Assembly: GCA_050250875.1 (NCBI GenBank)
Contig: JBFWNV010000002.1
Span: 334 to 64,333, forward strand
DNA from: Vicinamibacterales bacterium
GTDB taxonomy: Bacteria > Acidobacteriota > Vicinamibacteria > Vicinamibacterales > UBA2999
DNA: 64,000 nucleotides
Direction: 5' to 3'
The notes under the pieces were generated by a model, which was not told where the DNA came from, made no database searches, and saw nothing but the letters and a program-made list of their open reading frames with translations. Shown here one piece after another: positions 1 through 64,000 of the stretch; within the stretch, counting starts at the first letter, position 1, and every line of letters begins with the position of its first letter. The position numbers and the translations under genes are program-made.

Positions 1-154
1 GAGTTGCCGTGCTGGAAGCACGAAGGATGGCGCCGCCCTGCCGCGTCCCTGTGTGCGTCTCAAGGCTTAGCCCTCGTCTTGGCCGTCACGTACAAAACAC
101 GTACGTGTATTCAGCAGCTTCGAGCCATCGCATTTATTTTGAGAGACTTAGGAT

Positions 155-245
155 TGGCGGAGAGGGTGGGATTCGAACCCACGTGCCGGTTACCCGACAA
201 GACGCTTTCGAGGCGCCCCCGTTACGACCACTTCGGTACCTCTCC
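155..245 (-). tRNA. tRNA-Ser (anticodon CGA), 91 nt with long variable arm, CCA encoded
   Basis: Reverse complement reads GGAGAGG..CCTCTCC-G-CCA with a 7-bp acceptor stem. Anticodon stem GGCGC/GCGTC encloses loop CTCGAAA. T arm is GTGGG-TTCGAAT-CCCAC. Confidence 0.9.
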
Positions 246-282
246 GCTAGGTGGGACCGCGTCCGGTTGCCCGGAACCATCG

Positions 283-311
283 ATTATACCCGCGCCGGCG
301 GGTCGTACAAA
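283..311 (-). promoter_or_regulatory. Candidate sigma70-type promoter for tRNA-Ser (-35 TTTGTA, 17-nt spacer, -10 TATAAT)
   Basis: The minus strand reads TTTGTA-N17-TATAAT, ending about 37 nt upstream of the mature tRNA 5' end. The -10 hexamer is perfect, which is rare in this GC-rich DNA. Confidence 0.35.
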
Positions 312-316
312 GCAAC

Positions 317-347
317 GGGGAACCCGTCCGGACGAGGCGGGTTCCCC
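317..347 (-). terminator. Hairpin downstream of the ScyD-like gene (10-bp perfect stem GGGGAACCCG/CGGGTTCCCC, 11-nt loop)
   Basis: Perfect inverted repeat 317-326/338-347, about 30 nt after the stop at 378. On the minus strand it is followed by GTTGCTTTGT. Confidence 0.5.
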
Positions 348-377
348 AGTGGTGGGCGTCGAGGATACGCCCGGAGC

Positions 378-1472
378 CTACTGCGTGATCCGCCACACCT
401 CGCCGCTGCCGGCCGAGGTGCTGTTCACCGTCACGTAGACCGAGTTGTCGGGGCCGATGGTGATCTTGCCCGGTGCCACGAGCAGGCCGGCCGCCAGCTC
501 CGTGCGGAAGCCGAACGGGCCGATCTTCGTCAGCCGGCCGACGTTGCCGGGGACGAGCAGGCTGTTGGCGTCGTGCTCGAGCACGTAGGCGACGCCGTCG
601 GGGCCGATGGCGATGTCGATGATGTTGGTGAAGCCATCGGCCACCACGGTGGGCGTGCCGCCACCTGCGGCCACCCGGAACACCTGCGCTCCGCCGGTCG
701 GGAACGGGAAGCCGGTGAGCTGGCCGACGTAGAGGCTGCCATCGGGACCCTCGGCGATCGCGGTGGGAACCGCTTCCATGTCCACGGTGCCCATCCCACC
801 CGGTCCCGGCACCGTGCGGTTGGCGAACACCGCCAGCGTCGAGAGCGTGAGGCTGCCGTCGATCTGCAGCAGCGAGTTGCCGCCGGCGTCGGCGATCACG
901 GCGCGCGTGGCCAGTACCTCGAGGCCGTAGGCGTTGGTGTCGATCGGTCCGCCGGCCGGGTTGTTGGCCGACTCGTAGGCGCCGAAGTCCGCGATCGGCG
1001 TGATCTGGCCGGTGTAGCTGATCATCAGCAGCGACGCCAGGTTGATGCCGGCGGCCCTGAACGGCGCCAGCAGGGCCGGATCGCCGCCCGAGCCGACGGT
1101 GACGAACGCCCGCCCGAATCCGAACGCGATGTCGTGCGGTCCGGTGGCCTCGGCGCCGGTCGGCCCCGCCACCGACGGCAGGCCAGGAAGGATGCGGCCG
1201 TGGACGCCGGGCGCGGTGATGCGGGTAATGGCGCCAGTGGCGCCGTAGCAGCGATTGCCGGGCGGCCCCGGAGGATTGGGCAGGCACAACGTGCTGGTGC
1301 CGCCGCGGCCGGCCTCGGCGACGTACAGCGCGCCGTCGGGGCCGAACGCCAGGCCGCGCGGGTTGTCGAGTCCGGTGGCCATCACCGTGGGCGGCTGGGC
1401 GCGTGAAGTGGTCGCGAGGCCGAGAATCATCGCCGCCGTCAGAACCAGGGTCGAGGCGTGCTTCGCGTTCAC
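378..1472 (-). CDS. Secreted beta-propeller protein, ScyD/ScyE (NHL-repeat-like) family
   Basis: ORF 378..1547. A GTG at 1472 gives the signal peptide (V)NAKHASTLVLTAAMILGLATTSRAQ. Blade motifs recur: GLAFGPDGALYV, GPDGSLYVGQ, GPDGVAYVLE, GPDNSVYVT. Confidence 0.7.
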   Translation of the reverse strand: MNAKHASTLVLTAAMILGLATTSRAQPPTVMATGLDNPRGLAFGPDGALYVAEAGRGGTSTLCLPNPPGPPGNRCYGATGAITRITAPGVHGRILPGLPSVAGPTGAEATGPHDIAFGFGRAFVTVGSGGDPALLAPFRAAGINLASLLMISYTGQITPIADFGAYESANNPAGGPIDTNAYGLEVLATRAVIADAGGNSLLQIDGSLTLSTLAVFANRTVPGPGGMGTVDMEAVPTAIAEGPDGSLYVGQLTGFPFPTGGAQVFRVAAGGGTPTVVADGFTNIIDIAIGPDGVAYVLEHDANSLLVPGNVGRLTKIGPFGFRTELAAGLLVAPGKITIGPDNSVYVTVNSTSAGSGEVWRITQ

Positions 1473-1657
1473 GTGGGTCTCACAGTCTGCCGGCGGGCCG
1501 CCGGCTGCCGCGGCTGTCCCGTGCACGGGATCTGCCACGCGGAACATAACGCCGGACGTGTCTGGATCGAACTACGAATGTGGGCGCTGGGTGGCCGCGT
1601 GCCCAGAGTCTCGCCGCTGCACCACACCCTGAGGCGCGGCGCACCCAGCGCCGGCGC

Positions 1658-3637
<1,980 letters not shown>

Positions 3638-3683
3638 TTATCGCAGCCGACCCATCGGTGGGTCGCTGCACGGCGACCGCCCC

Positions 3684-6600
3684 CTACGGCACCACGACCA
3701 CCACTTCGTTGCTGACCGGCCCCACGCCGCCCGCGCCGACGGCGCGCACGCGCACGTAGTAGATTCCCGGCGGCACGCCGGGCACGACGAACGCGGTGTC
3801 GCCGAGCGTCACGACGGCGATGTTCGACAGGCTCGTGGCGCTGCCGGCTTCGAGCCGGTACTGGAAGGGACCGGTGCCGAAGGAGGGCGCGCCCCAGGTG
3901 AAGCTCACGGTCGACCCGCTCACCGTATGCTCGAGCCCGAACGGCGCCGTCGGCGGCACTACCGGCGAACCGACGACCGCCACCGCCTCGGCCGAGGGGA
4001 CACCGAGCCCGCAGGCGTTCACCGCGGCGACGCGCACGAAGTAGGCGCCCGGCGGCGCTGCGGCACTGAACGTCGTCGTCGGGCCGACGGCGAACGTGCC
4101 CACCTGCGAGCCGCCGCTGGTGACGCCTGCCGTCAGGCGGTAGCCGGTCACGATCGAGGCCGCGGCCGCGCGCCACGTGAGCTGCACGACGCCGTTGGCG
4201 ACCGTCGCCCGCAGGTCGAGAGGCGCCGATGGCGGCCCGCTGCACCCGGCCTGGCCGACGACGAAGGCCTGATCCGCCGTAGCGGCGCCGACGCCGAACG
4301 TGTTCGCCGAGCGCAGCCGGAAGTAGTAAGTGCCTGGCCCGAGACCGCTGGCGCCGAACGACGTCGACGCGGTGCCGGTGTTGAAACTGGCGAGGTTGCT
4401 CAGGCCCGGCCCGGTGCCGGCTTCGATCACGTAGCTCGACGGCCGGGCGCCCAGTGGCGGCGCCCCCCAAGCGAGGTCGAGCCGCGTGCCTCGCACCAGC
4501 GCGTGCGGGGTGGTCGGCGCCGGCGCGGTGCCGCCGAGACCGGCCTCGGGATACAGCACCGCCCCGATCGACACGCCGTCGAGATCGTTCAGGAGGCCGC
4601 CAAACAGCACGGCACTGTCCGAGGTGTCGATCACCGACACTGCCCCGCCGCTCACGTCGACCGGCTTCCAGGGGCGAAGCGCGCCGCCCGACGCAAGCGC
4701 ATCGACCATGGCGATGCCGGGCCGCGACGACCCGCCCACCGAGCCGAATCCGCCGGCCAGGTAGACGTCGTCGCCGAAGGCATCGAGGTCGTACACCGGG
4801 CCGCCGACGTTCGGGTTCCATCCCTGCAGGGTCCCGTGGTCGATGGTGCCGGGCGCGCCCTTCACGGCGGCGGCGTTCTGCCGCGAGGAGCCGCTCACCA
4901 TCGCGAAGTCGCCGCCGAAGAACACGAGGTCGCCTAGTACGTCCACGCGGTACACCGGCCCGCTGACCGTGGGCGTGAACGCCGCGTCGGGCGCACCCGT
5001 CGTCGCGTCCACCGCGCCGAGGCGCACGTGCGCCTGCCCGCCCAGCGTCGCGAACAGGCCGCCGAGATACACCCGCGCCCCCGACACCGCCAGCGCCTCG
5101 ATGTCGTCGTCGGCGTCGGGATTCCAGGCTCGCACCACGTCATCCACGCCGACGGCGGCGCCACGGCCACGCGAACTGCTGCCCTTCACCGACGAGAAGG
5201 CGCCGACGAAATAGACCACATCGCCCACGACGGCCAGACCGTAGACCGGGCCGTTGGGTTCTGCGGTCCAGGCGCGAGGTTCGCCGGTGACGGCGTCGAG
5301 CGCTGCGATGCGGCGTCGGCTCACGCCGGCGATCGACAGAAAGTCCCCGCCGATGTACACCGTGTTTCCGACCACGTCTAGCGCCCGCACCCAGCCGTCG
5401 GTGCCGGGGTTCCAGGGCAGCAGACCGCCGCCCCGCAGGTCGATGGCGGCGAGGTTCTCGCGGAGCACGGCGCCGAAGTGGGTGAACGACCCGCCGGCGA
5501 ACACATGGCCGGCAGCGTCGACGTGCACCATGTCCACGCTGCTGCTGAGCGCCGGGTTCCACGGCAGCGTGACTCCGGTGGTGCTCGTGGTGTCGAGCGC
5601 CGCCAGGCGCAGCCGTTCGAGCCCGCCAATCGTCTTGAAATGGCCGCCGACGACCAGCGCGGCGCCGAACACGCCCAGCTGCTCGACCTCGCCGTCCGCC
5701 CCGGGATTCCACGCCGCCGCCGCGCCGCTCGTGGGGTCGAGACGGGCGATCCGCGACCGGCTGGCGCCGCCGATCTGCGCGAACCTGCCGCCGGCATAGA
5801 GTGCACCGCCCGCCACGACGATCGCGTTGACGTCGTCGCCGGCCGCGGCGTCGAAGGCCATGTCAGCCGCGCCGGTGGTTGCGTCGAGACGCGCCAGGTG
5901 CGGCCGCGTGAGGCCTCCGATCTGCGAGAACTCGCCGCCGACGTACAGCGCGGCGCCCGACAACGCCAGCGTCGCGACGCGACCGTCGGCGGTTCCGGTG
6001 AACGCCCCGATGGTCGCTCCGGTCACGGCATCGACGGCGGCAAGGTTCGTCTTCGGGTCGCCATTGACGGTCGTAAACGCGCCTCCGGCGTAGACCGCCG
6101 ACGCCGTGACCACGACCGCAGACACCGAGGCCGCACCGCCGGTGACGCTGGGTACGAAGCCGGCGTCGAGCGTGAGCGCGGTCGCGTCGAGCGCCGCCAG
6201 GCCGTTGCGGGTGCTGCCGCCGAGGCTGGCGAACTCGCCCGCAACGTAGACGCGCGTGCCCTGGACGGCGAGCGCCCACACGGTGTCGTCGGCCGCCAGC
6301 GTGAAGGCGGGGTCGAGCGAGCCGTCGGCCAGCAGCCGCGCCAGCTTGCCGCGCGAGCTGCCGTTGACCTGGCTGAACTCGCCGCCGATCAGCCACCCGC
6401 CGCCCGGCAGCGCGACCACCGCACGCACGCGGCCGTTCACGTCGAGCCGCGGCAGCACCGGCACCGCCGAATCGACCGCGAACGTCGCCACGCCGTGGAC
6501 GAGGTTGGCCGCCGGCGCGACCGATCCGAACGACCCGCCCAGGAAGGCGACGTCGCCGGCTCGGGCCACTTCACTGACGATGCCGTTCACGGCCCAGCCG

Positions 6601-6695
6601 AGCGTGGACGACGTGACCGGGTCGGCAGTTGCCGGCGCCGACGTGCACAGAATCGCGAGCAATGTCAGCGCTGCAGGAGTCAGACGGGTGACCAT
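3684..6695 (-). CDS. Large secreted repeat protein: about 14 beta-propeller-type repeats (delta-60/DUF5122-like) followed by three fibronectin type III domains
   Basis: ATG 6695 gives the signal peptide MVTRLTPAALTLLAILCTSAPATA. Repeats of 45-50 aa follow the pattern V.ALAV.G..VYVGG.F...GG..R..LAALD..TG....W.P. Three C-terminal FN3 units each end in YYFRLRS / YFVRVAA / YYVRVRA. Confidence 0.75.
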   Translation of the reverse strand: MVTRLTPAALTLLAILCTSAPATADPVTSSTLGWAVNGIVSEVARAGDVAFLGGSFGSVAPAANLVHGVATFAVDSAVPVLPRLDVNGRVRAVVALPGGGWLIGGEFSQVNGSSRGKLARLLADGSLDPAFTLAADDTVWALAVQGTRVYVAGEFASLGGSTRNGLAALDATALTLDAGFVPSVTGGAASVSAVVVTASAVYAGGAFTTVNGDPKTNLAAVDAVTGATIGAFTGTADGRVATLALSGAALYVGGEFSQIGGLTRPHLARLDATTGAADMAFDAAAGDDVNAIVVAGGALYAGGRFAQIGGASRSRIARLDPTSGAAAAWNPGADGEVEQLGVFGAALVVGGHFKTIGGLERLRLAALDTTSTTGVTLPWNPALSSSVDMVHVDAAGHVFAGGSFTHFGAVLRENLAAIDLRGGGLLPWNPGTDGWVRALDVVGNTVYIGGDFLSIAGVSRRRIAALDAVTGEPRAWTAEPNGPVYGLAVVGDVVYFVGAFSSVKGSSSRGRGAAVGVDDVVRAWNPDADDDIEALAVSGARVYLGGLFATLGGQAHVRLGAVDATTGAPDAAFTPTVSGPVYRVDVLGDLVFFGGDFAMVSGSSRQNAAAVKGAPGTIDHGTLQGWNPNVGGPVYDLDAFGDDVYLAGGFGSVGGSSRPGIAMVDALASGGALRPWKPVDVSGGAVSVIDTSDSAVLFGGLLNDLDGVSIGAVLYPEAGLGGTAPAPTTPHALVRGTRLDLAWGAPPLGARPSSYVIEAGTGPGLSNLASFNTGTASTSFGASGLGPGTYYFRLRSANTFGVGAATADQAFVVGQAGCSGPPSAPLDLRATVANGVVQLTWRAAAASIVTGYRLTAGVTSGGSQVGTFAVGPTTTFSAAAPPGAYFVRVAAVNACGLGVPSAEAVAVVGSPVVPPTAPFGLEHTVSGSTVSFTWGAPSFGTGPFQYRLEAGSATSLSNIAVVTLGDTAFVVPGVPPGIYYVRVRAVGAGGVGPVSNEVVVVVP

Positions 6696-6787
6696 GCGGC
6701 GCCATCGAGCAAAGTCTGCGCCGGCGGCCCTGGCTGCCATTTCTTCAGGAATCCAGCCGATCTTTGGCCGACCCAACCACGAATCCG

Positions 6788-7957
6788 TCAGCTGCCCGGC
6801 GAGTTCGGCGTGGCGGCGCCCCCACGCCGTCGGAACGGGTAGAGCAGCTGGCGCCACCAGCCCTCGGGCACGTCGCGGTGCTCGATGCCGTAGCGCTCGG
6901 GCCAGGCATCACCGGGCAGGTGCTGCGTGCCGAACAAGCGATCGAGCAGCGGCAGGTGCACCGCGAAGTTCTTGTCGATCGGCGATTCGGCGTGGTGCCA
7001 GTGGTGGCCGCGCGGCGTCGTCAGCACGTGGTCGAGCAGACCGAAGCGGAAGCGGACGTTGGCGTGGATGAAGACGGCGTGGAACGACACGAACACGAGA
7101 TAGGCGTAGAGGGCGGGCCGGGCGAAGCCGAGGAGCACGATCGGCACCAGCACGAGACCGCGCGTGGCGAGCACGTCGAGCACGTGGAGCCGCGAGCCGG
7201 CCAGCCAGTCCATCGCCTCGCTGGAGTGGTGGACGGCGTGCAGACGCCACAGCGCCGGCACCGTGTGGAAGGCGCGATGGATCCAGTACTGCGACAGGTC
7301 GCTCAGCACGACGATGGCCAGGAACTGGATCCAGAGCGGCGTGGCGGCGACCGCCTGTTGCAGTGACGCGGGCTGCCAGACGGCCGCCAGCGCCGTCGAC
7401 GGCAGCAGCGTGAGGAACGACAGCGTCTGCACCGCCAGGTGGCTGACCAGGAAGTGCATGCCGTCGGTGGCCCAGCCGAAGCGGAACGTGGTCTGCTCCG
7501 CGTGCAGCGGGAACGCGCGCTCGAGCGGCACGAACACCAGCGCCGTGAGCAGCACGTTGAGGACGAACCAGTCCACGCCAAGGGTCAGGCGCGCTTCTGG
7601 ACCCTCGCCGAGCGGCACCTCGCCGCCGCCGGCGAGCGTCGCGAGGCCCGCCAGGGCCAAACCGGTCAGTCCCAGTACCTTGCGCCGGCGGAGCATCAGC
7701 GACGTGGCGGCGAGCAGGAAGGCCACGCCGATCACGGCTTCGAGTACGGCACGCAGCACCGGCACGGGATAGCGGCCGCGGAACTCCGCCGTGGTCAGCA
7801 GGGTGGGATAGCTGAAGGCCAGCACGCCGAGCACGGCCAGCGCGCCCAGGAACACGCTGGCGGTGCCGGCCATCCAGCCGGTGCCGAACGTGGCGGGGTC
7901 GTCGTCGCCGAAGGCGCGACGCATCTGGCGTTCGAGGGACGACGGGGTAGTCGGCAT
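6788..7957 (-). CDS. Fatty acid hydroxylase / sterol desaturase family membrane protein
   Basis: Histidine boxes HRAFH, HAVHH and HHWHH, with an N-terminal multi-TM region. Confidence 0.8.
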   Translation of the reverse strand: MPTTPSSLERQMRRAFGDDDPATFGTGWMAGTASVFLGALAVLGVLAFSYPTLLTTAEFRGRYPVPVLRAVLEAVIGVAFLLAATSLMLRRRKVLGLTGLALAGLATLAGGGEVPLGEGPEARLTLGVDWFVLNVLLTALVFVPLERAFPLHAEQTTFRFGWATDGMHFLVSHLAVQTLSFLTLLPSTALAAVWQPASLQQAVAATPLWIQFLAIVVLSDLSQYWIHRAFHTVPALWRLHAVHHSSEAMDWLAGSRLHVLDVLATRGLVLVPIVLLGFARPALYAYLVFVSFHAVFIHANVRFRFGLLDHVLTTPRGHHWHHAESPIDKNFAVHLPLLDRLFGTQHLPGDAWPERYGIEHRDVPEGWWRQLLYPFRRRGGAATPNSPGS

Positions 7958-7964
7958 CCGGCTG

Positions 7965-7973
7965 TGCTAGACT
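7965..7973 (+). promoter_or_regulatory. Candidate extended -10 element TGcTAGACT upstream of tRNA-Arg
   Basis: TGCTAGACT ends 18 nt before the tRNA 5' end. The same 9-mer occurs at 27783, and TGCTAGTAT lies upstream of nadA. Confidence 0.3.
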
Positions 7974-7991
7974 TGAAGTTTCTCAGCCCTC

Positions 7992-8068
7992 GCGCCCTTA
8001 GCTCAGTTGGATAGAGCGTCTGGCTACGAACCAGGAGGTCGCACGTTCGAGTCGTGCAGGGCGCGCCA
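7992..8068 (+). tRNA. tRNA-Arg (anticodon ACG), 77 nt, CCA encoded
   Basis: Acceptor stem GCGCCCT/AGGGCGC, D arm GCTC-AGTTGGATA-GAGC, anticodon loop CTACGAA, T arm GCACG-TTCGAGT-CGTGC. Confidence 0.9.
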
Positions 8069-8206
8069 ATTCTCCTTCGGAAAATTGATCACGCCCTGCA
8101 AGCTCTAGCTCAAGCCCCACGGCACCTCCGGTGCCGCGGGAGCATGTACGAGTCGTGGCCCCGCCGCGCCAATTCTCCTTCGGAGAATTGATCACGCCCT
8201 GCAAGC
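8062..8206 (+). repeat. Direct repeat of 2 x 42 bp (41/42 identical, period 103 bp) starting inside the tRNA-Arg 3' end; each copy holds a UUCG-tetraloop hairpin
   Basis: Copy 8062-8103 matches copy 8165-8206 (CGCGCCAATTCTCCTTCGGA[A/G]AATTGATCACGCCCTGCAAGC). Copy 2 is preceded by a degenerate T-arm fragment: CGAGTCGTG is shared at 8047-8055 and 8149-8157. Confidence 0.85.
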
Positions 8207-8231
8207 ATTCCCCTGACTGTGTTTCGACGGA

Positions 8232-10157
8232 TCAGCGCGCCTGCGTTACGGCGGCCGGACGCTGCTGACCGAAGCCGACCGGCCACTGCTCCGACAGCGC
8301 CACCGGCAGCCGCCCTCGAACCGGGATCTCTCCGGCCAGCGCCCGTACCGCCGCCGCTTCGGCGTGATCGCCGAAGTCGTAGGTGAGCAGCACTGTCGGC
8401 AGCGTCGGCGCGGCCACGGCGGCGTAGGGGCTGCCGAAGAAGGCGGCGGCGAGAGGCTGATTGCGGCGCGCGGCGCCGGTGGCCAGATCGCCGAGCAGCC
8501 GGGTGATGCCGGGCGACAGGTCCAGGCGTCCGCTGCCCGAAGCCGCCCGGACGAACACGCCGACGACGACGGCGTCGTGGCCGGCCGCCATCGCACGGAC
8601 CAGTTCGAGCTCCTCGGCGGAGGACCGATCCGACAGCTCCACGGCGGTGACCGACGGCCACCGCGCCCGCAACTCCGGAATGACGGTGCGGCTCGGCGCG
8701 GCGATGCGCCAGTTCGACGGGTAGTCGAGCACCGACAGATACAGCAGCCGCCCGGTGCGCGGCGTGGGCAGTGGCACGCTGCCGCGATCGTCGCGCACCA
8801 GGGTCACGGCGGCGTCGGCCACGGCGCGCGCGGCCTCGGCGCCGGCCTTCGTGCCGACCGCAGTCATCACCTGCTCCAGGTTCACGGTGCGCGCCAGGTG
8901 CAGGCCGAGGCGGGCCTTGTGCGCCAGCACGCGACGCGCCGACGCCTCGAGGCGGGCGCGGGTGAGGCGTCCACTCGCCACCGCGGCGTTGAGCGCCGAG
9001 AACGCCGCCCGCGGGTCGGCGGAGTCGAGCACCACGTCGGCGCCGGCCTCGATCGCCCGCACCGCCGCTTCGCCCGGCTCGACCATCGCGTTCACGGCGT
9101 CCATCCGCATCGAGTCGGTGTAGATCACGCCGTCGAAACCGAGTTCCCGGCGCAGCAGGCCGGAGACGATCGGCGCGCTGAAGGTGGCCGGTCCCGGCGT
9201 GGGGTCGAGGGCCGGCATCTCGACGTGCGCGACCATGGCCGCGCCGGCGCCGGCGGCGATGCCGTCGCGAAACGGCGCCAGTTCCACGCGGTCGAGGCGC
9301 GCGCGATCGTGCGGCACGGTGGCCAGGCCGAGGTGCGTGTCCACGGCCGTGTCGCCGTGTCCCGGAAAATGCTTGAGCGTGGCGACGACGCCGCCCTCCT
9401 GCAACCCGGCCACCGCCTCGCGCACCAGCTGGCCGACGCGAGCGGGATCCTCGCCGAACGAGCGGATGTTGATCACCGGGTTGCGCGGGTTGTTGTTCAC
9501 GTCGGCGACCGGCGCGAAATTGACGTGCACGCCGATGGCCCGCGCCTCGACGCCGGCAAGGCGTGACGCCTCGTGCACCAGCGCTGGATCACCGACGGCG
9601 CCGAACGCCATCGATCGCGGGAACCGCGTGGCGCCGCTGATGCGCATGCCGACGCCGTGTTCGAAGTCGGCGCCGACCAGCAAGGGCACCTTCGCCAGCC
9701 CCTGGAGCCGGTTGAGGATCGCAGCCAGCTCGAGCGGCTGGCCGAGAATCGTCGGGCCATAGGTGGGATTCAGCATCACCTGCGGCACCAGCTCGACGCC
9801 GCCGAAGGCGCAGAACCCGCCCATGTGCACGTCGCGCACCAGTGCGGCGAGCGCCTCGAACTCGGCCGAGTCGGCGCTGAGGTAGGTCGAGTTGAGGCGG
9901 CCCATCAGCAGCTGGCCGACCAGTTCCGGGGTGGACAGCGACTTGAGCGTGGCGTCGACCCAGCGCGCATCCGCGGGAAGCAGCGTGGGCGACAGCCCGC
10001 CGGGTGGCCGCGGCGGAGGCGGCATCGCACGCGCGGGCTGTCGAGCGCGCGGCCGCGGTGCCTGCGCGACGAGCACCCCCGGTGGCAGGTGCGCCACGCC
10101 AAGGACGCCGAGGGCGAACACCACGAGCGCGCGACGCACGCCAGCATGATATGGCAC
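8232..10157 (-). CDS. Glycoside hydrolase family 3 protein (beta-N-acetylhexosaminidase/NagZ-like, secreted)
   Basis: GH3 catalytic region with motifs KHFPGHGDTAVDTH and FAPVADVNNNPRNPVINIRSFGEDP. The N-terminus looks like a signal peptide. The start is uncertain (alternative GTG at 10139). Confidence 0.85.
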   Translation of the reverse strand: MPYHAGVRRALVVFALGVLGVAHLPPGVLVAQAPRPRARQPARAMPPPPRPPGGLSPTLLPADARWVDATLKSLSTPELVGQLLMGRLNSTYLSADSAEFEALAALVRDVHMGGFCAFGGVELVPQVMLNPTYGPTILGQPLELAAILNRLQGLAKVPLLVGADFEHGVGMRISGATRFPRSMAFGAVGDPALVHEASRLAGVEARAIGVHVNFAPVADVNNNPRNPVINIRSFGEDPARVGQLVREAVAGLQEGGVVATLKHFPGHGDTAVDTHLGLATVPHDRARLDRVELAPFRDGIAAGAGAAMVAHVEMPALDPTPGPATFSAPIVSGLLRRELGFDGVIYTDSMRMDAVNAMVEPGEAAVRAIEAGADVVLDSADPRAAFSALNAAVASGRLTRARLEASARRVLAHKARLGLHLARTVNLEQVMTAVGTKAGAEAARAVADAAVTLVRDDRGSVPLPTPRTGRLLYLSVLDYPSNWRIAAPSRTVIPELRARWPSVTAVELSDRSSAEELELVRAMAAGHDAVVVGVFVRAASGSGRLDLSPGITRLLGDLATGAARRNQPLAAAFFGSPYAAVAAPTLPTVLLTYDFGDHAEAAAVRALAGEIPVRGRLPVALSEQWPVGFGQQRPAAVTQAR

Positions 10158-10720
10158 CGGGCGACTTCCTGTTCCCTGTTGCCGAGCCCGGCCCCGAATC
10201 CCTGTTCTATGATGCCCTCGTGACGCAGGACGCCCACAAGAGCGAAGGCCCGCGCGCCGTCCGCGTGGCCGTGCTGACCATCAGCGACACCCGCACCGAG
10301 GCCACCGACACCAGCGGACGCGCCATCGTCGAGCTGCTGCAGGACCAGAGCCACGCGGTGGTCGCCCGCGCCCTCGTGCGCGACGACCCCGACGCCGTGA
10401 TCGAGTTCGTGCGCGGCCACCTGACCGGCGAGGTGCAGGTGGTCATCACGACCGGCGGCACCGGCATCACGTCGCGGGACTCGACGTTCGAGGCCATCGA
10501 CGCGCTGCTCGAGAAGCGGCTCGACGGGTTCGGCGAGCTGTTCCGGATGCTCAGCTACGACGACATCGGCCCGGCCGCGATGATGAGCCGTGCCTGCGCC
10601 GGCCTCGTGCACCGCCGCGTCGTGATCGCGCTGCCGGGGTCCGAGGGCGCTGTGCGGCTGGCGATGACCAAGCTGGTGCTGCCCGAGCTGACGCATCTCG
10701 TGCAGCAGGCGTCGAAGTAG
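10151..10720 (+). CDS. moaB: Molybdenum cofactor biosynthesis protein B (MoaB/MogA family)
   Basis: Motifs VAVLTISDTR..DTSG and ITTGGTGITSRD. The start is ambiguous: ATG 10151 overlaps the divergent GH3 start, and GTG 10220 is the alternative. Confidence 0.8.
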   Translation: MAPGDFLFPVAEPGPESLFYDALVTQDAHKSEGPRAVRVAVLTISDTRTEATDTSGRAIVELLQDQSHAVVARALVRDDPDAVIEFVRGHLTGEVQVVITTGGTGITSRDSTFEAIDALLEKRLDGFGELFRMLSYDDIGPAAMMSRACAGLVHRRVVIALPGSEGAVRLAMTKLVLPELTHLVQQASK

Positions 10721-10722
10721 CG

Positions 10723-11931
10723 ATGCGCCCCTTCGCCGCCACCATCCCGCTCGGCGAGGCCCGGTCGATCCTCGACGGCGCGGTCCGATCGATCGTCCGC
10801 GCCGAGTCCGTCGGCCTGTCGGCCCTCACCGGCCGGGTGCTCGCCGAGCACGTCACTGCCGACGCCGATGTGCCGCCGTTCGCCCGCGCCATGATGGATG
10901 GCTACGCGCTGCGCGCCGCCGACACGACCGGCGCCTCGCGTGAGACACCGCGCGACCTGAGGGTGGTCGGCCGGGTGTTCACCGGCGAAGTCTTTGCCGG
11001 CGCAGTGGCGGCCGGGCAGGCGGTCGAGATCGCCACCGGCGCGCCGCTGCCGGCGGGCGCCGATGCGGTGGTGATGGTCGAAGAGACCCGGCCCGCCGGT
11101 GCCGATCGCGTCGCGATCACCGCCGCCGCGACGGCCGGCCATCACGTGGGCCGGGCCGGTGCCGACATCGCCCGCGGAGCCACCGTGCTGCACGCCGGCG
11201 ACGTGCTGGCCCCGAGCCGCGTCGGCGTGCTGGCGGCGCTGGGGCGCACGGAAGCGCGGGTCCTGGCCCGTCCGCGCGTGGCCATCGTGTCCACCGGCAA
11301 CGAGATCGTCGCGCCGGGACGCCCGCTCGGTCCCGGGCAGATCTACGACATCAACCGCCACACGTTGAGCGCCGTCATCGCCGGCCACGGCGGCGTGGCC
11401 GAGCCGCTCGAGGTGGCTGGCGACACGATGGACGCGCTGGATCGGGCCCTGGACGCCGCGGTGGCCTGCGACCTCGTCGTCTTCTCCGGCGGCAGTTCCG
11501 TGGGCGATCGCGACCTGGTGCTCGACGTCCTGCGCCGCCGCGGCGAGGTGCTGTTCCACGGCATCGCCACCCGGCCGGGCAAGCCGACGGCGTTCGGCCG
11601 GCTGGGCGACGTGCCGGTGTTCGGGATGCCGGGCAACCCGACGTCGTGCCTCACCAACGCCTACGTGCTGCTGGTGCCGTTCCTGCGCCGCCTCGCCGGC
11701 CTGCCGCCGCACCGCCCGCACGTGGTGCCGGCGCCACTGGCCCGACGGGTGACGTCCGGGGCCGGCCGCCATCAGTTCTACACGGTGCGATTGGTGGACG
11801 GCCGTGCCGAGCCGGCGTTCAAGGCCTCCAGCGACATCACCAGCATGGCCCAGGCCGACGGCTACATCGAGATCGCCGCCGAAGTGACGGCGATCGAGGC
11901 AGGCACGACGGTGGCCGTGGTCTTGTTCTGA
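10723..11931 (+). CDS. moeA: Molybdopterin molybdotransferase
   Basis: 402-aa ORF with MoeA layout (FARAMMDGYA, VSTGNEI, SGGSSVGDRD, GMPGNPTS). Confidence 0.9.
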   Translation: MRPFAATIPLGEARSILDGAVRSIVRAESVGLSALTGRVLAEHVTADADVPPFARAMMDGYALRAADTTGASRETPRDLRVVGRVFTGEVFAGAVAAGQAVEIATGAPLPAGADAVVMVEETRPAGADRVAITAAATAGHHVGRAGADIARGATVLHAGDVLAPSRVGVLAALGRTEARVLARPRVAIVSTGNEIVAPGRPLGPGQIYDINRHTLSAVIAGHGGVAEPLEVAGDTMDALDRALDAAVACDLVVFSGGSSVGDRDLVLDVLRRRGEVLFHGIATRPGKPTAFGRLGDVPVFGMPGNPTSCLTNAYVLLVPFLRRLAGLPPHRPHVVPAPLARRVTSGAGRHQFYTVRLVDGRAEPAFKASSDITSMAQADGYIEIAAEVTAIEAGTTVAVVLF

Positions 11932-11938
11932 GAATTCC

Positions 11939-11960
11939 GGGCAGCTCTGAAGAGCTGCCC
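11939..11960. terminator. Hairpin between convergent moeA and the OMP gene (9-bp stem GGGCAGCTC/GAGCTGCCC, loop TGAA)
   Basis: Perfect inverted repeat 8 nt after the moeA stop codon. Confidence 0.5.
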
Positions 11961-12010
11961 TACGCGACACGCGCACGTCGGGCAGCGCATCAGCTCTGCC
12001 TGACGCCAGG

Positions 12011-13480
12011 TCAGAAGCGCAGCACCGATTCGATCCAGCCGGTCGTCAGGCGATCGCCGCTGAACACGCGGCGCACCGCCTCGCCGCCATGGAAGCGGGC
12101 CAGATAGGCCCGCAGCGTCCACCACCGCCCCACCCGCCAGTCGGCACGCCCTTCGACGATCGTGCCGAGGTCGCGCGCGCTGCCGGCGTTGCGGCCGAGC
12201 AGTCCGAAGTAGTTGCCACGCCGCTCAGTGGCACCGCTGCCGAAATACCAGCGGTCGCCGCCGGTGGCCAGGGCGACGCGGTGCACGGTGGCGGCGAGGT
12301 CCACCCGCGGATGCGGCGCGAGCCGCGTTTCGGTCCACGCATCGACCACGTTCATGAGCGCATAGGTGTGCGAGGCCACGTAGCGATCGGCGGACGGCAG
12401 CATCGGGAAGAACGTGCCGTGACGGCCGTCGCCGGCGTTGCCGTCGCCCGAGGCGTAGACCACGCCGGCCCGCAGCCACGGCCGGCCCGCGGCGGACCAG
12501 CGGTAGCCCGCCTCGAGCACCGCCGACCCGGCCCGATGCGGTTGCCCGTACCAGTCGCCCGCCTGCGCCGCGCCCCAGAGCACGAGGTCCCATCGCCCGG
12601 CCCCCTGCTCGCCCATCGCGACCGCCGATGCACCGACGGTCGCGACCGCGACGTCGGCCGCCGGCGCCAGCAGGCCGGTGTTGTCGGGTCGGGCGCGCAC
12701 CTCGCGGGTGTCGCGGTAGCCGTAGGCGAAGGCCTGCGCCTGCAGCGGCGCATCGCCGGTGGCTCGACGGGTCACCTCGACGGTGGCCACCCGCACGCGG
12801 TCGAGCGGCAGATTGGCCGACTCCTCGAAGGTGCCCTGCGTCGGCAGCACGGCGGTGGCAGTGGCGCGCCACTCGCCCCGGGCGGCGCTCACGCGCAGGC
12901 CGTCCCACGCCCGCTGATACAGCGTGTCTGGCATGTCGCCGAGCAGCCGCCCGGCGACGCGTTCGCGCGCCAGCGCCGCCACGGGCGACGGCGGAGCGGC
13001 CGCACCGGGTCCGTCGTCGAACGACAGCCGGCCGGCCTCGATCGAAAGGCCACCGCCCGACGACGACAACGTCGCGCTCAGCTGCCGGAAGTAGAACTGA
13101 TAGCTGAACGTGCCGGCGGCCTGGAAGAAATAGGCGCCGCCGGTGCCGAGCAGCCCGGGCCCGATGGCTCCGCGCGGCAGGTTCTCGATGCGGACGTACT
13201 GGATGGCGCCGCCCATCGACCAGCGCCGGCCGCGATACCTCGCGCCGAGCGTCGAGCGGTTGCCGGCGAACGCGTAGTCGGGTTCGGTGCCGCCGCCCGG
13301 CGGCGGCGTGAAGAAGCGCCAGACCTCGGCGCGGGTGACGTTCTCGACCAGGAACGTCGTGTCACCAGGCGCCTTGTCGGCGGCGCGAGCGGAGCTGTCG
13401 TCGAGGGCCTGTGCGGCGGCGCTGCCCACCGGGATACAGGCTAGCAACACCGCCGCGGCCGAAACGCGCGGGACGAACAC
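12011..13480 (-). CDS. Putative outer-membrane beta-barrel protein (alginate-export/porin-like)
   Basis: GTG start gives the signal peptide (M)FVPRVSAAAVLLACIPVGSAAAQA. The sequence has an alternating amphipathic pattern rich in G/Y/R/W and ends in a C-terminal Phe (..ESVLRF). The family assignment is tentative. Confidence 0.5.
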   Translation of the reverse strand: MFVPRVSAAAVLLACIPVGSAAAQALDDSSARAADKAPGDTTFLVENVTRAEVWRFFTPPPGGGTEPDYAFAGNRSTLGARYRGRRWSMGGAIQYVRIENLPRGAIGPGLLGTGGAYFFQAAGTFSYQFYFRQLSATLSSSGGGLSIEAGRLSFDDGPGAAAPPSPVAALARERVAGRLLGDMPDTLYQRAWDGLRVSAARGEWRATATAVLPTQGTFEESANLPLDRVRVATVEVTRRATGDAPLQAQAFAYGYRDTREVRARPDNTGLLAPAADVAVATVGASAVAMGEQGAGRWDLVLWGAAQAGDWYGQPHRAGSAVLEAGYRWSAAGRPWLRAGVVYASGDGNAGDGRHGTFFPMLPSADRYVASHTYALMNVVDAWTETRLAPHPRVDLAATVHRVALATGGDRWYFGSGATERRGNYFGLLGRNAGSARDLGTIVEGRADWRVGRWWTLRAYLARFHGGEAVRRVFSGDRLTTGWIESVLRF

Positions 13481-13493
13481 GTCGCGTGACTCG

Positions 13494-13528
13494 CCCCGAG
13501 CCCCGAGTCCCTAGCCCCGAGCCCCGAG
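13494..13528 (-). repeat. Heptad array R1 (5 units CCCCGAG/TCCCTAG on plus strand; G-rich GGGGCTC-type on minus strand)
   Basis: The array spans the sodA stop codon (13511-13513), encodes the sodA tail LGARG, and fills most of the 30-nt spacer before the OMP gene start. Confidence 0.9.
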
Positions 13529-14119
13529 CAGTCTGTTCACCTCCGCCCAATTCACCACGTTCCAGAACGCCGCCAGGTAGTCGGCGCGACGGTTCTGATA
13601 CTTGAGGTAGTAGGCGTGCTCCCACACGTCCACGCCGAGAATGGCCTTCTTGCCGTCCATCAGCGGGTTGTCCTGGTTCGGCGTGCTGGTGATCGAGAGC
13701 TTGCCGCCGTCGTCCACCAGCCACGCCCAGCCGCTGCCGAAGCGGCCCATGCCGGCGGCCTGGAACTGCTCCTTGAACTTGTCGAAACTGCCGAAGGCGG
13801 CGTTGATGCCGTCGGCCACGGCGCCGGTCGGCGCGCCGCCGGCGTTGGGCGCCATCAGCGTCCAGAACAGCGAGTGGTTCCAGTGCCCGCCGCCGTTGTT
13901 GCGGACGGCGGTGCGGATGTCCTCGGGCACCGAGGCGATGCCCCTGACGAGGTCGTCGAGGCTCTTGTCGTGCAGCGCCGGGTGCTTGTCGAGTGCGGCG
14001 TTCAGATTCGTCACGTAGGCCTGGTGGTGCTTGCCGTGATGAATCTGCATCGTCAGGGTGTCGATGTGGGGTTCGAGCGCCGCGTGGTCGTAGGGCAGCG
14101 CGGGCAGGGAATGAGCCAT
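13511..14119 (-). CDS. sodA: Superoxide dismutase (Fe/Mn family, Mn-type features)
   Basis: Motifs [17 protein letters not shown] and [16 protein letters not shown] (Gln in NQD) suggests the Mn type. Confidence 0.95.
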
Positions 14120-14212
14120 GGAACGAGCCTCCTCAGGGGGCGATATGGTCGGACGGTTGGCTTCCGATCGTAGCAGAACGACCGCACCGATCGGGACCGC
14201 GCGTGGCGCGGG

Positions 14213-15364
14213 TCAGTGGATCTGGAGCATGCGGTCGAGCGCCACCCTGCTCCAGTGGATCTGGTGCTCCGGCACCTCGACCTGGTTGTGCACCTGTCCC
14301 TCGACCAGTCCCTCGAGCACCCACAGCAGGTGGTTCGGCGAGACGCGGAACATCGTCGAGCACAGGCAGCCCATCTGGTCGAGCGACAGCACGGTGACGC
14401 CCTTGGGCGCCATCTCGGCCGCCAGCCGATGCACCAGGTGCACTTCGGTGCCGACCGCCCATACCGACCCCGGCGCGCCGTCACGCACCTGCTTCAGGAT
14501 GTACTCGGTGGAGCCGTCGTCATCGGCGGCCTGCACCACCTCGAACGGCACTTCGGGATGCACGATCACCCGGACGCCCGGATGCTCGGCGCGCACCGCG
14601 GCGATCTGCCGCGCGGTGAAGCGCACGTGCACCGAGCAATGGCCCTTCCACAGGATCAGCCGCGCCGCCTCGACCTGCGCCCGCGTCAGCCCGCCGAACG
14701 GCAGCTTGGGATCCCACACCACCATCTGGTCGAGCGGCACGCCCATCCGGAAGTGGGCGGTGTTGCGGCCGAGGTGCTGGTCGGGCAGGAACAGGATCTT
14801 CTCCTTCTGCTGCCAGCCCCACGCCAGCACGGCGGCGGCGTTCGACGACGTGCACACCGTGCCGCCCCGCTCACCGACGAAGCTTTTGATCGCCGCCGCG
14901 GAGTTGATGTAGGTCACCGGCACCGTGCGGGCGGCGACGCCGAGCTGCTCGAGTTCGCTCCAGCAGATTTCCAGCTCGTCGGCCGGCGCCATGTCGGCCA
15001 TCGAACAGCCGGCGGCGAGATCCGGCAGGATCACCTTCTGGTGCGGCAGCGCCAGGACGTCGGCGCTCTCGGCCATGAAGTGCACGCCGCAGAACACGAT
15101 GTACTCGGCGTTCGGGTGCCTGGCCACTTCGCGCGACAGCTTGAACGAGTCGCCGGTGTAGTCGGCGAAGCGGATCACCTCGTCGCGCTGGTAGTGATGG
15201 CCGAGGACGACCAGCCGGTCGCCCAGCGCGGCCCGCGCCGCGGCGATGCGCCGCTCCATCTCCTCGTCCGACAGACCGAGGTAGCGCTCCGGAAGCGGCT
15301 GCCGCTCGCGGATGCTGGCCTTCTCCACCTCGTTCAGAACCGGCAGAAACGTGGCCGTGCTCAT
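14213..15364 (-). CDS. nadA: Quinolinate synthase
   Basis: Full-length NadA-like ORF (VLGHHYQRDEV, CGVHFMAESADVL, AGCSMADMA, VTYINSAAAIKSF). Confidence 0.95.
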   Translation of the reverse strand: MSTATFLPVLNEVEKASIRERQPLPERYLGLSDEEMERRIAAARAALGDRLVVLGHHYQRDEVIRFADYTGDSFKLSREVARHPNAEYIVFCGVHFMAESADVLALPHQKVILPDLAAGCSMADMAPADELEICWSELEQLGVAARTVPVTYINSAAAIKSFVGERGGTVCTSSNAAAVLAWGWQQKEKILFLPDQHLGRNTAHFRMGVPLDQMVVWDPKLPFGGLTRAQVEAARLILWKGHCSVHVRFTARQIAAVRAEHPGVRVIVHPEVPFEVVQAADDDGSTEYILKQVRDGAPGSVWAVGTEVHLVHRLAAEMAPKGVTVLSLDQMGCLCSTMFRVSPNHLLWVLEGLVEGQVHNQVEVPEHQIHWSRVALDRMLQIH

Positions 15365-15497
15365 GGTCCCGGTGCCTTCGCCCTTCGCTCGCGCCCCCCA
15401 CCGACGATTGCGGACTTTGTGAAACTTTTCGCAATCTCCGGACGCGAAAAGACCAAGGTTCGCCGGTGGGCTCTCGCCGCGGCGTTCCTTGGTCTGT
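15365..15497 (-). promoter_or_regulatory. Structured nadA 5' leader; candidate NAD+-responsive (nadA-motif-like) riboswitch or attenuator
   Basis: The minus-strand RNA can fold as AGACCAAGG-AA-CGCCG-C-GGC-GAGA-GCC-CAC-CGGCG-AA-CCUUGGUCU followed by UUUU. Two mutually exclusive hairpins follow: CUUUUCG/CGAAAAG and GAUUGCG/CGCAAUC. I could not check this against the Rfam consensus. Confidence 0.35.
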
Positions 15498-15502
15498 TTT
15501 GG

Positions 15503-15530
15503 ATACTAGCACGTCGGCCGCAGAGTGCAA
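15503..15530 (-). promoter_or_regulatory. Candidate nadA promoter (-35 TTGCAC, 16-nt spacer, extended -10 TGcTAGTAT)
   Basis: The minus strand reads TTGCAC-N16-TAGTAT, with TG one base upstream of the -10 hexamer. Confidence 0.4.
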
Positions 15531-15567
15531 GGCCCCGGCGTCACCGCCGAGCTGGTACGATCCCGCC

Positions 15568-16365
15568 GTGCCCGAACTGCCCGAAGTGGAGCTGGTGAGG
15601 CGGATGCTCGAGCCGGCGCTCGCCGGCGTGCGCATCGACGCCGTCGAAGTGCGTCGCGCCAATCTGCGCATCCCCTTTCCCGCCGGCTTCGGCGATCGGC
15701 TGACCGGCCACGAGGTGGTCGCGGTGACGCGCCGGGCGAAGTACCTGCTCGCGCCGCTGTCGTCGGGCGAGACGCTGCTCGTGCACCTGGGCATGTCGGG
15801 CGACTTCCGGGTCGAGCGCGGCGGCCCGTCGGACCAGGGCAAGCACGATCACGTGGTGTTCACGCTGGCCTCCGGCCAGACCGTGACCTTCAACGACCCG
15901 CGGCGGTTCGGACTGATGGATCTCATCACCCGCGATGGCCTCGACGCGCACCCGGCGCTGCGCGACCTCGGCCCCGAGCCGCTTTCCGCCGAATTCGACG
16001 CCGCCGCCCTGGCCCGGGCGTGCCACCGCAAGAAGGTGGCGATCAAGGTGGCGCTGCTCGACCAGCGCGTCGTCGCCGGCGTCGGCAACATCTACGCGAG
16101 CGAGGCGCTGCACGCGGCCGGAATCTCGCCGAAGCGCAGGGCGGCGATGCTGGCGACGCGCGGCGGCGCGCCCGCACCGGCGGCGACGCGTCTGGCCGCA
16201 TCCATCGTCAAGGTGCTGACCCGCGCAATCGACAGACCGGCGGCGCGCTTCAAGGTCTACGAGCGGGCCGGCGAGCCGTGCCCGCGGCGCGGCTGCGGTG
16301 GGACCATCAAGCGGATGGTGCAGGCCGGGCGCTCGACGTTCTACTGTCCGCGCTGCCAGCGCTGA
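15568..16365 (+). CDS. mutM: Formamidopyrimidine-DNA glycosylase
   Basis: The GTG start gives (M)PELPEVELV. The C-terminal zinc finger is CPRRGCGGTIKRMVQAGRSTFYCPRCQ. Confidence 0.9.
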   Translation: MPELPEVELVRRMLEPALAGVRIDAVEVRRANLRIPFPAGFGDRLTGHEVVAVTRRAKYLLAPLSSGETLLVHLGMSGDFRVERGGPSDQGKHDHVVFTLASGQTVTFNDPRRFGLMDLITRDGLDAHPALRDLGPEPLSAEFDAAALARACHRKKVAIKVALLDQRVVAGVGNIYASEALHAAGISPKRRAAMLATRGGAPAPAATRLAASIVKVLTRAIDRPAARFKVYERAGEPCPRRGCGGTIKRMVQAGRSTFYCPRCQR

Positions 16366-16391
16366 GGACGCTCACGGCGGCACTGAGTCGA

Positions 16392-17498
16392 CTAGGCCAC
16401 CGCCGGGACGCGCACCACGTTGTAGAGGGTGTCGCGCTCGATCGGCTCGCGGCCGGCGTCGCGGATCAGGCGCTCGATCTGATCGGTGCTGAGCGCCGTC
16501 GGAGTCGTCGACCCGGCCATGTGGTAGATGGTCTCTTCCTGCACGGTGCCGTCGAGGTCGTCGGCGCCGAACCACAGCGCGGTCTGCGCCAGCTCCACGC
16601 CCGAGGAGATCCAGTAGGCCTTGATGTGATCGACGTTGTCGAGCAGCAGCCGGGCCACGGCGTGCGTGCGCAGCGTGTCGGTGCCGGTTGGCGGCGGGAG
16701 CTTCCGCATCTGGTTGTTGTCGGGATGGAAGGCCAGCGGGATGAACGCCTGCAGGCCGCCGGTCTCGTCCTGCAGGGTGCGGATTTGCAGCAGGTGATCG
16801 ACGCGCTCGGCCGGCGTCTCGATGTGGCCGTAGAGCATCGTCATGTTGGTGCGCATGCCGAGCCGATGCGCCGTGCGATGCACGGCCAGGTAGCGGTCGC
16901 CGTCGCACTTGTCGTAGGAGATCTTGCGGCGCACGCGCGGCGCGAAGATCTCGGCGCCGCCGCCGGGCAGCGAATCGAGGCCGGCGTCGCGCAGCTCGAC
17001 CAGCACCTGCTCGTCGGTCTTGCCGTAGTGGTCGGCGAAGAAGGCGATTTCCACCGCGGTGAAGCACTTCAGGTGGATGCCCGGGCGGATGCGCTTCATC
17101 CCGCGCAGCAGCTCGGTGTAGTAGCTGAACGGCAGGCCCGGGTGGAGGCCGTTCACCATGTGCACCTCGGTGAGGGCCTCGCCGTCGCGGGCGCGCAGGC
17201 GGTCGAGGATCTGCTCCACCGACGCGGTGTGGGCGCCGGGCCCGTCGGGCGTCAGCCGGGCGAACGAGCAGAACAGGCACGACGCCTCGCAGACGTTGGT
17301 GGCCTCGAGCCGCAGGTTGTGGTTGAAGTAGGTGCGGGCGCCGTGGCGGCGCTCGCGCTCGCGATTGGCGAGCCAGCCGACGGCCAGCAGGTCGGGCGCG
17401 GCGAACAGGCGCTCGCCGTCGTCGAAGCTCAGACGCTCGCGCGCCTCGACCTTGGCGGCGATGTCGGCGAGTCCGGCGGCGCGGATCCGTTCACGCAT
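16392..17498 (-). CDS. Radical SAM enzyme of the futalosine menaquinone pathway (MqnE/MqnC family)
   Basis: Motifs CEASCLFCSF (CxxxCxxC), GGGAEIF and MLYGHIET. The length and layout fit aminofutalosine synthase or dehypoxanthine futalosine cyclase. Confidence 0.8.
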   Translation of the reverse strand: MRERIRAAGLADIAAKVEARERLSFDDGERLFAAPDLLAVGWLANRERERRHGARTYFNHNLRLEATNVCEASCLFCSFARLTPDGPGAHTASVEQILDRLRARDGEALTEVHMVNGLHPGLPFSYYTELLRGMKRIRPGIHLKCFTAVEIAFFADHYGKTDEQVLVELRDAGLDSLPGGGAEIFAPRVRRKISYDKCDGDRYLAVHRTAHRLGMRTNMTMLYGHIETPAERVDHLLQIRTLQDETGGLQAFIPLAFHPDNNQMRKLPPPTGTDTLRTHAVARLLLDNVDHIKAYWISSGVELAQTALWFGADDLDGTVQEETIYHMAGSTTPTALSTDQIERLIRDAGREPIERDTLYNVVRVPAVA

Positions 17499-17520
17499 GG
17501 CGTGGTGGTCTCCGGCTCCT

Positions 17521-17552
17521 CCCGAGCCCCGAGACCCGAGCCCCGAGTCCCG
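17521..17552 (-). repeat. Heptad array R2 (CCCGAG CCCCGAG ACCCGAG CCCCGAG TCCCG on plus strand; G-rich on minus strand)
   Basis: The array starts immediately after the yjbQ-like stop codon (17553-17555) and ends 22 nt before the mqn gene start. Confidence 0.9.
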
Positions 17553-18056
17553 TTAGGAAACCCCCCAGACCTGCGCGCGCAGAGTCCGCGACCGCGGCCC
17601 GTCGAGTTCGGCCATGAGGATGCGCTGCCACTGGCCCAGCACCACTTCCCCGCCGCTGATCTGCAGGGTGAGCGAGTGGCCCAGCAGCATCGCCCGCAGG
17701 TGCGAATCGGCGTTCATCCGATCGCAGTCGGAGTGGTCGGGGTCGTTGTGCTGGTAGTAGGTGTCGCGCGCCACCATCTCTTCGAGGAAGCGGCGGATGT
17801 CGGAGAGCAGCGCCTTCTGGAATTCGTTGATGAAGACGGCGCAGGTGGTGTGCATGGACCAGAGGGTGATCATCCCCTCCTTGATCTTGAAGGTCCGCAC
17901 GTAGTCCATGACGCGTTCGGTCAGATCCACGAGCTCGAGACGCTCGTCGGTGTCGATGACGAAGTTCTCACCATGGATGACAAGGTTGCCAGCCGTCGCG
18001 CGGGCCACCGCCTCTACGGGGGTCTCCCGGACGGTCACGGTCGAACTCTTGCTCAT
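17553..18056 (-). CDS. YjbQ/UPF0047 family protein (secondary thiamine-phosphate synthase-like)
   Basis: Family-typical motifs HTTCAVFINE and DSHLRAMLLG..L.L.I..G...LG.WQ.I. Confidence 0.85.
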   Translation of the reverse strand: MSKSSTVTVRETPVEAVARATAGNLVIHGENFVIDTDERLELVDLTERVMDYVRTFKIKEGMITLWSMHTTCAVFINEFQKALLSDIRRFLEEMVARDTYYQHNDPDHSDCDRMNADSHLRAMLLGHSLTLQISGGEVVLGQWQRILMAELDGPRSRTLRAQVWGVS

Positions 18057-18092
18057 GCGGTCCTCTCAAGGGGCCAGCGGGGGCACGGCCCG

Positions 18093-18121
18093 GTGACATG
18101 CAAACACAAACGCCGTATTTT
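18093..18121 (+). promoter_or_regulatory. Candidate promoter of the B12 operon (-35 GTGACA, 17-nt spacer, -10 TATTTT)
   Basis: An AT-rich patch in a GC-rich background, immediately upstream of the riboswitch. Confidence 0.4.
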
Positions 18122-18149
18122 ACGCAAATTTCACAGGGTCCGGCAACGC

Positions 18150-18372
18150 CGGCGGCCGGGTGCTACACTGCGCAGACAATCGACGCGTTCCCGTGGCTGG
18201 CCAGGGAAGTGGGTGCGAGTCCCACACGGTCCCGCCACTGTAAGCGGGGAGCGCCCGTCCACCGGCTGGACTGCGATCCAGCCCGTCACTGCCGATCGGC
18301 GCCGTGCGGCGCCGGCGGGGGGAAGACGAGGACGCGGCGTGACGATCCGCGAGTCAGGAGACCTCCTCCACG
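18150..18372 (+). promoter_or_regulatory. Cobalamin (B12) riboswitch
   Basis: The core reads CCAGGGAAGUGGGUGCGAGUCCCACACGGUCCCGCCACUGUAAGCGGGGA and includes the B12 box. The 3' element is GAGUCAGGAGACCUCCUCC. CCUCCUC (18362-18368) is complementary to the SD sequence GAGGAGG (18423-18429) of the downstream receptor gene. Confidence 0.85.
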
Positions 18373-18434
18373 GGCCCACGTCCTTCTCCCGCTCTTCGGA
18401 GCGGATCGGCGCGGAGAACGCCGAGGAGGGCCTG

Positions 18435-20735
18435 ATGGCATACCTTCGTACGCCGTCGTTTACGACGGCATCCCTTCCCTTTCGGATCCCGGGCACCCGG
18501 CTGACCGGGTGGCTGCTGGGGGTGCTGCTGGCCGCGGCTCCGGCAGCCGGCGCCGACACGCTTCGTGGCCGGGTGCTCGACCCGGACGGACGGCCGGTGG
18601 CCGGCGCGCGCGTGGCCGTGTCGGGCGCCAGCGCCGCCCCTCTCGCCGCCATCACCGACGCGTCCGGGGGCTTCGCCGTGGACGGCCTGCCGGCCGGCGC
18701 GGCCGTGGACGTGCAGGCGTGGACCGACGGGCTGAGCGCGCCGCCGGTGCGCGTGACCGTTTCGGGCACGGAGGTCGCCCTGCACCTGGCCGTGACCGCG
18801 GTGCGCGAGGCCCTCACCGTCACCGCCTCGCACGTCGAGACGCCGCTTTCGCTCGTCGGCGACAGCGTGACCGTGCTGACGCGGGAGGAACTCGACGCGC
18901 GTCAGGTGACGACCCTCGGCGACGCGCTGCGCCTGGTGTCGGGATTCGGCGTCGCGCGCAACGGCGGGCCGGGCACCGTGACCTCGGTCTTCCCGCGCGG
19001 CGGCGAGTCCGACTACACGATGGTGCTCGTCGACGGCGTGCGGATGAACGCCTTCGGCGGCGGGCTCGACGTCTCGCAGGTGCCCACCGCCGGCGCCGAG
19101 CGCATCGAGATCGTGCGCGGCCCGCAGAGCGCCCTGTACGGGTCGGACGCAATCGGCGGGGTCGTGCAGGTGGTGACGCCGCGGGGCGGGCCGTCGGTCG
19201 TCGAAGCGCTCGCCGAGGTGGGCGGGCGCGACGCGCGGCGCGCCAGCGGCATGGTCCGCGGCTCGATCGGCCGGTGGCACGGCACGGCCTCGGCGCAGCA
19301 CATGCGCGACGAGGGCTTCACCGGCCCGGCCCCGGCCGACGGCACGCCCGTGACCAACGACGACAGCCGCATCACCGACGTGTCGGCCGGCCTGGGTTGG
19401 CGGGGCGACGCCGGCACCGACCTGTTCGGCACCGTGCGTTACGTGGACGGCGACCGCGGGTCGCCCGGGCCGTTCGGGTCGAACCCGGCCGGCAACTTCT
19501 CCGGCGTGGACCGCGTCGCCCGCAGCCTCACGACGCAGCGGTCGGCGGCGGTGCGCCTGCTGCAGCCGCTGGGCGGAACGGCGAGTCGGGTGCGCCTGCG
19601 AGCCGAGGCCGACATCGCCGACTTCGACCTGGAGTACCGGGCGCCGTTCGGCTCGAACGGCGAGACGGCGCGCGCCCACGGCCGGCTCCAGGCCGACGCG
19701 GCGCTCACGGCCACGCTGGCGGCCAGCGCCGGCGGAGAGTGGGTCGGCGAAAGCGGCCGCAGCACCTACATCGTGGCCGGCGCCGCCGAGGTGCCGGTGG
19801 AGCGCGACGTGTGGGCGGCCTTCGCCGAAGCCCGCTGGCAGCCGCTGGCCGGCGTCTCGTTCACCGGTGGAGCACGTGCGTCGCGGATCACGCGGCTGGC
19901 CCTGGCCGCCAATCCGGCGGCGTTCTCGGCCCGGCCGGCCTTCGCCGACGACACGGTGGTGGCCGTGAACCCGAAGGTCACGGCGGCGTGGACGATCGTG
20001 CCGGGCGGCGGGCGCACAGGGACGTCGACCCGGCTGCACGCCGCCGCGGGCACCGGCATCCGGCCGCCCGACGCCTTCGAGATCGCGTTCACCGACAACG
20101 ACGGCCTGAAGCCGGAACGCAGCATCAGCGTCGAGGCCGGCATCACCCAGACCCTGGCCGACGGCGCCGTGCACGTCGACGGCACCTGGTTCCACAACCG
20201 CTACGACGACCTCATCGTCTCGGTCGGACGCTTCAGCAGTTCGAGCCGCTTCCAGACCGACAACATCGCCAACGCCCGCGCCCGCGGCGTCGAGCTCGCG
20301 CTCACCGTCCGGCCGATCGCCCGACTCACCGCCCGGACCACCTACACCTGGCTCGACAGCGAGATCCTCGCGGTGGACGGTGCCGACGGCCAGGCGCCGT
20401 CGCCCTTCGCGCCCGGCGACCGGCTGCTCCGGCGGCCGCGCCACCAGGGCAGCGCCGACATCGCGTGGGGAACGTCGCGGTTCCAGGCCTTCGCCACCCT
20501 GGCCGTGCGCGGCACGACGCTCGACGTCGAGCCCAATTTCGGCACCTTCGGCGGTCTCTTCGCGAACGACGGCTACTCGGCCGTCACGGTCGGCGGCGCG
20601 TGGACGATCGTCCCGCAGCTCACGGCGTTCGCCCGTGTCGTCAACGCCCTCGACGCCCGCTACGAAGACACGCTCGGCTACCCGGCTCTGGGCCGTACGG
20701 CCTACGTGGGACTACGGATTGCTGCACGCCGCTGA
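18435..20735 (+). CDS. btuB: TonB-dependent receptor (BtuB-like) with N-terminal carboxypeptidase-regulatory-like domain
   Basis: The last 766 aa of ORF 15525..20735. An SD sequence lies 6 nt upstream of the ATG. Plug motifs are present (DALRLVSGF, IEIVRGPQSALYGSDAIGGVVQV), and the barrel C-terminus is TAYVGLRIAARR. The gene is under riboswitch control. Confidence 0.85.
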   Translation: MAYLRTPSFTTASLPFRIPGTRLTGWLLGVLLAAAPAAGADTLRGRVLDPDGRPVAGARVAVSGASAAPLAAITDASGGFAVDGLPAGAAVDVQAWTDGLSAPPVRVTVSGTEVALHLAVTAVREALTVTASHVETPLSLVGDSVTVLTREELDARQVTTLGDALRLVSGFGVARNGGPGTVTSVFPRGGESDYTMVLVDGVRMNAFGGGLDVSQVPTAGAERIEIVRGPQSALYGSDAIGGVVQVVTPRGGPSVVEALAEVGGRDARRASGMVRGSIGRWHGTASAQHMRDEGFTGPAPADGTPVTNDDSRITDVSAGLGWRGDAGTDLFGTVRYVDGDRGSPGPFGSNPAGNFSGVDRVARSLTTQRSAAVRLLQPLGGTASRVRLRAEADIADFDLEYRAPFGSNGETARAHGRLQADAALTATLAASAGGEWVGESGRSTYIVAGAAEVPVERDVWAAFAEARWQPLAGVSFTGGARASRITRLALAANPAAFSARPAFADDTVVAVNPKVTAAWTIVPGGGRTGTSTRLHAAAGTGIRPPDAFEIAFTDNDGLKPERSISVEAGITQTLADGAVHVDGTWFHNRYDDLIVSVGRFSSSSRFQTDNIANARARGVELALTVRPIARLTARTTYTWLDSEILAVDGADGQAPSPFAPGDRLLRRPRHQGSADIAWGTSRFQAFATLAVRGTTLDVEPNFGTFGGLFANDGYSAVTVGGAWTIVPQLTAFARVVNALDARYEDTLGYPALGRTAYVGLRIAARR

Positions 20736-21504
20736 CCTCGGCTTCGGCTACGACGCCGCCCGGCCGGTCGTCTCGGGCATCACGCTCGAGGTGCCGGCGG
20801 GCGCGGTGGTCGGCGTGCTCGGACCGAACGGCTCGGGCAAGACCACGCTGCTCCGGCTGCTCGCCGGCACGCGGCAGCCGACGCACGGCGAGATCCGGTT
20901 CGACGGCCGTCCGCTCGCCACGTTCACCCGCCGGGCGCTGGCGCGGCGTCTCGCCGTCGTCCCGCAGGAGACCCATCTCGCGTTCGACTACACCGTCATG
21001 GAGATGGTGCTGATGGGCCGCCACCCGCACCTGGGGGTGTTCGAGGTCGAGGGTCCGGCCGACCTCGCCGTGGCCCGCGAGGCGCTGGCCGCCACCGGCG
21101 CCAGCCACCTCGAGGACCGCGACTTCGCGACGCTCAGCGGCGGCGAGAAGCAGCGCGTCGTGATCGCCGCCGCGCTCGCCCAGGCCACCGACGTGCTGCT
21201 GCTCGACGAGCCGACCTCGTCGCTCGATCTCGGCGCGCAGCTCGAGATCGCCCACCTGCTCGCCGAGCTCAACCAGCGGCGCGGCGTGACGATCGTCGTC
21301 TCCACCCACGACCTGCACCTGGCCGCCGGCATCTGCCGCGACCTGGTGCTGCTGCGTGCCGGGCGCGTCATCGCCCGCGGCCCGACCACGGAGGTGCTGA
21401 CCCGGGAGAACCTGCGCGCGCTCTACGGCGTGGACGCCGACGTGCACGTGCACGCGGCGACCGGGCACCTCACCGTGGTGCCGGTGCGGCGGACGGCCCG
21501 ATGA
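20719..21504 (+). CDS. btuD: ABC transporter ATP-binding protein (BtuD/FepC type)
   Basis: Walker A GPNGSGKTT, signature LSGGEKQR, Walker B LLLDEPTS. The start is uncertain; TTG 20719 was chosen and overlaps the end of btuB. Confidence 0.85.
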   Translation: MLHAADLGFGYDAARPVVSGITLEVPAGAVVGVLGPNGSGKTTLLRLLAGTRQPTHGEIRFDGRPLATFTRRALARRLAVVPQETHLAFDYTVMEMVLMGRHPHLGVFEVEGPADLAVAREALAATGASHLEDRDFATLSGGEKQRVVIAAALAQATDVLLLDEPTSSLDLGAQLEIAHLLAELNQRRGVTIVVSTHDLHLAAGICRDLVLLRAGRVIARGPTTEVLTRENLRALYGVDADVHVHAATGHLTVVPVRRTAR

Positions 21505-22508
21505 CCGCCAGCCTGTCGCGCCGTCTGTGGACGACCCTGCCACTGTTCGCGCTGGCCGCCGCCGGCGCGGTCGTGCTGGCCCCCACCCTCGGCAGCACCG
21601 GCATCAGCCTGCGGCGCGCCTTCGATGCCTCGGTGCCGTGGGCCGACAACGTCGACGCGCAGATCTTCTTCGTGGCGCGGCTGCCGCGGGTGCTGGCCGC
21701 AGCGCTGGTCGGCGCGGCGCTGGCTTCGTCGGGCGTCGTGCTGCAGGCGCTGCTGCGCAATCCGCTGGCGACCCCGTTCACCCTCGGGGTCTCGGCCGGC
21801 GCGGCGCTCGGGGCGATGCTGGCCATCGCCTTCGGGCTCGACCTGGGCGCGCTCGGCGTCTCGTCGGTGCCCATCGCCAGCTTCCTCGGGTCGATGGCGG
21901 CGACGGGCATCGTCTACTGGCTGGCCAGCAGCCGGAAGCGCGGGCTGTCCACCAACGTGCTGCTGCTCGCCGGGGTGACGCTCAACTCGTTCTTCTCCGC
22001 GCTCATCCTCTTCGTGCAGTACCTGGCCGACTTCACCCAGTCGTTCCGCACCGTGCGCTGGCTGATGGGCGACCTCGACGTCGGCGGCTACGGTCCGATC
22101 GTGGCGGCGCTGCCCCTCGTCGTGCTGGCGTTCGCGGCCTTCGCGGTGTTGCCGCGCACGCTCAACCTGCTGACTCTCGGCACCGACGTCGCCGCCGCGC
22201 GCGGGGTGGACGTGGCGGGCGCGGAGCGCCTGGCTTTCGTCAGCGCATCGCTCGCCACCGGCGCCGCGGTGTCGCTGGCCGGCCCGATCGGCTTCATCGG
22301 CATCGTCGTGCCGCATCTCGTGCGGCTGCTGGTCGGCGCCGACCATCGCCTGGTGCTGCCGGCGTCGGCGCTGTTCGGATCGGCGTTCCTCATCGGCTGC
22401 GATCTGGTGTCGCGCACGGCGCTGGCGCCGCTCGAGCTGCCGGTGGGCATCGTCACCGCCATGATCGGCGGACCGTTCTTCCTGTGGCTCCTGGTGCGGA
22501 ACAGCTGA
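21501..22508 (+). CDS. btuC: FecCD-family ABC permease (BtuC type)
   Basis: 335-aa polytopic ORF with FecCD-typical segments RLPRVLAA.LVGA.LA.SG..LQ and GPIGFIGIVVPH. ATGA overlap with the upstream gene. Confidence 0.9.
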   Translation: MTASLSRRLWTTLPLFALAAAGAVVLAPTLGSTGISLRRAFDASVPWADNVDAQIFFVARLPRVLAAALVGAALASSGVVLQALLRNPLATPFTLGVSAGAALGAMLAIAFGLDLGALGVSSVPIASFLGSMAATGIVYWLASSRKRGLSTNVLLLAGVTLNSFFSALILFVQYLADFTQSFRTVRWLMGDLDVGGYGPIVAALPLVVLAFAAFAVLPRTLNLLTLGTDVAAARGVDVAGAERLAFVSASLATGAAVSLAGPIGFIGIVVPHLVRLLVGADHRLVLPASALFGSAFLIGCDLVSRTALAPLELPVGIVTAMIGGPFFLWLLVRNS

Positions 22509-23404
22509 TGCGCGGCCGGCCGATGACCGGCGTCTGTCTGCTCACGGCCGTGGCCGTGGCCGTGACCGTGTGCGGCATCGCCGGCGCGGCGCGGGCCCAG
22601 TCGTCGCCGGCGGCGCCGCGGCGGATCGTCTCGCTGGTGCCGGCGCTCACCGAGATGCTTTTCGCCATCGGCGCCGGGCCACAGGTGGTGGCGGTGAGCA
22701 GCTTCGACACTCATCCGCCCGAGGTGTCGCGGCTGCCCAAGGTGGGCGCCCTGCTCGACCCCGACGTCGAGCGCGTGCTGGCCCTGACGCCCGATCTGGT
22801 CGCGGTCTACGCCAGCCAGACCGACCTGAAACGCCAGCTCGCCCGGGCGTCGATCGCGGTCTTCGACTACCGCCACGCCGGACTCGCCGACGTCTTCACG
22901 ACGATGCGGGCGCTGGGCGCGCGCACCGGCCACGCCGCGCGCGCCGACGAGGTCGCGCGCCAGCTGGAGCAGCGCATCGCGGCCGCAGGTCGGGCGGCGG
23001 CCGCCCGGCCGCGGCCGCGCGTCCTGCTGGTGTTCGGCCGCGAGAGCGGCGCGCTGCGCAACGTCTACGCCAGCGGCGGGCGCGGCTTTCTGCACGACAT
23101 GCTCACCGCGGCCGGCGGCACCAATGTGTTCGCCGACGTGGCGCAGGAGTCCGTGCAGGCGACGACCGAGCTCGTGCTGGCCCGGGCGCCGGACGTGATT
23201 CTGGAGCTCCACGAGCGCTCCGACTGGACCGCCGCCGACACCGCCGCCGCGCAGGCGGTGTGGGACCGGCTCGCAGCCGTGCCGGCCGTGAAGCGCGGCC
23301 GCGTGCTGGTGCTGGCCGGTGAGGGGCTCGTCGTGCCGGGCCCGCGGGTCGCGGCGGCCGTGGAACGGATCGCCGCTGCACTCCATCCCGGAGGCCAGCC
23401 GTGA
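22508..23404 (+). CDS. btuF: Periplasmic cobalamin/siderophore-binding protein (BtuF type)
   Basis: Signal peptide MRGRPMTGVCLLTAVAVAVTVCGIAGAARA, followed by RIVSLVPALTEMLFAIGAG. TGATG overlap with btuC. Confidence 0.8.
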   Translation: MRGRPMTGVCLLTAVAVAVTVCGIAGAARAQSSPAAPRRIVSLVPALTEMLFAIGAGPQVVAVSSFDTHPPEVSRLPKVGALLDPDVERVLALTPDLVAVYASQTDLKRQLARASIAVFDYRHAGLADVFTTMRALGARTGHAARADEVARQLEQRIAAAGRAAAARPRPRVLLVFGRESGALRNVYASGGRGFLHDMLTAAGGTNVFADVAQESVQATTELVLARAPDVILELHERSDWTAADTAAAQAVWDRLAAVPAVKRGRVLVLAGEGLVVPGPRVAAAVERIAAALHPGGQP

Positions 23405-24066
23405 AGATCCTGGTGTCGTGGTCGAGCGGCAAGGACGCGGCGTGGATGCTGCACCGGCTGCGGCAGGCGCATCCCGGGGCGGCGGGCGGGCTGCTCACGA
23501 CCACCAGCGAGGCGTTCGACCGGGTGGCGATGCACGGCGTGCGGCGCGAGATCCTCGACGCCCAGGCCGACGCGGCGGGCCTGCCGCTGCACGTGGTGCC
23601 CCTGCCGTGGCCGTGCAGCAACGAAGAGTACGAACGGCGTCTCGGCGCCGCGGTGGCGCGCGCCGTGGCCGACGGCTTCACGCACGTCGCCTTCGGCGAC
23701 CTCTTCCTCGAGGATGTGCGCCGTTACCGCGAAGATCGTCTCGCCGGCACCGGGCTCACGCCGCTCTTTCCGCTGTGGAAGACGGCGGTCACCGCCGACC
23801 TGGCGCGCGCCATGGTCGCCGGCGGCCTGCAGGCGCGGCTGAGCACGGTGGATCCGCGGGTGCTCGACCCGTCGTTCGCCGGCCGCGCCTTCGATGCGGC
23901 GTTGCTCGCCGACCTGCCGCCCACGGTGGATCCGTGCGGCGAACGCGGCGAGTTCCACAGCTGCGTCACCGCCGGTCCGATGTTCGCGCGGGCGATCGAC
24001 GTCGTGGTCGGCGAGACCGTCGTCCGCGACGGCTTCGCGTTCGCCGACCTGCGGCTGGCGTCATGA
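23401..24066 (+). CDS. DUF71/COG2102 (Dph6-related) ATP pyrophosphatase, PP-loop superfamily
   Basis: The N-terminus MKILVSWSSGKDAAW resembles a PP-loop. AFGDLFLEDVRRYRE and GE(F)H are family-typical. GTGA overlap with btuF. Confidence 0.75.
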   Translation: MKILVSWSSGKDAAWMLHRLRQAHPGAAGGLLTTTSEAFDRVAMHGVRREILDAQADAAGLPLHVVPLPWPCSNEEYERRLGAAVARAVADGFTHVAFGDLFLEDVRRYREDRLAGTGLTPLFPLWKTAVTADLARAMVAGGLQARLSTVDPRVLDPSFAGRAFDAALLADLPPTVDPCGERGEFHSCVTAGPMFARAIDVVVGETVVRDGFAFADLRLAS

Positions 24067-24875
24067 CGGTGGACGGGATGGCCACGTCGTTCCCGTCGCG
24101 GATCGTCTGCCTCACCGAGGAAACCACCGAGACGCTGTACCTGCTTGGCGAGGGCGACCGCGTGGTCGGCATCTCCGGCTACACGGTGCGGCCGCCGGAG
24201 GCACGGCACAAGCCCAGGGTGTCGTCGTTCCTGCACGCACGGTTCGACAGGATCGCCGCGCTCGAGCCGGATCTGGTGCTCGCCTTCTCGGATCTCCAGG
24301 CCGGCATGACGAGCGAGCTGGTGAAGCGCGGCTACCCGGTGTTCACGTTCAACCAGCGCAGCGTCGCCGGGATCCTGCAGATGATCCGCGTGCTCGGCGG
24401 CATCGTCGGCGTGCCCGAGAAGGCGGCGGCGCTGGCGGCCACCCTGGAGCGCGGGCTCGACGACGTCCGGCGGTCGGCGGCGCGCTTCCCGCGGCGACCG
24501 ACCGTGTACTTCGAGGAGTGGGACGACCCGCTGATCAGCGGCATCCGGTGGGTGGAGGAACTGGTCGAGATCGCCGGCGGCACGCCGGTGTTCCCCGAGC
24601 TGCGGCACGCCAGCCTGGCAAAGGATCGCATCGTGACCGCCGAGCGGGTCATCGCCGCCGCGCCCGAGGTGTTCATCGGCTCGTGGTGCGGCAAGCCGGT
24701 ACGGGCGGAGCGGGTGCGCGCGCGGGTCGGCTGGGGCGAGGTGCCGTTCGTCCGCGACGGCCGTATCTTCGAGGTGAAGTCCAGCTACATCCTGCAGCCC
24801 GGCCCGGCGGCGCTCACCGAGGGCGTGCGGCAGGTGCACGCGTTGCTGTGCCGCGTCGTCGGCGTCGAGCCGTAG
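24063..24875 (+). CDS. BtuF-like cobalamin-binding protein without signal peptide (predicted cytoplasmic)
   Basis: Fold signature of a class III periplasmic binding protein (RIVCLTEETTETLYLLG, PDLVLAF) but no N-terminal signal sequence. ATGA overlap with the upstream gene. Confidence 0.7.
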   Translation: MTVDGMATSFPSRIVCLTEETTETLYLLGEGDRVVGISGYTVRPPEARHKPRVSSFLHARFDRIAALEPDLVLAFSDLQAGMTSELVKRGYPVFTFNQRSVAGILQMIRVLGGIVGVPEKAAALAATLERGLDDVRRSAARFPRRPTVYFEEWDDPLISGIRWVEELVEIAGGTPVFPELRHASLAKDRIVTAERVIAAAPEVFIGSWCGKPVRAERVRARVGWGEVPFVRDGRIFEVKSSYILQPGPAALTEGVRQVHALLCRVVGVEP

Positions 24876-24935
24876 GGGCCTGGCCCCATTGGCACGATTC
24901 TTCCGCACATTCCGTGCCATTGGGGCCAGGCCCCT
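24874..24935. terminator. Long hairpin between convergent operons (23-bp arms with 1 mismatch, 16-nt loop)
   Basis: AGGGGCCTGGCCCCATTGGCACG (24874-24896) pairs with CGTGCCATTGGGGCCAGGCCCCT (24913-24935). The left arm overlaps the stop codon at 24873-24875. Confidence 0.6.
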
Positions 24936-24978
24936 CGCACCCGCCGTCGCTGAGTGCTGACGATCCCCTCCGGTTCCT

Positions 24979-25602
24979 TCAGTGGCGGCGTCCGGCCGGG
25001 CGGCGTCGCGCCGCCGCCACCGGGGCCGGCGGCACGATCGGCTCGATGACGACCATCACGAACCGCGTCGCCCGTCCTCCAGCCGACGCGTAGCGGTGCG
25101 CGCGATCGGCCTGGAACACCGCGCACTCGCCGGCGGCCAATGCGACCTCGACGCCCTCCACGGTGACGGTCGCGGCGCCCTCGAGGACGTAGACGAACTC
25201 GCGGGTGCCGCTCGGATGCGCCACGGCGTCGTAGCCGTCGCGGGCGCCGATGCGCCACTCCCACAGTTCGACCGGCAGCGGCGCCTCGACGCCGGCGACC
25301 AGGCCGGCCACGCTGGCCTTCGTCCGGCCGCGCCACAGCCAGGCGACGTCGGCGGGCGTAATCCGCCGCACCACCGGTTCGTCGGTCACCTCGACCAGCT
25401 TCATCAGCGCGATGCCGAGCGCGTTGGCCAGCTTGCAGAGCGTGGCAATCGAGGGATTGGTCTGCGCCTGTTCCACCTGGACCAGCATCGTCTTGCTGAG
25501 GCCGGCGCGCGCCGCCAGCTCGCTCTGGCTCCAGCCGCGGCGCGTCCGCCAGTCGCGGAGGTTGGCGGCGAGCGCGGCTTCGATCCGGCGGGGGTCGTTC
25601 AT
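24979..25602 (-). CDS. XRE-family transcriptional regulator with C-terminal cupin domain
   Basis: The HTH segment is WSQSELAARAGLSKTMLVQVEQAQTNPSIATLCKLANAL. A cupin-like C-terminal half follows. ATG at 25602. Confidence 0.8.
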   Translation of the reverse strand: MNDPRRIEAALAANLRDWRTRRGWSQSELAARAGLSKTMLVQVEQAQTNPSIATLCKLANALGIALMKLVEVTDEPVVRRITPADVAWLWRGRTKASVAGLVAGVEAPLPVELWEWRIGARDGYDAVAHPSGTREFVYVLEGAATVTVEGVEVALAAGECAVFQADRAHRYASAGGRATRFVMVVIEPIVPPAPVAAARRRPAGRRH

Positions 25603-25648
25603 GGAGTCAGTATAGTTGACCAACGGACCAGTTTGGTATCATACGCCG

Positions 25649-26347
25649 ATGACCCTCGACCGCCTCGCCGTGGCCGCCGACGTCCATTCCCTGCGGCCCG
25701 ATTTCGCGGTGCTGGCCATCGCCGTCACCGGCGCCGGCAACGGTCCGGGCGATGCCGTCTCCGACGCCTGGCTGCGTGACGCGGAGGCCTGGGCCGCGGC
25801 CAACGCCGAGACACCGGCGCACATCGCCGCCTGGCAGGACGCGTTCCGCGCCTTCGGTGCCAAGCCGCAGCGGACCGCCTCGTCGGTGGAGGCGCTGTGG
25901 AAGCGGGCCCGCGGCGGCGGACTGCCGCGCGTCAACTGGCTCGTCGATCTCTACAACGCCGTCAGCGTGCGCCACGTGCTGCCCGTCGGCGGCGAGGACC
26001 TGACGGCCTACGACGGGCCGATCCGTCTGATCCGCGCCGCCGGCACCGAATCGTTCGACACGGTGGCGAACGGCGCAGCCGCGGTCGAGCATCCCGCACC
26101 CGGCGAGGTCGTGTGGACCGACGCCCGCGGCGTCACCTGCCGGCGCTGGAACTGGCGGCAGTGCACCCGCACCCGTCTCACCGACGCCTCGACCGACGTC
26201 CTGTTCCTGCTCGAGCGGCTGGCGCCGATGCCGCTGGAGGATCTCGACCGCGCCGCCGACGCACTGGTCACGGCGATCGTCGCGCGTCATCCGGCGGCCG
26301 CCGTCGAGCGGCGCCGCTTCGGGCCGGCCGCGGGGAGCCCACCGTGA
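25649..26347 (+). CDS. B3/B4 tRNA-binding-domain protein (PheT B3_4-like)
   Basis: The pattern LPRVNWLVDLYNAVSVRHVLPVGGEDL is typical of B3_4-domain proteins. The start is ATG 25649, with TTG 25616 as an alternative. Confidence 0.6.
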   Translation: MTLDRLAVAADVHSLRPDFAVLAIAVTGAGNGPGDAVSDAWLRDAEAWAAANAETPAHIAAWQDAFRAFGAKPQRTASSVEALWKRARGGGLPRVNWLVDLYNAVSVRHVLPVGGEDLTAYDGPIRLIRAAGTESFDTVANGAAAVEHPAPGEVVWTDARGVTCRRWNWRQCTRTRLTDASTDVLFLLERLAPMPLEDLDRAADALVTAIVARHPAAAVERRRFGPAAGSPP

Positions 26348-27195
26348 TCACGTCGCTCCTCGCGCTCGGCGCCGCCGCCTTCTACGGCGCCGCCGACTTC
26401 CTGGGCGGCATCGCGACGCGCCGATCCACCACCGTCGCCACCGTGCTCACGACGCAGGGCGCCGGGTTGCTGATGCTGCTCGCCGGCACGCCGCTCATGC
26501 TGGATCGCACGATGAGCGGCCGCGACATCGGCTTCGGCGTGCTCGCCGGCCTCACCGGCAGCATCGGCGTGGCGCTGCTCTACCAGGCGCTGGCCATCGG
26601 GCCGATGAGCGTCGTCGCGCCGGTGACGGCGGTGTGCGCGGTGATCGTGCCGCTGGTGGTCGGCGTGGTGCAGGGCGACGAGATCGCCGCGGCGGCGGCC
26701 ATCGGCGTCGCGGTGGCGATGGTCGCGGTCGGCCTGCTCGGCATGACCCCGGCCACCACCGGCGAGGGGCCGCCGGCCGACGTCGCCCGAGGCGTGCGGG
26801 TGGCGCTGGCGTCGGGCGTCGCGGTGGGCGGCTTCCTGGTCGCGCTGGGCCAGACCTCGTCGGCGGCGGGCCTTTGGCCGCTGGCCGTTTCCCGCCTCGT
26901 CTCCGTGACGCTGTTCGCCGCCGGGGCGCTGGCCACCCGCCAGGCGATGGTGGTGCCGCGCCCGGTGCTGCCGGCCGCCGTCGCCTGCGGCGGTCTCGAC
27001 ATGGTGGCCAACGCGCTGTACCTGGTCGCGGTACGCGAGGGCCAGCTCAGCCTCGTCGCCACGCTGGCATCGCTCTATCCCGCCAGCACCGTGCTGCTGG
27101 CGCGGGTCGTCCTGGGCGAACGGCTCGGGCCGTGGCAGCAGCTGGGCGTCGCCTCGGCGGTCGCCGCCATCGTGCTCATCGTCGGCAACAGCTGA
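26344..27195 (+). CDS. EamA/DMT-family transporter
   Basis: The last 283 aa of ORF 25897..27195, starting at a GTG (GTGA overlap). Ten predicted TM helices in two EamA-like halves. Confidence 0.8.
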   Translation: MITSLLALGAAAFYGAADFLGGIATRRSTTVATVLTTQGAGLLMLLAGTPLMLDRTMSGRDIGFGVLAGLTGSIGVALLYQALAIGPMSVVAPVTAVCAVIVPLVVGVVQGDEIAAAAAIGVAVAMVAVGLLGMTPATTGEGPPADVARGVRVALASGVAVGGFLVALGQTSSAAGLWPLAVSRLVSVTLFAAGALATRQAMVVPRPVLPAAVACGGLDMVANALYLVAVREGQLSLVATLASLYPASTVLLARVVLGERLGPWQQLGVASAVAAIVLIVGNS

Positions 27196-27210
27196 AGCCC
27201 GGAGCGGGCG

Positions 27211-27714
27211 TCAGCGTCGGGGCGGCTGAGGCGCGGGCACGATGCGACCCGACTCGATCAGCTTCTGGTAGGCGCGCAGGTCGCGCTCGTAGCGCCAGTC
27301 CTGCACCTTGCGCACGCCGGCCGACGCTCCGGCATAGGCCAGCCCGAGGAAGTCCACGCGCGGCGAGCGGAAGGCCTGGGGTGTGAGCTGGTAGAGCATG
27401 TCGCGGTGCGTGGGCGCGCTGCCGGGCACCGCTCCGTACATCAGCTCCGGCGCGGTGAAGAAGCGCAGCGCCGGCGCCGTGCCGTAGACGTCGACGAAGT
27501 ACTCGAGCTTGAGCGGAGAGTCGCCCTGCCGCCGCGCCTGCTCGTCGATCCGCAGCTGGCGGCTGATGCGCGCCATCGAAATCCCGAGCGCCGACGGATC
27601 GATGGCCTGGCGCGCCGCGGCCGGTGCGGCCGAACTGGTGGCCTGGTCCTGTGCGCCGGCCGCTGGAGGAGCGACGGCGGCCAAGGCGATCATTGCGGCG
27701 ACGACGACGCGCAT
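27211..27714 (-). CDS. Hypothetical secreted protein
   Basis: ATG 27714 gives the signal peptide MRVVVAAMIALAAVAPPAAGAQ. No family was recognised. Confidence 0.5.
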   Translation of the reverse strand: MRVVVAAMIALAAVAPPAAGAQDQATSSAAPAAARQAIDPSALGISMARISRQLRIDEQARRQGDSPLKLEYFVDVYGTAPALRFFTAPELMYGAVPGSAPTHRDMLYQLTPQAFRSPRVDFLGLAYAGASAGVRKVQDWRYERDLRAYQKLIESGRIVPAPQPPRR

Positions 27715-27782
27715 GCGTGGTAGGACGACCCGCGGCCGCCCGCAGTCTGCATCGTAACACCGGCGCCCCTTGCACCCCGGGC

Positions 27783-27791
27783 TGCTAGACT
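27783..27791 (+). promoter_or_regulatory. Candidate extended -10 element TGcTAGACT upstream of the 27825 gene
   Basis: The 9-mer is identical to the one upstream of tRNA-Arg. The SD sequence GGAGG and the ATG follow 25-33 nt downstream. The element overlaps the right arm of a 10-bp inverted repeat. Confidence 0.3.
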
Positions 27792-27824
27792 GCGGGGACG
27801 GCCACGCCGCTCCTGGAGGCTTCG

Positions 27825-28193
27825 ATGCGCGCATTCACCCGCTGGTTCGTCGCTTGTCTGCTGGCGCTGTCGGCCGCGCCGCTGGCCGCCCATCACGGCT
27901 GGGCTGGCTACCAGACCGCCGAGTTCGAGATCGAAGGCACCGTGGTGAACGGCGTCACCTTCGCCGGGGCTCACGCCGCGATGAAGATTCGCGTCAACGA
28001 GCAGGTGTGGGACATCACCCTGGCGCCGCCGGCCGCCACCTCGCGCGCCGGCCTGAAGGAGGGTGTCATCCCGGTCGGCGCCACGGTGCTCGTCCACGGC
28101 CATCGCCACGTCGATCCCAAGCGGTTCGAAGTCAAGACCGAGCGCGTCACCTACAACGGCAAGACCTTCAACGTCTACCCGGATAGAACGTAG
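27825..28193 (+). CDS. Small secreted protein (possibly DUF6152-like)
   Basis: The signal peptide MRAFTRWFVACLLALSAAPLAA is followed by HHGWAGY. 122 aa. The family assignment is from memory and tentative. Confidence 0.5.
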   Translation: MRAFTRWFVACLLALSAAPLAAHHGWAGYQTAEFEIEGTVVNGVTFAGAHAAMKIRVNEQVWDITLAPPAATSRAGLKEGVIPVGATVLVHGHRHVDPKRFEVKTERVTYNGKTFNVYPDRT

Positions 28194-28251
28194 GGCGGCT
28201 CGTCGGAGCCGCCACGCGGACCGGGCCTCCAGGCAGAACCGAGGTTCTGCC

Positions 28252-29196
28252 CTACAGCCGGCGCAGCTGCACCATCTCCACCGCGTGGTCGGCGCCCTTG
28301 CGCAGGATCAGGTGGGCGCGCATCCGCGTCGGCGCGACGTTCTCGCGCAGGTTCACGCCGTTGATGTCGGCCCAGATGCCGGCGGCGGTGGCCCGCGCCT
28401 CGGCCTCGTTCAGCGACGCATAGCGGTGGAAGTACGACTGCGGGTCCTGGAAGACGGTGTCGCGCAGGCGCAGGAAGCGCTCGATGTACCAGCGCTCGAT
28501 GTCCTCCTCGTCGGCGTCGACGTAGATCGTGAAGTCGAAGAAGTCCGACGCGAACACCTGCGAGCCCGAGCGGTCGGACGGCCCCTGCAGCACGTTGAGG
28601 CCCTCGACGATGGCGATGTCTGGCTGCCGCACCGCCTGGGTCGCGCCCGGCACGATGTCGTAGCGCTGGTGCGAGTAGACCGGGGCCAGCGCCTCGGGCG
28701 CGCCCGACTTCACGTCGGCGAGGAAGCGCACCAGCCGGCCGCGGTCGTAGCTCTCGGGGAAGCCCTTGCGGTGCATGATGCCGCGCGCCGTGAGCACCGC
28801 GTTGGGGAACAGGAAACCGTCGGTGGTGACCAGATCGACCGAGGGATGCCCCGGCCAGCGCGAGAGCAGCGCCTGCAGGATGCGCGCGGTGGTGCTCTTG
28901 CCGACGGCGACGCTGCCGGCCAGGCCGATGATGAACGGCACCTTGGCGGTGTGATGGCCGAGGAACGACTGCGAGGCGCGGTGCAGCTCCTGGGTCGCCC
29001 GCACGTAGAGGCTGAGCAGCCGCGACAGCGGCAGGTAGATCTGCTCGACCTCGGTCAGCGACACGGCCTCGTTCAGGCCGCGCAGGGTGCGCAGGTCGGC
29101 TTCGCTCAGCGTCAGCGGGGTGTTGTCGCGCAGCCTCGCCCACGCCTTGCGATCGAACGTGAGGTAGCGGGACGGGACGGTCGGGGTCTCGGGCAT
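28252..29196 (-). CDS. coaA: Type I pantothenate kinase
   Basis: P-loop [15 protein letters not shown], plus TTDGFL and [10 protein letters not shown]. Confidence 0.9.
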
Positions 29197-29233
29197 CGGC
29201 GGCGCGCGGCCGAGCTTATCGCAGGGCCGGCCG

Positions 29234-29650
29234 CTACAGCAGGCCGAGTTGCAGGCGGGCGGCGTCGGTCATCCGCTCCATCGACCAGGGCGGGTCGAAG
29301 ACGATCTCCACCTGGGCCCCGGTCACGCCCTCGACGGCGCGGGCGCGGTCGCGCACCTCGCCGGGCAGGGTCTGCGCGGCCGGACAGGCCGGGGCGGTGA
29401 GCGTCATGCGGATGCCGACCCTGCGGTCGGCGTCGATCAGCACGTCGTAGACCAGCCCCATCTCGTAGATGTTGACGGGAATCTCGGGGTCGTAGACCTG
29501 CCGGAGGGCCTCGATCACCCTGGGGCGCAACTCGGCCATCTGCGCCGGATCGGGCGTGATCTCGAGCGGTCGCCCGAACTCGTCGGGCACCTGGGACGGC
29601 TGCTGGCCGGAGTAGTCGGGAATCACGGAGAGCATCCTCGGAGCGAACAT
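29234..29650 (-). CDS. sufT: SUF-associated DUF59/SufT-type Fe-S assembly protein
   Basis: Motifs [15 protein letters not shown] and LTAPACPA. Confidence 0.8.
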
Positions 29651-29657
29651 CGGCGCA

Positions 29658-30103
29658 TCACTCGGTGGAGACGGCGCCGCCGGTGGCGCCGTCGAGCGCG
29701 GCCTTGACCGTGTGCCAGGCCAGGCTCGCGCATTTCACGCGGGTCGGGAACTCGCGCACGCCGGCCAGCGCGGCCAGTTTGCCCAGGTCGGGCACCTCGC
29801 TGCCGAGCGGCGAGGTGACCATCGCCTGGAACCGCTCGAACAGCGCCCGCGCCTCGCCGACCGACCGGCCCTTGAGCGCCTCGGTCATCAGCGACGCCGA
29901 CGCCTTCGAGATGGCGCAGCCACTGCCCTCGAAGGCGACGTCGGCGATGCGGTCGCCGGCGACGGCGACGTAGACCGTCAGCCGATCGCCGCACAGCGGG
30001 TTGTAGCCCTCCTGCGCCGTCGCGCCGGCGATGGTCCGGAAGTTCCTCGGCCGCCGGTTGTGGTCGAGGATCACCTCCTGGTAGAGGTCGTCGAGCGCCG
30101 ACA

Positions 30104-30104
<1 letters not shown>
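29658..30104 (-). CDS. sufU: SUF system NifU-family sulfur acceptor/scaffold
   Basis: Motifs NPLCGD, GSGCAIS and VKCASLAW. Confidence 0.85.
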
Positions 30105-31347
<1,243 letters not shown>

Positions 31348-31351
<4 letters not shown>

Positions 31352-32672
31352 GCCTGCACCTCGGCGGCGGCCGTCGCCATGTCGCGGTCGAGCCGCGCGA
31401 ACAGCGCGGCCTCGAGCCGGCCGCGCAGCTCGCTCGACGAGATCTCGCCCAGCACCTCGCCGGCGAAGGCGTGCAGCAGCAGGTCGCGCGCCTGGTCGGG
31501 CGGCAGGCCGCGCGCCTGCAGGTAGAACAACGCGTCCTCGTCGAGCTGGCCGACGGCCGCGCCGTGGGTGCACTTCACGTCGTCGGCGAAGATCTCGAGC
31601 TGCGGGTTGGAGTTGACCTGCGCGGCGTCCGACAGCAGCAGCGCGCGGTTGGTCTGCTTGGCGTCGGTCTTCTGGGCGTCGGGGCGGACCAGAATCCGGC
31701 CGTTGAACACCGCCTTCGCCGTGCCGGCGAGGATGCCCTTGTAGAGTTCGTGGCTCGTGCAGTGCGGCAGCGCGTGGTCGATCGAGGTGTGGTTGTCGAC
31801 CAGCTGGGCGTCGTCGGCGACGTAGACGCCGTCGAGCGTGGCGTGGGCGCCCTCGCCGGCGAGCACCGCCGACAGGTCGTTGCGCACGATCCGTCCGCCC
31901 AGCGACACCGCCCGCGAGTGCAGGATGCTCGACGCCGCGCACTCGGCGTGCAGGTGGTGGACGTGATACGCCGCCGCCGACTCGCGCTGGTCGATGACCA
32001 GCTCCAGGACGGCGCCGTCGTCGAGCCGCACCTGGGTGACGGCGTTGGTCAGGTACACGGCGTCGTCCGGCCCGACGAACGAGACGATCACCGAGGCCTG
32101 GCTCTGCGCGCCGGCCTCGATGATCAGGCGCGGGTGGGCCATCACCGGCTCGTCCTCGGGCAGCGTGGCCAGCAGGACGTGGATCGGCGCCGTCAGCACC
32201 GCCCCCTCGGGAATCACGACGTGCACGCCGTCCTCGAGGAACGCGGCGTTCAGCGTCGCGAACGGCAGCCCGTCGGTGGCCAGCGCGGTGACCGCCTCCC
32301 GGGCGGTGGAGTCGTCCTGCTCGAAGCTGCCGGCCAGGCCGTCGACGACGACGCCGAGCGGCAGCGCCGACGACGACAGCTGCTCGTCGAAGCAGCCGTT
32401 GACGACCACCGCCGTCGCCGCACTCTCGCGCAGTTCGTGCGCGGCGACGAGCGCCTCGGCGCCCTCGGCCTCCGGCGGCGCCAGGGCGAACGTCGTACCG
32501 GCGATCGGGCCGATGTTGGTGAAGCGCCAGGCCTCCTCCCTGGTGGTCGGGAACCCGTGCCGCTCGAACGCCTCGAGCGCGGCCCGCCGGTGCTCGGCCA
32601 GCCATTCCGGGGCCCGGGTGCCGAGCGCCTGCTGCCCGGCGCGGATCCAGTCCAGAGCCTGCGTCGACGTGG

Positions 32673-32676
<4 letters not shown>
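31348..32676 (-). CDS. sufD: Fe-S cluster assembly protein SufD
   Basis: Beta-helix region ending in FADDVKCTHGAAVGQLDEDALFYLQARG. The GTG start overlaps the sufC stop (GTGA). Confidence 0.9.
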
Positions 32677-33434
<758 letters not shown>

Positions 33435-33440
33435 GTGTTT

Positions 33441-33472
33441 TCCCTGGTCCCCGGTCCCTGGTCCCCGGTCCC
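33441..33472 (-). repeat. Heptad array R3 (TCCCTGG TCCCCGG x2 on plus strand; GGGACC[A/G]-type, G-rich on minus strand)
   Basis: The array fills the sufB-sufC spacer, starting directly after the sufB stop codon (33473-33475) and ending 6 nt before the sufC ATG. Confidence 0.9.
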
Positions 33473-34921
<1,449 letters not shown>

Positions 34922-34931
34922 GTCAGTTGCG

Positions 34932-34979
34932 CCCTGTTCCCCAGCCCCGTTCTTGACCGAGTCCCCAGCCCCCAGCCCC
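34932..34979 (-). repeat. G-tract array R4 in the iscA-sufB spacer (GGGGCTG-type; 7 G-tracts on minus strand)
   Basis: The minus strand reads (TAG)GGGCTGGGGGCTGGGGACTCGGTCAAGAACGGGGCTGGGGAACAGGGC, directly after the iscA-like stop codon. Confidence 0.85.
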
Positions 34980-35308
34980 TAGACCCCGAACGAAGTTCCG
35001 CACCCGCACGCGCTCTTCGCGTTGGGGTTGCGCAGCGTGAAGGTCGTGGCCATGAGGTTGCCCTCGTCGAAGTCGAGCACCGTGCCGTCGAGCAGCTTCA
35101 GGCTGCGCGGGTCGACGAACACCTTGACGCCCTCCGGCCCGTCGAACACCTGATCGGTCGGCCTGGCCTCGCGCTCCCACTGGAAAACGTAGCTGTAGCC
35201 CGAGCAGCCGCCGGCCTTGATGGCCACGCGCAGTCCACCCCGGGCCGCGCCGCTCTTCACGAGCTGCCGGTTGATGACCCGCGCCGCGCTCTCCGTGATC
35301 TCAATCAT
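34979..35308 (-). CDS. A-type Fe-S carrier (IscA/SufA/ErpA, HesB family)
   Basis: Motifs GGCSGYSY and C-terminal CGCGTSFGV. ATGA overlap with the upstream gene. Confidence 0.85.
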   Translation of the reverse strand: MIEITESAARVINRQLVKSGAARGGLRVAIKAGGCSGYSYVFQWEREARPTDQVFDGPEGVKVFVDPRSLKLLDGTVLDFDEGNLMATTFTLRNPNAKSACGCGTSFGV

Positions 35309-35742
35309 CCCGCCACCCCGCGTCCCGCCCGAGCCCCGAGCCCCGAGTCCCGAGCCCCGGCCTTGCGTTCCCAGTCCCCGATCGCCTGCTGCACCGCCGC
35401 CACGGCCTGCACCGCCATCGCCCGCTTCTCGTCCGGCAGCTCCAGCCCGTTGGCGATGGCCGCAGCGTCGAGGCCACGGGCCGCGTCCACGGCCAGGCCG
35501 GCCACCTGCTCGGCCGCCAGGCTGGCGCTGGCGATCGCCGCGCTGCAGCCGAACACCTTGAAGCGGGCGTCGTCGACGACGACACCGGTCACGCGCACCT
35601 GCATGCGCACCACGGTGCCGGCGTCGAGGCTGCCCACGACGCCGGTGCCGACCTGCGGGTCGTGCTCCGCCCAGCCGCCGGCACGGGTCATCTCGCGGCA
35701 GCGGCGGATCACCTCGGCCGAGTAGCCGGTGGCGACGCTCAT
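35305..35742 (-). CDS. NifU/IscU N-domain-like protein (degenerate: only one of three canonical cluster Cys retained)
   Basis: FKVFGCSAAIASAS matches the central IscU motif. The positions of the first (GAPACGD) and third (HCS) Cys motifs read GSLDAGT and RAMAV. Coupled by ATGA overlaps on both sides. Confidence 0.65.
   Translation of the reverse strand: MSVATGYSAEVIRRCREMTRAGGWAEHDPQVGTGVVGSLDAGTVVRMQVRVTGVVVDDARFKVFGCSAAIASASLAAEQVAGLAVDAARGLDAAAIANGLELPDEKRAMAVQAVAAVQQAIGDWERKAGARDSGLGARAGRGVAG
35327..35360 (-). repeat. Heptad array R5 (GCCCGAG CCCCGAG CCCCGAG TCCCGAG CCCCGG on plus strand), lying inside the 3' coding end of the NifU-like gene
   Basis: The array is translated as ..[12 protein letters not shown].. 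in the 35305..35742 ORF. Confidence 0.9.
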
Positions 35743-36920
35743 GCGCGCACCGCCTCCACCGGTGACACGGCCCGCAGCCGCCGCACCGCGGCAATCACCG
35801 TGGCGGCCGCGACGTCGACGTCGGCGGCAGTGGTCGATCGGCCGAGGCCGAAGCGCACCGCCCCCCACGCCTCCGCCTTCCCCAGTCCCAGCGCCTTGAC
35901 GACGTGCGACGGCTCGCGGCTGCCCGACGCGCACGCCGATCCGGCCGAGACCGCGAGGTCGTCGGCGAGTGCCGCCATCAGCGCGTCGCTGTCGATGCCG
36001 GCGAAGCTGACGTGCAGGTTGTGCGGCAGGCGCGCCGTCATCGAGCCGTTGACGCTCACCGCGTCGAGCCCGTCGCCGAGCGCCGTCAGCAGGCGATCGC
36101 GAAGCGCGGCCACGCGCGGCCCCTCGGTGGCGAGCAGCGCCGCGCCCAGTGCCGCCGCGGCGCCGAACCCGACGATGCCCGGCACGTTCAGCGTCCCCGG
36201 GCGCAGGCCCCGCTCCTGGCCGCCGCCGGTGAGCTGCGCGTCGATCTCGACCTTCGGTGCCCGGCGCACGTAGAGGGCGCCGACCCCCTTGGGGCCGTAC
36301 AGCTTGTGCGCCGTGAACGACGCCAGGTCCACGCCGCTCGCCTCGACGTCGAAGGGCACGTGGCCGGCCGCCTGCACGGCGTCGGTGTGCAGCCACACGC
36401 CGCGGGCCCGGCAGGCCCGCGACAGCGCGTCGAGCGGTTGCAGGACGCCGATCTCGTTGTTGGCCGCCATCACCGAGGCCAGCACGGTGCGGTCGGTGAG
36501 CGCCGCGGCGAAGCGGTCGGGGTCGACGAGCCCGTCGCGATCGACCGGCAGCACCGTGACCTCGCAGCCGTCGGCAGCGAGCGCCCGGCAGGTGTCGAGC
36601 ACGGCATGGTGCTCCGTCGCCACCGTGACCACGTGCGCGCCGCGGCCCCGGCGGGCCGCCACCACACCGCGAATCGCCAGGTTGTTGGCCTCGGTGGCCC
36701 CACTGGTGAAGACGATCTCCTTCGCCCTGGCGCCGACGAGCGTCGCCACCTGCTGCCGGGCGCGCTCGACGGCCTCCTCGGCCTGCCAGCCGTAGCGGTG
36801 CTGCCGGCTCGAGGCGTTGCCGAACGCCTCGGTGAAGTACGGCAGCATCGCGTCGAGCACCCGGGGATCGACGGGCGTCGTGGCGTGATGGTCGAGGTAG
36901 AGGGGACGCTCGGCGGCCAT
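35739..36920 (-). CDS. iscS: Cysteine desulfurase, class I (IscS/NifS)
   Basis: Motifs LDHHATTPVDP, FTAHKLYGPKGVG and VSAGSACASG. Confidence 0.9.
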   Translation of the reverse strand: MAAERPLYLDHHATTPVDPRVLDAMLPYFTEAFGNASSRQHRYGWQAEEAVERARQQVATLVGARAKEIVFTSGATEANNLAIRGVVAARRGRGAHVVTVATEHHAVLDTCRALAADGCEVTVLPVDRDGLVDPDRFAAALTDRTVLASVMAANNEIGVLQPLDALSRACRARGVWLHTDAVQAAGHVPFDVEASGVDLASFTAHKLYGPKGVGALYVRRAPKVEIDAQLTGGGQERGLRPGTLNVPGIVGFGAAAALGAALLATEGPRVAALRDRLLTALGDGLDAVSVNGSMTARLPHNLHVSFAGIDSDALMAALADDLAVSAGSACASGSREPSHVVKALGLGKAEAWGAVRFGLGRSTTAADVDVAAATVIAAVRRLRAVSPVEAVRA

Positions 36921-36927
36921 GGCGGAC

Positions 36928-37407
36928 TCAGTCGGCGAGACGCGGCGCCTGGCGCAATGACGGCTGAACGGTGAGCGGCACCGGCACCGCTTCGGCGGCG
37001 GCCGGCGGTTCCGCCAGCTCGGCCAGGCTCACCGTGGCCAGCGCGTCGACGATGCGCGACTTGATCTTCCAGAGCGGATCGCGAATCTCACAGCGCTCGA
37101 ACTGTTCGCAGGTGTGATTCGACGGCGAGCACGCGGTGACCGCGACCGGGCCGTCGATCGCCTGGATCACGTCGGCCACCGTCATCTGGTGCGCCGGCCG
37201 CCCCAGTTTGTAGCCACCGCGGGTGCCCTGCACCGATACCAGGAGCTTCGATCGCACCAGCCGCTGCAGCACCTTGGCGAGCAACTCGGCCGGGATGGCG
37301 TAGCTTTCGGCGATCTCGCGGGCGCTCGACGAGCTGCCCGGCTCGCTGCCCGCGAGGTGGCGCATCGCGATCAGGGCGTAATCCGCTTTCTTCGACAGGC
37401 GCAGCAT
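36928..37407 (-). CDS. iscR: Rrf2-family transcriptional regulator (IscR/SufR-like, Cys-containing)
   Basis: The N-terminus is MLRLSKKADYALIAMRHLA. The wHTH motif is GTRGGYKL. A Cys cluster CSPSNHTCEQFERC is present. First gene of the Fe-S operon. Confidence 0.85.
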   Translation of the reverse strand: MLRLSKKADYALIAMRHLAGSEPGSSSSAREIAESYAIPAELLAKVLQRLVRSKLLVSVQGTRGGYKLGRPAHQMTVADVIQAIDGPVAVTACSPSNHTCEQFERCEIRDPLWKIKSRIVDALATVSLAELAEPPAAAEAVPVPLTVQPSLRQAPRLAD

Positions 37408-37499
37408 GGGTGGTCGTCCTGACGCTGGGACGCCGGGGATTGGGGCCCCCGGCGACGCCGTCCAGCGGGATCGCCAGAAATGGCGACCTCACGAGTCCT

Positions 37500-37528
37500 A
37501 TATTAGCCAGCGAAGTCCGACTGCGCAA
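37500..37528 (-). promoter_or_regulatory. Candidate promoter of the iscR-suf operon (-35 TTGCGC, 17-nt spacer, -10 TAATAT)
   Basis: The minus strand reads TTGCGC-N17-TAATAT. It is followed by ATAGGACTCGTGAGGTC, a possible Rrf2 operator, about 90 nt upstream of the ATG. Confidence 0.35.
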
Positions 37529-37551
37529 GTCGGGGATTGGGTGGACGGTTC

Positions 37552-37569
37552 AGGGACCGGGGACCAGGG
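37552..37569 (+). repeat. Heptad array R6 (AGGGACC GGGGACC AGGG, G-rich on plus strand)
   Basis: Left arm of composite element A, complementary to R7. Confidence 0.8.
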
Positions 37570-37664
37570 AAAGCGCTTGGCACGGCGCGTTCCGCGCCGT
37601 AGGCGCCTCAAAGCCCGCACGAGCAGGAACCCAGGCCGCGGCGACGCGGCCGACAGGCGTTCTG

Positions 37665-37693
37665 CCCGGTCCCGGGTCCCTGGTCCCTGGGTC
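37665..37693 (-). repeat. Heptad array R7 (CCCGGT CCCGGGT CCCTGGT CCCTGGGTC on plus strand; G-rich on minus strand)
   Basis: On the minus strand the array begins 10 nt after the cysO::moeZ stop codon (37704-37706). Confidence 0.85.
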
Positions 37694-37703
37694 GCTGCGA
37701 GCG

Positions 37704-39152
37704 TCAGTACTTCGGCTGGCTCGGGTCTACCTGGTCAATCCAGGCCAGGATGCCGCCGGTGAGGTTCCGCACGTTGGTGAAGCCCTGCTGGCGCAGGAAC
37801 GCCGCCGCCTTGCCGGAGCGGACGCCCGACTTGCACTGGGCGACGATCTCGGCGCTCTTGTCGAGCTCGGCACAGCGACTCGGCAAGTCGCCCAGCGGAA
37901 TCAGCACCGACCCCGGGATGCGGTTGATCTGGTACTCGTTCGGCTCGCGCACGTCGAGGATGAACGGCGTCGTCCCGGCGTCCATGCGCGCCTTCAGCTC
38001 CAGCGGCGAGACGTCGGTGGCCGGCGAGGTCGGCGGCGGCGTGGCCGGCGCCGGCGTGATGCCGCAGAACTGCTCGTAGTCGATGAGCGCCGTCACCGTC
38101 GGGTGCGTCCCGCACACCGGGCAGTCGGGATCCTTGCGCAGCGTCAGCTCGCGGAAGCGCATCCGCATCGCGTCGTAGATGAGGAACCGTCCGGCCAGCG
38201 TCTGGCCGATGCCGAGAATCAACTTCACCGTCTCGGTCGCCTGGATCGTGCCGACCAGGCCCGGCAGGATGCCGAGCACGCCGGCCTCGGCGCAGCTCGG
38301 CACGAGCCCGGGCGGCGGCGGCTCCGGGTACAGGCAGCGGTAGCACGGGCCGTCCTTGGTGCCGAACACCGAGGCCTGGCCTTCGAACCGGAAGATGCTG
38401 CCGTAGGCGTTCGGGATGCCGAGGAGCACGCACGCGTCGTTGACGAGATAGCGCGTCGGGAAGTTGTCGGTGCCGTCGACGATCACGTCATAGCCGCGGA
38501 AGATGTCGAGCGCGTTCTGCGAGCTGAGCGCCACCTCGTGGCCGACGACGTTGACGTGCGGGTTAATGCGCCGCAGCGTGTCCCGAGCCGACGCCAGCTT
38601 CGGCCGGCCGATGTCGTCGGTGCCGTGCATGATCTGACGCTGCAGGTTGCTGAGATCGACGGTGTCGAAGTCGACGATGCCCAGCGTGCCGACGCCCGCC
38701 GCCGCTAGGTACATCGCCACCGGCGAGCCGAGGCCGCCGGCGCCGATGCACAGCACCTTGGCGGCCTTGAGCTTCTGCTGCCCCTCCATGCCCACTTCCG
38801 ACAGGATGAGGTGGCGGCTGTAGCGCTTGATCTCCTCGCCGTCGAGGGCCGGGAGCGCGGCCGGGGCCTCGACACCGGCGCCACCGGCCACCGACGGGAT
38901 GATGCTCACCGTCTGGCCATCGGCCACCGGCGTCTGCTCCTTCTGCAGGTAGCGGATGTCCTCGTCGCCGACGTAGATGTTCACGAAGCTCCGCAGCTTG
39001 CCGTCGGGCGTGAAGAGGTGCTGCTTGAGGCCGGCGTGCTTCGTCGTCAGGTCCTGGAGCACCTCGCCGACCGTGGCGCCATTGGCCTGCACGGTGTCGA
39101 GCTTGTCGGTGAAGGGCCGAAGGGGCGTCGGGATGTGGATGGCTACGGGCAT
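37704..39152 (-). CDS. moeZ: Fusion protein: CysO/ThiS/MoaD-type sulfur carrier (ending ..SVAGG) + MoeZ/MoeB-type adenylyltransferase + rhodanese domain
   Basis: The first 91 aa (MPVAIHIPTPLRPF..FVNIYVGDEDIRY..SIIPSVAGG) resemble CysO. A 14-aa linker follows. The E1-like domain has RYSRHLIL, GAGGLGS and CxxC pairs. The rhodanese domain has CKSGVRS. Confidence 0.85.
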   Translation of the reverse strand: MPVAIHIPTPLRPFTDKLDTVQANGATVGEVLQDLTTKHAGLKQHLFTPDGKLRSFVNIYVGDEDIRYLQKEQTPVADGQTVSIIPSVAGGAGVEAPAALPALDGEEIKRYSRHLILSEVGMEGQQKLKAAKVLCIGAGGLGSPVAMYLAAAGVGTLGIVDFDTVDLSNLQRQIMHGTDDIGRPKLASARDTLRRINPHVNVVGHEVALSSQNALDIFRGYDVIVDGTDNFPTRYLVNDACVLLGIPNAYGSIFRFEGQASVFGTKDGPCYRCLYPEPPPPGLVPSCAEAGVLGILPGLVGTIQATETVKLILGIGQTLAGRFLIYDAMRMRFRELTLRKDPDCPVCGTHPTVTALIDYEQFCGITPAPATPPPTSPATDVSPLELKARMDAGTTPFILDVREPNEYQINRIPGSVLIPLGDLPSRCAELDKSAEIVAQCKSGVRSGKAAAFLRQQGFTNVRNLTGGILAWIDQVDPSQPKY

Positions 39153-39176
39153 ACGTCCTCGTTGGAAACCTCAAGT

Positions 39177-39608
39177 CTACGACGCCGCGGCCGCCTCCGC
39201 CGTGTCGACCGCCTGTTCGTCGTAGCCCGACCGGTCGGCCTTCAGCCGCCACGCGCGCAGTGCCCCCGGCTGGCCCTGCTGCACCGACAGGATCGGGTAG
39301 ACGAAGGTCGGGAAGGCGTGATCGAGATCGTACTGCGACGGCTCGGCCGGGTGATCGGGGTGGGAGTGGTAGAAGCCGAGCAGACTCAGCCCCGCCGCCG
39401 ACGCCTTGCGCTCGGCCGCCAGGTAGTCCTTGTCGTCCACCCGGAAGCGGCGGCGCGGCCCCTCGGTGGTCACGTTGGGCAGCGGGTGCACGGCGTGCAC
39501 GACGTCGCCCTCACCCAGCAGCGCGCCGCAGCATTCGTGCGGATAGGCCTCGCGGCCGTGCTGCTCGATGGCGGCGCGGACGCCAGGCCTGAGCGTGAGC
39601 GGCATCAT
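39177..39608 (-). CDS. mec: JAMM/MPN+ metalloprotease (Mec-type)
   Basis: Contains E..ECCG and the JAMM motif HSHPDHPAEPSQYD. ATGA overlap with cysM. Confidence 0.85.
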   Translation of the reverse strand: MMPLTLRPGVRAAIEQHGREAYPHECCGALLGEGDVVHAVHPLPNVTTEGPRRRFRVDDKDYLAAERKASAAGLSLLGFYHSHPDHPAEPSQYDLDHAFPTFVYPILSVQQGQPGALRAWRLKADRSGYDEQAVDTAEAAAAS

Positions 39609-40567
39609 GTCGTCGGCGTCTCCGACAGCGGCGCCGCGTCCACGGCGGGCTTCCGTCCCTCGTCCCAGAAGTGCTCGGACAGGTAGCGATCGCCGGCATC
39701 GCACAGCACGACCACCATCACGACGCGGTCCCGGCTGCGCAGTGCGTCGGCCGCCCGGGCCAGCCCGGCGGCGACGTTGGCGCCGCTCGAAACGCCGACG
39801 AGCAACCCCTCTTCGCGGGCCAGCCGGCGGGTCATCTCGTGCGCGGCCTCGGTCGAGATCTCCGCAGCGTAGTCGGCCAGCGTCTCGTCGTAGATGCCGG
39901 GGACGATCGCCGAGGCCATGTGCTTGAGCCCTTCGAGCCCGTGCAGCGGCGACTCCGGCTGCACCGAGACCAGCACGACGTCGGGGATGTGGGCGCGCAG
40001 GAAGCGGCCCGTGCCCATGAACGTGCCGCTGGTGCCGAGCGCGGCGATGAAATGGGTGAGGCGGCCGGCCGTGCCGGAGAGGATCTCCGGCCCGGTGGTC
40101 TCGTAGTGCGCCCGCCAGTTGAAGTCGTTGTTGTACTGATCCGGATAGAAATACCGCTCCGGGGCCGCGGCATACCGGCGCCGGCACTCGACGATCGCGC
40201 CGTCCGATCCGTCCATCGGATCGGTGAACACGAGGTCGGCACCATAGGCGGTGAGGATGCGCTTCCGCTCCGGACTCGCGCTCGCCGGCACGCACAGCGT
40301 CACCGGGAAGCCCAGGGCGGCGCCGATCATCGCGTAGGCGATGCCGGTGTTGCCGGAGGTGGCGTCGAGCAGCCGCTTGCCGGGGCCGAGCGCTCCCGAG
40401 CGGATGCCCTCGAGAATCATGTGGCGGGCGGCGCGGTCCTTCACCGACCCGCCCGGGTTGCTCGCCTCGAGCTTGCCGTACAACTCGAGGCCCGGCACGT
40501 CGCGTTCGAGCCGCGACAGGCGGACCAGTGGCGTATTGCCGATGGCGTCCAGCAGCGTTCTGTCCAT
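39605..40567 (-). CDS. cysM: Cysteine synthase (CysM-like, PLP-dependent)
   Basis: Motifs NPGGSVKDR, SGNTG and GTSGTFMG. ATG 40567; the ORF track uses TTG 40573. Confidence 0.9.
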   Translation of the reverse strand: MDRTLLDAIGNTPLVRLSRLERDVPGLELYGKLEASNPGGSVKDRAARHMILEGIRSGALGPGKRLLDATSGNTGIAYAMIGAALGFPVTLCVPASASPERKRILTAYGADLVFTDPMDGSDGAIVECRRRYAAAPERYFYPDQYNNDFNWRAHYETTGPEILSGTAGRLTHFIAALGTSGTFMGTGRFLRAHIPDVVLVSVQPESPLHGLEGLKHMASAIVPGIYDETLADYAAEISTEAAHEMTRRLAREEGLLVGVSSGANVAAGLARAADALRSRDRVVMVVVLCDAGDRYLSEHFWDEGRKPAVDAAPLSETPTT

Positions 40568-40690
40568 GGACAAGTTTCCAGCTTATGGCACAACGCGGGC
40601 CGTGGCACGACGCACCTGTGACGAACCGCCGGGTCGAGCGACATATTCGCTGGATCGAATGCGCCGCCGGCATCGTGGCATGATCCCGGC

Positions 40691-41302
40691 GTGCCTCTCG
40701 ACACCTGGCGCGCGCGCCGGCATCTAATGGCGGCCGACCCGTTGCTGGCCGACCTGATCCGGCGGGCCGGTCCGTGCCGGCTGGGCACCTCCCGACACGA
40801 GGACCCGTTCTTTCTCCTGCTGCGGGCGATCGTGTCGCAGCAGCTCTCGACCAAGGCAGCGGCGACGATCTTCGGACGCCTGTGTGCGCTGTTCCCCGCC
40901 GATCGCCCGTCGCCGTCGCGGCTGCTGGCCCTCGACGACGCCACCCCCCGCGGCGTCGGTCTCAGCACCAACAAGACGCGGTTCGTCCGCGACCTCGCCG
41001 CGCGCGTCCGCGATCGGCGCCTCGACCTCAACGCCCTCGAGCACCAGGACGACGCCACCGCCCTGAATGCGCTGACCGCGGTGCTCGGCATCGGTACGTG
41101 GACCGCCGAGATCTTCCTGATGTTCCAGCTGCATCGGCCCGATATCTTTCCGGCCGCCGACCTCGGTCTGCTGACGGCGATGCAGCGCGTCTACGGGCTG
41201 CGCACGCGGCCGACCGCGAAGCGGGCCCTGCGGCTGGCCGAACCCTGGCGCCCGCACCGGTCGGTGGCCGCGTGGTACCTGTGGCGGAGCCTGGAGATCT
41301 AG
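40691..41302 (+). CDS. DNA-3-methyladenine glycosylase II family (HhH-GPD, AlkA-like)
   Basis: Contains SQQLSTKAA, GIGTWTAEIFLMF and an Asp-containing loop FPAADLGL. Confidence 0.8.
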   Translation: MPLDTWRARRHLMAADPLLADLIRRAGPCRLGTSRHEDPFFLLLRAIVSQQLSTKAAATIFGRLCALFPADRPSPSRLLALDDATPRGVGLSTNKTRFVRDLAARVRDRRLDLNALEHQDDATALNALTAVLGIGTWTAEIFLMFQLHRPDIFPAADLGLLTAMQRVYGLRTRPTAKRALRLAEPWRPHRSVAAWYLWRSLEI

Positions 41303-41305
41303 TGC

Positions 41306-41337
41306 AGGGACCAGGGATCAGGGACCGGGGACCAGGG
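41306..41337 (+). repeat. Heptad array R8 (AGGGACC AGGGATC AGGGACC GGGGACC AGGG; G-rich on plus strand)
   Basis: The array starts 3 nt after the AlkA-like stop codon (41300-41302). Confidence 0.9.
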
Positions 41338-41448
41338 AAAGGCGTCGGCGCTGATCGCGCCGACCTCAAGTTGTTCAGACCTACAGGGGCTCCCGACACG
41401 GAGGAATCGCCCACCAGCCGTAGGCGTAAGTTCCGTCGGAGGAAGTTT

Positions 41449-41500
41449 CCTGATCCCTGATCCCTGGTCCCTGGTCCCTGGTCCCTGGTCCCTGGTCCCT
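41449..41500 (-). repeat. Heptad array R9 (2 x TGATCCC + 5 x TGGTCCC on plus strand; G-rich on minus strand)
   Basis: The array abuts the SIMPL gene stop codon (41500-41502) and is complementary to R8. Confidence 0.9.
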
Positions 41501-42206
41501 TACTTGATCGTCACCGTCAGCGTCACCGTGGCCCGAATCACCGCCTCGCCGGCGGCGATCGGCGGCGGCGGCGCAGCGGCGATGCTGTCGGCCGCCATCC
41601 GCATCATCGGCTGTTCGATCGGCCGGCTGACGACGCCGTCCTCTTCGATGCGTACGACGGCGACGACCGTGGCGCCGGCCCCGTCAGCGGCCGCCGCCGC
41701 GCGGGCGCGCGCATCGGCGACCGCCCGGGTGATCGCCTGGCGCTCGAGCTGCGTGCGATCCTTCACGTCGAACCGCACGCCCTGCACGGCGGTGCCGCCG
41801 GCGGTGACGGCGATCTCGAGCAGTTCGCCGACCCGCCCCACCTGGTCGGCCCGCACCTCGATCACGTTGCGGGCCAGAAATCCCCTCGGCACCTGCTTGC
41901 CGTTGACGTAGTCGAACTGCGGCTGCAGGTCGTAGCTGAGCGTGCGGATGGCGTCCTTGGCCAGCCCGGCGCCGGTCAGGCGCTGCTGGACGGCGGTCAT
42001 CGCCGTCGCACCCTGCGTCTGGGCATCCTTGGCGGTGCTGCCGCGGTGCTCGGTGGCCAGCGTGATGAAGGCGACGTCGGGCTGGGCACGCACCTCGCCC
42101 TCGCCGCGCACGACGACGACCGGCGGTGGCGGTCCGGCCGGGGGCTGCGCCGCCACCGGGGTGATGCCCACGCCGATCGCGAACAGCGAGCACAGGGCAC
42201 GTCGGG

Positions 42207-42210
<4 letters not shown>
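41500..42210 (-). CDS. SIMPL-domain (DUF541) periplasmic protein
   Basis: The signal peptide MTRRALCSLFAIGVGITPVAA is followed by a SIMPL-like pattern (VRGEGEV.A.PD.A, Y.V). ATGA overlap with the upstream gene. Confidence 0.7.
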
Positions 42211-43052
<842 letters not shown>

Positions 43053-43233
43053 TCAGGCCGTGGTGACTGTGGCGCCGGCACTCGACCGGCGATGCATCCC
43101 GCCTCGCATCGTTGCTCCTCCCTCGAATATTTCTCGATATCCTCGGTCGTCGCGTCTTGCGATCCGGGCGCCTCTCCGCCCTCGGTGCTGCGCCACCACA
43201 GCCACCAAGGCCTGATCAGTATACTCGGCGCCT

Positions 43234-44376
43234 ATGCGGGTCGAGCCCTTCGCGATGGAGCGCTTTCAGTCGGTCTGGGAGCACCGGGTACGCATCAACC
43301 TGTCGGAGAGCGGCGTCCATCCCCTCAGCGTGCGCGAGCTGGTCGGCGACGGCGCGGCCCTCGACGCGCTGCTCGATCAGCCGCTCGTCTACACCCAGAC
43401 CAACGGCACCGAGGCGCTCCGCTCGGCCATCGCCGCGCTCTATCCCGGCGCTGGCGTGGACCACGTCGAGGTGACCAACGGCGGAGCCGAGGCCAACTTC
43501 CTCGTCACCTGGTACCTCGTGCAGCCGGGCGACGAGGTGGTGATGCTCGTGCCCACCTACATGCAGACGCACGGGCTGGTCCGCGCCTTCGGCGGCGTCG
43601 TCCGCGAGTGGCCGCTGGTCGAGGACCGCGACGAGCGGCGGTGGCGGCTCGATCTGGACCATCTGGCCGCCCTGGTCGGCCCGCGCACGCGGGCGATCGT
43701 GCTGTGCACGCCCAACAACCCGACCGGCCGGCGGCTCACCGGCGACGAACTCGATGCCATCGCCGCGATCGCCGATCGCCACGGCTGCTGGATCGTGAGC
43801 GACGAGATCTACCGCGGCGCCGAACGCGACGGCGTCGAGTCGCCGTCGATGTGGGGGCGCGGTGAACGCGTCGTCGTCACGAGCGGTCTGTCCAAGGCCT
43901 ACGGCCTGCCCGGCCTGCGCATCGGCTGGGTGGCAACCGCGCCGGACGTGGCCGAGACCCTGTGGAGCTATCACGACTACACCACGATCGCGCCGGGCGC
44001 CCTGAGCGATCGCCTGGCGCGGACGGCGCTGGCGCCACCGACCCGGGCCCGACTGCTGGCGCGCACGCGCCAGGTGATCACCGACAACCTGCCGCGGGTC
44101 GAAGCCTGGCTCGATGCGCACGGCGATCGCTTCGCCTGGATCCCGCCCGAGGCCGGCGCCTTCGTCTACGCCCGCTACGCCGGCGCCATCAACTCGACCG
44201 CGCTGGTCACGCGCCTGCGCGACGAGGAGAGCGTCCTGGTCGTCCCCGGCGATCAGTTCGGCATGGACGGCTACCTGCGGATCGGCGTCGGTGAACACGT
44301 CGCATCGGTGATGGCCGGTCTGGAGCGGCTGCGCGCGGTGCTCGACTGCTGGCCACAGCCCGCGGCTGCACGCTGA
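43234..44376 (+). CDS. PLP-dependent aminotransferase, class I/II
   Basis: Motifs NPTGRRL, SDEIY and SGLSKAYGLPGLRIGW (PLP lysine). Confidence 0.85.
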   Translation: MRVEPFAMERFQSVWEHRVRINLSESGVHPLSVRELVGDGAALDALLDQPLVYTQTNGTEALRSAIAALYPGAGVDHVEVTNGGAEANFLVTWYLVQPGDEVVMLVPTYMQTHGLVRAFGGVVREWPLVEDRDERRWRLDLDHLAALVGPRTRAIVLCTPNNPTGRRLTGDELDAIAAIADRHGCWIVSDEIYRGAERDGVESPSMWGRGERVVVTSGLSKAYGLPGLRIGWVATAPDVAETLWSYHDYTTIAPGALSDRLARTALAPPTRARLLARTRQVITDNLPRVEAWLDAHGDRFAWIPPEAGAFVYARYAGAINSTALVTRLRDEESVLVVPGDQFGMDGYLRIGVGEHVASVMAGLERLRAVLDCWPQPAAAR

Positions 44377-45419
44377 TGCCGGCGCGGCCGTCGCTGCGGC
44401 TCGTGCTCGTCGGCACCGGCCATGTCGGGCGCCGGCTGCTGACGCTGCTCGCCCAGATCGGCGACCGGCTGCCGTTCGACTGGTCGCTGGTCGGGGTGTG
44501 CTCCCGATCGCGCGGCGGCCGGTTCGACGCCGACGGGATCGATCCGGGCCAGCTCGATGGGCCGCTCGATCCGCCGGAGCGCTGGAACGGCGACGGCAGC
44601 GGCTTTCTCTCGGCCGCCCTGCCGCGGCTGGCCGCCGAGTGCCGCGCCGGCCGCGTGGTGGTCGTCGAAACCACCGTGCTGGACGCCGCCCGCGGGGAAC
44701 CGGCGACGAGCCACGTGCGAACGGCGCTGGGCGCCGGCGCCCACGTCGTCACCGCCAACAAGGGACCGGCGGCATTCGCGTATCACGACCTGGCGGCCCG
44801 CGCCGCCGCCGCCGATCGCGCGTTCCTCTTCGAGAGCGCGGTCATGGACGGCGTGCCGGTGTTCTCGCTGGTCGCCGACGCGATGCCGGCGATGCGTGTC
44901 ACGGCGTTCCGCGGCGTCGTCAACACGACCTGCGGCTACGTCCTGGCCGCGCTCGAGCGCGGCGAACGCTTCGCCGACGCGCTCGCCGAGATGCAGCGCC
45001 AGGGCATCGCCGAGGCCGATCCGTCACTGGACGTCGACGGCTGGGATGCCGCGGCGAAGGCGGCCGTGCTGGCCAATGCGCTGCTCGACGCCCGGATCAC
45101 GCCCCACGACGTCGTCCGTCAGGGCATCCGCGGCCTCGACGTCGAGGCCCTGGCCCGGCACAGGACCCAGGGGGTGCGGCTGCGCCTGGTGGCCGAGGGA
45201 CGGCGCACGGCGGACGCCGTGACGTGCCGCGTGGCGCCGGCGTGGCTCGAGGCGGCGGATCCCCTGGCCCAGGTGTCGGGGCTCGAGAACGCGCTCTATC
45301 TGTCCACCGACCTTCTCGGCGAGATCGGCATCGTGCAGCGCGACGGCGGCCTCACCCAGACGGCGTACGGCCTGGTCGCCGATCTGGCGCGGGTCAGCCG
45401 TCGGGTGACCGCCCGGTGA
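44376..45419 (+). CDS. Homoserine dehydrogenase family oxidoreductase
   Basis: The N-terminal Rossmann motif is VLVGTGHVGRRL. Also ANKGP, ESAVMDGVPV and AEADPSLDVDGWDAA. Confidence 0.7.
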   Translation: MPARPSLRLVLVGTGHVGRRLLTLLAQIGDRLPFDWSLVGVCSRSRGGRFDADGIDPGQLDGPLDPPERWNGDGSGFLSAALPRLAAECRAGRVVVVETTVLDAARGEPATSHVRTALGAGAHVVTANKGPAAFAYHDLAARAAAADRAFLFESAVMDGVPVFSLVADAMPAMRVTAFRGVVNTTCGYVLAALERGERFADALAEMQRQGIAEADPSLDVDGWDAAAKAAVLANALLDARITPHDVVRQGIRGLDVEALARHRTQGVRLRLVAEGRRTADAVTCRVAPAWLEAADPLAQVSGLENALYLSTDLLGEIGIVQRDGGLTQTAYGLVADLARVSRRVTAR

Positions 45420-45642
45420 GCGCGGCCAGCGCCGCCGCGTCGAAGCCGACGACGGCGCGGTCGCCCGCGACGGTCACCGGCACGGTGCGATGACCCCGCG
45501 CCACGAGCTCGTCGTAGGCGGCGAGGTCCTCGTCGACGTTGCGCAGCACGAACGCCACCCCGGCCCGTGAAAGCCACGCCTTCACCCGTTCGCAGGGCTG
45601 TCAGCCTTCGCCGGCGAAGACGATGACGGGCGCCTCGGTCAT
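45394..45642 (-). CDS. Glutaredoxin/NrdH-fold protein with in-frame TGA in the redox motif (candidate selenoprotein, U-Q-P-C), 82 codons
   Basis: ORF fragments 45601..45834 (C-terminal MTEAPVIVFAGEG) and 45394..45585 are in the same frame. The joined read is VIVFAGEG-TGA-QPCERVKAWL...RTVPVTV..VVGFD. A hairpin lies at 45567-45585, 15 nt after the TGA. Confidence 0.5.
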
Positions 45643-45703
45643 GCATCCGACATTACCAGAGCGCCGGCCGGCGCGACGCGGGGTACCATGTGCGGGACAC
45701 GAC

Positions 45704-46897
45704 ATGGGACCACTGACCGGCATCACCGTTCTCGACTTCACGCGCGTGCTCTCCGGGCCGTACTGCACGATGATCCTCGGCGACCTCGGCGCGCGCGTCA
45801 TCAAGCTCGAACATCCCGGCCGCGGTGACGACACCCGGCGCTGGGGCCCGCCGTTTCTCGGTGACGAGAGCGCCTACTTCCTGAGCGTCAACCGCAACAA
45901 GGAGAGCGTGGCGGTCGACTTCAAGACGCCGGGCGGCCGCGCCCTCGTGGATCGGTTGCTGGCCCAGGCCGACGTGCTGGTCGAGAACTTCCGTCCCGGC
46001 ACGCTCGACGGCGCCGGGTTCGATGCGGCCACTGTGCGGGCGGCGCATCCGCGGTTGATCTACTGCTCCATCTCCGGCTACGGCCAGACCGGGCCCCGCC
46101 GCGACGAACCCGGCTACGACGCGGTGATGCAGGCCGAGGGCGGGCTGATGAGCATCACCGGAGCGGCCGACGGGCCGCCGTATCGCCTCGGCGTCGCCAT
46201 CGTGGACATCGTCTCGGGCATGTTCGCCGCGCAGGGCGTGCTCGCGGCGCTCGTCGCCCGCGAGCGCACCGGGCAGGGCCAGGTGGTCGATCTCGGCATG
46301 CTCGACGCCACCACCGCGCTGCTCACCTATCAGGCCGGCAACTTCTTCGCGACCGGCGCGGCGCCGGGCCGGCTCGGCAACCGTCATCCGACCATCGCGC
46401 CCTACGAGACCTTCGCCACCGCCGACGGCGACCTGGCCCTGGCCGTCGGCAACGACGCGCTGTGGCAGAAGTTCTGCGCGGCCGCGGAGCTGCCCGACCT
46501 GGCCGCCGATCCGCGATTCGCGTCGAACGCCGGACGGCTCGAGCACTACCCGGCGCTCAAGCCGCGGCTCGACGCGGCGTTCGCCTCACGGACGCGCGCC
46601 GACTGGACGGCGCGGCTGCTGGCCGCGGGCGTGCCGTGCGGGGCGGTGCGGACGGTGGAGGAGGTCTTCGCCGATCCGCAGACGGCGGCGCGCGAGATGG
46701 TGCGGAAGGTGCCGCACGCGACGCTGGGCGAGGTCTCGGTCACCGGCGTGCCGGTCAAGCTGTCGGACACCCCCGGCAGCGTGCGCCTCGGTCCGCCGGT
46801 GCTGGGGCAACATACCGCGGCGGTGCTGCGCGAGCTCGGCTACGATCAGGCGGCCATCGCATCACTGGCGTCGTCGGGCGCCGTCCGGGTGGCGTGA
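45704..46897 (+). CDS. CoA transferase, family III (CaiB/BaiF)
   Basis: Motifs ITVLDFTRVLSGPYCTMILGDLGARVIKLE, ENFRPG and GYD..MQA.GG. Confidence 0.85.
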   Translation: MGPLTGITVLDFTRVLSGPYCTMILGDLGARVIKLEHPGRGDDTRRWGPPFLGDESAYFLSVNRNKESVAVDFKTPGGRALVDRLLAQADVLVENFRPGTLDGAGFDAATVRAAHPRLIYCSISGYGQTGPRRDEPGYDAVMQAEGGLMSITGAADGPPYRLGVAIVDIVSGMFAAQGVLAALVARERTGQGQVVDLGMLDATTALLTYQAGNFFATGAAPGRLGNRHPTIAPYETFATADGDLALAVGNDALWQKFCAAAELPDLAADPRFASNAGRLEHYPALKPRLDAAFASRTRADWTARLLAAGVPCGAVRTVEEVFADPQTAAREMVRKVPHATLGEVSVTGVPVKLSDTPGSVRLGPPVLGQHTAAVLRELGYDQAAIASLASSGAVRVA

Positions 46898-46898
46898 G

Positions 46899-47327
46899 AT
46901 GGACATCGCCCTGCTCCGCAAGTCGCTGGTCAAGGCCATCGAGAGCGCCCGGCGCGACGCCGCCGAGCGGCGCACGCGCGCCGACGAGGCCGGCCGCCAC
47001 TACACGCAGTTCCTCGAGCAGACGGCGACGCCGGTGTTCCGGGCGATGGCCAACGCCCTGCGCGGCGAGGGTCTGCTCTTCGACGTGATGACGCCGTCGG
47101 GCGGCGTCCGCCTGGTGCCCGAGCGGTCGCGGGAGGACGGCATCGAGCTGGTGCTCGACACCAGCGTGGATCCGCCGCAGCCGCTGGTGCGCGTGGTGCG
47201 CTCGCGCGGCAGCCGGGTGACGCAGCACGAGCGGCCGGTGGCCGGCCCGGTCCGCACCGACGCGCTCACCGAGGATCACGTGGCGGCGATGCTGCTCGAA
47301 GAGCTGCGGCCGTGGTTGGAGAGATAG
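46899..47327 (+). CDS. Hypothetical protein
   Basis: 142-aa ORF starting 1 nt after the upstream stop codon. No family was recognised. Confidence 0.5.
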   Translation: MDIALLRKSLVKAIESARRDAAERRTRADEAGRHYTQFLEQTATPVFRAMANALRGEGLLFDVMTPSGGVRLVPERSREDGIELVLDTSVDPPQPLVRVVRSRGSRVTQHERPVAGPVRTDALTEDHVAAMLLEELRPWLER

Positions 47328-47390
47328 GCTCGGGGCTCGGGGCTCGGGGCTCGGGGCTCGGGGCTCGGGGCTCGGGGCTCGGGGCTCGGG
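47327..47390 (+). repeat. Heptad array R10 (about 9 x GGGGCTC, G-rich on plus strand)
   Basis: A perfect tandem array beginning at the last base of the stop codon 47325-47327. Confidence 0.95.
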
Positions 47391-47457
47391 AAGAACCTAA
47401 ACGGAACCATCACCCATTCTTCCGGCAGCGTGACGTCTCGACAACTTGAGTGTTCGA

Positions 47458-47484
47458 ACCCGAGCCCCGAAACCCGAGCCCCGG
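47458..47484 (-). repeat. Heptad array R11 (ACCCGAG CCCCGAA ACCCGAG CCCCGG on plus strand; G-rich on minus strand)
   Basis: On the minus strand the array begins 19 nt after the PilT-like stop codon (47504-47506). It is complementary to R10. Confidence 0.85.
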
Positions 47485-47486
47485 CT

Positions 47487-47525
47487 GTTCGTCGAGCGGC
47501 GAGCTACGCGAGCCGCTCGACGAAC
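47487..47525 (-). terminator. Perfect 14-bp hairpin with the PilT-like gene's stop codon in its loop
   Basis: GTTCGTCGAGCGGC (47487-47500) pairs with GCCGCTCGACGAAC (47512-47525). The 11-nt loop contains the stop codon. Confidence 0.5.
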
Positions 47526-50167
47526 GACGTGTCGATGCCCTCGCGGCGCAGCAGGCCGAGCAGGCCCACCTTGTCGTCGGCCTTGCGGTAGGCCTCGCGG
47601 ACGTCGACCGCGCCGCTCTGCACGAACGCCACCAGGGCGTCGTTGAGCGGCGCCATGCCCAGCTTGCGGCCGCTGTCGATGGCGCGCGGCAGCTGGGCGA
47701 TCTGGCCGTCGCTGACCAGCGCGGCCACGGCGTTGGTGTTGAGCACCAGCTCCCGGGCGGCGAGCCGGCCGCCGCCGGCCTTGCGCAGCAGCACCTGGGC
47801 GACGACGCCGCGCAGGTGTTCGGCGAGGGCGGCCCGCACCGTGCGCCGCTGTTCCGACGGGCACAGATCGACGAGGCGCTCGAGCGCGGCGGTGGCCGAC
47901 GCCGCGGTCACCGACGCGAACACCAGCAGGCCCGAGCCGGCGGCGTCGAGCGCCACCTGCAGCACGTCGGGCGAGCGCAGGTCTTCGATGATCAGGACGT
48001 CGGGGTTCTCGCGCAGCGCGGCGCGGGCGGCGGTGACCACCTCGGCGGCGCTGCCGCGCAGCTCGCGCTGGCTGATGAGCGAGCCGCGGCTCTCGTGCAC
48101 CAGGCGAATCTGCCCTTCGAGCGTGATGACGTAGTCGTTGCGCTGGCGGTTGATGAGGTCGACGAAGGCCGAGACCATCGTCGACTTGCCGCTGGCGCGC
48201 GGGCCGGTGACGATCACCAGGCCTTCCGGTTCCATCGCCAGCGCCTGGATCTCGCGCACCAGGCCGAGCTGCTCGGCCGAGGTCGCGCGCGCCGAGATCA
48301 TCCGCAGCAGCGCGCCGGGGCCGCGGTAGTCGCGGAAGGTGGTGATGCGGACGCGGCCGATGTCCTGCAGATCGCGGATCCACTCGGCGCTTTCCTTGTC
48401 GCGGGCACCTTCCGGCGCCAGCTCCAGCACCGCCGCTTCGACATCGCCGCTCGACAGCGGCGACTCCCCTTCGAGCAGGCGGATGTCGCCGTCGACGCGC
48501 ACGGCCGGCCGCGCCTGCGTCGTGAGGTAGAGCGCCGAAGCGCCGCGCGCCGCGGCCAACCGCAGCAGGCGCTCGATGCCGCCGGCGCGGCCGTGCGCGC
48601 GCGAGGCCTGGCTGGCGGCGCGGGCCGAATCGCGGGTCAGCGAGAGGACCACGCCGGGGACGGCATCCGCCGGCGTCTCGCTGCGCGTGACGTCGTCGAA
48701 CGCCGTCGGCGGCAGGCCGGGCAGGGTCGGCTGCGGCTCGATCGGTGGGAACGGGGGCTCGGGCACGGCGGGTTCGACGCGCGGCATCGGCGCGCGGGGG
48801 GAGGCCGCGGCGGCCGGCACGTCGTAGCGGGGAGCGTAGGGTTCGACCGGCGGCGCCGCTGGCGCGATCGGCGGCTCGGGGGAGACCGGCACGGGCGTCA
48901 TTGTCGCCGAGGCGGGCGCCGCCGTGGGCGGAATCGCGGCCGCGGCCGCCGGGGCCGTGAACTCGGGCACGGCCGGCACCGGCTGGGCCGGCTCGGGCGG
49001 CGCGGCCGCCACGACGGGCACGGGCGGCGCCGCGGCCACCGGTTCGAACTCGGGTTCGGCCGCGCCGGCGGGTTCGGCCTCGACCGCTGGCGTGGCTGCG
49101 GGTTCGGCCGCTGGCCCCGGAGATGCGGCCGCGGCGGACTCGACCGCGGCGGCGGGCGGTTCGGCGAACGGCATCGACACGGGTTCGACCGGCGGGACGG
49201 CGGCCTCCACGACCGCGTCGAACGACACCGGCGCCGCCGCGGCCGGCAGGTCGATGGTGAACTCGAGCGCCGGCGCCACGGCCGGCTCGTCGATCGGCGA
49301 CTCGAAATCGATCGCCGGTACGTGGTCGATGGTCCACGTCTCGGGCGCGATCGACTCGGCGATCTCGACCGGTTCGAAGGTGTCCTCCGCCGTCGCCGGT
49401 GCGGGCTCGACCTCGGCGGCCGGCTCGGCCACGACCAGCGGTGGTTCGAACGGCACCGGCTCCGGCCCGGCAGGCATCGGCTCGACGGCGGGCGTGCGCT
49501 CCTCGAGGGCGGCGGGTTCAACCTGCGGCGCTGCGGACTCCACGGCTGCGGGCTCGATGACCGCAGCCTCGACCTCGACCGACACGGTTTCGTCCTCGAC
49601 GGCGGGTGGGGTCATGGGCGACGCGACCTCTGCCGGTTCGGCGGCGACCTCGGCGGGCAGGTCGTGGGATGGGATCGCCCCCGCCGGCTCGGCGGACGCC
49701 GCGACCTCGGGCGCCGCCGTCTCGGCTGGCGCAGCGAGCGGCTCGGGCGGCGCGGCGGCCGTCTCCGGCTCGTGATCGGCGGTCGCGATCGGCGCCTCGA
49801 CGGCGGCAGCCGGCGCCGCCACCGGCACCGACGGACGGGGGCGGCGGTGGCGGCGCACTTCGATCCAGATGTCGTCGCCGCCGCGCGCGGCGATGACGGT
49901 GAAGCGATCGCCGCCGGCCGCGGGAATCGTCGCCAGCTCGTGCTCGACGGCGCCCATCTCGCGCAGGCCGCGCAGCGCGTCGGCGGTCAGCAGCTGCGCG
50001 AGCAGGCCCTCCATCGCGCCGAGACCGAGCCCCTGACGCGACAGCTCGACCGGGCCGGCGGCCGCCACGACGTAAGGCTTCTCCCCTACGTGCAGCACCA
50101 GCGCATCGCCGTCACTGCGGACGATGGCGGTCAGGAGCGAGTCGACGAGCGGCATCGGTGATGACAT
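47504..50167 (-). CDS. PilT/GspE-family ATPase-like protein with duplicated PilT N-domain and a Pro/Ala/Glu/Val-rich linker of about 450 aa
   Basis: The C-terminal ATPase domain has Walker A GPRASGKST and DVLIIEDLR. The His-box position reads FASVTAASATAALERL, with no His. The N-terminal 110 aa and residues around 560-650 both look like PilT N-domains. Confidence 0.7.
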   Translation of the reverse strand: MSSPMPLVDSLLTAIVRSDGDALVLHVGEKPYVVAAAGPVELSRQGLGLGAMEGLLAQLLTADALRGLREMGAVEHELATIPAAGGDRFTVIAARGGDDIWIEVRRHRRPRPSVPVAAPAAAVEAPIATADHEPETAAAPPEPLAAPAETAAPEVAASAEPAGAIPSHDLPAEVAAEPAEVASPMTPPAVEDETVSVEVEAAVIEPAAVESAAPQVEPAALEERTPAVEPMPAGPEPVPFEPPLVVAEPAAEVEPAPATAEDTFEPVEIAESIAPETWTIDHVPAIDFESPIDEPAVAPALEFTIDLPAAAAPVSFDAVVEAAVPPVEPVSMPFAEPPAAAVESAAAASPGPAAEPAATPAVEAEPAGAAEPEFEPVAAAPPVPVVAAAPPEPAQPVPAVPEFTAPAAAAAIPPTAAPASATMTPVPVSPEPPIAPAAPPVEPYAPRYDVPAAAASPRAPMPRVEPAVPEPPFPPIEPQPTLPGLPPTAFDDVTRSETPADAVPGVVLSLTRDSARAASQASRAHGRAGGIERLLRLAAARGASALYLTTQARPAVRVDGDIRLLEGESPLSSGDVEAAVLELAPEGARDKESAEWIRDLQDIGRVRITTFRDYRGPGALLRMISARATSAEQLGLVREIQALAMEPEGLVIVTGPRASGKSTMVSAFVDLINRQRNDYVITLEGQIRLVHESRGSLISQRELRGSAAEVVTAARAALRENPDVLIIEDLRSPDVLQVALDAAGSGLLVFASVTAASATAALERLVDLCPSEQRRTVRAALAEHLRGVVAQVLLRKAGGGRLAARELVLNTNAVAALVSDGQIAQLPRAIDSGRKLGMAPLNDALVAFVQSGAVDVREAYRKADDKVGLLGLLRREGIDTSFVERLA

Positions 50168-50272
50168 GCGGCCGGGTTTCCCGGGGGTGCACTCCCCCAC
50201 ACGGGAAGCCCGGACCCAACCGTCCTGTGTTGGTGTTTCGGACCCTCAGGACCTCAACGATAGCGACGGATC

Positions 50273-50989
50273 TCACGCCGCACGCGCGCCGACGTGCAGC
50301 GACATCAGGCCGCCGAGGAGTCGGAAAACCGACACCTCGCGCAGCCCGGCGGCGGTGAGGGCAGCGGCCACGGCGCGGGCGCCCGGATAGCGGCGAATCG
50401 ACGCCGGGATGTAGCGATACGCCGCCGGATCGCCGTGCAGCGCCCAGCCCAGCGTGCCGCCGGCCACCTCGAGATACCCGAGGTAGACGGCGCGCACGAT
50501 CGGCGCGTCGGGACGGTTGAAGTCGAGCGACGCGAAGCGGCCGCCGGGGCGCAGCACGCGGACGATCTCGGCGATCGCTCGCTCGAGATCGGGGACGTTG
50601 CGCAGCCCGTAACCGGTGGTGACGACGTCGAAGCTGGCGTCGGCGAACGGCAGCGCCGTCATGTCGCCGGTGGTCCAGACACACCGGCCCGCCGTCGGTT
50701 TGGTCCGCGCCAGCTGCAGCATCCGCGGCGTGATGTCGAGCCCGTGCACCGCGGCGCCGCGGGCGGCGAGCCGATGGGCGATGTCGCCGGTGCCGCAGGC
50801 GAGATCGAGCGCGCGCTCACCCGGCCGCGGCGCGACCGCCCCGGCCAGCCGGTCTTTCCAGCGCGCGTCCTGGCCGTACGAGAGCACGCGCGTGGCCACG
50901 TCGTAGCGATCGGCGATGGTCGCGAAGAGCTGGCGGACGTGCCGCCGCTTGGCGTCGGGCGAGGTGAAGGCGGCCGCGAGCGACGGCAT
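50273..50989 (-). CDS. ubiE: Demethylmenaquinone/ubiquinone C-methyltransferase (UbiE/MenG family)
   Basis: The N-terminus is V..LF..IA.RYD. SAM motif LDLACGTGD. Also GYGLRNV. Confidence 0.85.
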   Translation of the reverse strand: MPSLAAAFTSPDAKRRHVRQLFATIADRYDVATRVLSYGQDARWKDRLAGAVAPRPGERALDLACGTGDIAHRLAARGAAVHGLDITPRMLQLARTKPTAGRCVWTTGDMTALPFADASFDVVTTGYGLRNVPDLERAIAEIVRVLRPGGRFASLDFNRPDAPIVRAVYLGYLEVAGGTLGWALHGDPAAYRYIPASIRRYPGARAVAAALTAAGLREVSVFRLLGGLMSLHVGARAA

Positions 50990-51059
50990 CGTCCGACACT
51001 ATCGCGATTCGCCCCTGGCGATCACCCGCCAGGGCCGGCGGCGTGGCCCGTCCGCTCCG

Positions 51060-53303
51060 TCAGAGAGGACTGGCCACGAGCCGCCAGGCCTGGGCGACGA
51101 CGAAGCACAGCAGGAAGCCCATCATCAGCGGCAGCAGCGCCGAGACCGCCGTCCATTTCGCGCTGCCGGTCTCCTTCCAGATCGTGTAGATCGTCGTCGA
51201 GCACGGGTTGTGCACCAGGCTGAAGAGCATCAGGCACACCGCCGTGAGCAGCGTCCAGCCGCCGGCCCGCAGCACCGCCGCGGTGTCGGTGGCCGAGTCG
51301 AGTTCGAACATCACGCCGGCGCCGGCGCCGACGTCGGGCACGCCGGTGACCAGCACCGTGAGCATCAGGATCGTCGGCACGACGATCTCGTTGGCGGGAA
51401 TCGCCACCACGTAGGCCAGCAGAATCACGCCCGACAGCCCGAGCACGACGCCGAACGGCTGCAGCCACGCCACGAGGGCGGCCGCCAGGCTGGCGTCGCC
51501 GAACGGGATGTTCGACACCAGCCAGATCACGGCGCCGGCCGGCAGGGCGAAGACCACGGCCCGCCACAGCACGTAGAGCGTGCGATCGATGAGCGAGGTG
51601 TAGAGCGTGGCCAGCACCCGCGGCGGACGGTACGGCGGCAGTTCGAGGCTGAAGGCCGAGACCTCGCCGCGCAGCAGCGTGCGCGACAGCAGCCACGAGG
51701 TGGCGAAGGTGAGCACCACGCCGAGCACCGCGACGCCGACGACGGCCAGTGCCGAGATCAGGCCGGCCCAGTGCGCCGGGGCGGCCCCGCCGATGAAGAT
51801 CGACGCCACCAGGATCTGCGTCGGCCAGCGGCCGTTGCAGAGGGCGAAGTTGTTGGTGATGATGGCGATCAGCCGCTCGCGCGGGCTCTCGATGATCCGC
51901 GCCGCCACCACGCCGGCGGCATTGCAGCCCCAGCCCATCGCCATCGTCAGCGCCTGCTTGCCGTGGGCGCCGACCCGGCGGAACGACCGATCGAGGTTGA
52001 AGGCCACCCGCGGCAGGTAGCCGAAGTCCTCGAGCAGCGTGAACATCGGGAAGAAGATCGCCATCGGCGGCAGCATCACGCTGACCACCCAGGCCGTCGC
52101 CAGGTACATCCCGTCGATGAGCAGCCCGTCGAGCCACCACGGCAGCCCGAGTGCCGCCGCGCCGGCCTTCAGCAGCGGGTGCGCCCAGTCGATCAGCACC
52201 GAGGCCAGCATGCCCGACGGCACGTTGGCGCCGGCGATGGTCAGCCAGAACACCGCCGTCAGCATCGCGATCATCAGCGGCACGCCCCAGATCCGGCTGG
52301 TCACGAGCCGGTCGATGGCGCGGTCGAGGTCGAAACGCCGCGGGCCGTCGGCCCGGGTCACGGCCCGGTCGGCGATGCGTGCCGCTTCGGTGTAGAGCGC
52401 CTCCATCAGGGACTGGTGGAACTCGGTGCCGACCTGCCAGCGCAGTTGTGAGGCCAGCGCCACGGCCGCGTCGGCGGCGGCGGGATCCGGCGCCGTCGCC
52501 GCCGGCGGCGGCGCCGCCGGGTCGGCGCCGCGGTGCAGCTCGCCGAGCTCGCCCGAGCGGAGCGCCGCCTGGATCCGCTCGTCGCCGTCGAGCAGGCGCA
52601 GCGCCACCCATGGCGCGTTGGGCAGGTGCGGATACAGGGCGAGCACGGCCTCGCTCACCCGCACCACGGCGCGCTGCAGCGCCGGCGATCGCTCGCCGAC
52701 GCGGTGCGGCGTGTCCTTCGCCGCGCCGTTGGCCACGTCGCTAATCGCCTGCATCAGCTCGGGCAGCCCCTCGCCCTGCCGGGCCGCCGTGGCCACCACC
52801 CGCACGCCGAGATCGCGGGCCAGCCGCCGCGGGTCGACGTCGAGGCCGCGCCGCCGCGCCTCGTCCATCAGGTTCAGGCAGACGACCGCCCGGTTGGTGA
52901 TCTCGAGCACCTGGAGCACCAGGTTGAGGTTGCGCTCGAGCGTCGTGGCGTCGACGACGATCACCGTGACGTCGGGCTGGCCGAAGAGGATGAAGTCGCG
53001 CGCCACCTCTTCGTCGAGGCTGGCCGACAGCAGCGAGTAGGTGCCCGGCAGGTCGACGAGCTTGTAGCGGTGGCCGCCGGTCGCGAACGCGCCCTCGGCC
53101 CGGGTCACCGTCTTGCCCGGCCAGTTGCCGGTGTGCTGGCGCAACCCGGTCAGGGCGTTGAACACGGTGCTCTTGCCGGTGTTCGGATTGCCGGCCAGCG
53201 CCACGACGTAGTCGTGGCCGGCCATGTCCACGCCGAGCTTCTGCAGGTTGGCGAGGTGATGGGCGGGACAGGCCGCGCACGCCTCGGGCGATGGGTGGCT
53301 CAT
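51060..53303 (-). CDS. feoB: Ferrous iron transporter FeoB
   Basis: The G domain has [16 protein letters not shown] and DLPGTYSL, followed by a polytopic C-terminal permease. ATG 53303 overlaps the upstream stop codon (ATGA); ATG 53225 is an alternative. Confidence 0.9.
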
Positions 53304-54328
53304 GCCGCCTCCCGCACGCGGGTGACGAAGATGTGGTGCGCCTGGTCGCGGCGCAGGGCGATGAGGGCGCCGCGGATGCGGTAGGCGGTGGGATCGCCCG
53401 ACGGTCCGCGCAACTCGCTGGTCACGCGGGTGCCGGGCACGACGCCGAGGTCGAGCAGCCGCCGGCGCTGGGCCCCGCGGCAGGTGGCCGCCAGCGCCAC
53501 CACGTCGGCGCTCTCGCCGGGCGCGATCGCCGACAGTCGCGTCATCGCGTGGGTGCGTTCGTCCGGCGGTTCGATCGGCAGCACGGTGACATTGGCCGCG
53601 ACCACCGGGGCGAGCACCACCTCCTCGGTCTCGGCTTCGATGCGCAGCCGCTGCGGCGTGCGCTCGATGAGCCGCACGCGCATGCCCGGCGTCAGCCCGG
53701 CGGCGACGATCTGCGCGAACACCGCGTCGGGCTCGTCCTCGAGGTGGACGATCTCGGCCACCTGGTCGGGAGCGAGCCGGGTGAGCGGCATGCCCTGGTG
53801 GGGCGGCAGCTCGCCACTCGCCAGCGGGATCGGATCGCCGTGCGGGTCGTAGCGCGGATGGCCGAGCGTCGCCGCCAGCGCGTCGGCCTGCGCATCGCTC
53901 ATGCCGTGCTCGCGCCGTTCGGCGTGGGCGTGCCACTCGCGGGCGTCGAGGCCGGTTTCGTCGGCCAGGTAGCGTTCCCACAGGCGGTGGATGCGGATGA
54001 CGCGCAGCGCCTCGCGCCGGCCCTCGGGTGTGAGCCGCAAGGTCGCCTCTTCGTGATCGACCAGGTCCAGCCGGCCCAACCGGTCGACGAGGTCGGCGGC
54101 GGCGCGGCCGGTGAGGCCGAGCACACCGGCCAGGCTCTCGAGCGTCGCCGGCCGCTGGCGATACTCACCGTCCCAGATGTGCTTCAGCGCGTCCTCGACA
54201 TCCACCCGGTCGGTGGCGACCAGGCCGCGGCGCCAGCGCCACGCCAGCCCGGTGCCCGGCCAGAGGAGGACTGCAGCGGCGGCGAGCACCGCGGCGAGCG
54301 CGACCAGGGACAGCAGCGGATTGGCCAT
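53300..54328 (-). CDS. Membrane-anchored DtxR-like regulator fused to an extra FeoA domain
   Basis: N-terminal TM helix [23 protein letters not shown]. DtxR-type wHTH and metal/dimerisation region ([27 protein letters not shown]). An SH3-like domain is followed by a canonical FeoA ([22 protein letters not shown]). Confidence 0.75.
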
Positions 54329-54362
54329 GCAGGTTGGGGCCCGCCGTTCAGCGACGGACCCA

Positions 54363-54386
54363 GATATTTTGACTAGTCAAAATATC
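54363..54386. promoter_or_regulatory. Perfect 24-bp palindrome GATATTTTGACT|AGTCAAAATATC, candidate DtxR/MntR-family operator
   Basis: An AT-rich perfect dyad in the 116-bp divergent region between the two DtxR-family genes. It lies 35 nt from one start codon and 59 nt from the other. Confidence 0.6.
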
Positions 54387-54444
54387 GACGAGCTTCGCTC
54401 AAAAGTCAAGGGATTCCTGTGCCTCTGTTAGGATTTCGGCACCC

Positions 54445-55125
54445 ATGGCGCCGTCCAGCACCGTCGAGAACTACCTCAAGGAGGTCTACCTCGGCGCGTC
54501 CCGGCTGCCGGCTGGCACCCGGCTCTTGCCGATGGGGCAGCTGGCGGCGGCCCTGGGTGTGGCCCCGGGCACCGCGACCACCATGGTGAAGGCGCTCGCG
54601 GAGTCGGGGTTGGTGGAGTACGAGCCCTACAACGGCGTCTGCCTCACCGAGGCCGGGTCGAAGCTGGCGGCGACGGTGCTGCGCCGCCACCGGCTGGTCG
54701 AGCTGTTCCTGGTGCAGGTGATGGGCATGCGCTGGGACGAAGTGCACGACGACGCCGAGCACCTCGAGCACGTCGTCTCGGATCGCCTGATCGAACGGAT
54801 GGACGAGATGCTCGGCCACCCCGAGACCGATCCGCACGGCGACCCGATCCCCGGCCCGGAAGGCACCTTCCGCGAACGGCACCTCGAGACGCTGCTGAGC
54901 TGTCCGGTCGGCCGGCGCGTCGTCGTCGCGCGCGTCACCGACCAGGACGCCACGTTTCTGCGCTTCGTGGAACGCCACGGACTGAAGCCGGGCGAGGTGG
55001 TGGTGGTGGAGTCGCGCGACGAGGCCGCCGACAGCGTCAGGCTGCTGGGCCGCGACGGCGCGGTGGTGACCATCGGCACGCGCGCCGCCTCGAAGCTGCT
55101 GGTCGAAACGCCAGCCGCGGTGTGA
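54445..55125 (+). CDS. DtxR/IdeR/MntR-family metal-dependent transcriptional regulator with SH3-like (FeoA) domain
   Basis: Motifs ENYLKEVYL, RRHRLVELFL, HDDAEHLEH and DPHGDPIP. Confidence 0.85.
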   Translation: MAPSSTVENYLKEVYLGASRLPAGTRLLPMGQLAAALGVAPGTATTMVKALAESGLVEYEPYNGVCLTEAGSKLAATVLRRHRLVELFLVQVMGMRWDEVHDDAEHLEHVVSDRLIERMDEMLGHPETDPHGDPIPGPEGTFRERHLETLLSCPVGRRVVVARVTDQDATFLRFVERHGLKPGEVVVVESRDEAADSVRLLGRDGAVVTIGTRAASKLLVETPAAV

Positions 55126-55173
55126 GACCGCGCGCCGCGACGCCGCTGTCGTCCGGAACGCCGACCGGCGACG

Positions 55174-57606
55174 TCACTCGTTGCGCAGCATCAGCGCGGG
55201 GTCGACACGCGCCGCCGTCAACGACGGGATCACGACGGCGACCAGCACCACCACCGACAGCAGCAGCGGGACGGCGGTGAACACCACCAGATCGAACGGG
55301 CTGATCTCGTGCAGCTGGCTGGCGAGCAGTCGGCTCATCGCGGCGCTGGCCACCAGGCCGGCGACGATACCCAGGACGGCCAGCGTCGAGCCGTGGCGAA
55401 CGACCAGGGCACGGAGCATCGGCGCCGTCGCGCCGAGTGCGGCCCGAATGGCCATCTCGCGGAGGCGCTGGGTGACGGCGTACGCCATCACGCCGTAGAT
55501 GCCGATCGCGGCGAGCGCCAGCGCGGCCGCCCCGAACACGATCATCAGCAGCATTCCCAGACGCTGCCGGGAGAGGGACGCGTCCACCACCTGTGACAGC
55601 ACGCGGAACTCCACCGGCAGCGACCGGTCCACCGCGGCGACCTCGCGACGGATCGCGGTCGCCAGGCCCGCAGGATCGCCGGCCGTGCGGACCAGGACGC
55701 TCGCGGTGCGGTAGGTGAGCTGGTCGTGCGGCTGGTAGATGCCGGCCTCTGGCAGGTCGGCGAGCGTGCCGTGGCGCACATCGGCGGCGACACCGACGAT
55801 CTCGACGGCGGCCACCCGCTGCAGTCCGACGGCGTTGGTGGGGTCGTTCAACGGGGTGGACGGAATCAGGACGCGTCGGCCGATCGGATCCTGCCCGGGC
55901 AGGAATGCCCGCACGAACGCTTCATTCACCACCGCGACCGGCGCCGTGTCCGAGCGGTCCCTGTCGGTGATTGGCCGGCCGGCGACCATCCGCGTCCCGA
56001 GGGTCGTGAAACAGCCGTCAACGACACTGCGAATGCGCGCGCGCTGTGGCTCCTCTCTCGGCGGCTCTCCCTCGATCTGCAGGCTCAGCACGAAATCGTC
56101 GCGGCCGCCGAGCGGCAGCGACGACGCCAGGGAGACGGCCTCGACACCGTTCAGTGCGCGCAGCCGCTCGACGAGCTGACGAGAGGTCGCGGCCACCCGG
56201 TCGTAGTCCGGGTAGGCCGACGGCGACAGGCTGAGCGAGAACGCGATCACCCGCTCGGCGCGGAAGCCCGGATCCACCCGGCTCAGCCGGTCGAAGCTTC
56301 GAACCAGCAGCCCGGCGCCGATGACGAGGACGATGGCGAGCGCTATTTCGGCCACCACCAGGCCGCCGAGGAGGCGCTGCCGCCACGGCCCCGCCGATCC
56401 ACCCCGGCCGCCCTCGTTGACCAGGGTCCTCACGTCGGTCATCAGCAGGCGAAGCGCCGGGGCGAAGCCGACGACGGCGCCGACGACGGCCGTCAGGGCG
56501 AGCACGAAGAGCAGCACCGCACCGTCGATGGCGACGTTCTCGCGCCGGGGCAGGTCGGCGGGGGCCACCTGCAGCAGCTGCTGCACGCCGGCGAACGCCA
56601 GCAGGAGACCGGCCACCGATCCAACCGCCGCCAGCACGAGGCTCTCGGTCAGCAACTGCGACAGGATCCGGCGGCGACCGGCGCCGACGGCGACGCGGAT
56701 CGCGATCTCCTTGGCCCGCACTTCGCCGCGGGACAGCATCAGGTTGGTCACGTTGACGCACGCGATGAGCAGCAGCGTCAGCGCCCCGCCCAGCAGGACG
56801 AACAGGGTGCCACGGAGGTTGCCCACCATGTACTCGAGCAGTGGCTGCGTCGCGAGCACGCGGTTGCGGTTGGCTCCCGGATACTGCTCCTGGAGCTGGG
56901 TGGAGAGCAGCGCCAGCTCGGCTCGCACCTGGGCGGCTGACGCCCCATCCTGGGCCCGGAGGAACGCGTCGTAGATGTGGTTGGTCATCGTCGGCGGCAG
57001 CTGGGCTGGAACCCACAACGCCGTGCCGCGGGGAAAGTCGAACTCGCGCGGCGCCACGCCGACCACTGGAAACGATCGGCCGTCGAGACGGAGCGTGGCA
57101 CCGATGACGTCGGGGGACGAGCCGAAGCGATCGCGCCACGTCGCCCACGAGAGGACCGCGGCCGGCGGACCGCCGATGGCGTCCTCCTGGGCCGTGAAGC
57201 CGCGACCAAGCGCCATGGGCAGGCCCGCCACGTCGAAGAACGTCGGTGCGACCGCGAAGTAGACGACCGCCAGCGGTTCGCTGGATCCGACGTCGAGCGC
57301 CCCCTCGAAGCGGAACGCACCGGACGCGGCGCGAATCGACTGGCTCCGCTCCGCGATGGCGACCAGTTCGGCGGGCGACACCTGGCCGCCGGTCGCGCGG
57401 CCATCCGTCATCGCCGTCCTGAGGAACAAGAGCTGGCCGGGATTCGGATAGGGCAAATCGCGCAGGACGAGGCCGTTGACCACGCTGAAGATCGCGGTGG
57501 TGGCGCCAATGCCCAGGGCCAGGGTGAGCATGGCGGTCAGTGCGAACGCCGGCTGCTTGCGCAGCGTCCGCAGGGCGAACCGTACGTCGTGAGCGATCAT
57601 CCGCAC
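55174..57606 (-). CDS. ADOP-family duplicated orphan ABC permease (MacB/FtsX-like x2)
   Basis: The N-terminus DVRFALRTLRKQPAFALTAMLTLALGIGATTAIFSVVNGLVLRDLPYPNP is characteristic of this family. 810 aa with two FtsX-type halves. No adjacent ATPase gene. Confidence 0.85.
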   Translation of the reverse strand: MRMIAHDVRFALRTLRKQPAFALTAMLTLALGIGATTAIFSVVNGLVLRDLPYPNPGQLLFLRTAMTDGRATGGQVSPAELVAIAERSQSIRAASGAFRFEGALDVGSSEPLAVVYFAVAPTFFDVAGLPMALGRGFTAQEDAIGGPPAAVLSWATWRDRFGSSPDVIGATLRLDGRSFPVVGVAPREFDFPRGTALWVPAQLPPTMTNHIYDAFLRAQDGASAAQVRAELALLSTQLQEQYPGANRNRVLATQPLLEYMVGNLRGTLFVLLGGALTLLLIACVNVTNLMLSRGEVRAKEIAIRVAVGAGRRRILSQLLTESLVLAAVGSVAGLLLAFAGVQQLLQVAPADLPRRENVAIDGAVLLFVLALTAVVGAVVGFAPALRLLMTDVRTLVNEGGRGGSAGPWRQRLLGGLVVAEIALAIVLVIGAGLLVRSFDRLSRVDPGFRAERVIAFSLSLSPSAYPDYDRVAATSRQLVERLRALNGVEAVSLASSLPLGGRDDFVLSLQIEGEPPREEPQRARIRSVVDGCFTTLGTRMVAGRPITDRDRSDTAPVAVVNEAFVRAFLPGQDPIGRRVLIPSTPLNDPTNAVGLQRVAAVEIVGVAADVRHGTLADLPEAGIYQPHDQLTYRTASVLVRTAGDPAGLATAIRREVAAVDRSLPVEFRVLSQVVDASLSRQRLGMLLMIVFGAAALALAAIGIYGVMAYAVTQRLREMAIRAALGATAPMLRALVVRHGSTLAVLGIVAGLVASAAMSRLLASQLHEISPFDLVVFTAVPLLLSVVVLVAVVIPSLTAARVDPALMLRNE

Positions 57607-57768
57607 TCCCGGGGGAAGGAGCGAACCTGAACCGAAGCACGCGCGCGCCGCCCGAGTGGGCCCGAACGCCGCGCGAGTATACCGGGAAACGGGCGCCGCT
57701 CGTCGTGAGCATGCACCACCGGCGCTTCGCCAGTCCTCGCGGCGAGCGGGCCACGTAGCCCGGGCGCC

Positions 57769-58158
57769 TTACAGCGCCGGCGGGATGTCGGTCTTCCGGA
57801 AGTCCTGCCCCACGAACAGCAGCGAGTCGCCGGCGGTGGCGGCCGTCGCGTAGGCGAGGCAGTCGCCGAAGTTCAGGCCCGCGGGATGGCGGCCGCGTCC
57901 GAACCGGTTGGACGCATCGAGCGCGCGATGCCACTCGGCTTCCCCGAACGGCACCACCGTGAGCCCGAGTTCCCGCACGAGTGACGCCAGCTCGATGCCG
58001 CCCGGCCGTCCGCGGCGGCCGGCGAGCGCCATCTCGGTTTCGACGAGGGTGGGCGCACCCACGCGCGCGACCTCCGCTTCGAGAATCGCGTCGACCAGGT
58101 CGAGATACCCGGCTTCGGCGAACAGGATGGCGATGAGCGCCGAGGCGTCGACCGTCAT
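57769..58158 (-). CDS. vapC: Type II toxin VapC (PIN domain)
   Basis: MTVDASALIAIL.. carries the PIN acidic residues, and the C-terminal motif is NFGDCLAYA. 4-nt overlap with vapB. Confidence 0.85.
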   Translation of the reverse strand: MTVDASALIAILFAEAGYLDLVDAILEAEVARVGAPTLVETEMALAGRRGRPGGIELASLVRELGLTVVPFGEAEWHRALDASNRFGRGRHPAGLNFGDCLAYATAATAGDSLLFVGQDFRKTDIPPAL

Positions 58159-58423
58159 ACGCCCTCAGGACCGTAGCCGAGAAGATCGTCTTCTTCCTGG
58201 CGCGACAGCCGGCGGCCGCGTTGTTCGGGCGGAATCGTCGGCCAGACCTTGTCGCGCAGGAAGGCCAGAACGCGCGCGCGGCGCTTCGCCGTAGCCGGGC
58301 CCTTCAGGCGCTGCCTTCGCTCTTCGAGCGCACGACGAATGGCCTCGGTCTTCGACTCGCCTGTGAGACGGGCCACCTCGGCGGCTAGCGCTCCACGTCC
58401 GGGTTCTTCAGGTTCAGCGCCAT
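58155..58423 (-). pseudogene. vapB: VapB-type antitoxin with an apparent 1-nt frameshift near codon 12
   Basis: ATG 58423 opens MALNLKNPDVER, then TAG at 58387-58385. In the other frame the sequence continues LAAEVARLTGESKTEAIRRALEERRQRL.. to 58155. The ORF track calls only the GTG-initiated 58155..58376 part. Confidence 0.6.
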
Positions 58424-58425
58424 GG

Positions 58426-58441
58426 GTCTACCATGGTAGAC
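58426..58441. promoter_or_regulatory. Perfect 16-bp palindrome GTCTACCATGGTAGAC, candidate VapBC operator
   Basis: The palindrome lies 2 nt upstream of the vapB ATG. A third half-site, GTTCTACCAG, is 5 nt further upstream on the minus strand. Confidence 0.45.
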
Positions 58442-58564
58442 GGTCACTGGTAGAACGGTGCAGGGACGTTCTCGGGAGCCGGAGCGTGCCACCAGCATCG
58501 GCCCCGCGTCGGGCGCGTCGAGCCAGTGCTCCTGGAGCTTGCGTCCCCGGGCGAGCGGCGACGC

Positions 58565-59248
58565 TCAGGTCGTCGGCAGGTCCGCCGTCCGGAGCGCCGC
58601 GTCGATCGCGTCCGGCAGGTCGCCCACCGTGTCGGCGACGAAGGCCGTCGGCGGTGATGCGAAGGCCGCCGCGCCGAACCCGTAGGCGGCCAGCACGAAC
58701 GGCACGCCGCCGCGCCGCGCGGTCTCGGCGTCCACCGGCGAGTCGCCGACCAGCACCATGGGTCCCCCACCGGCGTGGAGGCGCAGCGACGTCAGCCCGG
58801 CGGGATCGGGTTTGCGCGGCAGCGGCCCGTCACCGCCGACCACCTCGAGGAAACGCCCGCGCACCCCGAGCCCCTCGAGGACGCGCTCGGCCGGCCACCG
58901 GGGCTTGTTGGTGAGCACCGTCAGCGCCAGCAACGGATCGAGGCCGTCGAGCATCTGCGTGATGCCCGGGTAGAGCCGGGTGGTGTCGAGGAGCCGGGCA
59001 TCGTAGAGCGCCAGGAACCGCTCGAGGGCCCCCGGCATCGCCGGGTCGAGGCCGGCCGCGGTCAGCACCCGCTGCACGAGCACGGCGGCACCCTCGCCGA
59101 TCATCGCCACCACTTCGGCGCGGGTCAGCGCCCGGCCACCGAGCTCTTCGGCCAGCGCGCTGGCCGCCGACGCCAGGTCGGTGGCCGAATCCACCAGGGT
59201 GCCGTCGAGGTCGAAGACCACGGCCCCGGCCTGCCAGGGCCGTCTCAC
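58565..59248 (-). CDS. HAD-superfamily phosphatase (phosphoglycolate phosphatase-like)
   Basis: GTG 59248 start. HAD motif I is FDLDGTLVDS. Also LTNKP and VGDSPVD. Confidence 0.75.
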   Translation of the reverse strand: MRRPWQAGAVVFDLDGTLVDSATDLASAASALAEELGGRALTRAEVVAMIGEGAAVLVQRVLTAAGLDPAMPGALERFLALYDARLLDTTRLYPGITQMLDGLDPLLALTVLTNKPRWPAERVLEGLGVRGRFLEVVGGDGPLPRKPDPAGLTSLRLHAGGGPMVLVGDSPVDAETARRGGVPFVLAAYGFGAAAFASPPTAFVADTVGDLPDAIDAALRTADLPTT

Positions 59249-59320
59249 GAGTTGTCGCGCTCCGCGCCCGCCGCTCTCCCCAACACTCGAGCTTGATTGT
59301 ATCCTTCGAGGCGCAGTCCC

Positions 59321-59998
59321 ATGTCGAAACGGCCCGTGTCGGTCGTGCTCGTCTCCGGGGGCCTCGACAGCGCGGTGCTGCTCGCGCACGAGGCCGACAC
59401 GCACGACGTGCGGCCGGTGTACGTCCGCTCGGGCCTGGCCTGGGAAGCGGCCGAACTGCGGATGCTGGCGCGGCTGATCGCGGCACCGGCGCTGGCGCCG
59501 CGCCTGCTGCCGCTCACCGTCGTCGACCTGCCGATGCGCGACGTCTATCCCCAGGACCACTGGGCCATCGTCGGCCACGCACCCGACTACGACACGCCCG
59601 ACGAGGACGTCTACCTCATCGGCCGTAACCTCACCCTGCTGGCCAAGGCCGGCGTGGTCGCGGCCCGGGCCGATGCCCGGCGCATCGCGCTGGGGCCGCT
59701 GGCCGGCAATCCGTTTCCCGATGCCACGCCGGGGTTCTTCGCCGCGATGGCCGAGGCGCTGTCACGCGGCCTCGCCCACGCGGTGTCGATCGCCACGCCG
59801 TTCGCCGCGCTGCACAAGCACCAGGTGATCGAGCTGGGGGCGCGGCTGAGCGTGCCGTTCGAGCTGACGCTGTCGTGCATGCAGCCCGACGCCGACCGGC
59901 ACTGCGGGCGCTGCAGCAAGTGCCGCGAGCGGCGCGACGCGTTCGCCGAGGCGGGCGTGCTCGACCCGAGCGTCTACGCCCAGCCGTCGCCGCGCTAG
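59321..59998 (+). CDS. queC: QueC-like PP-loop ATPase (7-cyano-7-deazaguanine synthase family, divergent)
   Basis: PP-loop motif VLVSGGLDS. The C-terminal Zn cluster is C-x9-C-x2-C-x2-C (SCMQPDADRHCGRCSKCRER). No other que genes are adjacent. Confidence 0.7.
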   Translation: MSKRPVSVVLVSGGLDSAVLLAHEADTHDVRPVYVRSGLAWEAAELRMLARLIAAPALAPRLLPLTVVDLPMRDVYPQDHWAIVGHAPDYDTPDEDVYLIGRNLTLLAKAGVVAARADARRIALGPLAGNPFPDATPGFFAAMAEALSRGLAHAVSIATPFAALHKHQVIELGARLSVPFELTLSCMQPDADRHCGRCSKCRERRDAFAEAGVLDPSVYAQPSPR

Positions 59999-60102
59999 CG
60001 CGGCGGAGCCTCGAACAACCGCATGGGCGAGGCCAAGGAACACCGGGCTCGGCTCCGCCACGCTAGGCGCAGTATCTCCTGGCCCGGCCTCCGGCCGGGC
60101 GA

Positions 60103-61020
60103 TTACCGCTCGAACCGGATGGTGCCGTCGCCGGTGCGCACCCGCAACGTGCCGCCGCCGGCGCCCAGCGTCGCCCGCAGCTCGCGCCGCGACTCGTCGT
60201 CGCCGTCGTCGCGCCGCACCACTTCGAGGCCCGGGTAGTTCGATCGCACGCTGCCGTCCGAGGTCACGGCGTCGACCATCACGTCGATTTTCTCGGGCAG
60301 CCGCACCTCGACGCTGCCATCGCGCGTTTCCACGGTCCAGTCGTCGGTGGCCGTGCTGCCAGCCTCGACGGCGATCCGCACCGAGCCGTCGCCGGTCTTG
60401 GCGCGCAGGTGCGTGAAGGTGCCGTTGACGACGACACTGCCGTCGCCGGTTTCGACGTCGACCTTGCCGCTGATCTCACGGAAGCGGATGCTGCCGTCGT
60501 CGGTGCGCGCCGTCACCTCGCCGGTGATCCGCGAGGCGACGATGGCGCCGTCGTCGGTGCGCAGCGTCTGCACGCCGTCGACTTCCTCGACGGTGATCGA
60601 GCCGTCGCCGCTGCGCAGGTCGAGGGCGGTCGTCTTGGGTACGGCGACGCGCAGCCGCGCGCTCGGCGAGTAGCTGACGCCGATCACCACGCCTTCGCTC
60701 CCCGACCAGGTCGGGCCCTTCACGCGGAGGCGGATCTGGTCGCCCTCCTGCGACTTCTCGACGGTGATCTCCTGCAGCCGCGCGTCGTCCTGCGCCTGCT
60801 TCTCGACCACCACCTCCACTTCGGGCCGGTCCCAGGCGTGCACCTCGATGGCGCCGTCGAAGGTGTCGAGCGCGACCGTCGCGGTGCCGGTCACCGTGAA
60901 GCGATGCGTTTCCGACGCCGTGGCGCCGTCGGTGTTGACGTTGACCGTGCACGCAGTGAGCGCGACGGCGAGTGTGCCGGCGCCGACGGCGCCGATGAGA
61001 TCTCCTGGTCGTGCCATCAC
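60103..61020 (-). CDS. DUF4097-family beta-strand-repeat lipoprotein
   Basis: Lipobox ..LAVALTAC. Repeated units (T/S)(D/G)DGSI/V (SGDGSITV, TDDGSIRF, TGDGSVVV, TGDGSVRI, TRDGSVEV, TSDGSVRS, TGDGTIRF). ATG 61017 is an alternative start. Confidence 0.75.
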   Translation of the reverse strand: MMARPGDLIGAVGAGTLAVALTACTVNVNTDGATASETHRFTVTGTATVALDTFDGAIEVHAWDRPEVEVVVEKQAQDDARLQEITVEKSQEGDQIRLRVKGPTWSGSEGVVIGVSYSPSARLRVAVPKTTALDLRSGDGSITVEEVDGVQTLRTDDGAIVASRITGEVTARTDDGSIRFREISGKVDVETGDGSVVVNGTFTHLRAKTGDGSVRIAVEAGSTATDDWTVETRDGSVEVRLPEKIDVMVDAVTSDGSVRSNYPGLEVVRRDDGDDESRRELRATLGAGGGTLRVRTGDGTIRFER

Positions 61021-62234
61021 GCCCTCCCGGGTTCAGAGACGGCCGGGGGGCCGGACGGGTTCCACGCCGGCACCCCGGCGATCCACGTCTGCCTGACCCG
61101 CCACGCCGCGTCGAGCGCGACCACGTCGGCGGCGGCGCCGACGGCCAGGCGGCCCAGATCGGGCCGCCCGAGGGCCTGCGCGGGGGTCGTGGCGCACAGG
61201 CGGGCCGCCTCGACGACGTCGAGTCCGACCGCGCCGACCAGCAGTCGGAAGGCGCCGTCCATCGTCAGGATGCTGCCCGCGAGCGTCCCGTCGGCCAGCA
61301 CGGCGCAGCGCTCGGTGACGCGGATTGGCTGGTCGCCGAGCACGCTCTCGGCGCCCACCGGCAGCCCGGCGCCGGCGGTCGCGTCGGTGATCGCCAGCGC
61401 GCCGGCGACGCCCTTGGCGCGGACCGCGAACCGCACCATCGCCGGGTGGACGTGGAAGCCGTCGCAGAGAATCTCGCAGGTCACTTCGTCGTGGGCCAGG
61501 ACGGCCCCGGCCAGCCCCGGGGCGCGGTGGGCCAGCGGCGGCATGCGGTTGAAGAGGTGGGTGGCGTGGCGGGCGCCGGCCGCGATGCCGGCCTGACCCT
61601 GCTCGAAGGTCGCCGCCGAGTGCCCGAGCGAGACCCGGTGCCCGGCGTGGACCAGCCGGCCGATGAGATCGAGCGCGCCGTCGAGTTCCGGGGCCAGCGT
61701 CACCAGCCGCACCGCCGGCCGGTGGCGATCGATCACCTCGACGATGGCCGTCCCGGTGTAGTCGCCGTCGCGCCACGCCGGCTCGCCCGGCCGCGGCGGG
61801 CGGCGCAGACACGTGACCGGCTGAGCGCCGTTGTAGTCAGGGTTGAGGAAGTTGCTTTCGAGGTGCGCGCCGAGCACGCGGGCGGCGCCGGCCGGCCGGT
61901 CCGCCGCGGCAGCGACGGCAATCAGGAAGCGTTCGAGCACCGCCGGCGTGCAGGCGATCGTCGTCGGGCAGAACGCGGTGACGCCGTGGCGCGGCAGCGC
62001 CGCCGCCACCCGGGCCACCGCCGCGGCACCCGACAGCACGTCGGTGCCCTCTACGCCGTGGATGTGCCCGTCGATGAATCCGGGGAGCAGCCACTGGCCG
62101 TCGCAGCGTACGTCGTGCGGGGACTCGCCGTGGTCGGGCCCGATCTCGACGATCGTGCCCTCGTGCAGGATCAGCGCGGCGCCGTCGACGACCCGGTCGG
62201 GCAGCACCAGACGGCCGCCGCGCAGTCGGATCAT
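61017..62234 (-). CDS. nagA: N-acetylglucosamine-6-phosphate deacetylase
   Basis: The last 405 aa of ORF 61017..63413, starting at an ATG (ATGA overlap). Motifs GFIDGHIHG, SLGHSAAT and ATHLFN. Confidence 0.85.
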   Translation of the reverse strand: MIRLRGGRLVLPDRVVDGAALILHEGTIVEIGPDHGESPHDVRCDGQWLLPGFIDGHIHGVEGTDVLSGAAAVARVAAALPRHGVTAFCPTTIACTPAVLERFLIAVAAAADRPAGAARVLGAHLESNFLNPDYNGAQPVTCLRRPPRPGEPAWRDGDYTGTAIVEVIDRHRPAVRLVTLAPELDGALDLIGRLVHAGHRVSLGHSAATFEQGQAGIAAGARHATHLFNRMPPLAHRAPGLAGAVLAHDEVTCEILCDGFHVHPAMVRFAVRAKGVAGALAITDATAGAGLPVGAESVLGDQPIRVTERCAVLADGTLAGSILTMDGAFRLLVGAVGLDVVEAARLCATTPAQALGRPDLGRLAVGAAADVVALDAAWRVRQTWIAGVPAWNPSGPPAVSEPGRA

Positions 62235-63403
62235 GCGGTCTCGTCGTCGCCCTCGCGGGGCGTCGAAGCCGCGGTCTTCAGCGCCGCGACCAGCGCGTCG
62301 CGCTGGTGCACCAGGCCCTTGAGCGCGCGCCGGCCGTTGGCGTGGCCGACGGCGTATTCGGCGAACAGCGGAAACGCGATGGTCGAGTCGCAATAGGCGA
62401 CGCAGGTGTCGGGGAGCACGCCGGGATTGATCTTGCCCCAGCTCACCGCCTCGGCCGGCGTCGCCCCCGACAGCCCGCCCCACACCACCTGGTCGGTGGT
62501 GATCTGGATGAAGTAGTCGTTGCCGCCCTTGGGAATGCCGTAGACCTCCCACAAGGTCGGCTGGCCCTGCAGATAGAAGTTCTTCGGCGATCCGCCGCCG
62601 AGGATCACCGCGCCGTTCTTCTCGCCGGCGAGGATGATGGCGCAGATCTCGTTGACGTCCTTGTTCGGATCGACCATCAGCCGGCCGCCGTTCATCAGCT
62701 CGTGGTAAGCGATGTTCATGCCGATCGAGCTGTCGCCGGGTGACGAGGTGTAGATCGGCACGCCAGCCCGCGATGCCGCCGCCAGCACCGAGTGCTCCTC
62801 GCAGCCCGGATGCTGCTGCCGCAAATCCTCGCCGATGGCGTGGTGCAGCTCGGCGGTGGACACCGGGCCGTCGAGCCCGGAGCGGACCAGGAACTCGCGC
62901 ACGTAGCGATCGGTGTCGAGCAGCACCTGGGCGGGAAACAGCACGTCGTAGATGCGGATGATGCCGTCTTCGTACAGCTCGCGGTCGTCGACGAACGGCG
63001 AGCCGCGGTGCAGCGTGAAGTTCAACGCGTAATGCAGGTCGTGGTAGAGGTTGGCGCCGGTGCTGATCACGAAGTCGACCAGCCCGCGCTCGACGAGCTC
63101 GATCACCGCGCCGCCCAGGCCCGCCGGCGTCATCGCACCGGCGATGGTCAGGGCGATGGTCGTGTCGTGCTCCCGGGCCAGCATCTTGTCGCAGAAGATG
63201 CGGCAGGCTTCGCCGAGGCGCGCGGCGTTGAAGGCCTGGAACCCCTCGTCGATGAGCGTCCGCACGTCGGCGCTGCCCTTGGGGCGGTAGTAGCGGATTG
63301 GCCGCCCGCCGAGCGGGCTGCGCTTGGACGCACCTGGAGAACCTGGAGAACGGTAGGGCACGACGACGAGCCTCCTTCGCGTGCCGTAGAGTATCATCGG
63401 CAC
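62231..63403 (-). CDS. Deoxyhypusine synthase-like protein
   Basis: Motifs TIAGAMTPAGLGG, VDFVISTGANLYHD and GGGSPKNF. The start is uncertain (GTG 63403 or ATG 63397). Confidence 0.8.
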   Translation of the reverse strand: MPMILYGTRRRLVVVPYRSPGSPGASKRSPLGGRPIRYYRPKGSADVRTLIDEGFQAFNAARLGEACRIFCDKMLAREHDTTIALTIAGAMTPAGLGGAVIELVERGLVDFVISTGANLYHDLHYALNFTLHRGSPFVDDRELYEDGIIRIYDVLFPAQVLLDTDRYVREFLVRSGLDGPVSTAELHHAIGEDLRQQHPGCEEHSVLAAASRAGVPIYTSSPGDSSIGMNIAYHELMNGGRLMVDPNKDVNEICAIILAGEKNGAVILGGGSPKNFYLQGQPTLWEVYGIPKGGNDYFIQITTDQVVWGGLSGATPAEAVSWGKINPGVLPDTCVAYCDSTIAFPLFAEYAVGHANGRRALKGLVHQRDALVAALKTAASTPREGDDETA

Positions 63404-63518
63404 GGATCTTCACGCGGCGACGCGGCGTGGCGCGCCGCTTCGCGACGGCGACGATCGCCGCCGCATCCTAAGCCTCCCGGCGGCAGTGTCCGATACAAGG
63501 ACACAGGACCAGACCGCC

Positions 63519-64000
63519 GTGGACGACCTTTCCTTTGCTGCCAGACGCGCGTCGAGTGCCGCTCCGCGGTCGGACGCCGACCCAGAGGCCCGCTTCCGGG
63601 CCTTGGTCCAGTCGCCGCTTCGCGCCGGCATCCTGCGGTTCCTGAGCGCGCGCCCGGCCGAGCAGTTCGACGCCGAAGCGATCATGCAGGCCTTCGGCCG
63701 CATGCGGCTCGACGTCGAGAACTGCCTGAAGGAGCTGGTCGAATCCGGCGTGGTGCGCCGGGTCGCCGGCGATCCGGTGGCCTACACCGCGGCCAGGCTC
63801 GACGCCGGGTCGACGCTCGGCAAGCTGCTCGACACCTTTCTCGAGCGGCGCGCCGCCGTCGGCATCGAGGACACCTCGCCGTCGGTGCAGCGCTTCCGCG
63901 AGCTCATCGGCCGCGACGAGAAGATGCTGGCCATCTTCGAGTGGATCCGCACCGCCGCCAAGTCGGACATCTCGGTGCTCATCCTCGGCCCGACCGGCGC
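63519..64000 (+). CDS. Sigma-54-dependent transcriptional activator, N-terminal part (runs off the window)
   Basis: Open frame from GTG 63519. An N-terminal wHTH-like region is followed by LIGRDEKMLAIFEWIRTAAKSDISVLILGPTG, the start of an AAA+ sigma54-interaction domain. Not in the ORF track because there is no stop codon inside the window. Confidence 0.65.
   Translation, partial: MDDLSFAARRASSAAPRSDADPEARFRALVQSPLRAGILRFLSARPAEQFDAEAIMQAFGRMRLDVENCLKELVESGVVRRVAGDPVAYTAARLDAGSTLGKLLDTFLERRAAVGIEDTSPSVQRFRELIGRDEKMLAIFEWIRTAAKSDISVLILGPTG

Follow-up and report, generated by a model that had tools for sequence, protein, structure and literature searches.

Stop-proximal heptanucleotide arrays in a Vicinamibacterales genome may build RNA hairpins at gene 3' ends

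Eleven arrays of tandem 7-nt repeats in the DNA of a soil acidobacterium are real, non-random and oriented by strand, and they characterise gene 3' ends and intercistronic gaps. The window, that is, the whole stretch of DNA analysed, is 64,000 nt long. We tentatively interpret the arrays as hypervariable heptanucleotide microsatellites that would build stop-proximal RNA hairpins (probability about 0.45), and we infer a function at the RNA level, which may involve RNA ends, RNA stability or Rho. The preliminary description of this DNA had suggested 3'-end or intercistronic RNA structures, and this is still the best reading. The GC content of the host genome is 72%, and the best relatives of its MoeZ fusion are all from Vicinamibacterales or other Acidobacteriota. 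The five single arrays and three inverted pairs are as follows (strand in brackets; TRF, Tandem Repeats Finder).

13494..13528 (-), TRF 13493-13529: single array, GGGGCTC type, about 5.3 units; extends over the final 6 codons of sodA (13511-14119, -) and its TAG stop; an alginate-export-family gene lies downstream.
17521..17552 (-), TRF the same: single array, GGGGCTC type, about 4.6 units; its first base lies directly after the yjbQ stop (17553), and 22 nt separate its end from the start of a CofH-like radical-SAM gene (17498).
33441..33472 (-), TRF 33441-33473: single array, GGGACC[A/G], about 4.6 units; occupies the sufB-sufC gap from the sufB stop codon to 6 nt short of the sufC ATG.
34932..34987 (-), TRF 34963-34987: single array, GGGGCTG type, partly degenerate (5' portion 34932-34948 degenerate, 34963-34987 clean); overlaps the iscA-like TAG stop, and the sufB start is 10 nt beyond the array end.
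35327..35360 (-), TRF 35328-35359: single array, GGGGCTC type, about 4.6 units; translated as a junk tail at the C-terminus of the NifU-like protein; the iscA-like start is 19 nt beyond.
37665..37693 (-), TRF 37668-37693: pair 1, 5' arm, GGGACC type, four G-tracts; 10 nt past the stop of the ThiS-ThiF-rhodanese (CysO::MoeZ) gene.
37570..37664 (-): pair 1 spacer, 95 nt, with its own GC-rich hairpins.
37552..37569 (+), TRF 37551-37570: pair 1, 3' arm, about 2.9 units; C-rich on the moeZ transcript and upstream of the iscR promoter region.
41306..41337 (+), TRF 41305-41338: pair 2 arm, GGGACCA type, about 4.9 units; 2-3 nt past the stop of the HhH-GPD glycosylase gene (40727-41302, +).
41338..41448: pair 2 spacer, 111 nt, between convergent genes, with internal hairpins.
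41449..41500 (-), TRF the same: pair 2 arm, GGGACCA type, about 7.4 units; touches the TAA stop of the SIMPL gene (41500-42210, -).
47327..47390 (+), TRF the same: pair 3 arm, perfect (GGCTCGG)x9.1; its first base is the final G of the TAG stop that ends ORF 46899-47327 (+).
47391..47457: pair 3 spacer, 67 nt, between convergent genes.
47458..47484 (-), TRF 47457-47483: pair 3 arm, GGGGCTC type, about 3.6 units; 19-20 nt past the stop of the 898-aa T2SSE ATPase protein (47504-50200, -).

Tandem Repeats Finder recovered period-7 arrays at all eleven sites, and together with inspection of the sequence this confirms the eleven positions given in the preliminary description. The units are GGGGCTC/GGGGCTG and GGGACC[A/G], the two types it had named, and our counts of G-tracts agree with its own: ten of the eleven arrays have at least four G3+ tracts, and 37552-37569 has three. 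Runs of at least three GGG at period 7 were observed 14 times against 2.4 expected from Markov-1 shuffles, and runs of at least four were observed 9 times against 0.055. The window holds 16 canonical quadruplex motifs (6.6 +/- 2.6 expected); since about 12 of the 16 fall within arrays, there is no excess of such motifs outside them. No Rfam family accounts for the arrays, in line with the earlier statement that riboswitch-type features do not explain them. The count of canonical U-tract terminators was not above chance in 30-50 kb of the window.

The gene context was determined from our own codon-usage gene calls; these are consistent with Pfam hits and with the gene calls of the database. Ten of the eleven arrays turned out to be G-rich on the sense strand of a gene that ends at most 20 nt away, which bears out the same claim made earlier. 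The genes, with the stop-to-array offset in nt, encode SodA (about -19), YjbQ (0), SufB (0), the IscA-like protein (about -9/0), the NifU-like protein (inside the coding tail), CysO::MoeZ (10), HhH-GPD (2-3), SIMPL (-1), the product of ORF 46899-47327 (-1) and the T2SSE ATPase (19-20). The NifU-like array does lie in a coding tail, but the sodA stop (13511-13513) is also inside its array, which makes two such cases instead of one. The array 37552-37569, previously set apart as an exception, is C-rich and forms the 3' arm of an inverted pair.

Because the arms of one pair depend on each other, each pair counts once in the strand rule; it then holds in 8/8 cases, five singles and three pairs (two-sided p about 0.008). 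The bias persists beyond the window. In other species, stop-adjacent arrays and first arms have G>C on the sense strand in a ratio of 39:13 (p = 4e-4), whereas array-free 3' regions give 407:415 for sense-strand G>C versus the reverse; within the clade of the window the ratio is 11:0. Arrays per gap amount to 96/744 in co-directional, 18/157 in convergent and 7/232 in divergent gaps, and all 18 arrays of convergent gaps are at most 20 nt from a stop. The position of first arms relative to the stop is -4 to +17 nt, and second arms are typically found 14-19 nt ahead of the next start. In the window, every pair is located at a transcription-unit boundary and every single in a short co-directional gap. 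In the wider sample, 36 co-directional singles were nearer the stop and 28 nearer the next start, which is not significant.

Comparison with related genomes, suggested in the preliminary description, covered 160 related loci (about 2 Mb) and revealed period-7 arrays there as well. The prevailing tandem-repeat period was 7, with 135 arrays versus 49 at period 6 and 21 at period 8 in 1.4 Mb; a second sample of 0.57 Mb gave 41 arrays versus 9-11 at neighbouring periods. The units of relatives are diverse and mostly not G-rich, so the quadruplex potential is peculiar to the high-GC host genome. At the same or equivalent gene ends we found units without G-tracts (GGCTAGC, GTAACTT, AATTCTG, GAAAACT, GGATTGC), and in other genomes nearly every site differs in unit from the rest. 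In the compared sequences, G-richness is not the conserved property of the arrays. Distant relatives carry arrays at 9-24% of orthologous sites, only a few-fold over a rough estimate of ~3.5% for gene ends generally, so long-term conservation is weak. Four Isc-Suf junctions keep arrays from the window to another species (83-91% amino-acid identity), with changed units.

Turnover between close strains is fast. Between two ~98%-identical strains, 20/20 indels fell within the five array-bearing intergenic regions, and at four sites the unit type differs between strains with mostly 99-100% identical flanks. Such swaps affect the two arms of a pair jointly and exchange the spacer as well: the pair 1 spacer has no sequence relation to that of a 98%-identical strain, and the pair 3 spacer of the sister strain is unrelated. 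In the sister strain the array 41449..41500 is shorter by two units. Arrays also decay through point changes, and at the yjbQ site some strains lack G-tracts yet retain the array. Four sites that have GGGACC or GGGGCTC in the window carry a GGCTAGC-type unit in one strain, and an outgroup has GGGACC at 4/4 Isc-Suf junctions examined. Successive waves of unit types are suggested by such sequence comparisons.

Of 36 cases of arrays at most 250 nt apart, 24 share a single unit in inverted orientation, compared with 19 of 278 for non-neighbouring arrays of the same locus (Fisher 8e-16). A transcript crossing an inverted pair would form a GC-rich hairpin of 20-33 bp enclosing the whole intergenic spacer, as predicted for the three window pairs; the predicted energies for transcripts spanning both arms are -96 to -139 kcal/mol, and for the six paired arrays this hairpin is predicted to beat any quadruplex. 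The arms of a pair differ in length (9.1 vs 3.6 units in pair 3). Array-free gene ends in the window have GC-rich hairpins without a U tract directly past the stop, or REP-like GTAG hairpins. The comparison with relatives points to hairpin-forming inverted pairs, not G-quadruplexes, as the feature probably conserved. The concordance of the arms could also stem from a mutational process, template switching at quasi-palindromes, and not from selection for pairing.

Apparently, the arrays occupy untranslated RNA starting at the stop codon. The pair hairpin would be the array-built equivalent of the plain GC-rich or GTAG hairpins at array-free gene ends; it may mark and protect the mRNA 3' end and insulate the neighbouring gene, as REP/BIME elements do. 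The five singles would be the partnerless form of the same array material in short co-directional gaps. In a 72% GC genome they are G-rich enough for predicted RNA quadruplexes, possibly giving a similar exonuclease block. The AT-rich singles of relatives are capable of neither fold, hairpin or quadruplex, and singles may thus lack a structural role. The sense-strand G>C rule most likely reflects selection against C-rich, ribosome-free, Rho-loading sense RNA, and C-rich tracts on antisense transcripts would be its by-effect.

The preliminary description emphasised G-quadruplexes. On this reading, four or more G-tracts would fold in RNA or DNA and block exonucleases, pause polymerase or ribosomes, or tune expression within operons. 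The G-tracts of ten arrays, all on the sense strand, fit this, and related GGGAATC and GGGGAYT oligonucleotides form K+-dependent quadruplexes in vitro (PMC4692102). With quadruplex energies included, ViennaRNA gives two arrays a minimum-energy fold with a quadruplex, iscA-sufB (-45 vs -24 kcal/mol) and NifU-tail (-33.5 vs -26.7); for the sodA and sufB-sufC arrays the preference is marginal. However, the yjbQ array is predicted to fold into hairpins, duplex is predicted instead for paired arrays, and equivalent arrays without G-tracts occur in a ~98%-identical strain and in other species, as well as at the yjbQ site in some strains. Copy number is alike (median 4.55 for G3 units, 4.15 for other units). 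As the core explanation, quadruplexes are therefore improbable. A neutral origin has a better, though still minority, chance: heptamers would be the unit with the strongest tendency to replication slippage in these bacteria and would arise and grow in unconstrained DNA just past stops and not in promoter regions, template switching at quasi-palindromes would create inverted partners and keep them matched, and selection would be purely negative, removing C-rich sense RNA and arrays that disrupt coding sequence, Shine-Dalgarno sites or promoters. The variation of units by site and species, the indels and point-change decay, the low orthologous occupancy in distant relatives and the singles lying no closer to stop than start are all in agreement with this, as are the junk tails of SodA and NifU, made of array without apparent cost, and the failure of Rehm et al. 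to find a regulatory role (PMC4692102). It does not readily explain why arrays in convergent gaps always adjoin a stop, even where at least 100 nt of spacer is free, why four junctions keep unstable arrays across species, or why pairs are located exactly where other genes have hairpins. Also against it, two Xanthomonas species show 83% positional retention, with above-average synteny conservation around the repeats (PMC4692102).

The strand bias could also be read from the other side, since G>C on the sense strand is C>G on the antisense strand: the complements (CCCGAGC)n and (TGGTCCC)n might load Rho and halt antisense entry at gene 3' ends, and at convergent pairs each transcript reaches a C-rich arm just ahead of the neighbouring gene. 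We consider this very doubtful, because many arrays of relatives are AT-rich or G/C balanced and the C-rich arm of a pair would be sequestered in the hairpin once made. Slightly less credible still is a dedicated process that installs the currently active unit type at gene ends by templated synthesis, microhomology-mediated copying between arrays or an unrecognised mobile element. The concerted swaps of unit, arms and spacer within nearly identical flanks speak for it, as does the GGCTAGC-type strain beside the GGGACC outgroup. Against it, nearly each site in other genomes has its own unit, GGGGCTC and G[G/C]GGCTA are just 1-2 bases per unit apart, and a conserved mobile core is lacking, as the spacers are dissimilar from pair to pair. 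In the partially annotated window, no annotated gene was seen to encode a transposase or reverse transcriptase.

Among known systems, REP/BIME (REPIN) elements of enterobacteria and pseudomonads are stop-proximal, often form inverted pairs in convergent and co-directional gaps and are strain-polymorphic with conserved flanks; their RNA hairpins protect upstream mRNA. The REP unit, which a RAYT transposase mobilises, is an imperfect palindrome of roughly 35 nt with a GTAG motif. The window arrays are likewise stop-proximal, pair-forming and polymorphic within conserved flanks, with hairpins that are predicted; unlike REP, the heptad units are not palindromic and lack a conserved core, and the partially annotated window yielded no RAYT gene. 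Genuine REP-like GTAG hairpins are also present in the window at other gene ends. Short tandemly repeated repetitive (STRR) heptamers of heterocystous cyanobacteria were reportedly described by Mazel et al. in 1990. Nostoc heptamers are dispersed, intergenic and tandem, with several unit families per genome (bioRxiv 10.1101/2022.06.06.494920). Cyanobacterial heptamers resemble the window arrays as intergenic tandem heptamers without established function, but their units are mostly AT-richer, the studied cases are upstream of start codons or promoters, and they are not known to follow a stop-codon or strand rule. TAACTGA direct repeats of marine Beggiatoaceae, Cyanobacteria and Bacteroidetes are abundant and intergenic, have 2-6 or more copies and lie a few nt ahead of start codons; inverted pairs are almost absent, as just one of 170 sets is an indirect repeat, and an RNA-level role has been proposed (MacGregor 2015, PMC4679880). 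They have one conserved unit across phyla, whereas units of the window type are diverse, stop-hugging and often paired.

Rehm et al. (2015) described GGGAATC heptamers in Xanthomonas and GGGGA[C/T]T in Nostoc PCC 7120, with a G3-4 tract and typically ~4 units (PMC4692102). About 90% of these arrays are intergenic, at most 50 nt past a stop on the coding strand or overlapping it; they are rare in divergent gaps, Xanthomonas has 70-75 convergent cases of inverted partner arrays per genome, and position is kept in related genomes while length and sequence vary (PMC4692102). The window arrays are alike in heptamers, stop placement, strand, inverted pairs, rarity in divergent gaps and variability, but their units are GGGGCTC/G and GGGACC[A/G], not GGGNATC, and the host belongs to Acidobacteriota. 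The quadruplex reading favoured in that paper (PMC4692102) is weakened, because relatives of the window use many non-G-rich units and near-identical strains differ in unit. A full-text literature search returned no report of such arrays for Acidobacteriota. The class, which includes the Xanthomonas and the STRR-like Nostoc arrays, has already been described, and new here is its example from Vicinamibacterales.

Using Tandem Repeats Finder, we obtained a period-7 call at each of the eleven places where the preliminary description had put G-rich arrays, and both unit families proposed there, GGGGCTC/GGGGCTG and GGGACC[A/G], were seen in the array sequences. The arrays are the following.

13494-13528, end of sodA, unpaired
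17521-17552, yjbQ-cofH junction, unpaired
33441-33472, sufB-sufC junction in the minus-strand Isc/Suf block, unpaired
34932-34979, iscA-sufB junction in the same minus-strand block, unpaired
35327-35360, tail of the NifU-like gene in the same minus-strand block, unpaired
37552-37569 and 37665-37693, inverted arms of pair 1, between moeZ and iscR
41306-41337 and 41449-41500, inverted arms of pair 2, between the HhH-GPD and SIMPL genes
47327-47390 and 47458-47484, inverted arms of pair 3, between orf46899 and the T2SSE gene

An array holds from 2.9 to 9.1 units, with a median of 4.6 by Tandem Repeats Finder. In Markov-1 shuffles of the window, 2.4 runs of at least three GGG tracts at an exact 7-nt spacing are expected, and 14 were observed; for at least four tracts, the numbers are 0.055 and 9. 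The G+C content of the genome is 72%. The window contains 16 canonical quadruplex motifs against 6.6 ± 2.6 expected. The arrays account for about 12 of them, and the remainder of the window shows no excess. As had been described, no known feature explains the arrays: no Rfam family covers any of them, and the search of the window matched only two tRNAs and the cobalamin riboswitch.

Genes of the window were called by a self-trained codon-usage script, and the result is consistent with gene calls in databases and with Pfam families on the same DNA. The sense strand was said to be G-rich near stop codons, and this is the case for ten of the eleven arrays, the stop lying from −19 to +20 nt from the array start. 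The remaining array, 37552-37569, had been taken for an exception; it belongs to an inverted pair, as its C-rich second arm. Counting each pair once, because its arms do not vary independently, 8 of 8 independent units of the window follow the strand rule. The preliminary description named a single array inside a coding tail, that of the NifU-like gene. This location was confirmed, but the count was not, because the sodA stop codon also falls within an array. Thus, SodA and the NifU-like protein both have array-encoded C-terminal tails. The SodA tail is encoded at 13511-13528. The NifU-like tail (35305-35360 in the window; 9570-9612 in L003, the locus of the sister strain) differs completely between strains: the window protein ends in 19 residues not spelled out here, and that of the sister strain, a metagenome-derived relative about 98% identical, ends in ...KNRDQGPGTGDQGRR. 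All three pairs lie at transcription-unit boundaries. The five single arrays lie in short co-directional gaps or, in the case of the NifU-tail array, just upstream of the overlapping nifU-iscA junction, and no array was found in a divergent gap of the window.

Several other features of the window were recorded. The Isc and Suf genes form one co-directional minus-strand block (29658-37407) with iscR, iscS, nifU-like, iscA-like, sufB, sufC, sufD, sufS and a second NifU_N gene; an FeS_assembly_P gene after the latter, present in database calls for the same DNA, probably belongs to it too. At 37704-40573 the genes for CysM (PALP), a JAB/Mec-like protein and a fused ThiS-ThiF-rhodanese protein (CysO::MoeZ, here moeZ) stand in a row. 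This looks like a cluster for sulfur-carrier-protein cysteine synthesis with the carrier and its activating enzyme fused, and the fusion is common across Acidobacteriota. A cobalamin riboswitch (18203-18364) precedes the gene of a TonB-dependent receptor and an uptake operon of the ABC/FecCD/periplasmic-binding type (18339-24875). A direct duplication of about 65 nt (8041-8206; 98% identical over 42 nt) takes in the 3' end of a tRNA (7992-8065) and a hairpin, and may have arisen by local tandem duplication or be what remains of an integration site. The top-scoring non-heptad repeat of the window is a 54-nt tandem repeat (60437-60562; 2.3 copies, 78% matches). In the region 51060-54328, the gene in front of feoB encodes FeoA domains fused with the dimerisation domain of an iron-dependent repressor (DtxR-type).

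We compared the arrays between strains and species. Every sequence compared is metagenome-assembled, and the source genome was covered over 64 kb. In a metagenome contig about 98% identical to window positions 29788-44844, all 20 of 20 indel events fall inside five array-bearing intergenic regions. At four sites the sister strain carries another unit.

Repeat units at four array sites in the window and in the sister strain
sufB-sufC: window, GGGACC[A/G]; sister strain, GGCTAGC type
NifU tail: window, GGGGCTC; sister strain, GGGACCA
moeZ-iscR pair: window, GGGACC in both arms; sister strain, GGCTAGC type in both arms, with a different spacer
orf46899/T2SSE pair: window, GGGGCTC in both arms; sister strain, G[G/C]GGCTA in both arms, with a different spacer

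The 250-nt flanks beside the swapped arrays carry 0-7 substitutions, mostly 0-2. Recombination import from a divergent donor is therefore unlikely, and we rejected it as the cause of the swaps. The spacers of different pairs have no significant mutual similarity, and likeness is limited to the arrays. In another species (83-91% amino-acid identity), each of the four Isc-Suf junctions carries a GGGACC-type array, so this type is probably ancestral there. At yjbQ-cofH the GGGGCTC family is kept in six other contigs (91-94% identity), in some of which point changes delete G-tracts. Thus, the gene context of an array is kept in related genomes while its length and sequence vary. Among the matches listed in a metagenome scan with SufB, relatives reach at most 88% identity, and no additional strain-level alleles were found. 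Window positions 3511-24119 are found unchanged in a contig of assembly GCA_050182705.1. The ends of metagenome contigs tend to fall at arrays or close to them, as in L166 (a relative's locus at the end of JGI contig Ga0131077_10011030, which stops right after the orf46899 pair) and contigs 50 and 110 of GCA_050182705.1; this suggests that the arrays break short-read assemblies. In practice, strain variation and the contig breaks of metagenome assemblies concentrate at them.

By the ThiS-ThiF-rhodanese protein, the closest species-representative relatives belong without exception to the Vicinamibacterales or to other Acidobacteriota; the top one has 83% identity. In the relatives' loci, genes were called with our own script, and array counts depend on the Tandem Repeats Finder thresholds. 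Across 80 moeZ-orthologue loci (1.4 Mb), period 7 is by far the commonest tandem period with at least three copies. It accounts for 135 arrays; periods 6, 8 and 9 have 49, 21 and 42, respectively. Among the matches listed for sufB, 80 metagenomic loci gave 41 period-7 arrays and 9-11 for other periods. The units are diverse (GGGACCA, GGGGCTC, GGGAGTT, GTAACTT, GAAAACT, GGATTGC, GGCAGTA, GTAAAAA, AATTCTG and others). Where two arrays are neighbours (at most 250 nt apart), they are inverted copies of one unit in 24 of 36 cases and direct copies in 2. For non-neighbouring arrays of the same locus, the corresponding numbers are 19 and 23 of 278 (Fisher 8e-16 against neighbours). Different pairs within one genome use different units, which means that the two arms co-vary. 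First arms begin −4 to +17 nt from the stop, and second arms typically finish 14-19 nt before the next start. Arrays are depleted in divergent gaps (7/232) when compared to co-directional (96/744) and convergent ones (18/157), and all 18 convergent-gap arrays lie within 20 nt of a stop. The relatives make a natural experiment: unit sequence and G content vary freely, and period 7, inverted pairing of neighbours and sense-strand G>C persist.

Two claims of wider reach were given up. Co-directional singles of the wide sample are nearer the stop in 36 cases and nearer the start in 28, which is not significant, and stop-hugging of singles was dropped as a general rule. In distant relatives only 9-24% of orthologous gene ends have an array, and the claim of strong long-term positional conservation was withdrawn.

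We also predicted RNA folding. Sense RNAs spanning both arms of a pair gave hairpins of −96 to −139 kcal/mol with the arrays as outer stems. Allowing quadruplexes did not change the fold of pairs 1 and 2; in pair 3 one quadruplex appeared, only within the loop of the orf46899 (plus-strand) transcript. For the singles, the predicted minimum-energy fold contains a quadruplex clearly at the iscA-sufB and NifU-tail arrays, marginally at the sodA and sufB-sufC arrays, and not at the yjbQ array. Array-free gene ends of the window carry GC-rich hairpins directly after the stop, without U tracts. Among these is a REP-like family, GTAG plus GGCAGnnC-loop-GnnCTGCC, with 5 matches where 0.16 are expected. 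The form GGCAGnnC-loop-GnnCTGCCCTAC (the reverse complement of GTAG plus hairpin) occurs at 11940-12004 and 28190-28255, as inverted copies at two convergent junctions; at 28.2 kb the TAG stop codons of genes form part of the GTAG motif. Beyond the window, a copy lies in the moeZ-iscR spacer of the sister strain (L003, about 7190-7230). Between 30 and 50 kb, U-tract terminators number 4 against 4.6 expected, none of them at an array, and the pair hairpins have no U tract; they do not match intrinsic (Rho-independent) terminators, in which a U tract follows a GC-rich hairpin.

Apparently, the arrays are hypervariable heptamer microsatellites that build RNA structure near stop codons; we give this tentative reading a probability of about 45%. 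The pairs would form a long RNA hairpin, the counterpart of the plain and REP-like hairpins at other gene ends, and this hairpin would mark and protect the mRNA 3' end and insulate neighbouring genes. The singles possibly form an RNA quadruplex in this genome. Orientation would be due to avoidance of sense transcripts with C-rich stretches free of ribosomes. The strand bias itself was confirmed in other species: stop-adjacent singles and first arms have G>C on the sense strand in 39 cases against 13 (p = 4e-4), and 11 against 0 in the clade of the window, when compared to 407:415 for the first 35 nt past array-free stops. The same bias can be read as antisense Rho loading, which we consider very improbable. 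The main rival holds that the arrays have no positive function and that template switching at quasi-palindromes makes the arms concordant; we find it unlikely, yet it deserves more weight than the other alternatives.

The preliminary description had pointed to the quadruplex pattern of the arrays. A functional quadruplex element is not supported here: four G-tracts are not conserved at orthologous sites, being absent or lost in the sister strain and other species. Most units of the relatives have no G-tracts, and median copy number is the same for G3-containing units (4.55) and others (4.15). Quadruplex potential is thus a trait of the units of this high-GC genome and not of the class in the phylum, and a quadruplex-specific role is improbable. 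It is also conceivable, at very long odds, that an active genome-wide process, and not passive microsatellite drift, rewrites complete cassettes (arm, spacer, arm) at the 3' ends of genes in the currently active unit type. The agent could be an activity that synthesises repeats from a template, or copying from array to array through microhomology. Such rewriting would explain the unit change at four sites, in both arms jointly and beside flanking genes mostly 99-100% identical, as well as the common new unit (GGCTAGC type) of one strain at four sites. The comparison with relatives moves attention to hairpins and strand-specific RNA constraints and away from quadruplexes. Concrete sites for tests include the three pairs as well as the junctions sufB-sufC and yjbQ-cofH.

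Several known classes do not fit the arrays. A mobile element with a conserved core or terminal inverted repeats (MITE-like) was rejected because the spacers share no significant internal similarity. Phase-variation (contingency) repeats lie in 5' coding regions or promoters of surface or variable genes, whereas the genes with arrays at their 3' ends are housekeeping genes (sodA, suf, isc, moeZ). A Shine-Dalgarno or translation-enhancer function was rejected as a general role, since, of 42 arrays lying at most 25 nt from a start, only 5 have GGAG, GAGG or AGGA on the sense strand. A three-frame fail-safe stop was rejected by inspection, as GGGGCTC and GGGACCA contain no stop; some units of relatives do carry TAG, TAA or TGA in all three frames. 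A REP/BIME (REPIN) unit forms an imperfect palindrome and carries a GTAG motif, whereas the heptad units are not palindromic, and the true REP-like GTAG hairpins (11940-12004 and 28190-28255) are separate from the arrays. No RAYT (Y1) transposase was found among the annotated genes of the 64-kb window.

The closest precedent (Rehm et al. 2015, PMC4692102) concerns two Xanthomonas genomes with GGGAATC arrays and Nostoc with GGGGA[C/T]T arrays. About four units are preferred there; about 90% of the Xanthomonas arrays are intergenic. The arrays lie near or overlapping the stop on the coding strand, at a mean distance of 28 nt to the upstream gene. Each Xanthomonas genome has 70-75 convergent inverted pairs, few arrays lie between divergent genes, and 83% keep their gene context from one species to the other, while length and sequence differ. 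The repeats folded into quadruplexes in vitro in a K+-dependent manner, and no function was identified. Other heptamer repeats were reported as TAACTGA in Beggiatoaceae (PMC4679880) and as upstream heptamers in Nostoc (bioRxiv 10.1101/2022.06.06.494920). Our literature search found no heptamer-repeat report for Acidobacteria. The window arrays likewise have 7-nt units with a G3-4 tract, but the consensus GGGNATC/GGGGA[C/T]T is not matched: the units are a different sequence family of the same kind. The preference for about four or more units is shared, and non-G units of the relatives have the same distribution. Placement less than 50 nt past the stop or overlapping it, with the G-rich strand coding, applies to 10 of the 11 arrays. 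Convergent inverted pairs (three in the window), scarcity between divergent genes and inside genes, and a constant gene context with variable length and sequence in related genomes are found here too. We therefore regard the arrays as adding a lineage and unit families to a class already known. The purpose of dispersed heptamers has been an old question from their first sighting in cyanobacteria through the 2015 study, and their stop-hugging, strand-oriented, often paired layout now extends to a third, unrelated phylum.

Follow-up and report, generated by a model that had tools for sequence, protein, structure and literature searches.

Element B, which fills the spacer between two convergent genes at positions 41305-41500 of the window (the whole stretch of 64,000 nt analysed here, from the metagenome-assembled genome of a soil member of the Acidobacteriota, order Vicinamibacterales), was shown to be an inverted pair of heptamer simple-sequence-repeat arrays of the class described by Rehm et al. 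2015 (PMC4692102). It is no new kind of element; the class had already been described and is widespread, and was missed in the first-pass annotation of this DNA. Each array was shown to begin at an ORF boundary with its G-rich strand running 5' to 3' into the spacer, so that the two arms face each other and bracket all of the non-coding sequence. The reading that we tentatively prefer, with a probability of roughly 0.45, is that B is a fast-turnover foldback-type repeat, the hairpin of which probably plays a non-essential structural part where both transcripts end.

Structure of element B and its locus

The gene to the left of B encodes an AlkA-like DNA glycosylase of the HhH-GPD family (40691-41302, + strand; Pfam PF00730, E = 2.3e-15), and an identical protein is called on MAG contig JBFXCB010000110.1. 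Its TAG stop codon occupies positions 41300-41302 of the + strand, and the left array begins 2 nt later. Tandem Repeats Finder reported this left arm as 4.9 copies of CAGGGAC at 41305-41338 (+ strand, period 7, 85% matches), including one GGGATC and one GGGGAC variant unit, and the right arm as 7.4 copies of CCTGGTC at 41449-41500 (+ strand, period 7, 97% matches), made up of two TGATCCC units followed by five TGGTCCC units. The right arm abuts the stop codon of the SIMPL (DUF541) gene (41500-42210, - strand; Pfam PF04402, E = 6.3e-45), which was called as 236 aa on L001; the end of the arm overlaps this TAA codon (TTA on the + strand, at 41500-41502). The units of the two arms are exact reverse complements of each other, and GGG is present in every unit of both. 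For each arm the G-rich strand is the sense strand of the adjoining gene, + for the left arm (HhH-GPD) and - for the right arm (SIMPL). With arrays adjoining both stop codons, the composite occupies the entire convergent spacer.

The core between the arms spans 110 nt (41339-41448, strand unassigned) and has a G+C content of 61.8%, compared with 71.9% for the window. A perfect 8-bp hairpin, GTCGGCGC-TGATC-GCGCCGAC, lies at 41344-41364 and is followed by a U-tract on neither strand. Three short blocks were also located in the core, namely CTCAAGTTGT at 41365, GGAGGAAT at 41400 and GTTCCGT at 41430. The first-pass annotation had described complementary heptad arrays around a core in the convergent spacer, and this was confirmed in every detail both in the sequence and by Tandem Repeats Finder; the core was also richer in A+T and contained the hairpin, as had been described.

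Other arrays in the window

The layout of B is repeated at two other loci in the window, in agreement with the earlier description. Element A (37551-37693) has the same architecture with arms of the GGGACC type, and is located 10 nt past the stop codon of a ThiF-like gene and 144 nt ahead of the start of an Rrf2 gene. Element C (47327-47483), again of the same architecture, has GGGGCTC-type arms of 9 units and about 3.6 units; it lies in a convergent spacer, where its left arm overlaps the stop codon. A pattern of arm, gap and arm gave three matches in the window, falling in elements A and B, compared with none in 100 shuffles.

Five solo arrays were found in addition, at 13493-13529, 17521-17552, 33441-33473, 34957-34986 and 35328-35359. 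Each comprises 4-5 units in a short spacer between co-directional minus-strand genes, and in all five the G-rich strand is the sense (minus) strand. The solo arrays from 33441 to 35359 are situated within the suf (Fe-S cluster assembly) cluster. The same rules of size and position are followed by these arrays without a partner arm, and whatever favours the arrays therefore needs no hairpin.

Relationship to known repeats

Xanthomonas genomes harbour G-rich heptamer arrays that occur singly or as inverted repeat pairs, with 70-75 pairs per genome (Rehm et al. 2015, PMC4692102). The features common to these repeats and to B are intergenic tandem 7-nt units with a G-tract, a G-rich strand placed by the end of an ORF and often touching the stop codon, a preference for four units, and frequent convergent pairs able to form stem-loops; in both, copy number and sequence vary among relatives while the single-or-pair type is kept, and the function is unexplained. 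The unit and the host differ. The unit is GGGAATC or GGGNATC in Xanthomonas or Nostoc (PMC4692102) and AGGGACC with AGGGATC variants in B, and the units of the window as a whole are GGGACC(A/G) or GGGGCTC, in a host that belongs to the Acidobacteriota. The CGGCTAG units present at orthologous sites (see below) fall outside the definition of Rehm et al. (PMC4692102).

Geobacter metallireducens contains 49 Gmet_H4 elements of four GGGACCG heptamers (Aklujkar et al. 2009, PMC2700814). Their unit is nearly identical to that of B and the preferred number of units is also four, but they were described as single arrays, some of them inside genes, were proposed to be regulatory RNA elements, and no pairing was described (PMC2700814). 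Paired arrays were present in Geobacteraceae genomes among the matches listed in our search. The STRR (short tandemly repeated repetitive) sequences of cyanobacteria are heptamer repeats as well. Only a few pairs are formed by the GGGGA(C/T)T repeats of Nostoc (Rehm et al., PMC4692102), and the TAACTGA repeats of Beggiatoaceae and cyanobacteria are mostly located upstream of start codons (MacGregor 2015, PMC4679880). The STRR, Nostoc and TAACTGA repeats share with B an intergenic location, a scattered phylogenetic distribution, a genome-specific unit and the lack of a known function, but their units are AT-richer and pairs are few.

Several better-known elements resemble B in arrangement. REP/BIME and REPIN sequences are present in hundreds of intergenic copies, have neither a target-site duplication nor an internal gene, and form inverted doublets that fold into hairpins, often after stop codons or between cistrons, where they protect mRNA 3' ends and attenuate transcription. 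Each of their arms is a unique palindrome of 20-40 nt that ends in a GTAG-type sequence and is recognised by RAYT (REP-associated tyrosine transposase), whereas the arms of B are tandem heptamers and not a conserved palindrome of this kind. Separate REP-like palindromes (GTAGGGCAGAGCTTCAGCTCTGCC) exist in relatives of the host. The ERIC/IRU elements of enterobacteria and the Correia elements of Neisseria are intergenic palindromic sequences of 100-200 bp that are co-transcribed with their neighbours and show presence/absence polymorphism; Correia elements are substrates of RNase III and have a TA target duplication. These elements have a conserved full-length consensus, whereas in the B type what members have in common is confined to the arms, together with a section of the core in certain lineages. 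The Foldback (FB) transposons of Drosophila, like B, have inverted arms of short tandem repeats, of unequal lengths, around a variable or unrelated centre; they are eukaryotic, kilobase-scale and moved by a known transposase-bearing partner, and no evolutionary link is implied. Bidirectional intrinsic terminators are also G+C-rich stem-loops located between convergent genes right after both stop codons, but B has no flanking U- or A-tract, its stem is at least 30 bp long with a 110-nt loop, and it is dispensable in relatives.

Turnover at orthologous sites

At locus B, the same element was found in L117 with a right arm of 5.4 units (7.4 in the window), while L118 and L128 carry arms of the GGGGCTG/GGGGACT type and L120 carries CGGCTAG arms, which contain no G-triplet. 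Arrays are absent from this locus in L129 and L130. At locus C, L120 has a spacer of only 7 nt and L118 one of 25 nt, and the element is therefore dispensable. Both loci thus display presence/absence polymorphism at orthologous sites, and near-empty sites retain about one unit of the type of their own genome. Over 16 kb, L117 matches the window at 98% identity, with the alignment breaking exactly at composite A, and composite C of L117 has arms of another unit type than that in the window. In L117 and L120 the unit at loci A and C is CGGCTAG, with size, position and polarity unchanged, and the solo arrays at orthologous sites likewise differ in unit. The different units are linked by single-base steps, and mixed arrays occur.

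This comparison shows the arrays to be hypervariable, with copy numbers differing even between genomes that are 98% identical. The unit drifts or is swapped at a single site (GGGACC, GGGGCTC, GGGGCTG and CGGCTAG were seen), and whole composites have been gained, lost and replaced while the flanking genes stayed. As judged from the orthologous sequences, the architecture persists while the unit changes.

Pairing of the arms and the ends of transcripts

The predicted fold of B has an energy of -129.9 kcal/mol on the + strand (z = -9.3) and -126.8 kcal/mol on the - strand (z = -9.2), and none of 200 shuffles folded as well on either strand. The arms pair into a stem of about 33 bp, which bears out the earlier proposal that the arrays are able to pair as a very long stem (z about -9). 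All 14 composites compared (loci A, B and C in 7 genomes) had between 24 and 47 inter-arm pairs, whatever their unit. Signs of base-pair-level compensation between the arms were sought in several ways. On the sense strand 26 G.U pairs were counted and 42 A.C mismatches, so that G.U showed no excess; variant units were not mirrored between arms (identity of 0.926 observed and 0.928 with the unit order shuffled), arm lengths were uncorrelated (r = 0.09), and the complementarity of the stem scarcely continues into the core. No such compensation was found, and this counts against selection for base pairing.

The likeness to a structured bidirectional terminator that had been suggested earlier did not hold for the canonical form, as a scan of positions 37300-47700 detected no stem with a U-tract in or near any of the three composites, including the spacer of B. 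No canonical promoters were detected in the spacers. A necessary terminator is disfavoured by the lack of a stem plus U-tract in the composites, and also by relatives in which 7 or 25 nt suffice between the convergent genes.

On our preferred reading, replication slippage would build and remodel each arm independently. The pair was probably born by inverted duplication, resulting in a foldback-type repeat, and the spreading of the arrays would continue until coding sequence is met. A transcript coming from either gene would yield the G-rich arm first, and the C-rich arm might then zip onto it, which is the weakest step of the scheme; the resulting stem of at least 30 bp would loop out the core directly past the stop codon. 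The likeliest effect would be a non-essential, bidirectional transcript-end structure that insulates the convergent genes, either because the hairpin forms a roadblock and holds off 3'-exonucleases or because it is processed as double-stranded RNA. Such a role at transcript ends, which by analogy may resemble that of REP/BIME, ERIC or Correia elements, belongs to the same weakest step. Neither the core sequence nor the formation of G-quadruplexes would be needed.

Rules across composites and slippage as an alternative

Among the matches listed, more than 115 arm-gap-arm stretches were present in species-representative genomes, and the carriers among these matches were mostly Xanthomonadales, Vicinamibacterales, Thermoanaerobaculia, Geobacteraceae and Planctomycetales. 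The order G-then-C exceeded the order C-then-G by 21:1 (p = 1e-5), a count confined to neighbouring pairs of arrays outside the pattern that had served to fetch the loci. Within a pair the unit type is always common to the two arms, including in genomes with several types, and the repertoire of units is genome-specific and common to many loci within a genome. The G arm starts at a median of 7 nt past the stop codon in this wider set. Four G-tracts per arm was the commonest number (52/109 and 51/109 elements for the two arms), and three tracts were much rarer (14 and 5). This four-unit mode is unlike what simple slippage would predict and hints at a constraint as yet unnamed. Neighbouring genes, oriented by a crude caller based on third-codon-position G+C and counted only where both neighbours were called, were co-directional for 40 of 51 composites, convergent for 6 and divergent for 5, and no enrichment in convergent spacers was apparent (6/51).

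It is possible, though somewhat unlikely, that the arrays are a functionless by-product of polymerase slippage which favours 7-nt units, and are tolerated only in non-coding DNA, with pairs arising by inverted duplication and the hairpin being incidental. Slippage was proposed by Mrazek et al., in the form in which their idea is quoted by later papers. The lack of arm compensation, of a sense-strand G.U bias and of a correlation in arm lengths is concordant with this explanation, as are the dispensability of the composite in relatives, the single-base steps between units and the mixed arrays. It does not sit well, however, with the sharp four-unit mode and the depletion of three units, with the 21:1 polarity, with unit repertoires common to many loci of one genome, or with orthologous sites at which an array has been retained although its unit changed several times.

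Formation of G-quadruplexes

The first-pass annotation had also proposed that each arm could form a G-quadruplex on the sense strand of its own gene. As an explanation of the arrays, such structures in DNA or RNA would regulate transcription or translation, a pair being simply two of them, and we consider this unlikely. Each arm of B does contain four or more GGG tracts separated by 4-nt loops, four tracts, the modal number, are also the fewest from which an intramolecular quadruplex can fold, and related oligonucleotides form quadruplexes in vitro (Rehm et al. 2015, PMC4692102). Very stable quadruplexes were predicted for GGGGCTC arrays (-65 versus -44 kcal/mol). For the GGGACC units, however, the RNA energy model gave -10.0 versus -9.6 kcal/mol, a gain of only 0.4 kcal/mol, so that the quadruplex is marginal in B and would be far outcompeted by the full hairpin at -130 kcal/mol.

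The orthologous sites weaken the proposal further. At locus B, at least four G-tracts are present in the window, L117, L118 and L128, but L120 has CGGCTAG arms instead and L129 and L130 have none. Quadruplex potential is therefore not conserved, since the unit switches at orthologous sites and may become one without a G-triplet; where this has occurred (locus B of L120, and A and C of L117 and L120) the arrays keep the same size, position and polarity. A unit type common to both arms would also be needless for two independent quadruplexes.

The core and the question of mobility

The core of B was found only in the window and in L117, the genome that is 98% identical to it. Short-word BLAST gave no second copy within the window, no copy was present in 1.1 Mb of related loci, and a three-block pattern scan of a metagenome collection returned no copy, its four chance matches coming from an organism with 30% G+C. 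The core of B could not be aligned even where the flanking genes of a relative have about 90% identity. An all-against-all comparison of 109 cores revealed only a few related pairs, and most cores within one genome were unrelated. The blocks of the B core had been said to recur in element C, and CTCAAGTTGT and GTTCCGT are indeed colinear there, on the opposite strand, but the match is weak statistically: a colinear chain of exact blocks as long as that between B and C was obtained in 146 of 5000 dinucleotide shuffles (p about 0.03), and the local alignment of the two cores had z = 4.4 as one among 240 comparisons. By comparison, the core of B is shown to be simply whatever lies between the arms, and to be unconserved. 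The view of it as the core of a MITE or as a structured RNA fails on its uniqueness and lack of conservation, which the first-pass annotation had itself named as evidence against this view, and the core has no Rfam family.

The core is not a mere spacer in every lineage, as the cores of sister lineages form a homologous, dispersed family. A homologous core of about 60 nt was found in L118, L127, L128 and L129 at three different loci and in either orientation, with the module GTCACGC..GCATCGCC-loop-GGCGATGC-ACTAGCCCTGC (nhmmer E = 1e-8 to 4e-17); the nhmmer profile of this module had no match in the window, L117, L120 or L121. Members drawn from one genome and members drawn from one locus have a similar identity of about 65%, which gives no indication of a recent burst. 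A module of 40 nt in the core of element A was also recognised (z = 10) in a composite of another genome, located between the MetRS and TatD genes in a spacer that is not orthologous.

A non-autonomous mobile element (of the MITE, REPIN or foldback type), with arms and core moving together, mobilised in trans and targeted to sites just past ORFs, would account for the presence/absence and replacement polymorphism at fixed sites and for the single own-type unit that near-empty sites keep. The sister-lineage core in either orientation and the module of the A core are also in its favour. We nevertheless regard such an element as improbable. The multi-copy homologous interior of a MITE is lacking for B, whose core has no second copy anywhere searched, and was found only for the different core family of L118 and L127-L129, which shows no recent burst; most cores within a genome are unrelated. 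The earlier remark that neither a target-site duplication nor a transposase is visible was extended by the comparison of filled and empty sites, in which no direct repeat was found, and by the search of 1.1 Mb for concordant arms 0.3-4 kb apart, between which the ORFs were ordinary genes and not transposases. The pattern is also almost absent from viral contigs, with 4 matches in 2.9 million contigs.

Binding, writing and RNA structure

The heptads might instead serve as individual recognition sites for a trans-acting protein, in duplex DNA or in single-stranded nucleic acid (RNA or DNA), which we hold to be quite improbable. Candidates would include a cold-shock-type protein, a Chi-recognising helicase-nuclease, or an enzyme reading the unit palindromes GGWCC, CCCGGG and GCTAGC. 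Genome-specific repertoires common to many loci, a fixed size of about four units that is suggestive of a footprint, and the strict polarity, which turns both G-strand 3' ends towards the core, are compatible with such a platform, and cold-shock-type binding was proposed by MacGregor for the TAACTGA heptamers (PMC4679880). On the other hand, a single genome holds several unit types side by side, and even at 98% identity two genomes differ in type.

There is also a slim chance that arrays, far from being passive microsatellites, are written or replaced as blocks of about four units by an active, polar and templated process. Examples, to be given no more weight than the process itself, would be a mobile system of the foldback type that has escaped recognition, or the extension of 3' ends with repeats where the spacer has been broken. 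Writing in blocks would explain why G-strand 3' ends face the centre of the spacer by 21:1 and why the arms have the same unit with independent lengths. It would also explain the peak at four units, the repertoires peculiar to each genome and the whole-array differences at 98% identity with unchanged flanks.

A structured non-coding RNA or riboswitch-like core, with the arms as its closing stem, is scarcely credible despite the strong fold and the internal hairpin, as no match to Rfam 15 reached the gathering score at B (the best at E <= 10 was noise), conservation of the core ends with genomes that are 98% identical to the window, and the homologous cores of relatives lie in both orientations at the same locus.

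Significance of the heptamer arrays

Heptamers have been reported to outnumber all other tandem repeats between the genes of many prokaryotes, with "no clear clue" to their function (Mori et al. 2018, PMC6344855). The orthologous series around B shows arrays that are kept at their sites through changes of unit, including units without G-triplets. The series also shows whole arrays that differ at 98% identity, the G-then-C polarity, and a four-unit mode without compensation between the arms. These observations argue against the G-quadruplex reading that is dominant in the literature, and the choice among a hairpin, a G-quadruplex, a binding platform and a by-product is reducible to simple experiments.

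Organization of element B

The spacer between the convergent HhH-GPD glycosylase (40691-41302, + strand) and SIMPL (41500-42210, - strand) genes is filled by element B, a composite of two facing heptamer arrays (arms) around a core. The left array (41305-41338, CAGGGAC x4.9) starts 2 bases past the TAG stop of the glycosylase gene, and the right array (41449-41500, CCTGGTC x7.4) touches the SIMPL stop codon. The units of the two arms are exact reverse complements, and the 110-nt core (41339-41448) has a G+C content of 61.8%, compared with 71.9% for the window. Gene calls, arrays and sequence agreed exactly with the layout described in the first-pass annotation, and the 8-bp hairpin and three short blocks it had placed in the core were all present. 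The very long stem that it proposed between the arrays was borne out by folding, with about 33 consecutive inter-arm pairs on either strand and energies of -129.9 and -126.8 kcal/mol for the two strands (z about -9; no shuffle folded as well).

Two further composites with this layout, elements A (37551-37693) and C (47327-47483), are present in the window, where the arm-gap-arm pattern had three matches versus none in 100 shuffles. Short spacers between neighbouring genes that both run on the - strand are filled by five solo arrays (single arms without a partner; 13493-13529, 17521-17552, 33441-33473, 34957-34986 and 35328-35359). Each has 4-5 units, with its G-rich strand being the - (sense) strand, and three lie in the cluster of suf genes for Fe-S cluster assembly. 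The window also carries a cobalamin riboswitch (18203-18364, +, 62 bits), tRNA-Ser(CGA) (155-245, -), tRNA-Arg(ACG) (7992-8068, +) and a 54-nt tandem repeat of 2.3 copies (60437-60562).

Comparison with orthologous loci

The window is matched by the Vicinamibacterales metagenome-assembled genome GCA_050182705.1, and syntenic loci in seven relatives were reached via homologues of the HhH-GPD glycosylase. Protein identity to the window was 98% for L117, 90% for L118, 86% for L120, 85% for L121, 82% for L127 and L128, 74% for L129 and 66% for L130 (coordinates are local to each locus). At the site of element B (locus B), L117 had the element as in the window, with the right arm two units shorter and the arm-core junction altered. 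L118 and L128 had GGGGCTG/GGGGACT-type arms around an unrelated core, L120 had (CGGCTAG)x7 facing (CTAGCCG)x4, units without a G-triplet, and L121 had only a solo array and an inserted peptidase gene. Arrays were absent from L129 and L130, the latter with a spacer of 45 nt. The composite is dispensable, and neither the core of element B nor its G-quadruplex (G4) potential is conserved.

The L121 insertion, an M14 peptidase gene of 983 aa (10586-13537; L122 7065-10016) found between glycosylase and SIMPL in one lineage, lies 9 nt past the glycosylase stop, and the remaining solo array adjoins the SIMPL stop codon. In two relatives an array overlaps the glycosylase ORF at its 3' end: in L118 (2027-2064) it encodes a C-terminal tail (215 vs 203 aa), and in L120 (10583-10600) it provides the stop codon. 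Classical REP-like palindromes that begin with GTAG, GTAGGGCAGAGCTTCAGCTCTGCC, occupy the array-less locus-B spacer of L127 (10583-10790) and L129 (8873-8957), and one lies inside the long core of composite A in L117 (about 6880-6930).

The arms of composite C were of a different unit type in the window (GGGGCTC) and in L117 (CGGCTAG). At this locus L121 had a solo array, and the spacers of L118 (25 nt) and L120 (7 nt) each corresponded to about one unit of the genome's own type. In L130, the most distant relative, a 795-nt spacer (15300-16094) without heptamer arrays contained long internal repeats, with recurring segments of about 200 nt. Locus A carried GGGACC units in the window, CGGCTAG units in both L117 and L120, and GGGGCTR/GGGACTR units in both L127 and L129; the window and L117 were 98% identical over 16 kb, and the alignment broke exactly at composite A. 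The unit of solo arrays at orthologous sites likewise differed even between 98%-identical genomes, and one suf-cluster site held CCCGAGC, CCCTGGT, CTAGCCG, CCCTGTT or no array, depending on the genome. Conversely, the solo array at 33441 was identical in the window and L120, which are 87% identical. In all 14 composites folded, 24-47 inter-arm pairs were formed irrespective of the unit. What persists across orthologous sites is thus the architecture, not the core, the unit or even the G-tracts.

Distribution of the array pairs

Species-representative genomes were scanned for two GGGACC units, a 65-125-nt gap and two GRKCCC units, which gave at least 115 stretches. The matches listed were mostly from Xanthomonas, Lysobacter, Pseudoxanthomonas, Stenotrophomonas, Rhodanobacteraceae, Wenzhouxiangella, Vicinamibacterales, Thermoanaerobaculia, Geobacteraceae and Planctomycetales; only four matches were found in 2.9 million viral contigs. 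From loci among the matches listed, 109 elements were taken, with genes called by a simple third-codon-position G+C criterion. Their cores were for the most part unrelated. Four G-tracts per arm was the commonest number (52/109 and 51/109, against 14 and 5 for three), and the lengths of the two arms were not correlated (r = 0.09). The G-rich arm started a median of 7 nt after a stop codon and, in co-directional contexts, the C-rich arm ended a median of about 16 nt (a lower bound) ahead of the earliest potential start codon of the following gene.

Because an arm pattern was used to retrieve these loci, statistics free of that bias come from their flanks and from loci retrieved through protein homology. 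Among neighbouring array pairs of the listed loci and the window, excluding those matching the fetch pattern, the order G-then-C prevailed over C-then-G by 21:1 (p = 1e-5). The arms of such pairs agreed in unit type even in multi-type genomes; some genomes retrieved for their GGGACC pairs, for example, also held pairs of GGGATTC or of GGGACTC arms. In the window and L117, each with more than one unit type, arms were concordant in six of six pairs. These rules on polarity, shared unit type and size are strict, and element B follows them.

Other heptamer units occurred in Acidobacteriota loci (L012 5923-6015, 5528-5570 and 5029-5053), including a GGCAGGC/GACAGGC array of 13 units and CTCCTGA x6, and a second array was nested in some cores (GGGTATC x7 in L081, about 2850-2920; GGGGACC x3 in L007). 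Many units in the window and L002-L130 contain short palindromes: GGWCC in GGGACC, CCCGGG in GGGACCC, GCTAGC in CGGCTAG and CYCGRG in GGGGCTC. Only one position in seven distinguishes a CGGCTAG array from its reverse complement. AGCGG, the Chi sequence of Bacillus subtilis, is contained in CTAGCGG, and GCTGGGGG is similar to GCTGGTGG, the Chi of Escherichia coli.

Discussion

With its two hypervariable heptamer arrays in inverted orientation, element B represents a known and widespread class. Two Xanthomonas genomes hold 186 and 183 arrays of GGGAATC type, absent from plasmids and with no function identified, whose type (single or inverted repeat pair) is kept though their length varies (Rehm et al. 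2015, PMC4692102). Geobacter metallireducens has 49 elements, each of four GGGACCG units (Aklujkar et al. 2009), and tandem heptamers are reported to be the repeat most abundant in prokaryotic intergenic DNA, with "no clear clue" as to what they do (Mori et al. 2018). No later paper settling the function of heptamer arrays was found. As arrays and inverted pairs are already published, element B belongs to a described class; the phylum is new and the unit is different (CAGGGAC, unlike the GGGAATC type of Xanthomonas).

Slippage probably remodels each arm independently, and a pair may be born as an inverted duplication, or be inserted as a foldback unit, and would grow until coding sequence is met. 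Selection on base pairs in the stem of the sense transcript predicts three signs, none of which was seen: G.U did not exceed A.C mismatches on the transcribed strand (26 vs 42; 49 elements of known direction), variant units were not mirrored between arms (0.926, against 0.928 with unit order shuffled), and complementarity barely reached into unique core sequence. The main rival to a structure at transcript ends is a by-product of mutation that is tolerated. Neither reading fully explains why four units are the mode, why polarity is 21:1 and why each genome has its own unit repertoire, and these features would allow for a factor that binds the arrays or a process that actively writes them.

Two core modules keep alive a reading of the composites as mobile, or at the least as a dispersed family. 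At loci A, B and C, the composites of L118 (2064-2126), L127 (6859-6919, 17591-17647), L128 (10658-10721, 16454-16516) and L129 (5163-5225) carry homologous cores about 60 nt long, oriented either way (nhmmer E = 1e-8 to 4e-17) and consisting of GTCACGC, a hairpin GCATCGCC-loop-GGCGATGC with conserved stem and variable loop, and ACTAGCCCTGC. Members of this family are about 65% identical to each other, whether compared within one genome or at one locus, and the module was not found in the window's lineage. A 40-nt module, CAGGCCGCGGCGACGCGGCCGACAGGCGTTCTGCC, the 3' part of the element A core (37625-37662), recurs (z = 10) in a composite of the MetRS/TatD spacer of another Vicinamibacterales genome (L031 6714-6757), a locus not orthologous to element A; its tail GACARGNGTTCTRCC recurs in a third genome (L060 6131-6145). 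For element B, the idea that its core is a repeated unit failed: no second copy was found within the window, the 64 kb of the source genome covered, and its three-block pattern gave only chance matches, in a 30% G+C organism, across the metagenome collection scanned. Blocks that recur in element C do so colinearly on the opposite strand, at a level barely exceeding chance (p about 0.03; core alignment z = 4.4, one among 240 comparisons). As first noted, no transposase was visible, and the DNA separating concordant arms, at distances of up to 4 kb, held neither a transposase nor any other autonomous partner.

Also not supported were a structured RNA in the core, which matched nothing in Rfam even at permissive thresholds and is not conserved in relatives, a stem-plus-U-tract terminator, absent from elements A, B and C, and a G4 on each arm, marginal for GGGACC units, dwarfed by the hairpin in energy and leaving CGGCTAG composites unexplained.

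REP/BIME, ERIC and Correia elements act as transcript-end structures or processing sites. Most tentatively, as either gene is transcribed, the G arm of element B would be made first and might then zip with the C arm into a stem of at least 30 bp directly past the stop codon. This stem would probably serve both transcripts as a non-essential end structure, or as a site of processing.

Follow-up and report, generated by a model that had tools for sequence, protein, structure and literature searches.

An Acidobacteriota glutaredoxin-like gene with a conserved in-frame UGA and a SECIS-type hairpin is very probably an unannotated selenoprotein gene

The stretch of DNA analyzed here, referred to as the window, comprises 64,000 nucleotides of Vicinamibacterales sequence. 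On its minus strand, an open reading frame stops at TGA 45603-45601 and a second one begins in the same frame at GTG 45585, with a gap of only 15 nt, or five codons (QPCER), between them. This arrangement of two same-frame fragments had been reported in a preliminary description of the locus and is present as described. Reading from ATG 45642-45640 through the internal TGA to the stop codon TGA 45396-45394 yields an 82-aa product, MTEAPVIVFAGEG-U-QPCERVKAWLS...TVPVTV...VVGFD...GRSPDG. The gene lies between a divergent and a convergent neighbor, and a scan of 45300-45800 for sigma-70 promoters and terminators found none. The features of the locus are as follows.

43234-44376: class I/II aminotransferase gene, preceding the homoserine-dehydrogenase-like gene
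44376..45419 (+): homoserine-dehydrogenase-like gene, convergent neighbor (conserved, 71/92 sources)
45394..45642 (-): selenoprotein glutaredoxin-like gene (probable), complete, 82 codons plus stop (sequence and frame, PF00462, end-to-end alignment with PDB glutaredoxins, conservation in 88 loci)
45394..45396 (-): true stop TGA, within the 26 nt by which this gene and the convergent homoserine-dehydrogenase-like gene (end 45419) overlap at their 3' ends
45478..45486 (-): T-V-P motif, residues 53-55, predicted cis-Pro loop of the thioredoxin fold (Pro in 73/74 sequences, aligned with VP of PDB glutaredoxins; cis conformation expected from the fold family)
45567..45585 (-): SECIS-type hairpin starting 15 nt past the UGA; stem 45585-45579 with 45573-45567, 7 bp with a possible eighth C-G pair; loop CGUGG, in which bases 2-3 are G-U
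45592..45594 (-): TGC, codon of the resolving Cys in UxxC (Cys invariant: 68 TGC and 6 TGT among 74 distinct sequences)
45601..45603 (-): in-frame UGA, predicted Sec, residue 14, first position of U-Q-P-C (TGA in 88/88 loci; column of the first Cys in Cys homologues and PDB 7c10)
45640..45642 (-): ATG, predicted start codon (homologues carry an in-frame ATG/GTG 9-13 codons 5' of the TGA)
45704..46897 (+): CoA-transferase family III gene, divergent neighbor (conserved, 79/92 sources)

In some homologues the upstream in-frame ATG/GTG has a stop codon directly before it.

The read-through product belongs to the glutaredoxin fold family, as assigned by profile match and by sequence alignment to PDB entries. 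With U replaced by C, residues 6-62 match PF00462 (Glutaredoxin) with E=1.1e-12 and 48.4 bits (cut-off 22.9), and alignments to solved glutaredoxins and NrdH proteins in the PDB cover the full length. Both hallmarks of the fold, a CxxC-type motif where helix 1 begins and the TVP loop, are present. U-Q-P-C stands opposite CPHC of PDB 7c10 and CPYC of 1fov, and TVP opposite their VP. The 82-aa glutaredoxin-fold product proposed in the preliminary description is thus confirmed in sequence and by PF00462, and so is its placement of the TGA at the first Cys of the CxxC motif, since this codon aligns both with the Cys of homologues and with the Sec column of 7c10. While the window encodes U-Q-P-C, most relatives have U-R-S-C.

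Related loci were gathered from Vicinamibacterales/Acidobacteriota MAGs and metagenome contigs. The codon is TGA in 88 of 88 loci, representing 70 distinct sequences, and TGC or TGT in none. These 88 comprise the window itself, 10 MAG or assembly loci, 76 metagenome loci that span the column, and locus L010. The metagenome loci were retrieved with a C-terminal peptide pattern, independent of both the TGA and the hairpin. A contig pattern search used two patterns, one of which demanded Cys at the Sec column; its four confirmed loci all carry TGA, and the Cys-requiring pattern gave no Cys form. All 88 loci have one gene order in common, and their neighboring genes are 50-70% identical (lowest about 50%). 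GCA_050182705.1 is near-identical to the window assembly, and syntenic MAGs include GCA_050178665.1, GCA_050181315.1, JBFWNR01, CAWJMJ01, CAVTHG01 and DASPWV01. Because the TGA is conserved while the neighboring genes retain only this level of identity, its conservation spans deep divergence.

Substitution patterns around the TGA are those of coding sequence, with variation mainly at third positions and in the same frame on both sides. Entropy averaged over the eight upstream codons is 0.46, 0.31 and 0.79 bits for codon positions 1, 2 and 3, respectively; downstream, the Glu codon is GAA in 34 sequences and GAG in 33. Near the motif, two loci depart from an intact frame. L010, which belongs to a long-read MAG, has a 1-nt frameshifting deletion, and L056 a frameshifting deletion of about 19 nt. 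These indels could be assembly errors or could mark pseudogenes.

Downstream of the TGA, the mRNA can form the hairpin GUGAAGGC-GUG-GCUUUCAC (45585-45567; read here with 8 bp), which is present in both the MFE and centroid folds at -8.3 kcal/mol and whose sequence occurs once in the window. Across the clade the element reads GUGAARG-NGUKN-CUUUCAC, 15 nt past the TGA, and the RNAalifold consensus has 7 bp, a 5-nt loop (NGUKN) and a UGA-to-loop distance of 22 nt (22-23 nt when both readings of the stem are considered). The published model of bacterial SECIS elements (bSECIS) allows a loop of 3-9 nt, a stem of 4-16 bp, a G followed by G/U early in the loop, a spacing of 16-37 nt and an MFE of at most -7.5. 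The window hairpin, with a stem of 7-8 bp, a loop of NGUKN or GUG, a spacing of 22-23 nt and -8.3 kcal/mol, lies within every one of these limits, in line with the bSECIS-like 8-bp, GUG-loop hairpin that had been proposed earlier. The minimal hairpin in many relatives is weaker, at -5.9 to -7.1 kcal/mol compared with the model threshold of -7.5.

The thermodynamics of the hairpin are not evidence by themselves, because its fold z-score is 0.58 and a single hairpin of this kind is not statistically unusual: stems of 8 bp closed by loops of 3-5 nt occur 396 times on the two strands of the window (128 kb). Compensatory covariation in the stem was not found among the 70 sequences, in which the stem is invariant; variation is limited to A-U/G-U at pair 6 and to the optional eighth pair, which is mismatched in 27/70. 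As the stem never varies, pair-covariation statistics are unusable, and arguments from synonymous sites and from Cys orthologues were used in their place. A search with the Rfam SECIS families, covering the whole window and including a permissive scan of 45480-45660, gave no match on the gene strand, and the sole SECIS match was a SECIS_3 fragment on the opposite strand (11.5 bits, E=8.5). This negative result is uninformative, because the diversity of bacterial SECIS elements exceeds what these models capture.

Comparison across loci goes far beyond chance, since both the TGA and the hairpin stay unchanged throughout the 88 loci and their 70 distinct sequences. Codon choice within the hairpin is also unusual. 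Among 74 distinct sequences, sense codons with zero third-position variation are confined to the hairpin (GTG, GNG, CTT and TCA). In its 3' arm, Leu is always encoded by CTT and Ser always by TCA across the clade; in the window, these make up 1.0% of Leu codons and 2.9% of Ser codons, respectively. Homologues with Cys at the Sec column provide a natural control. Two of them occupy the same gene neighborhood: P0019/L092 has CRAC with a TGC codon and TTG TCG at the Leu-Ser codons, while P0036/L093, whose CoA-transferase neighbor is 88% identical to that of the window, has CATC with a TGC codon and CTC GAG (Leu-Glu) there. Neither has the hairpin. Cys also occupies the column in P0040 (CADC), in P0031 (CSHC) and in numerous CxxC proteins that are more distantly related, and the Cys-form orthologues are full-length proteins without interruption. 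As judged by sequence comparison, the fixation of synonymous sites on rare codons, together with the loss of the hairpin in Cys orthologues, shows that the hairpin is constrained at the RNA level. It is an unusually clean SECIS case: TGA goes with a hairpin held constant despite strong codon bias, and TGC with loss of the hairpin.

Of the 38 high-confidence window ORFs, 23 end in TGA, the commonest true stop among them. The earlier statement that TGA is an ordinary stop elsewhere in the window therefore holds, and a variant genetic code with TGA as a sense codon is ruled out; since TGA is the usual stop, recoding would be local. Three further same-frame TGA junctions show coding signal to either side, and none resembles a selenoprotein in its flanking translations.

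The machinery for Sec insertion was sought in the window and in related loci. ARAGORN found no tRNA-Sec in the window or in 40 related loci, no SelA, SelB or SelD was detected by Pfam among the 30 window ORFs scanned, and tblastn with Pfam-validated E. coli probes gave no match to SelA or SelD in 507 kb of related loci. The absence of selA, selB, selD and tRNA-Sec from the window and these 507 kb is expected, because the sample is so small. When public proteins were searched with an E. coli SelA probe, the matches listed included enterobacterial proteins only. Acidobacteria/Acidobacteriota are documented users of Sec.

Three other explanations of the TGA were weighed. If it were a true stop, the real product would be a 63-aa protein starting at GTG 45585, the sequence upstream would be an untranslated leader, and the hairpin would regulate initiation at the GTG. 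That codon is indeed invariant in all homologues, it or a nearby start is the one picked by gene callers, and its position within the hairpin would in principle permit occlusion of the start. A protein of 63 aa would, however, be left without strand beta-1 and the entire redox motif, and the 13 codons before and five after the TGA are conserved in frame as protein, with third-position variation. The Cys three codons past the TGA is invariant, a conserved start codon precedes the TGA by 9-13 codons, and the Cys-form orthologues run uninterrupted over the full length, so that termination at this codon seems very improbable. The preliminary description had also raised decay of the motif in orthologues, as in a pseudogene, and a sequencing error for TGC/TGT. 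The frameshifting indels near the motif in L010 and L056 are the observation that favors a pseudogene or an error in sequencing or assembly. Against this, the same TGA recurs across different assemblies and technologies, in 88 independent loci that amount to 70 distinct sequences; purifying selection is evident on both sides of it, the motif is strictly conserved, and exact repetition of one codon plus a 19-nt hairpin is not expected from error or decay. Error is untenable given such conservation in independent assemblies, and on these comparisons the reading as pseudogene or error appears effectively refuted, with next to no probability left to it.

The third explanation accepts that the UGA is recoded, to a residue other than Sec: to Cys by a selC-like tRNA(Cys) together with SelB and the SECIS, or to Trp, Gly or Ser by near-cognate or suppressor decoding. 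Recoding systems based on selC-like tRNA(Cys) or allo-tRNAs are rare. Both kinds of tRNA are described in the literature, with allo-tRNAs reported from Acidobacteria among other groups, and neither tRNA-Sec nor SelA turned up in the sequence searched here, the window plus 507 kb of related loci. Yet the UGA column holds the nucleophilic redox residue, which would function only as Sec or Cys, and the hairpin agrees with the SelB-type SECIS consensus. For Cys, an ordinary TGC codon with no hairpin would suffice, as in the two Cys orthologues, and general suppression is unlikely because TGA is the main stop codon. We consider non-Sec recoding very unlikely. The reading of UQPC as a selenoprotein motif, as put forward in the preliminary description, is supported by the conserved TGA and hairpin, by Cys orthologues that lack the hairpin, and by 7c10. 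The alignment of homologues at the TGA column gives the same picture, with Cys in two positional orthologues and in distant homologues, and Sec in native cGrx1 (see below). We conclude that 45642-45394 (-) is, with high likelihood, a gene for a glutaredoxin-fold thiol-disulfide oxidoreductase in which SECIS-driven Sec serves as the attacking active-site residue.

Under this Sec reading, translation would initiate at ATG 45642 and the ribosome would pass UGA 45603-45601 without terminating, the mRNA 15 nt downstream forming a hairpin of 7-8 bp whose small apical loop carries G-U. This hairpin (45585-45567) would serve as the bacterial SECIS that tethers SelB-GTP-Sec-tRNA(Sec), leading to Sec insertion, and elongation would go on to the true stop at 45396-45394. 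In the folded protein, the Sec-Cys pair would alternate between selenol/thiol and selenenylsulfide, reducing disulfides or sulfenates of partner proteins; Clostridium oremlandii Grx1, a characterised selenoprotein, is proposed to perform the same type of reduction for MsrA. The start codon is inferred, as are Sec as the inserted residue, its reading by SelB, and the substrate and reductant in the cell.

All public protein entries retrieved for the homologues are fragments of 54-69 aa that start after the TGA and have no active site, and none of the public annotations retrieved for them recognizes the selenoprotein. Such truncated annotations are expected, because gene callers misread unrecognised selenoproteins. 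The gene is very probably a genuine, mis-annotated selenoprotein gene, the lineage-wide acidobacterial version of a known selenoprotein type, as suggested by the sequence data. With the UGA read as Sec, a complete redox enzyme would be regained across an Acidobacteriota clade, and the short list of Sec-glutaredoxins would gain a widely conserved member, extending its range beyond anaerobic Firmicutes and Deltaproteobacteria and into Vicinamibacterales. The gene would also imply that these bacteria carry and need Sec machinery, which is assumed here. For annotators, the signature TGA-N6-TGY-N6-GTGAARGNGTNNCTTTCAC may be of use. Understanding of how selenoproteins work is unchanged.

The recovered loci comprise 88 Sec forms and two Cys positional orthologues. 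A further reading, which we offer as a possibility rather than an expectation, is that they represent a distinct selenoprotein clade outside curated models: a core gene at a fixed locus in Vicinamibacterales-type Acidobacteriota, almost always in the Sec form, with a minimal SECIS of 19 nt whose sequence is frozen even between lineages with neighboring proteins only about 50% identical. If true, this would point to unusually sequence-specific recognition of the SECIS by SelB, and to a constant need for selenium, hidden by present annotation pipelines, in an environmental bacterial lineage that is abundant.

Among known systems, the closest structure is PDB 7c10, Clostridium oremlandii Grx1 (cGrx1; also 7c12/7c13), a native selenoprotein with a U/CPXC motif. 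The 82-aa product aligns with it over residues 5-77 (E=1.9e-9), with 28 of 73 positions identical. The two share the PF00462 fold and nearly the same length (84 aa in cGrx1), and native cGrx1 has its catalytic Sec at the first position of U-P-X-C, in the same column as the window TGA; the crystallised form is U-to-C. The helix-1 segments are alike (VKEFLS in cGrx1, VKAWLS in the window), and VVGFD is common to both. They differ in the motif itself, which is UPHC in cGrx1, UQPC in the window and URSC in most relatives, and in the host, a Firmicutes anaerobe as opposed to Acidobacteriota. For cGrx1, reduction of a selenoprotein MsrA and recycling by glutathione have been proposed. More broadly, Sec-containing glutaredoxins (PF00462, UxxC) are a known prokaryotic selenoprotein family, with members in Geobacter sulfurreducens, Alkaliphilus and Moorella. 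By description, these known proteins resemble the window product in Pfam family, in the UxxC position of Sec and in having Cys homologues; the window clade differs in being a conserved, same-locus gene of Vicinamibacterales-type Acidobacteriota.

The best NCBIfam matches are YruB (TIGR02196) and NrdH (TIGR02194), proteins of the same size with the same CxxC...TVP...VGFD layout, and the Cys homologues P0024 and P0135 resemble this family. Unlike the window product, YruB and NrdH use Cys rather than Sec, and membership was rejected for both models (53.3 bits against a cut-off of 88.55 for TIGR02196, and 46.2 against 85.75 for TIGR02194). The UXX-star selenoproteins (NF041212, NF041114, NF041211 and NF047338) likewise combine selenoprotein status with a glutaredoxin-like fold, and are named for a U-X-X-stop C-terminus. 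The window protein instead ends in ...GRSPDG, with a single Sec in its N-terminal redox motif, and membership was rejected because it falls below the cut-offs of all these models; the similarity to NF041212 is weak (42.3 bits against 66), with lower scores for the other UXX-star models.

The hairpin itself compares well with the bSECIS consensus, whose prototype is that of E. coli fdhF. It is a hairpin in coding sequence just 3' of the UGA, with a small loop bearing G and then U, an upper stem of 7-8 bp and a UGA-to-loop distance of 22-23 nt, within the 16-37 nt of the consensus. Relative to G23/U24 of E. coli fdhF, the window G-U is displaced by about 4 nt away from the UGA, and the window clade differs from the consensus in having no conserved lower stem. 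Compared with SECIS elements generally, a stem whose sequence is invariant across a whole clade is unusual.

The minus strand of the window carries an ORF ending at TGA 45603-45601 and, 15 nt further on in the same frame, a second ORF starting at GTG 45585, so that, as the preliminary description had it, the two are split by a TGA and five codons. Reading through yields an 82-residue product, MTEAPVIVFAGEG-[TGA]-QPCERVKAWLSRAGVAFVLRNVDEDLAAYDELVARGHRTVPVTVAGDRAVVGFDAAALAALTGRSPDG, from a gene with the following features:

45642, minus strand: start codon ATG, 5′ end of the read-through frame
45603-45601, minus strand: in-frame TGA, joining the two same-frame ORFs
45585-45567, minus strand: hairpin GUGAAGGC-GUG-GCUUUCAC, present in both MFE and centroid structures
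45396-45394, minus strand: stop codon, 3′ end of the read-through frame

With TGA read as Cys, residues 6-62 match PF00462 (Pfam Glutaredoxin; E=1.1e-12; score 48.4 bits, cut-off 22.9), in agreement with the fold originally proposed. TGA terminates 23 of the 38 high-confidence ORFs in the window, and any recoding is therefore local, as had been supposed.

In relatives the start codon lies 9-13 codons 5′ of the TGA, in some loci immediately after a stop. A -10-like box precedes the start codon by ~8-12 nt (GGTAAT in the window, within 45643-45703; CATAAT in L010, a locus from a ~1-Mb contig of an Acidobacteriota MAG), and 45643-45703 and the equivalent regions of L010 and the metagenome loci L012-L091 lack a usably spaced Shine-Dalgarno sequence, which together suggest a leaderless or very short-leader mRNA. 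A basic sigma-70 scan of 45300-45800 gave no full promoter. In many of the metagenome loci, in-frame translation upstream of the start is also conserved (‘RHNE/RHNV...M’), a pattern that suggests a conserved nucleotide element. At its 3′ end the gene overlaps the convergent homoserine-dehydrogenase-like gene by 26 nt (45394-45419), with no terminator-like hairpin between the two; gene calls in relatives show this overlap too (e.g., related locus L001, 10001-10192 and 10167-11228).

When the Cys-substituted product was used as a protein query, 16 homologues were retrieved, each of 54-69 aa and starting 3′ of the TGA position, one of them named ‘glutaredoxin family protein [Vicinamibacterales bacterium]’. 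Others are named ‘glutaredoxin’ or ‘hypothetical protein’; the source name of the shortened homologue P0007, ‘adenosylhomocysteine nucleosidase’, is evidently a mis-annotation. The homologue contigs share the gene order of the window: a divergent 142-aa protein and family III CoA-transferase, the glutaredoxin gene, a convergent homoserine-dehydrogenase-like gene and an aminotransferase. In all of them the reading frame continues upstream through a TGA, as in MSEPPFVVYAGEG*QPCERVKAWLS, MAERRVVVYAGEG*LPCERVKAWLS and VIILYSGSG*MPCERVKEFLS. The same column holds TGA in four further loci, taken from Vicinamibacterales and Acidobacteriota MAGs that are GTDB species representatives. Metagenomes were scanned with a pattern from the C-terminal half only (AY[DH][EA]L...), so the scan was blind to TGA and hairpin; among the best 80 of 146 relatives, TGA followed by x-x-Cys was present in 76 of 76 loci covering the column. 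Altogether TGA occupies the column in 88 loci (70 distinct TGA+60 sequences) and TGC or TGT in none. Since the flanking genes of these loci are just ~50-70% identical to those of the window, the codon has been kept over deep divergence. Two loci contain frameshifting deletions, of 1 nt between TGA and the Cys codon in L010 (~10011-10030) and of ~19 nt directly 3′ of the hairpin in the related locus L056 (~1560-1630), which may be assembly errors, or pseudogenes or local gene loss.

Across the eight codons that precede the TGA, mean entropy in 74 distinct sequences is 0.46, 0.31 and 0.79 bits for codon positions 1, 2 and 3, respectively. Downstream, the Cys at +3 is invariant (TGC 68, TGT 6) and Glu+4 is encoded by GAA (34) or GAG (33), a signature indicating that both sides are translated in one frame. 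Decay across the motif did not appear, and the two-sided signature rules out a pseudogene or a sequencing error; together with the upstream start codon it also rules out that the true gene encodes no more than the 63-aa product of the annotation.

Two homologues in the same gene neighbourhood contain Cys, both encoded by TGC and both without the hairpin. P0019 (locus L092; motif CRAC), flanked by the 142-aa gene and SIMPL, has Leu-Ser codons TTG TCG, while P0036 (locus L093; motif CATC) adjoins a CoA-transferase 88% identical to that of the window and has CTC GAG (Leu-Glu) at the Leu-Ser site. The hairpin thus travels with the TGA, as expected of a SECIS element. An exhaustive representative search gave 154 proteins at E <= 0.001, comprising shortened Sec-forms and full-length proteins with CxxC, the first Cys of which lines up with the TGA column; this places the TGA at the N-terminal redox Cys and is the classical Sec/Cys signature.

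The hairpin lies 15 nt after the TGA with G/U in its apical loop, as first described, and occurs once in the window. In one sequence alone it is weak evidence, because the window holds 396 hairpins of equal quality (both strands counted) and its fold z-score is 0.58. RNAalifold of 70 sequences returned one conserved element, spanning nt 19-37 when the U of UGA is nt 1: the stem, GUGAARG/CUUUCAC, has 7 bp and closes a 5-nt loop, N-G-U-K-N. In 43 of the 70, the window included, one more base pair, C-G or A-U, forms as the eighth. The bacterial SECIS consensus summarized in a 2026 review (PMC13188914) has an apical loop of 3-9 nt, a stem of 4-16 bp, G at loop position 1 or 2 (N-G-[G/U]-N-N in most cases, the outer N’s pairing), 16-37 nt from UGA to loop and MFE <= -7.5 kcal/mol. 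With a spacing of 22-23 nt, loop N-G-U-N-N and -8.3 kcal/mol in the window, the element fits this consensus; Rfam SECIS models gave no match. No compensatory covariation was seen in the 70 sequences because the stem never varies. Only four sense codons in the whole alignment show zero third-position variation, all in the hairpin: Val GTG, Glu/Ala GNG, Leu CTT and Ser TCA. CTT and TCA make up 1.0% of Leu and 2.9% of Ser codons in window genes, and Leu elsewhere in the glutaredoxin gene is CTC or CTG. The hairpin-region Lys is AAA in 62 of 74 relatives, against 4.3% of Lys codons in window genes. This invariance, the fixed rare codons and the absence of the hairpin from Cys homologues show selection at the RNA level.

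We conclude that the UGA very probably encodes Sec with a functional SECIS element; conserved TGA, SECIS-type hairpin and hairpin-less Cys homologues support the selenoprotein reading of the preliminary description. Translation would start at ATG 45642, SelB-GTP-Sec-tRNA(Sec) would bind the hairpin (45585-45567) via the loop G-U, by analogy with SelB-SECIS complexes, UGA 45603-45601 would receive Sec, and translation would run on to 45396-45394. SelB-SECIS complexes have been structurally studied. The U14/C17 pair would provide the selenol/thiol redox centre of a small enzyme that reduces disulfides or sulfenates; no physiological partner is clearly suggested by the conserved neighbours (CoA-transferase, homoserine-dehydrogenase-like protein, aminotransferase). 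Insertion of Cys at the UGA by a selC-like tRNA(Cys), or other read-through, is a minor alternative, to be set beside the TGC codons and missing hairpin of the Cys-form homologues. For Sec insertion, the machinery must, we infer, exist in these bacteria, because a gene that could not be read beyond codon 13 would not have retained frame, active-site Cys, fold and codon-bias-defying hairpin in 70 distinct sequences. SelA and SelD probes had no match in 507 kb of the window and related loci, and the matches listed in a database-wide SelA probe search were from enterobacteria only.

The only tRNAs in the window are tRNA-Ser and tRNA-Arg, and Pfam scans of 30 window ORFs identified ordinary genes only (e.g., SufB, IscS/IscR-type, FeoA-domain, superoxide dismutase, NadA, B12 uptake). 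A riboswitch of the cobalamin family (Rfam RF00174, 62.2 bits; 18203-18364, plus strand) precedes genes for a TonB-dependent receptor, FecCD permease and periplasmic binding protein (to ~23400), probably a B12 uptake operon. Three other TGAs, at 58567 (minus), 46864 (minus) and 37115 (plus), are flanked on either side by same-frame coding signal of high GC3, with nothing resembling a redox motif in their flanking translations; that at 58567 ends a HAD-hydrolase ORF, with a PIN-domain gene ~400 nt downstream. Between the convergent 142-aa and T2SSE-ATPase genes, a heptanucleotide tandem repeat (GGCTCGG x 9.1, 100% identity; 47327-47390) begins at the 142-aa gene stop codon, and partial reverse-complement copies (CCCGAGC x 3.6; 47457-47483) follow ~70 nt beyond. 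The identical contig L006 has nine GGCTCGG copies, and runs of at least three were seen in no other locus.

No curated NCBIfam model matched the product at cut-off; the best, YruB, scored 53.3 against 88.55 bits, with NrdH, UXX-star and others lower still. The nearest solved structure by sequence alignment is PDB 7c10, Clostridium oremlandii Grx1 (E=1.9e-9; residues 5-77, 28 of 73 identical). Its authors describe the protein as a native selenoprotein whose catalytic Sec belongs to a U(C)PXC motif; they crystallised the Cys variant and propose that Grx1 reduces selenoprotein MsrA (PMC7642778). Earlier surveys record Sec-containing glutaredoxin from Geobacter sulfurreducens, Alkaliphilus and Moorella, and Sec use in Acidobacteria; later work too places Acidobacteriota among Sec users. 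The gene will come as no surprise to specialists, its value lying in annotation and as a clean SECIS example: judged by its sequence, it belongs to the known class of Sec-containing glutaredoxins, in a lineage and subfamily unrecognised by current annotation.
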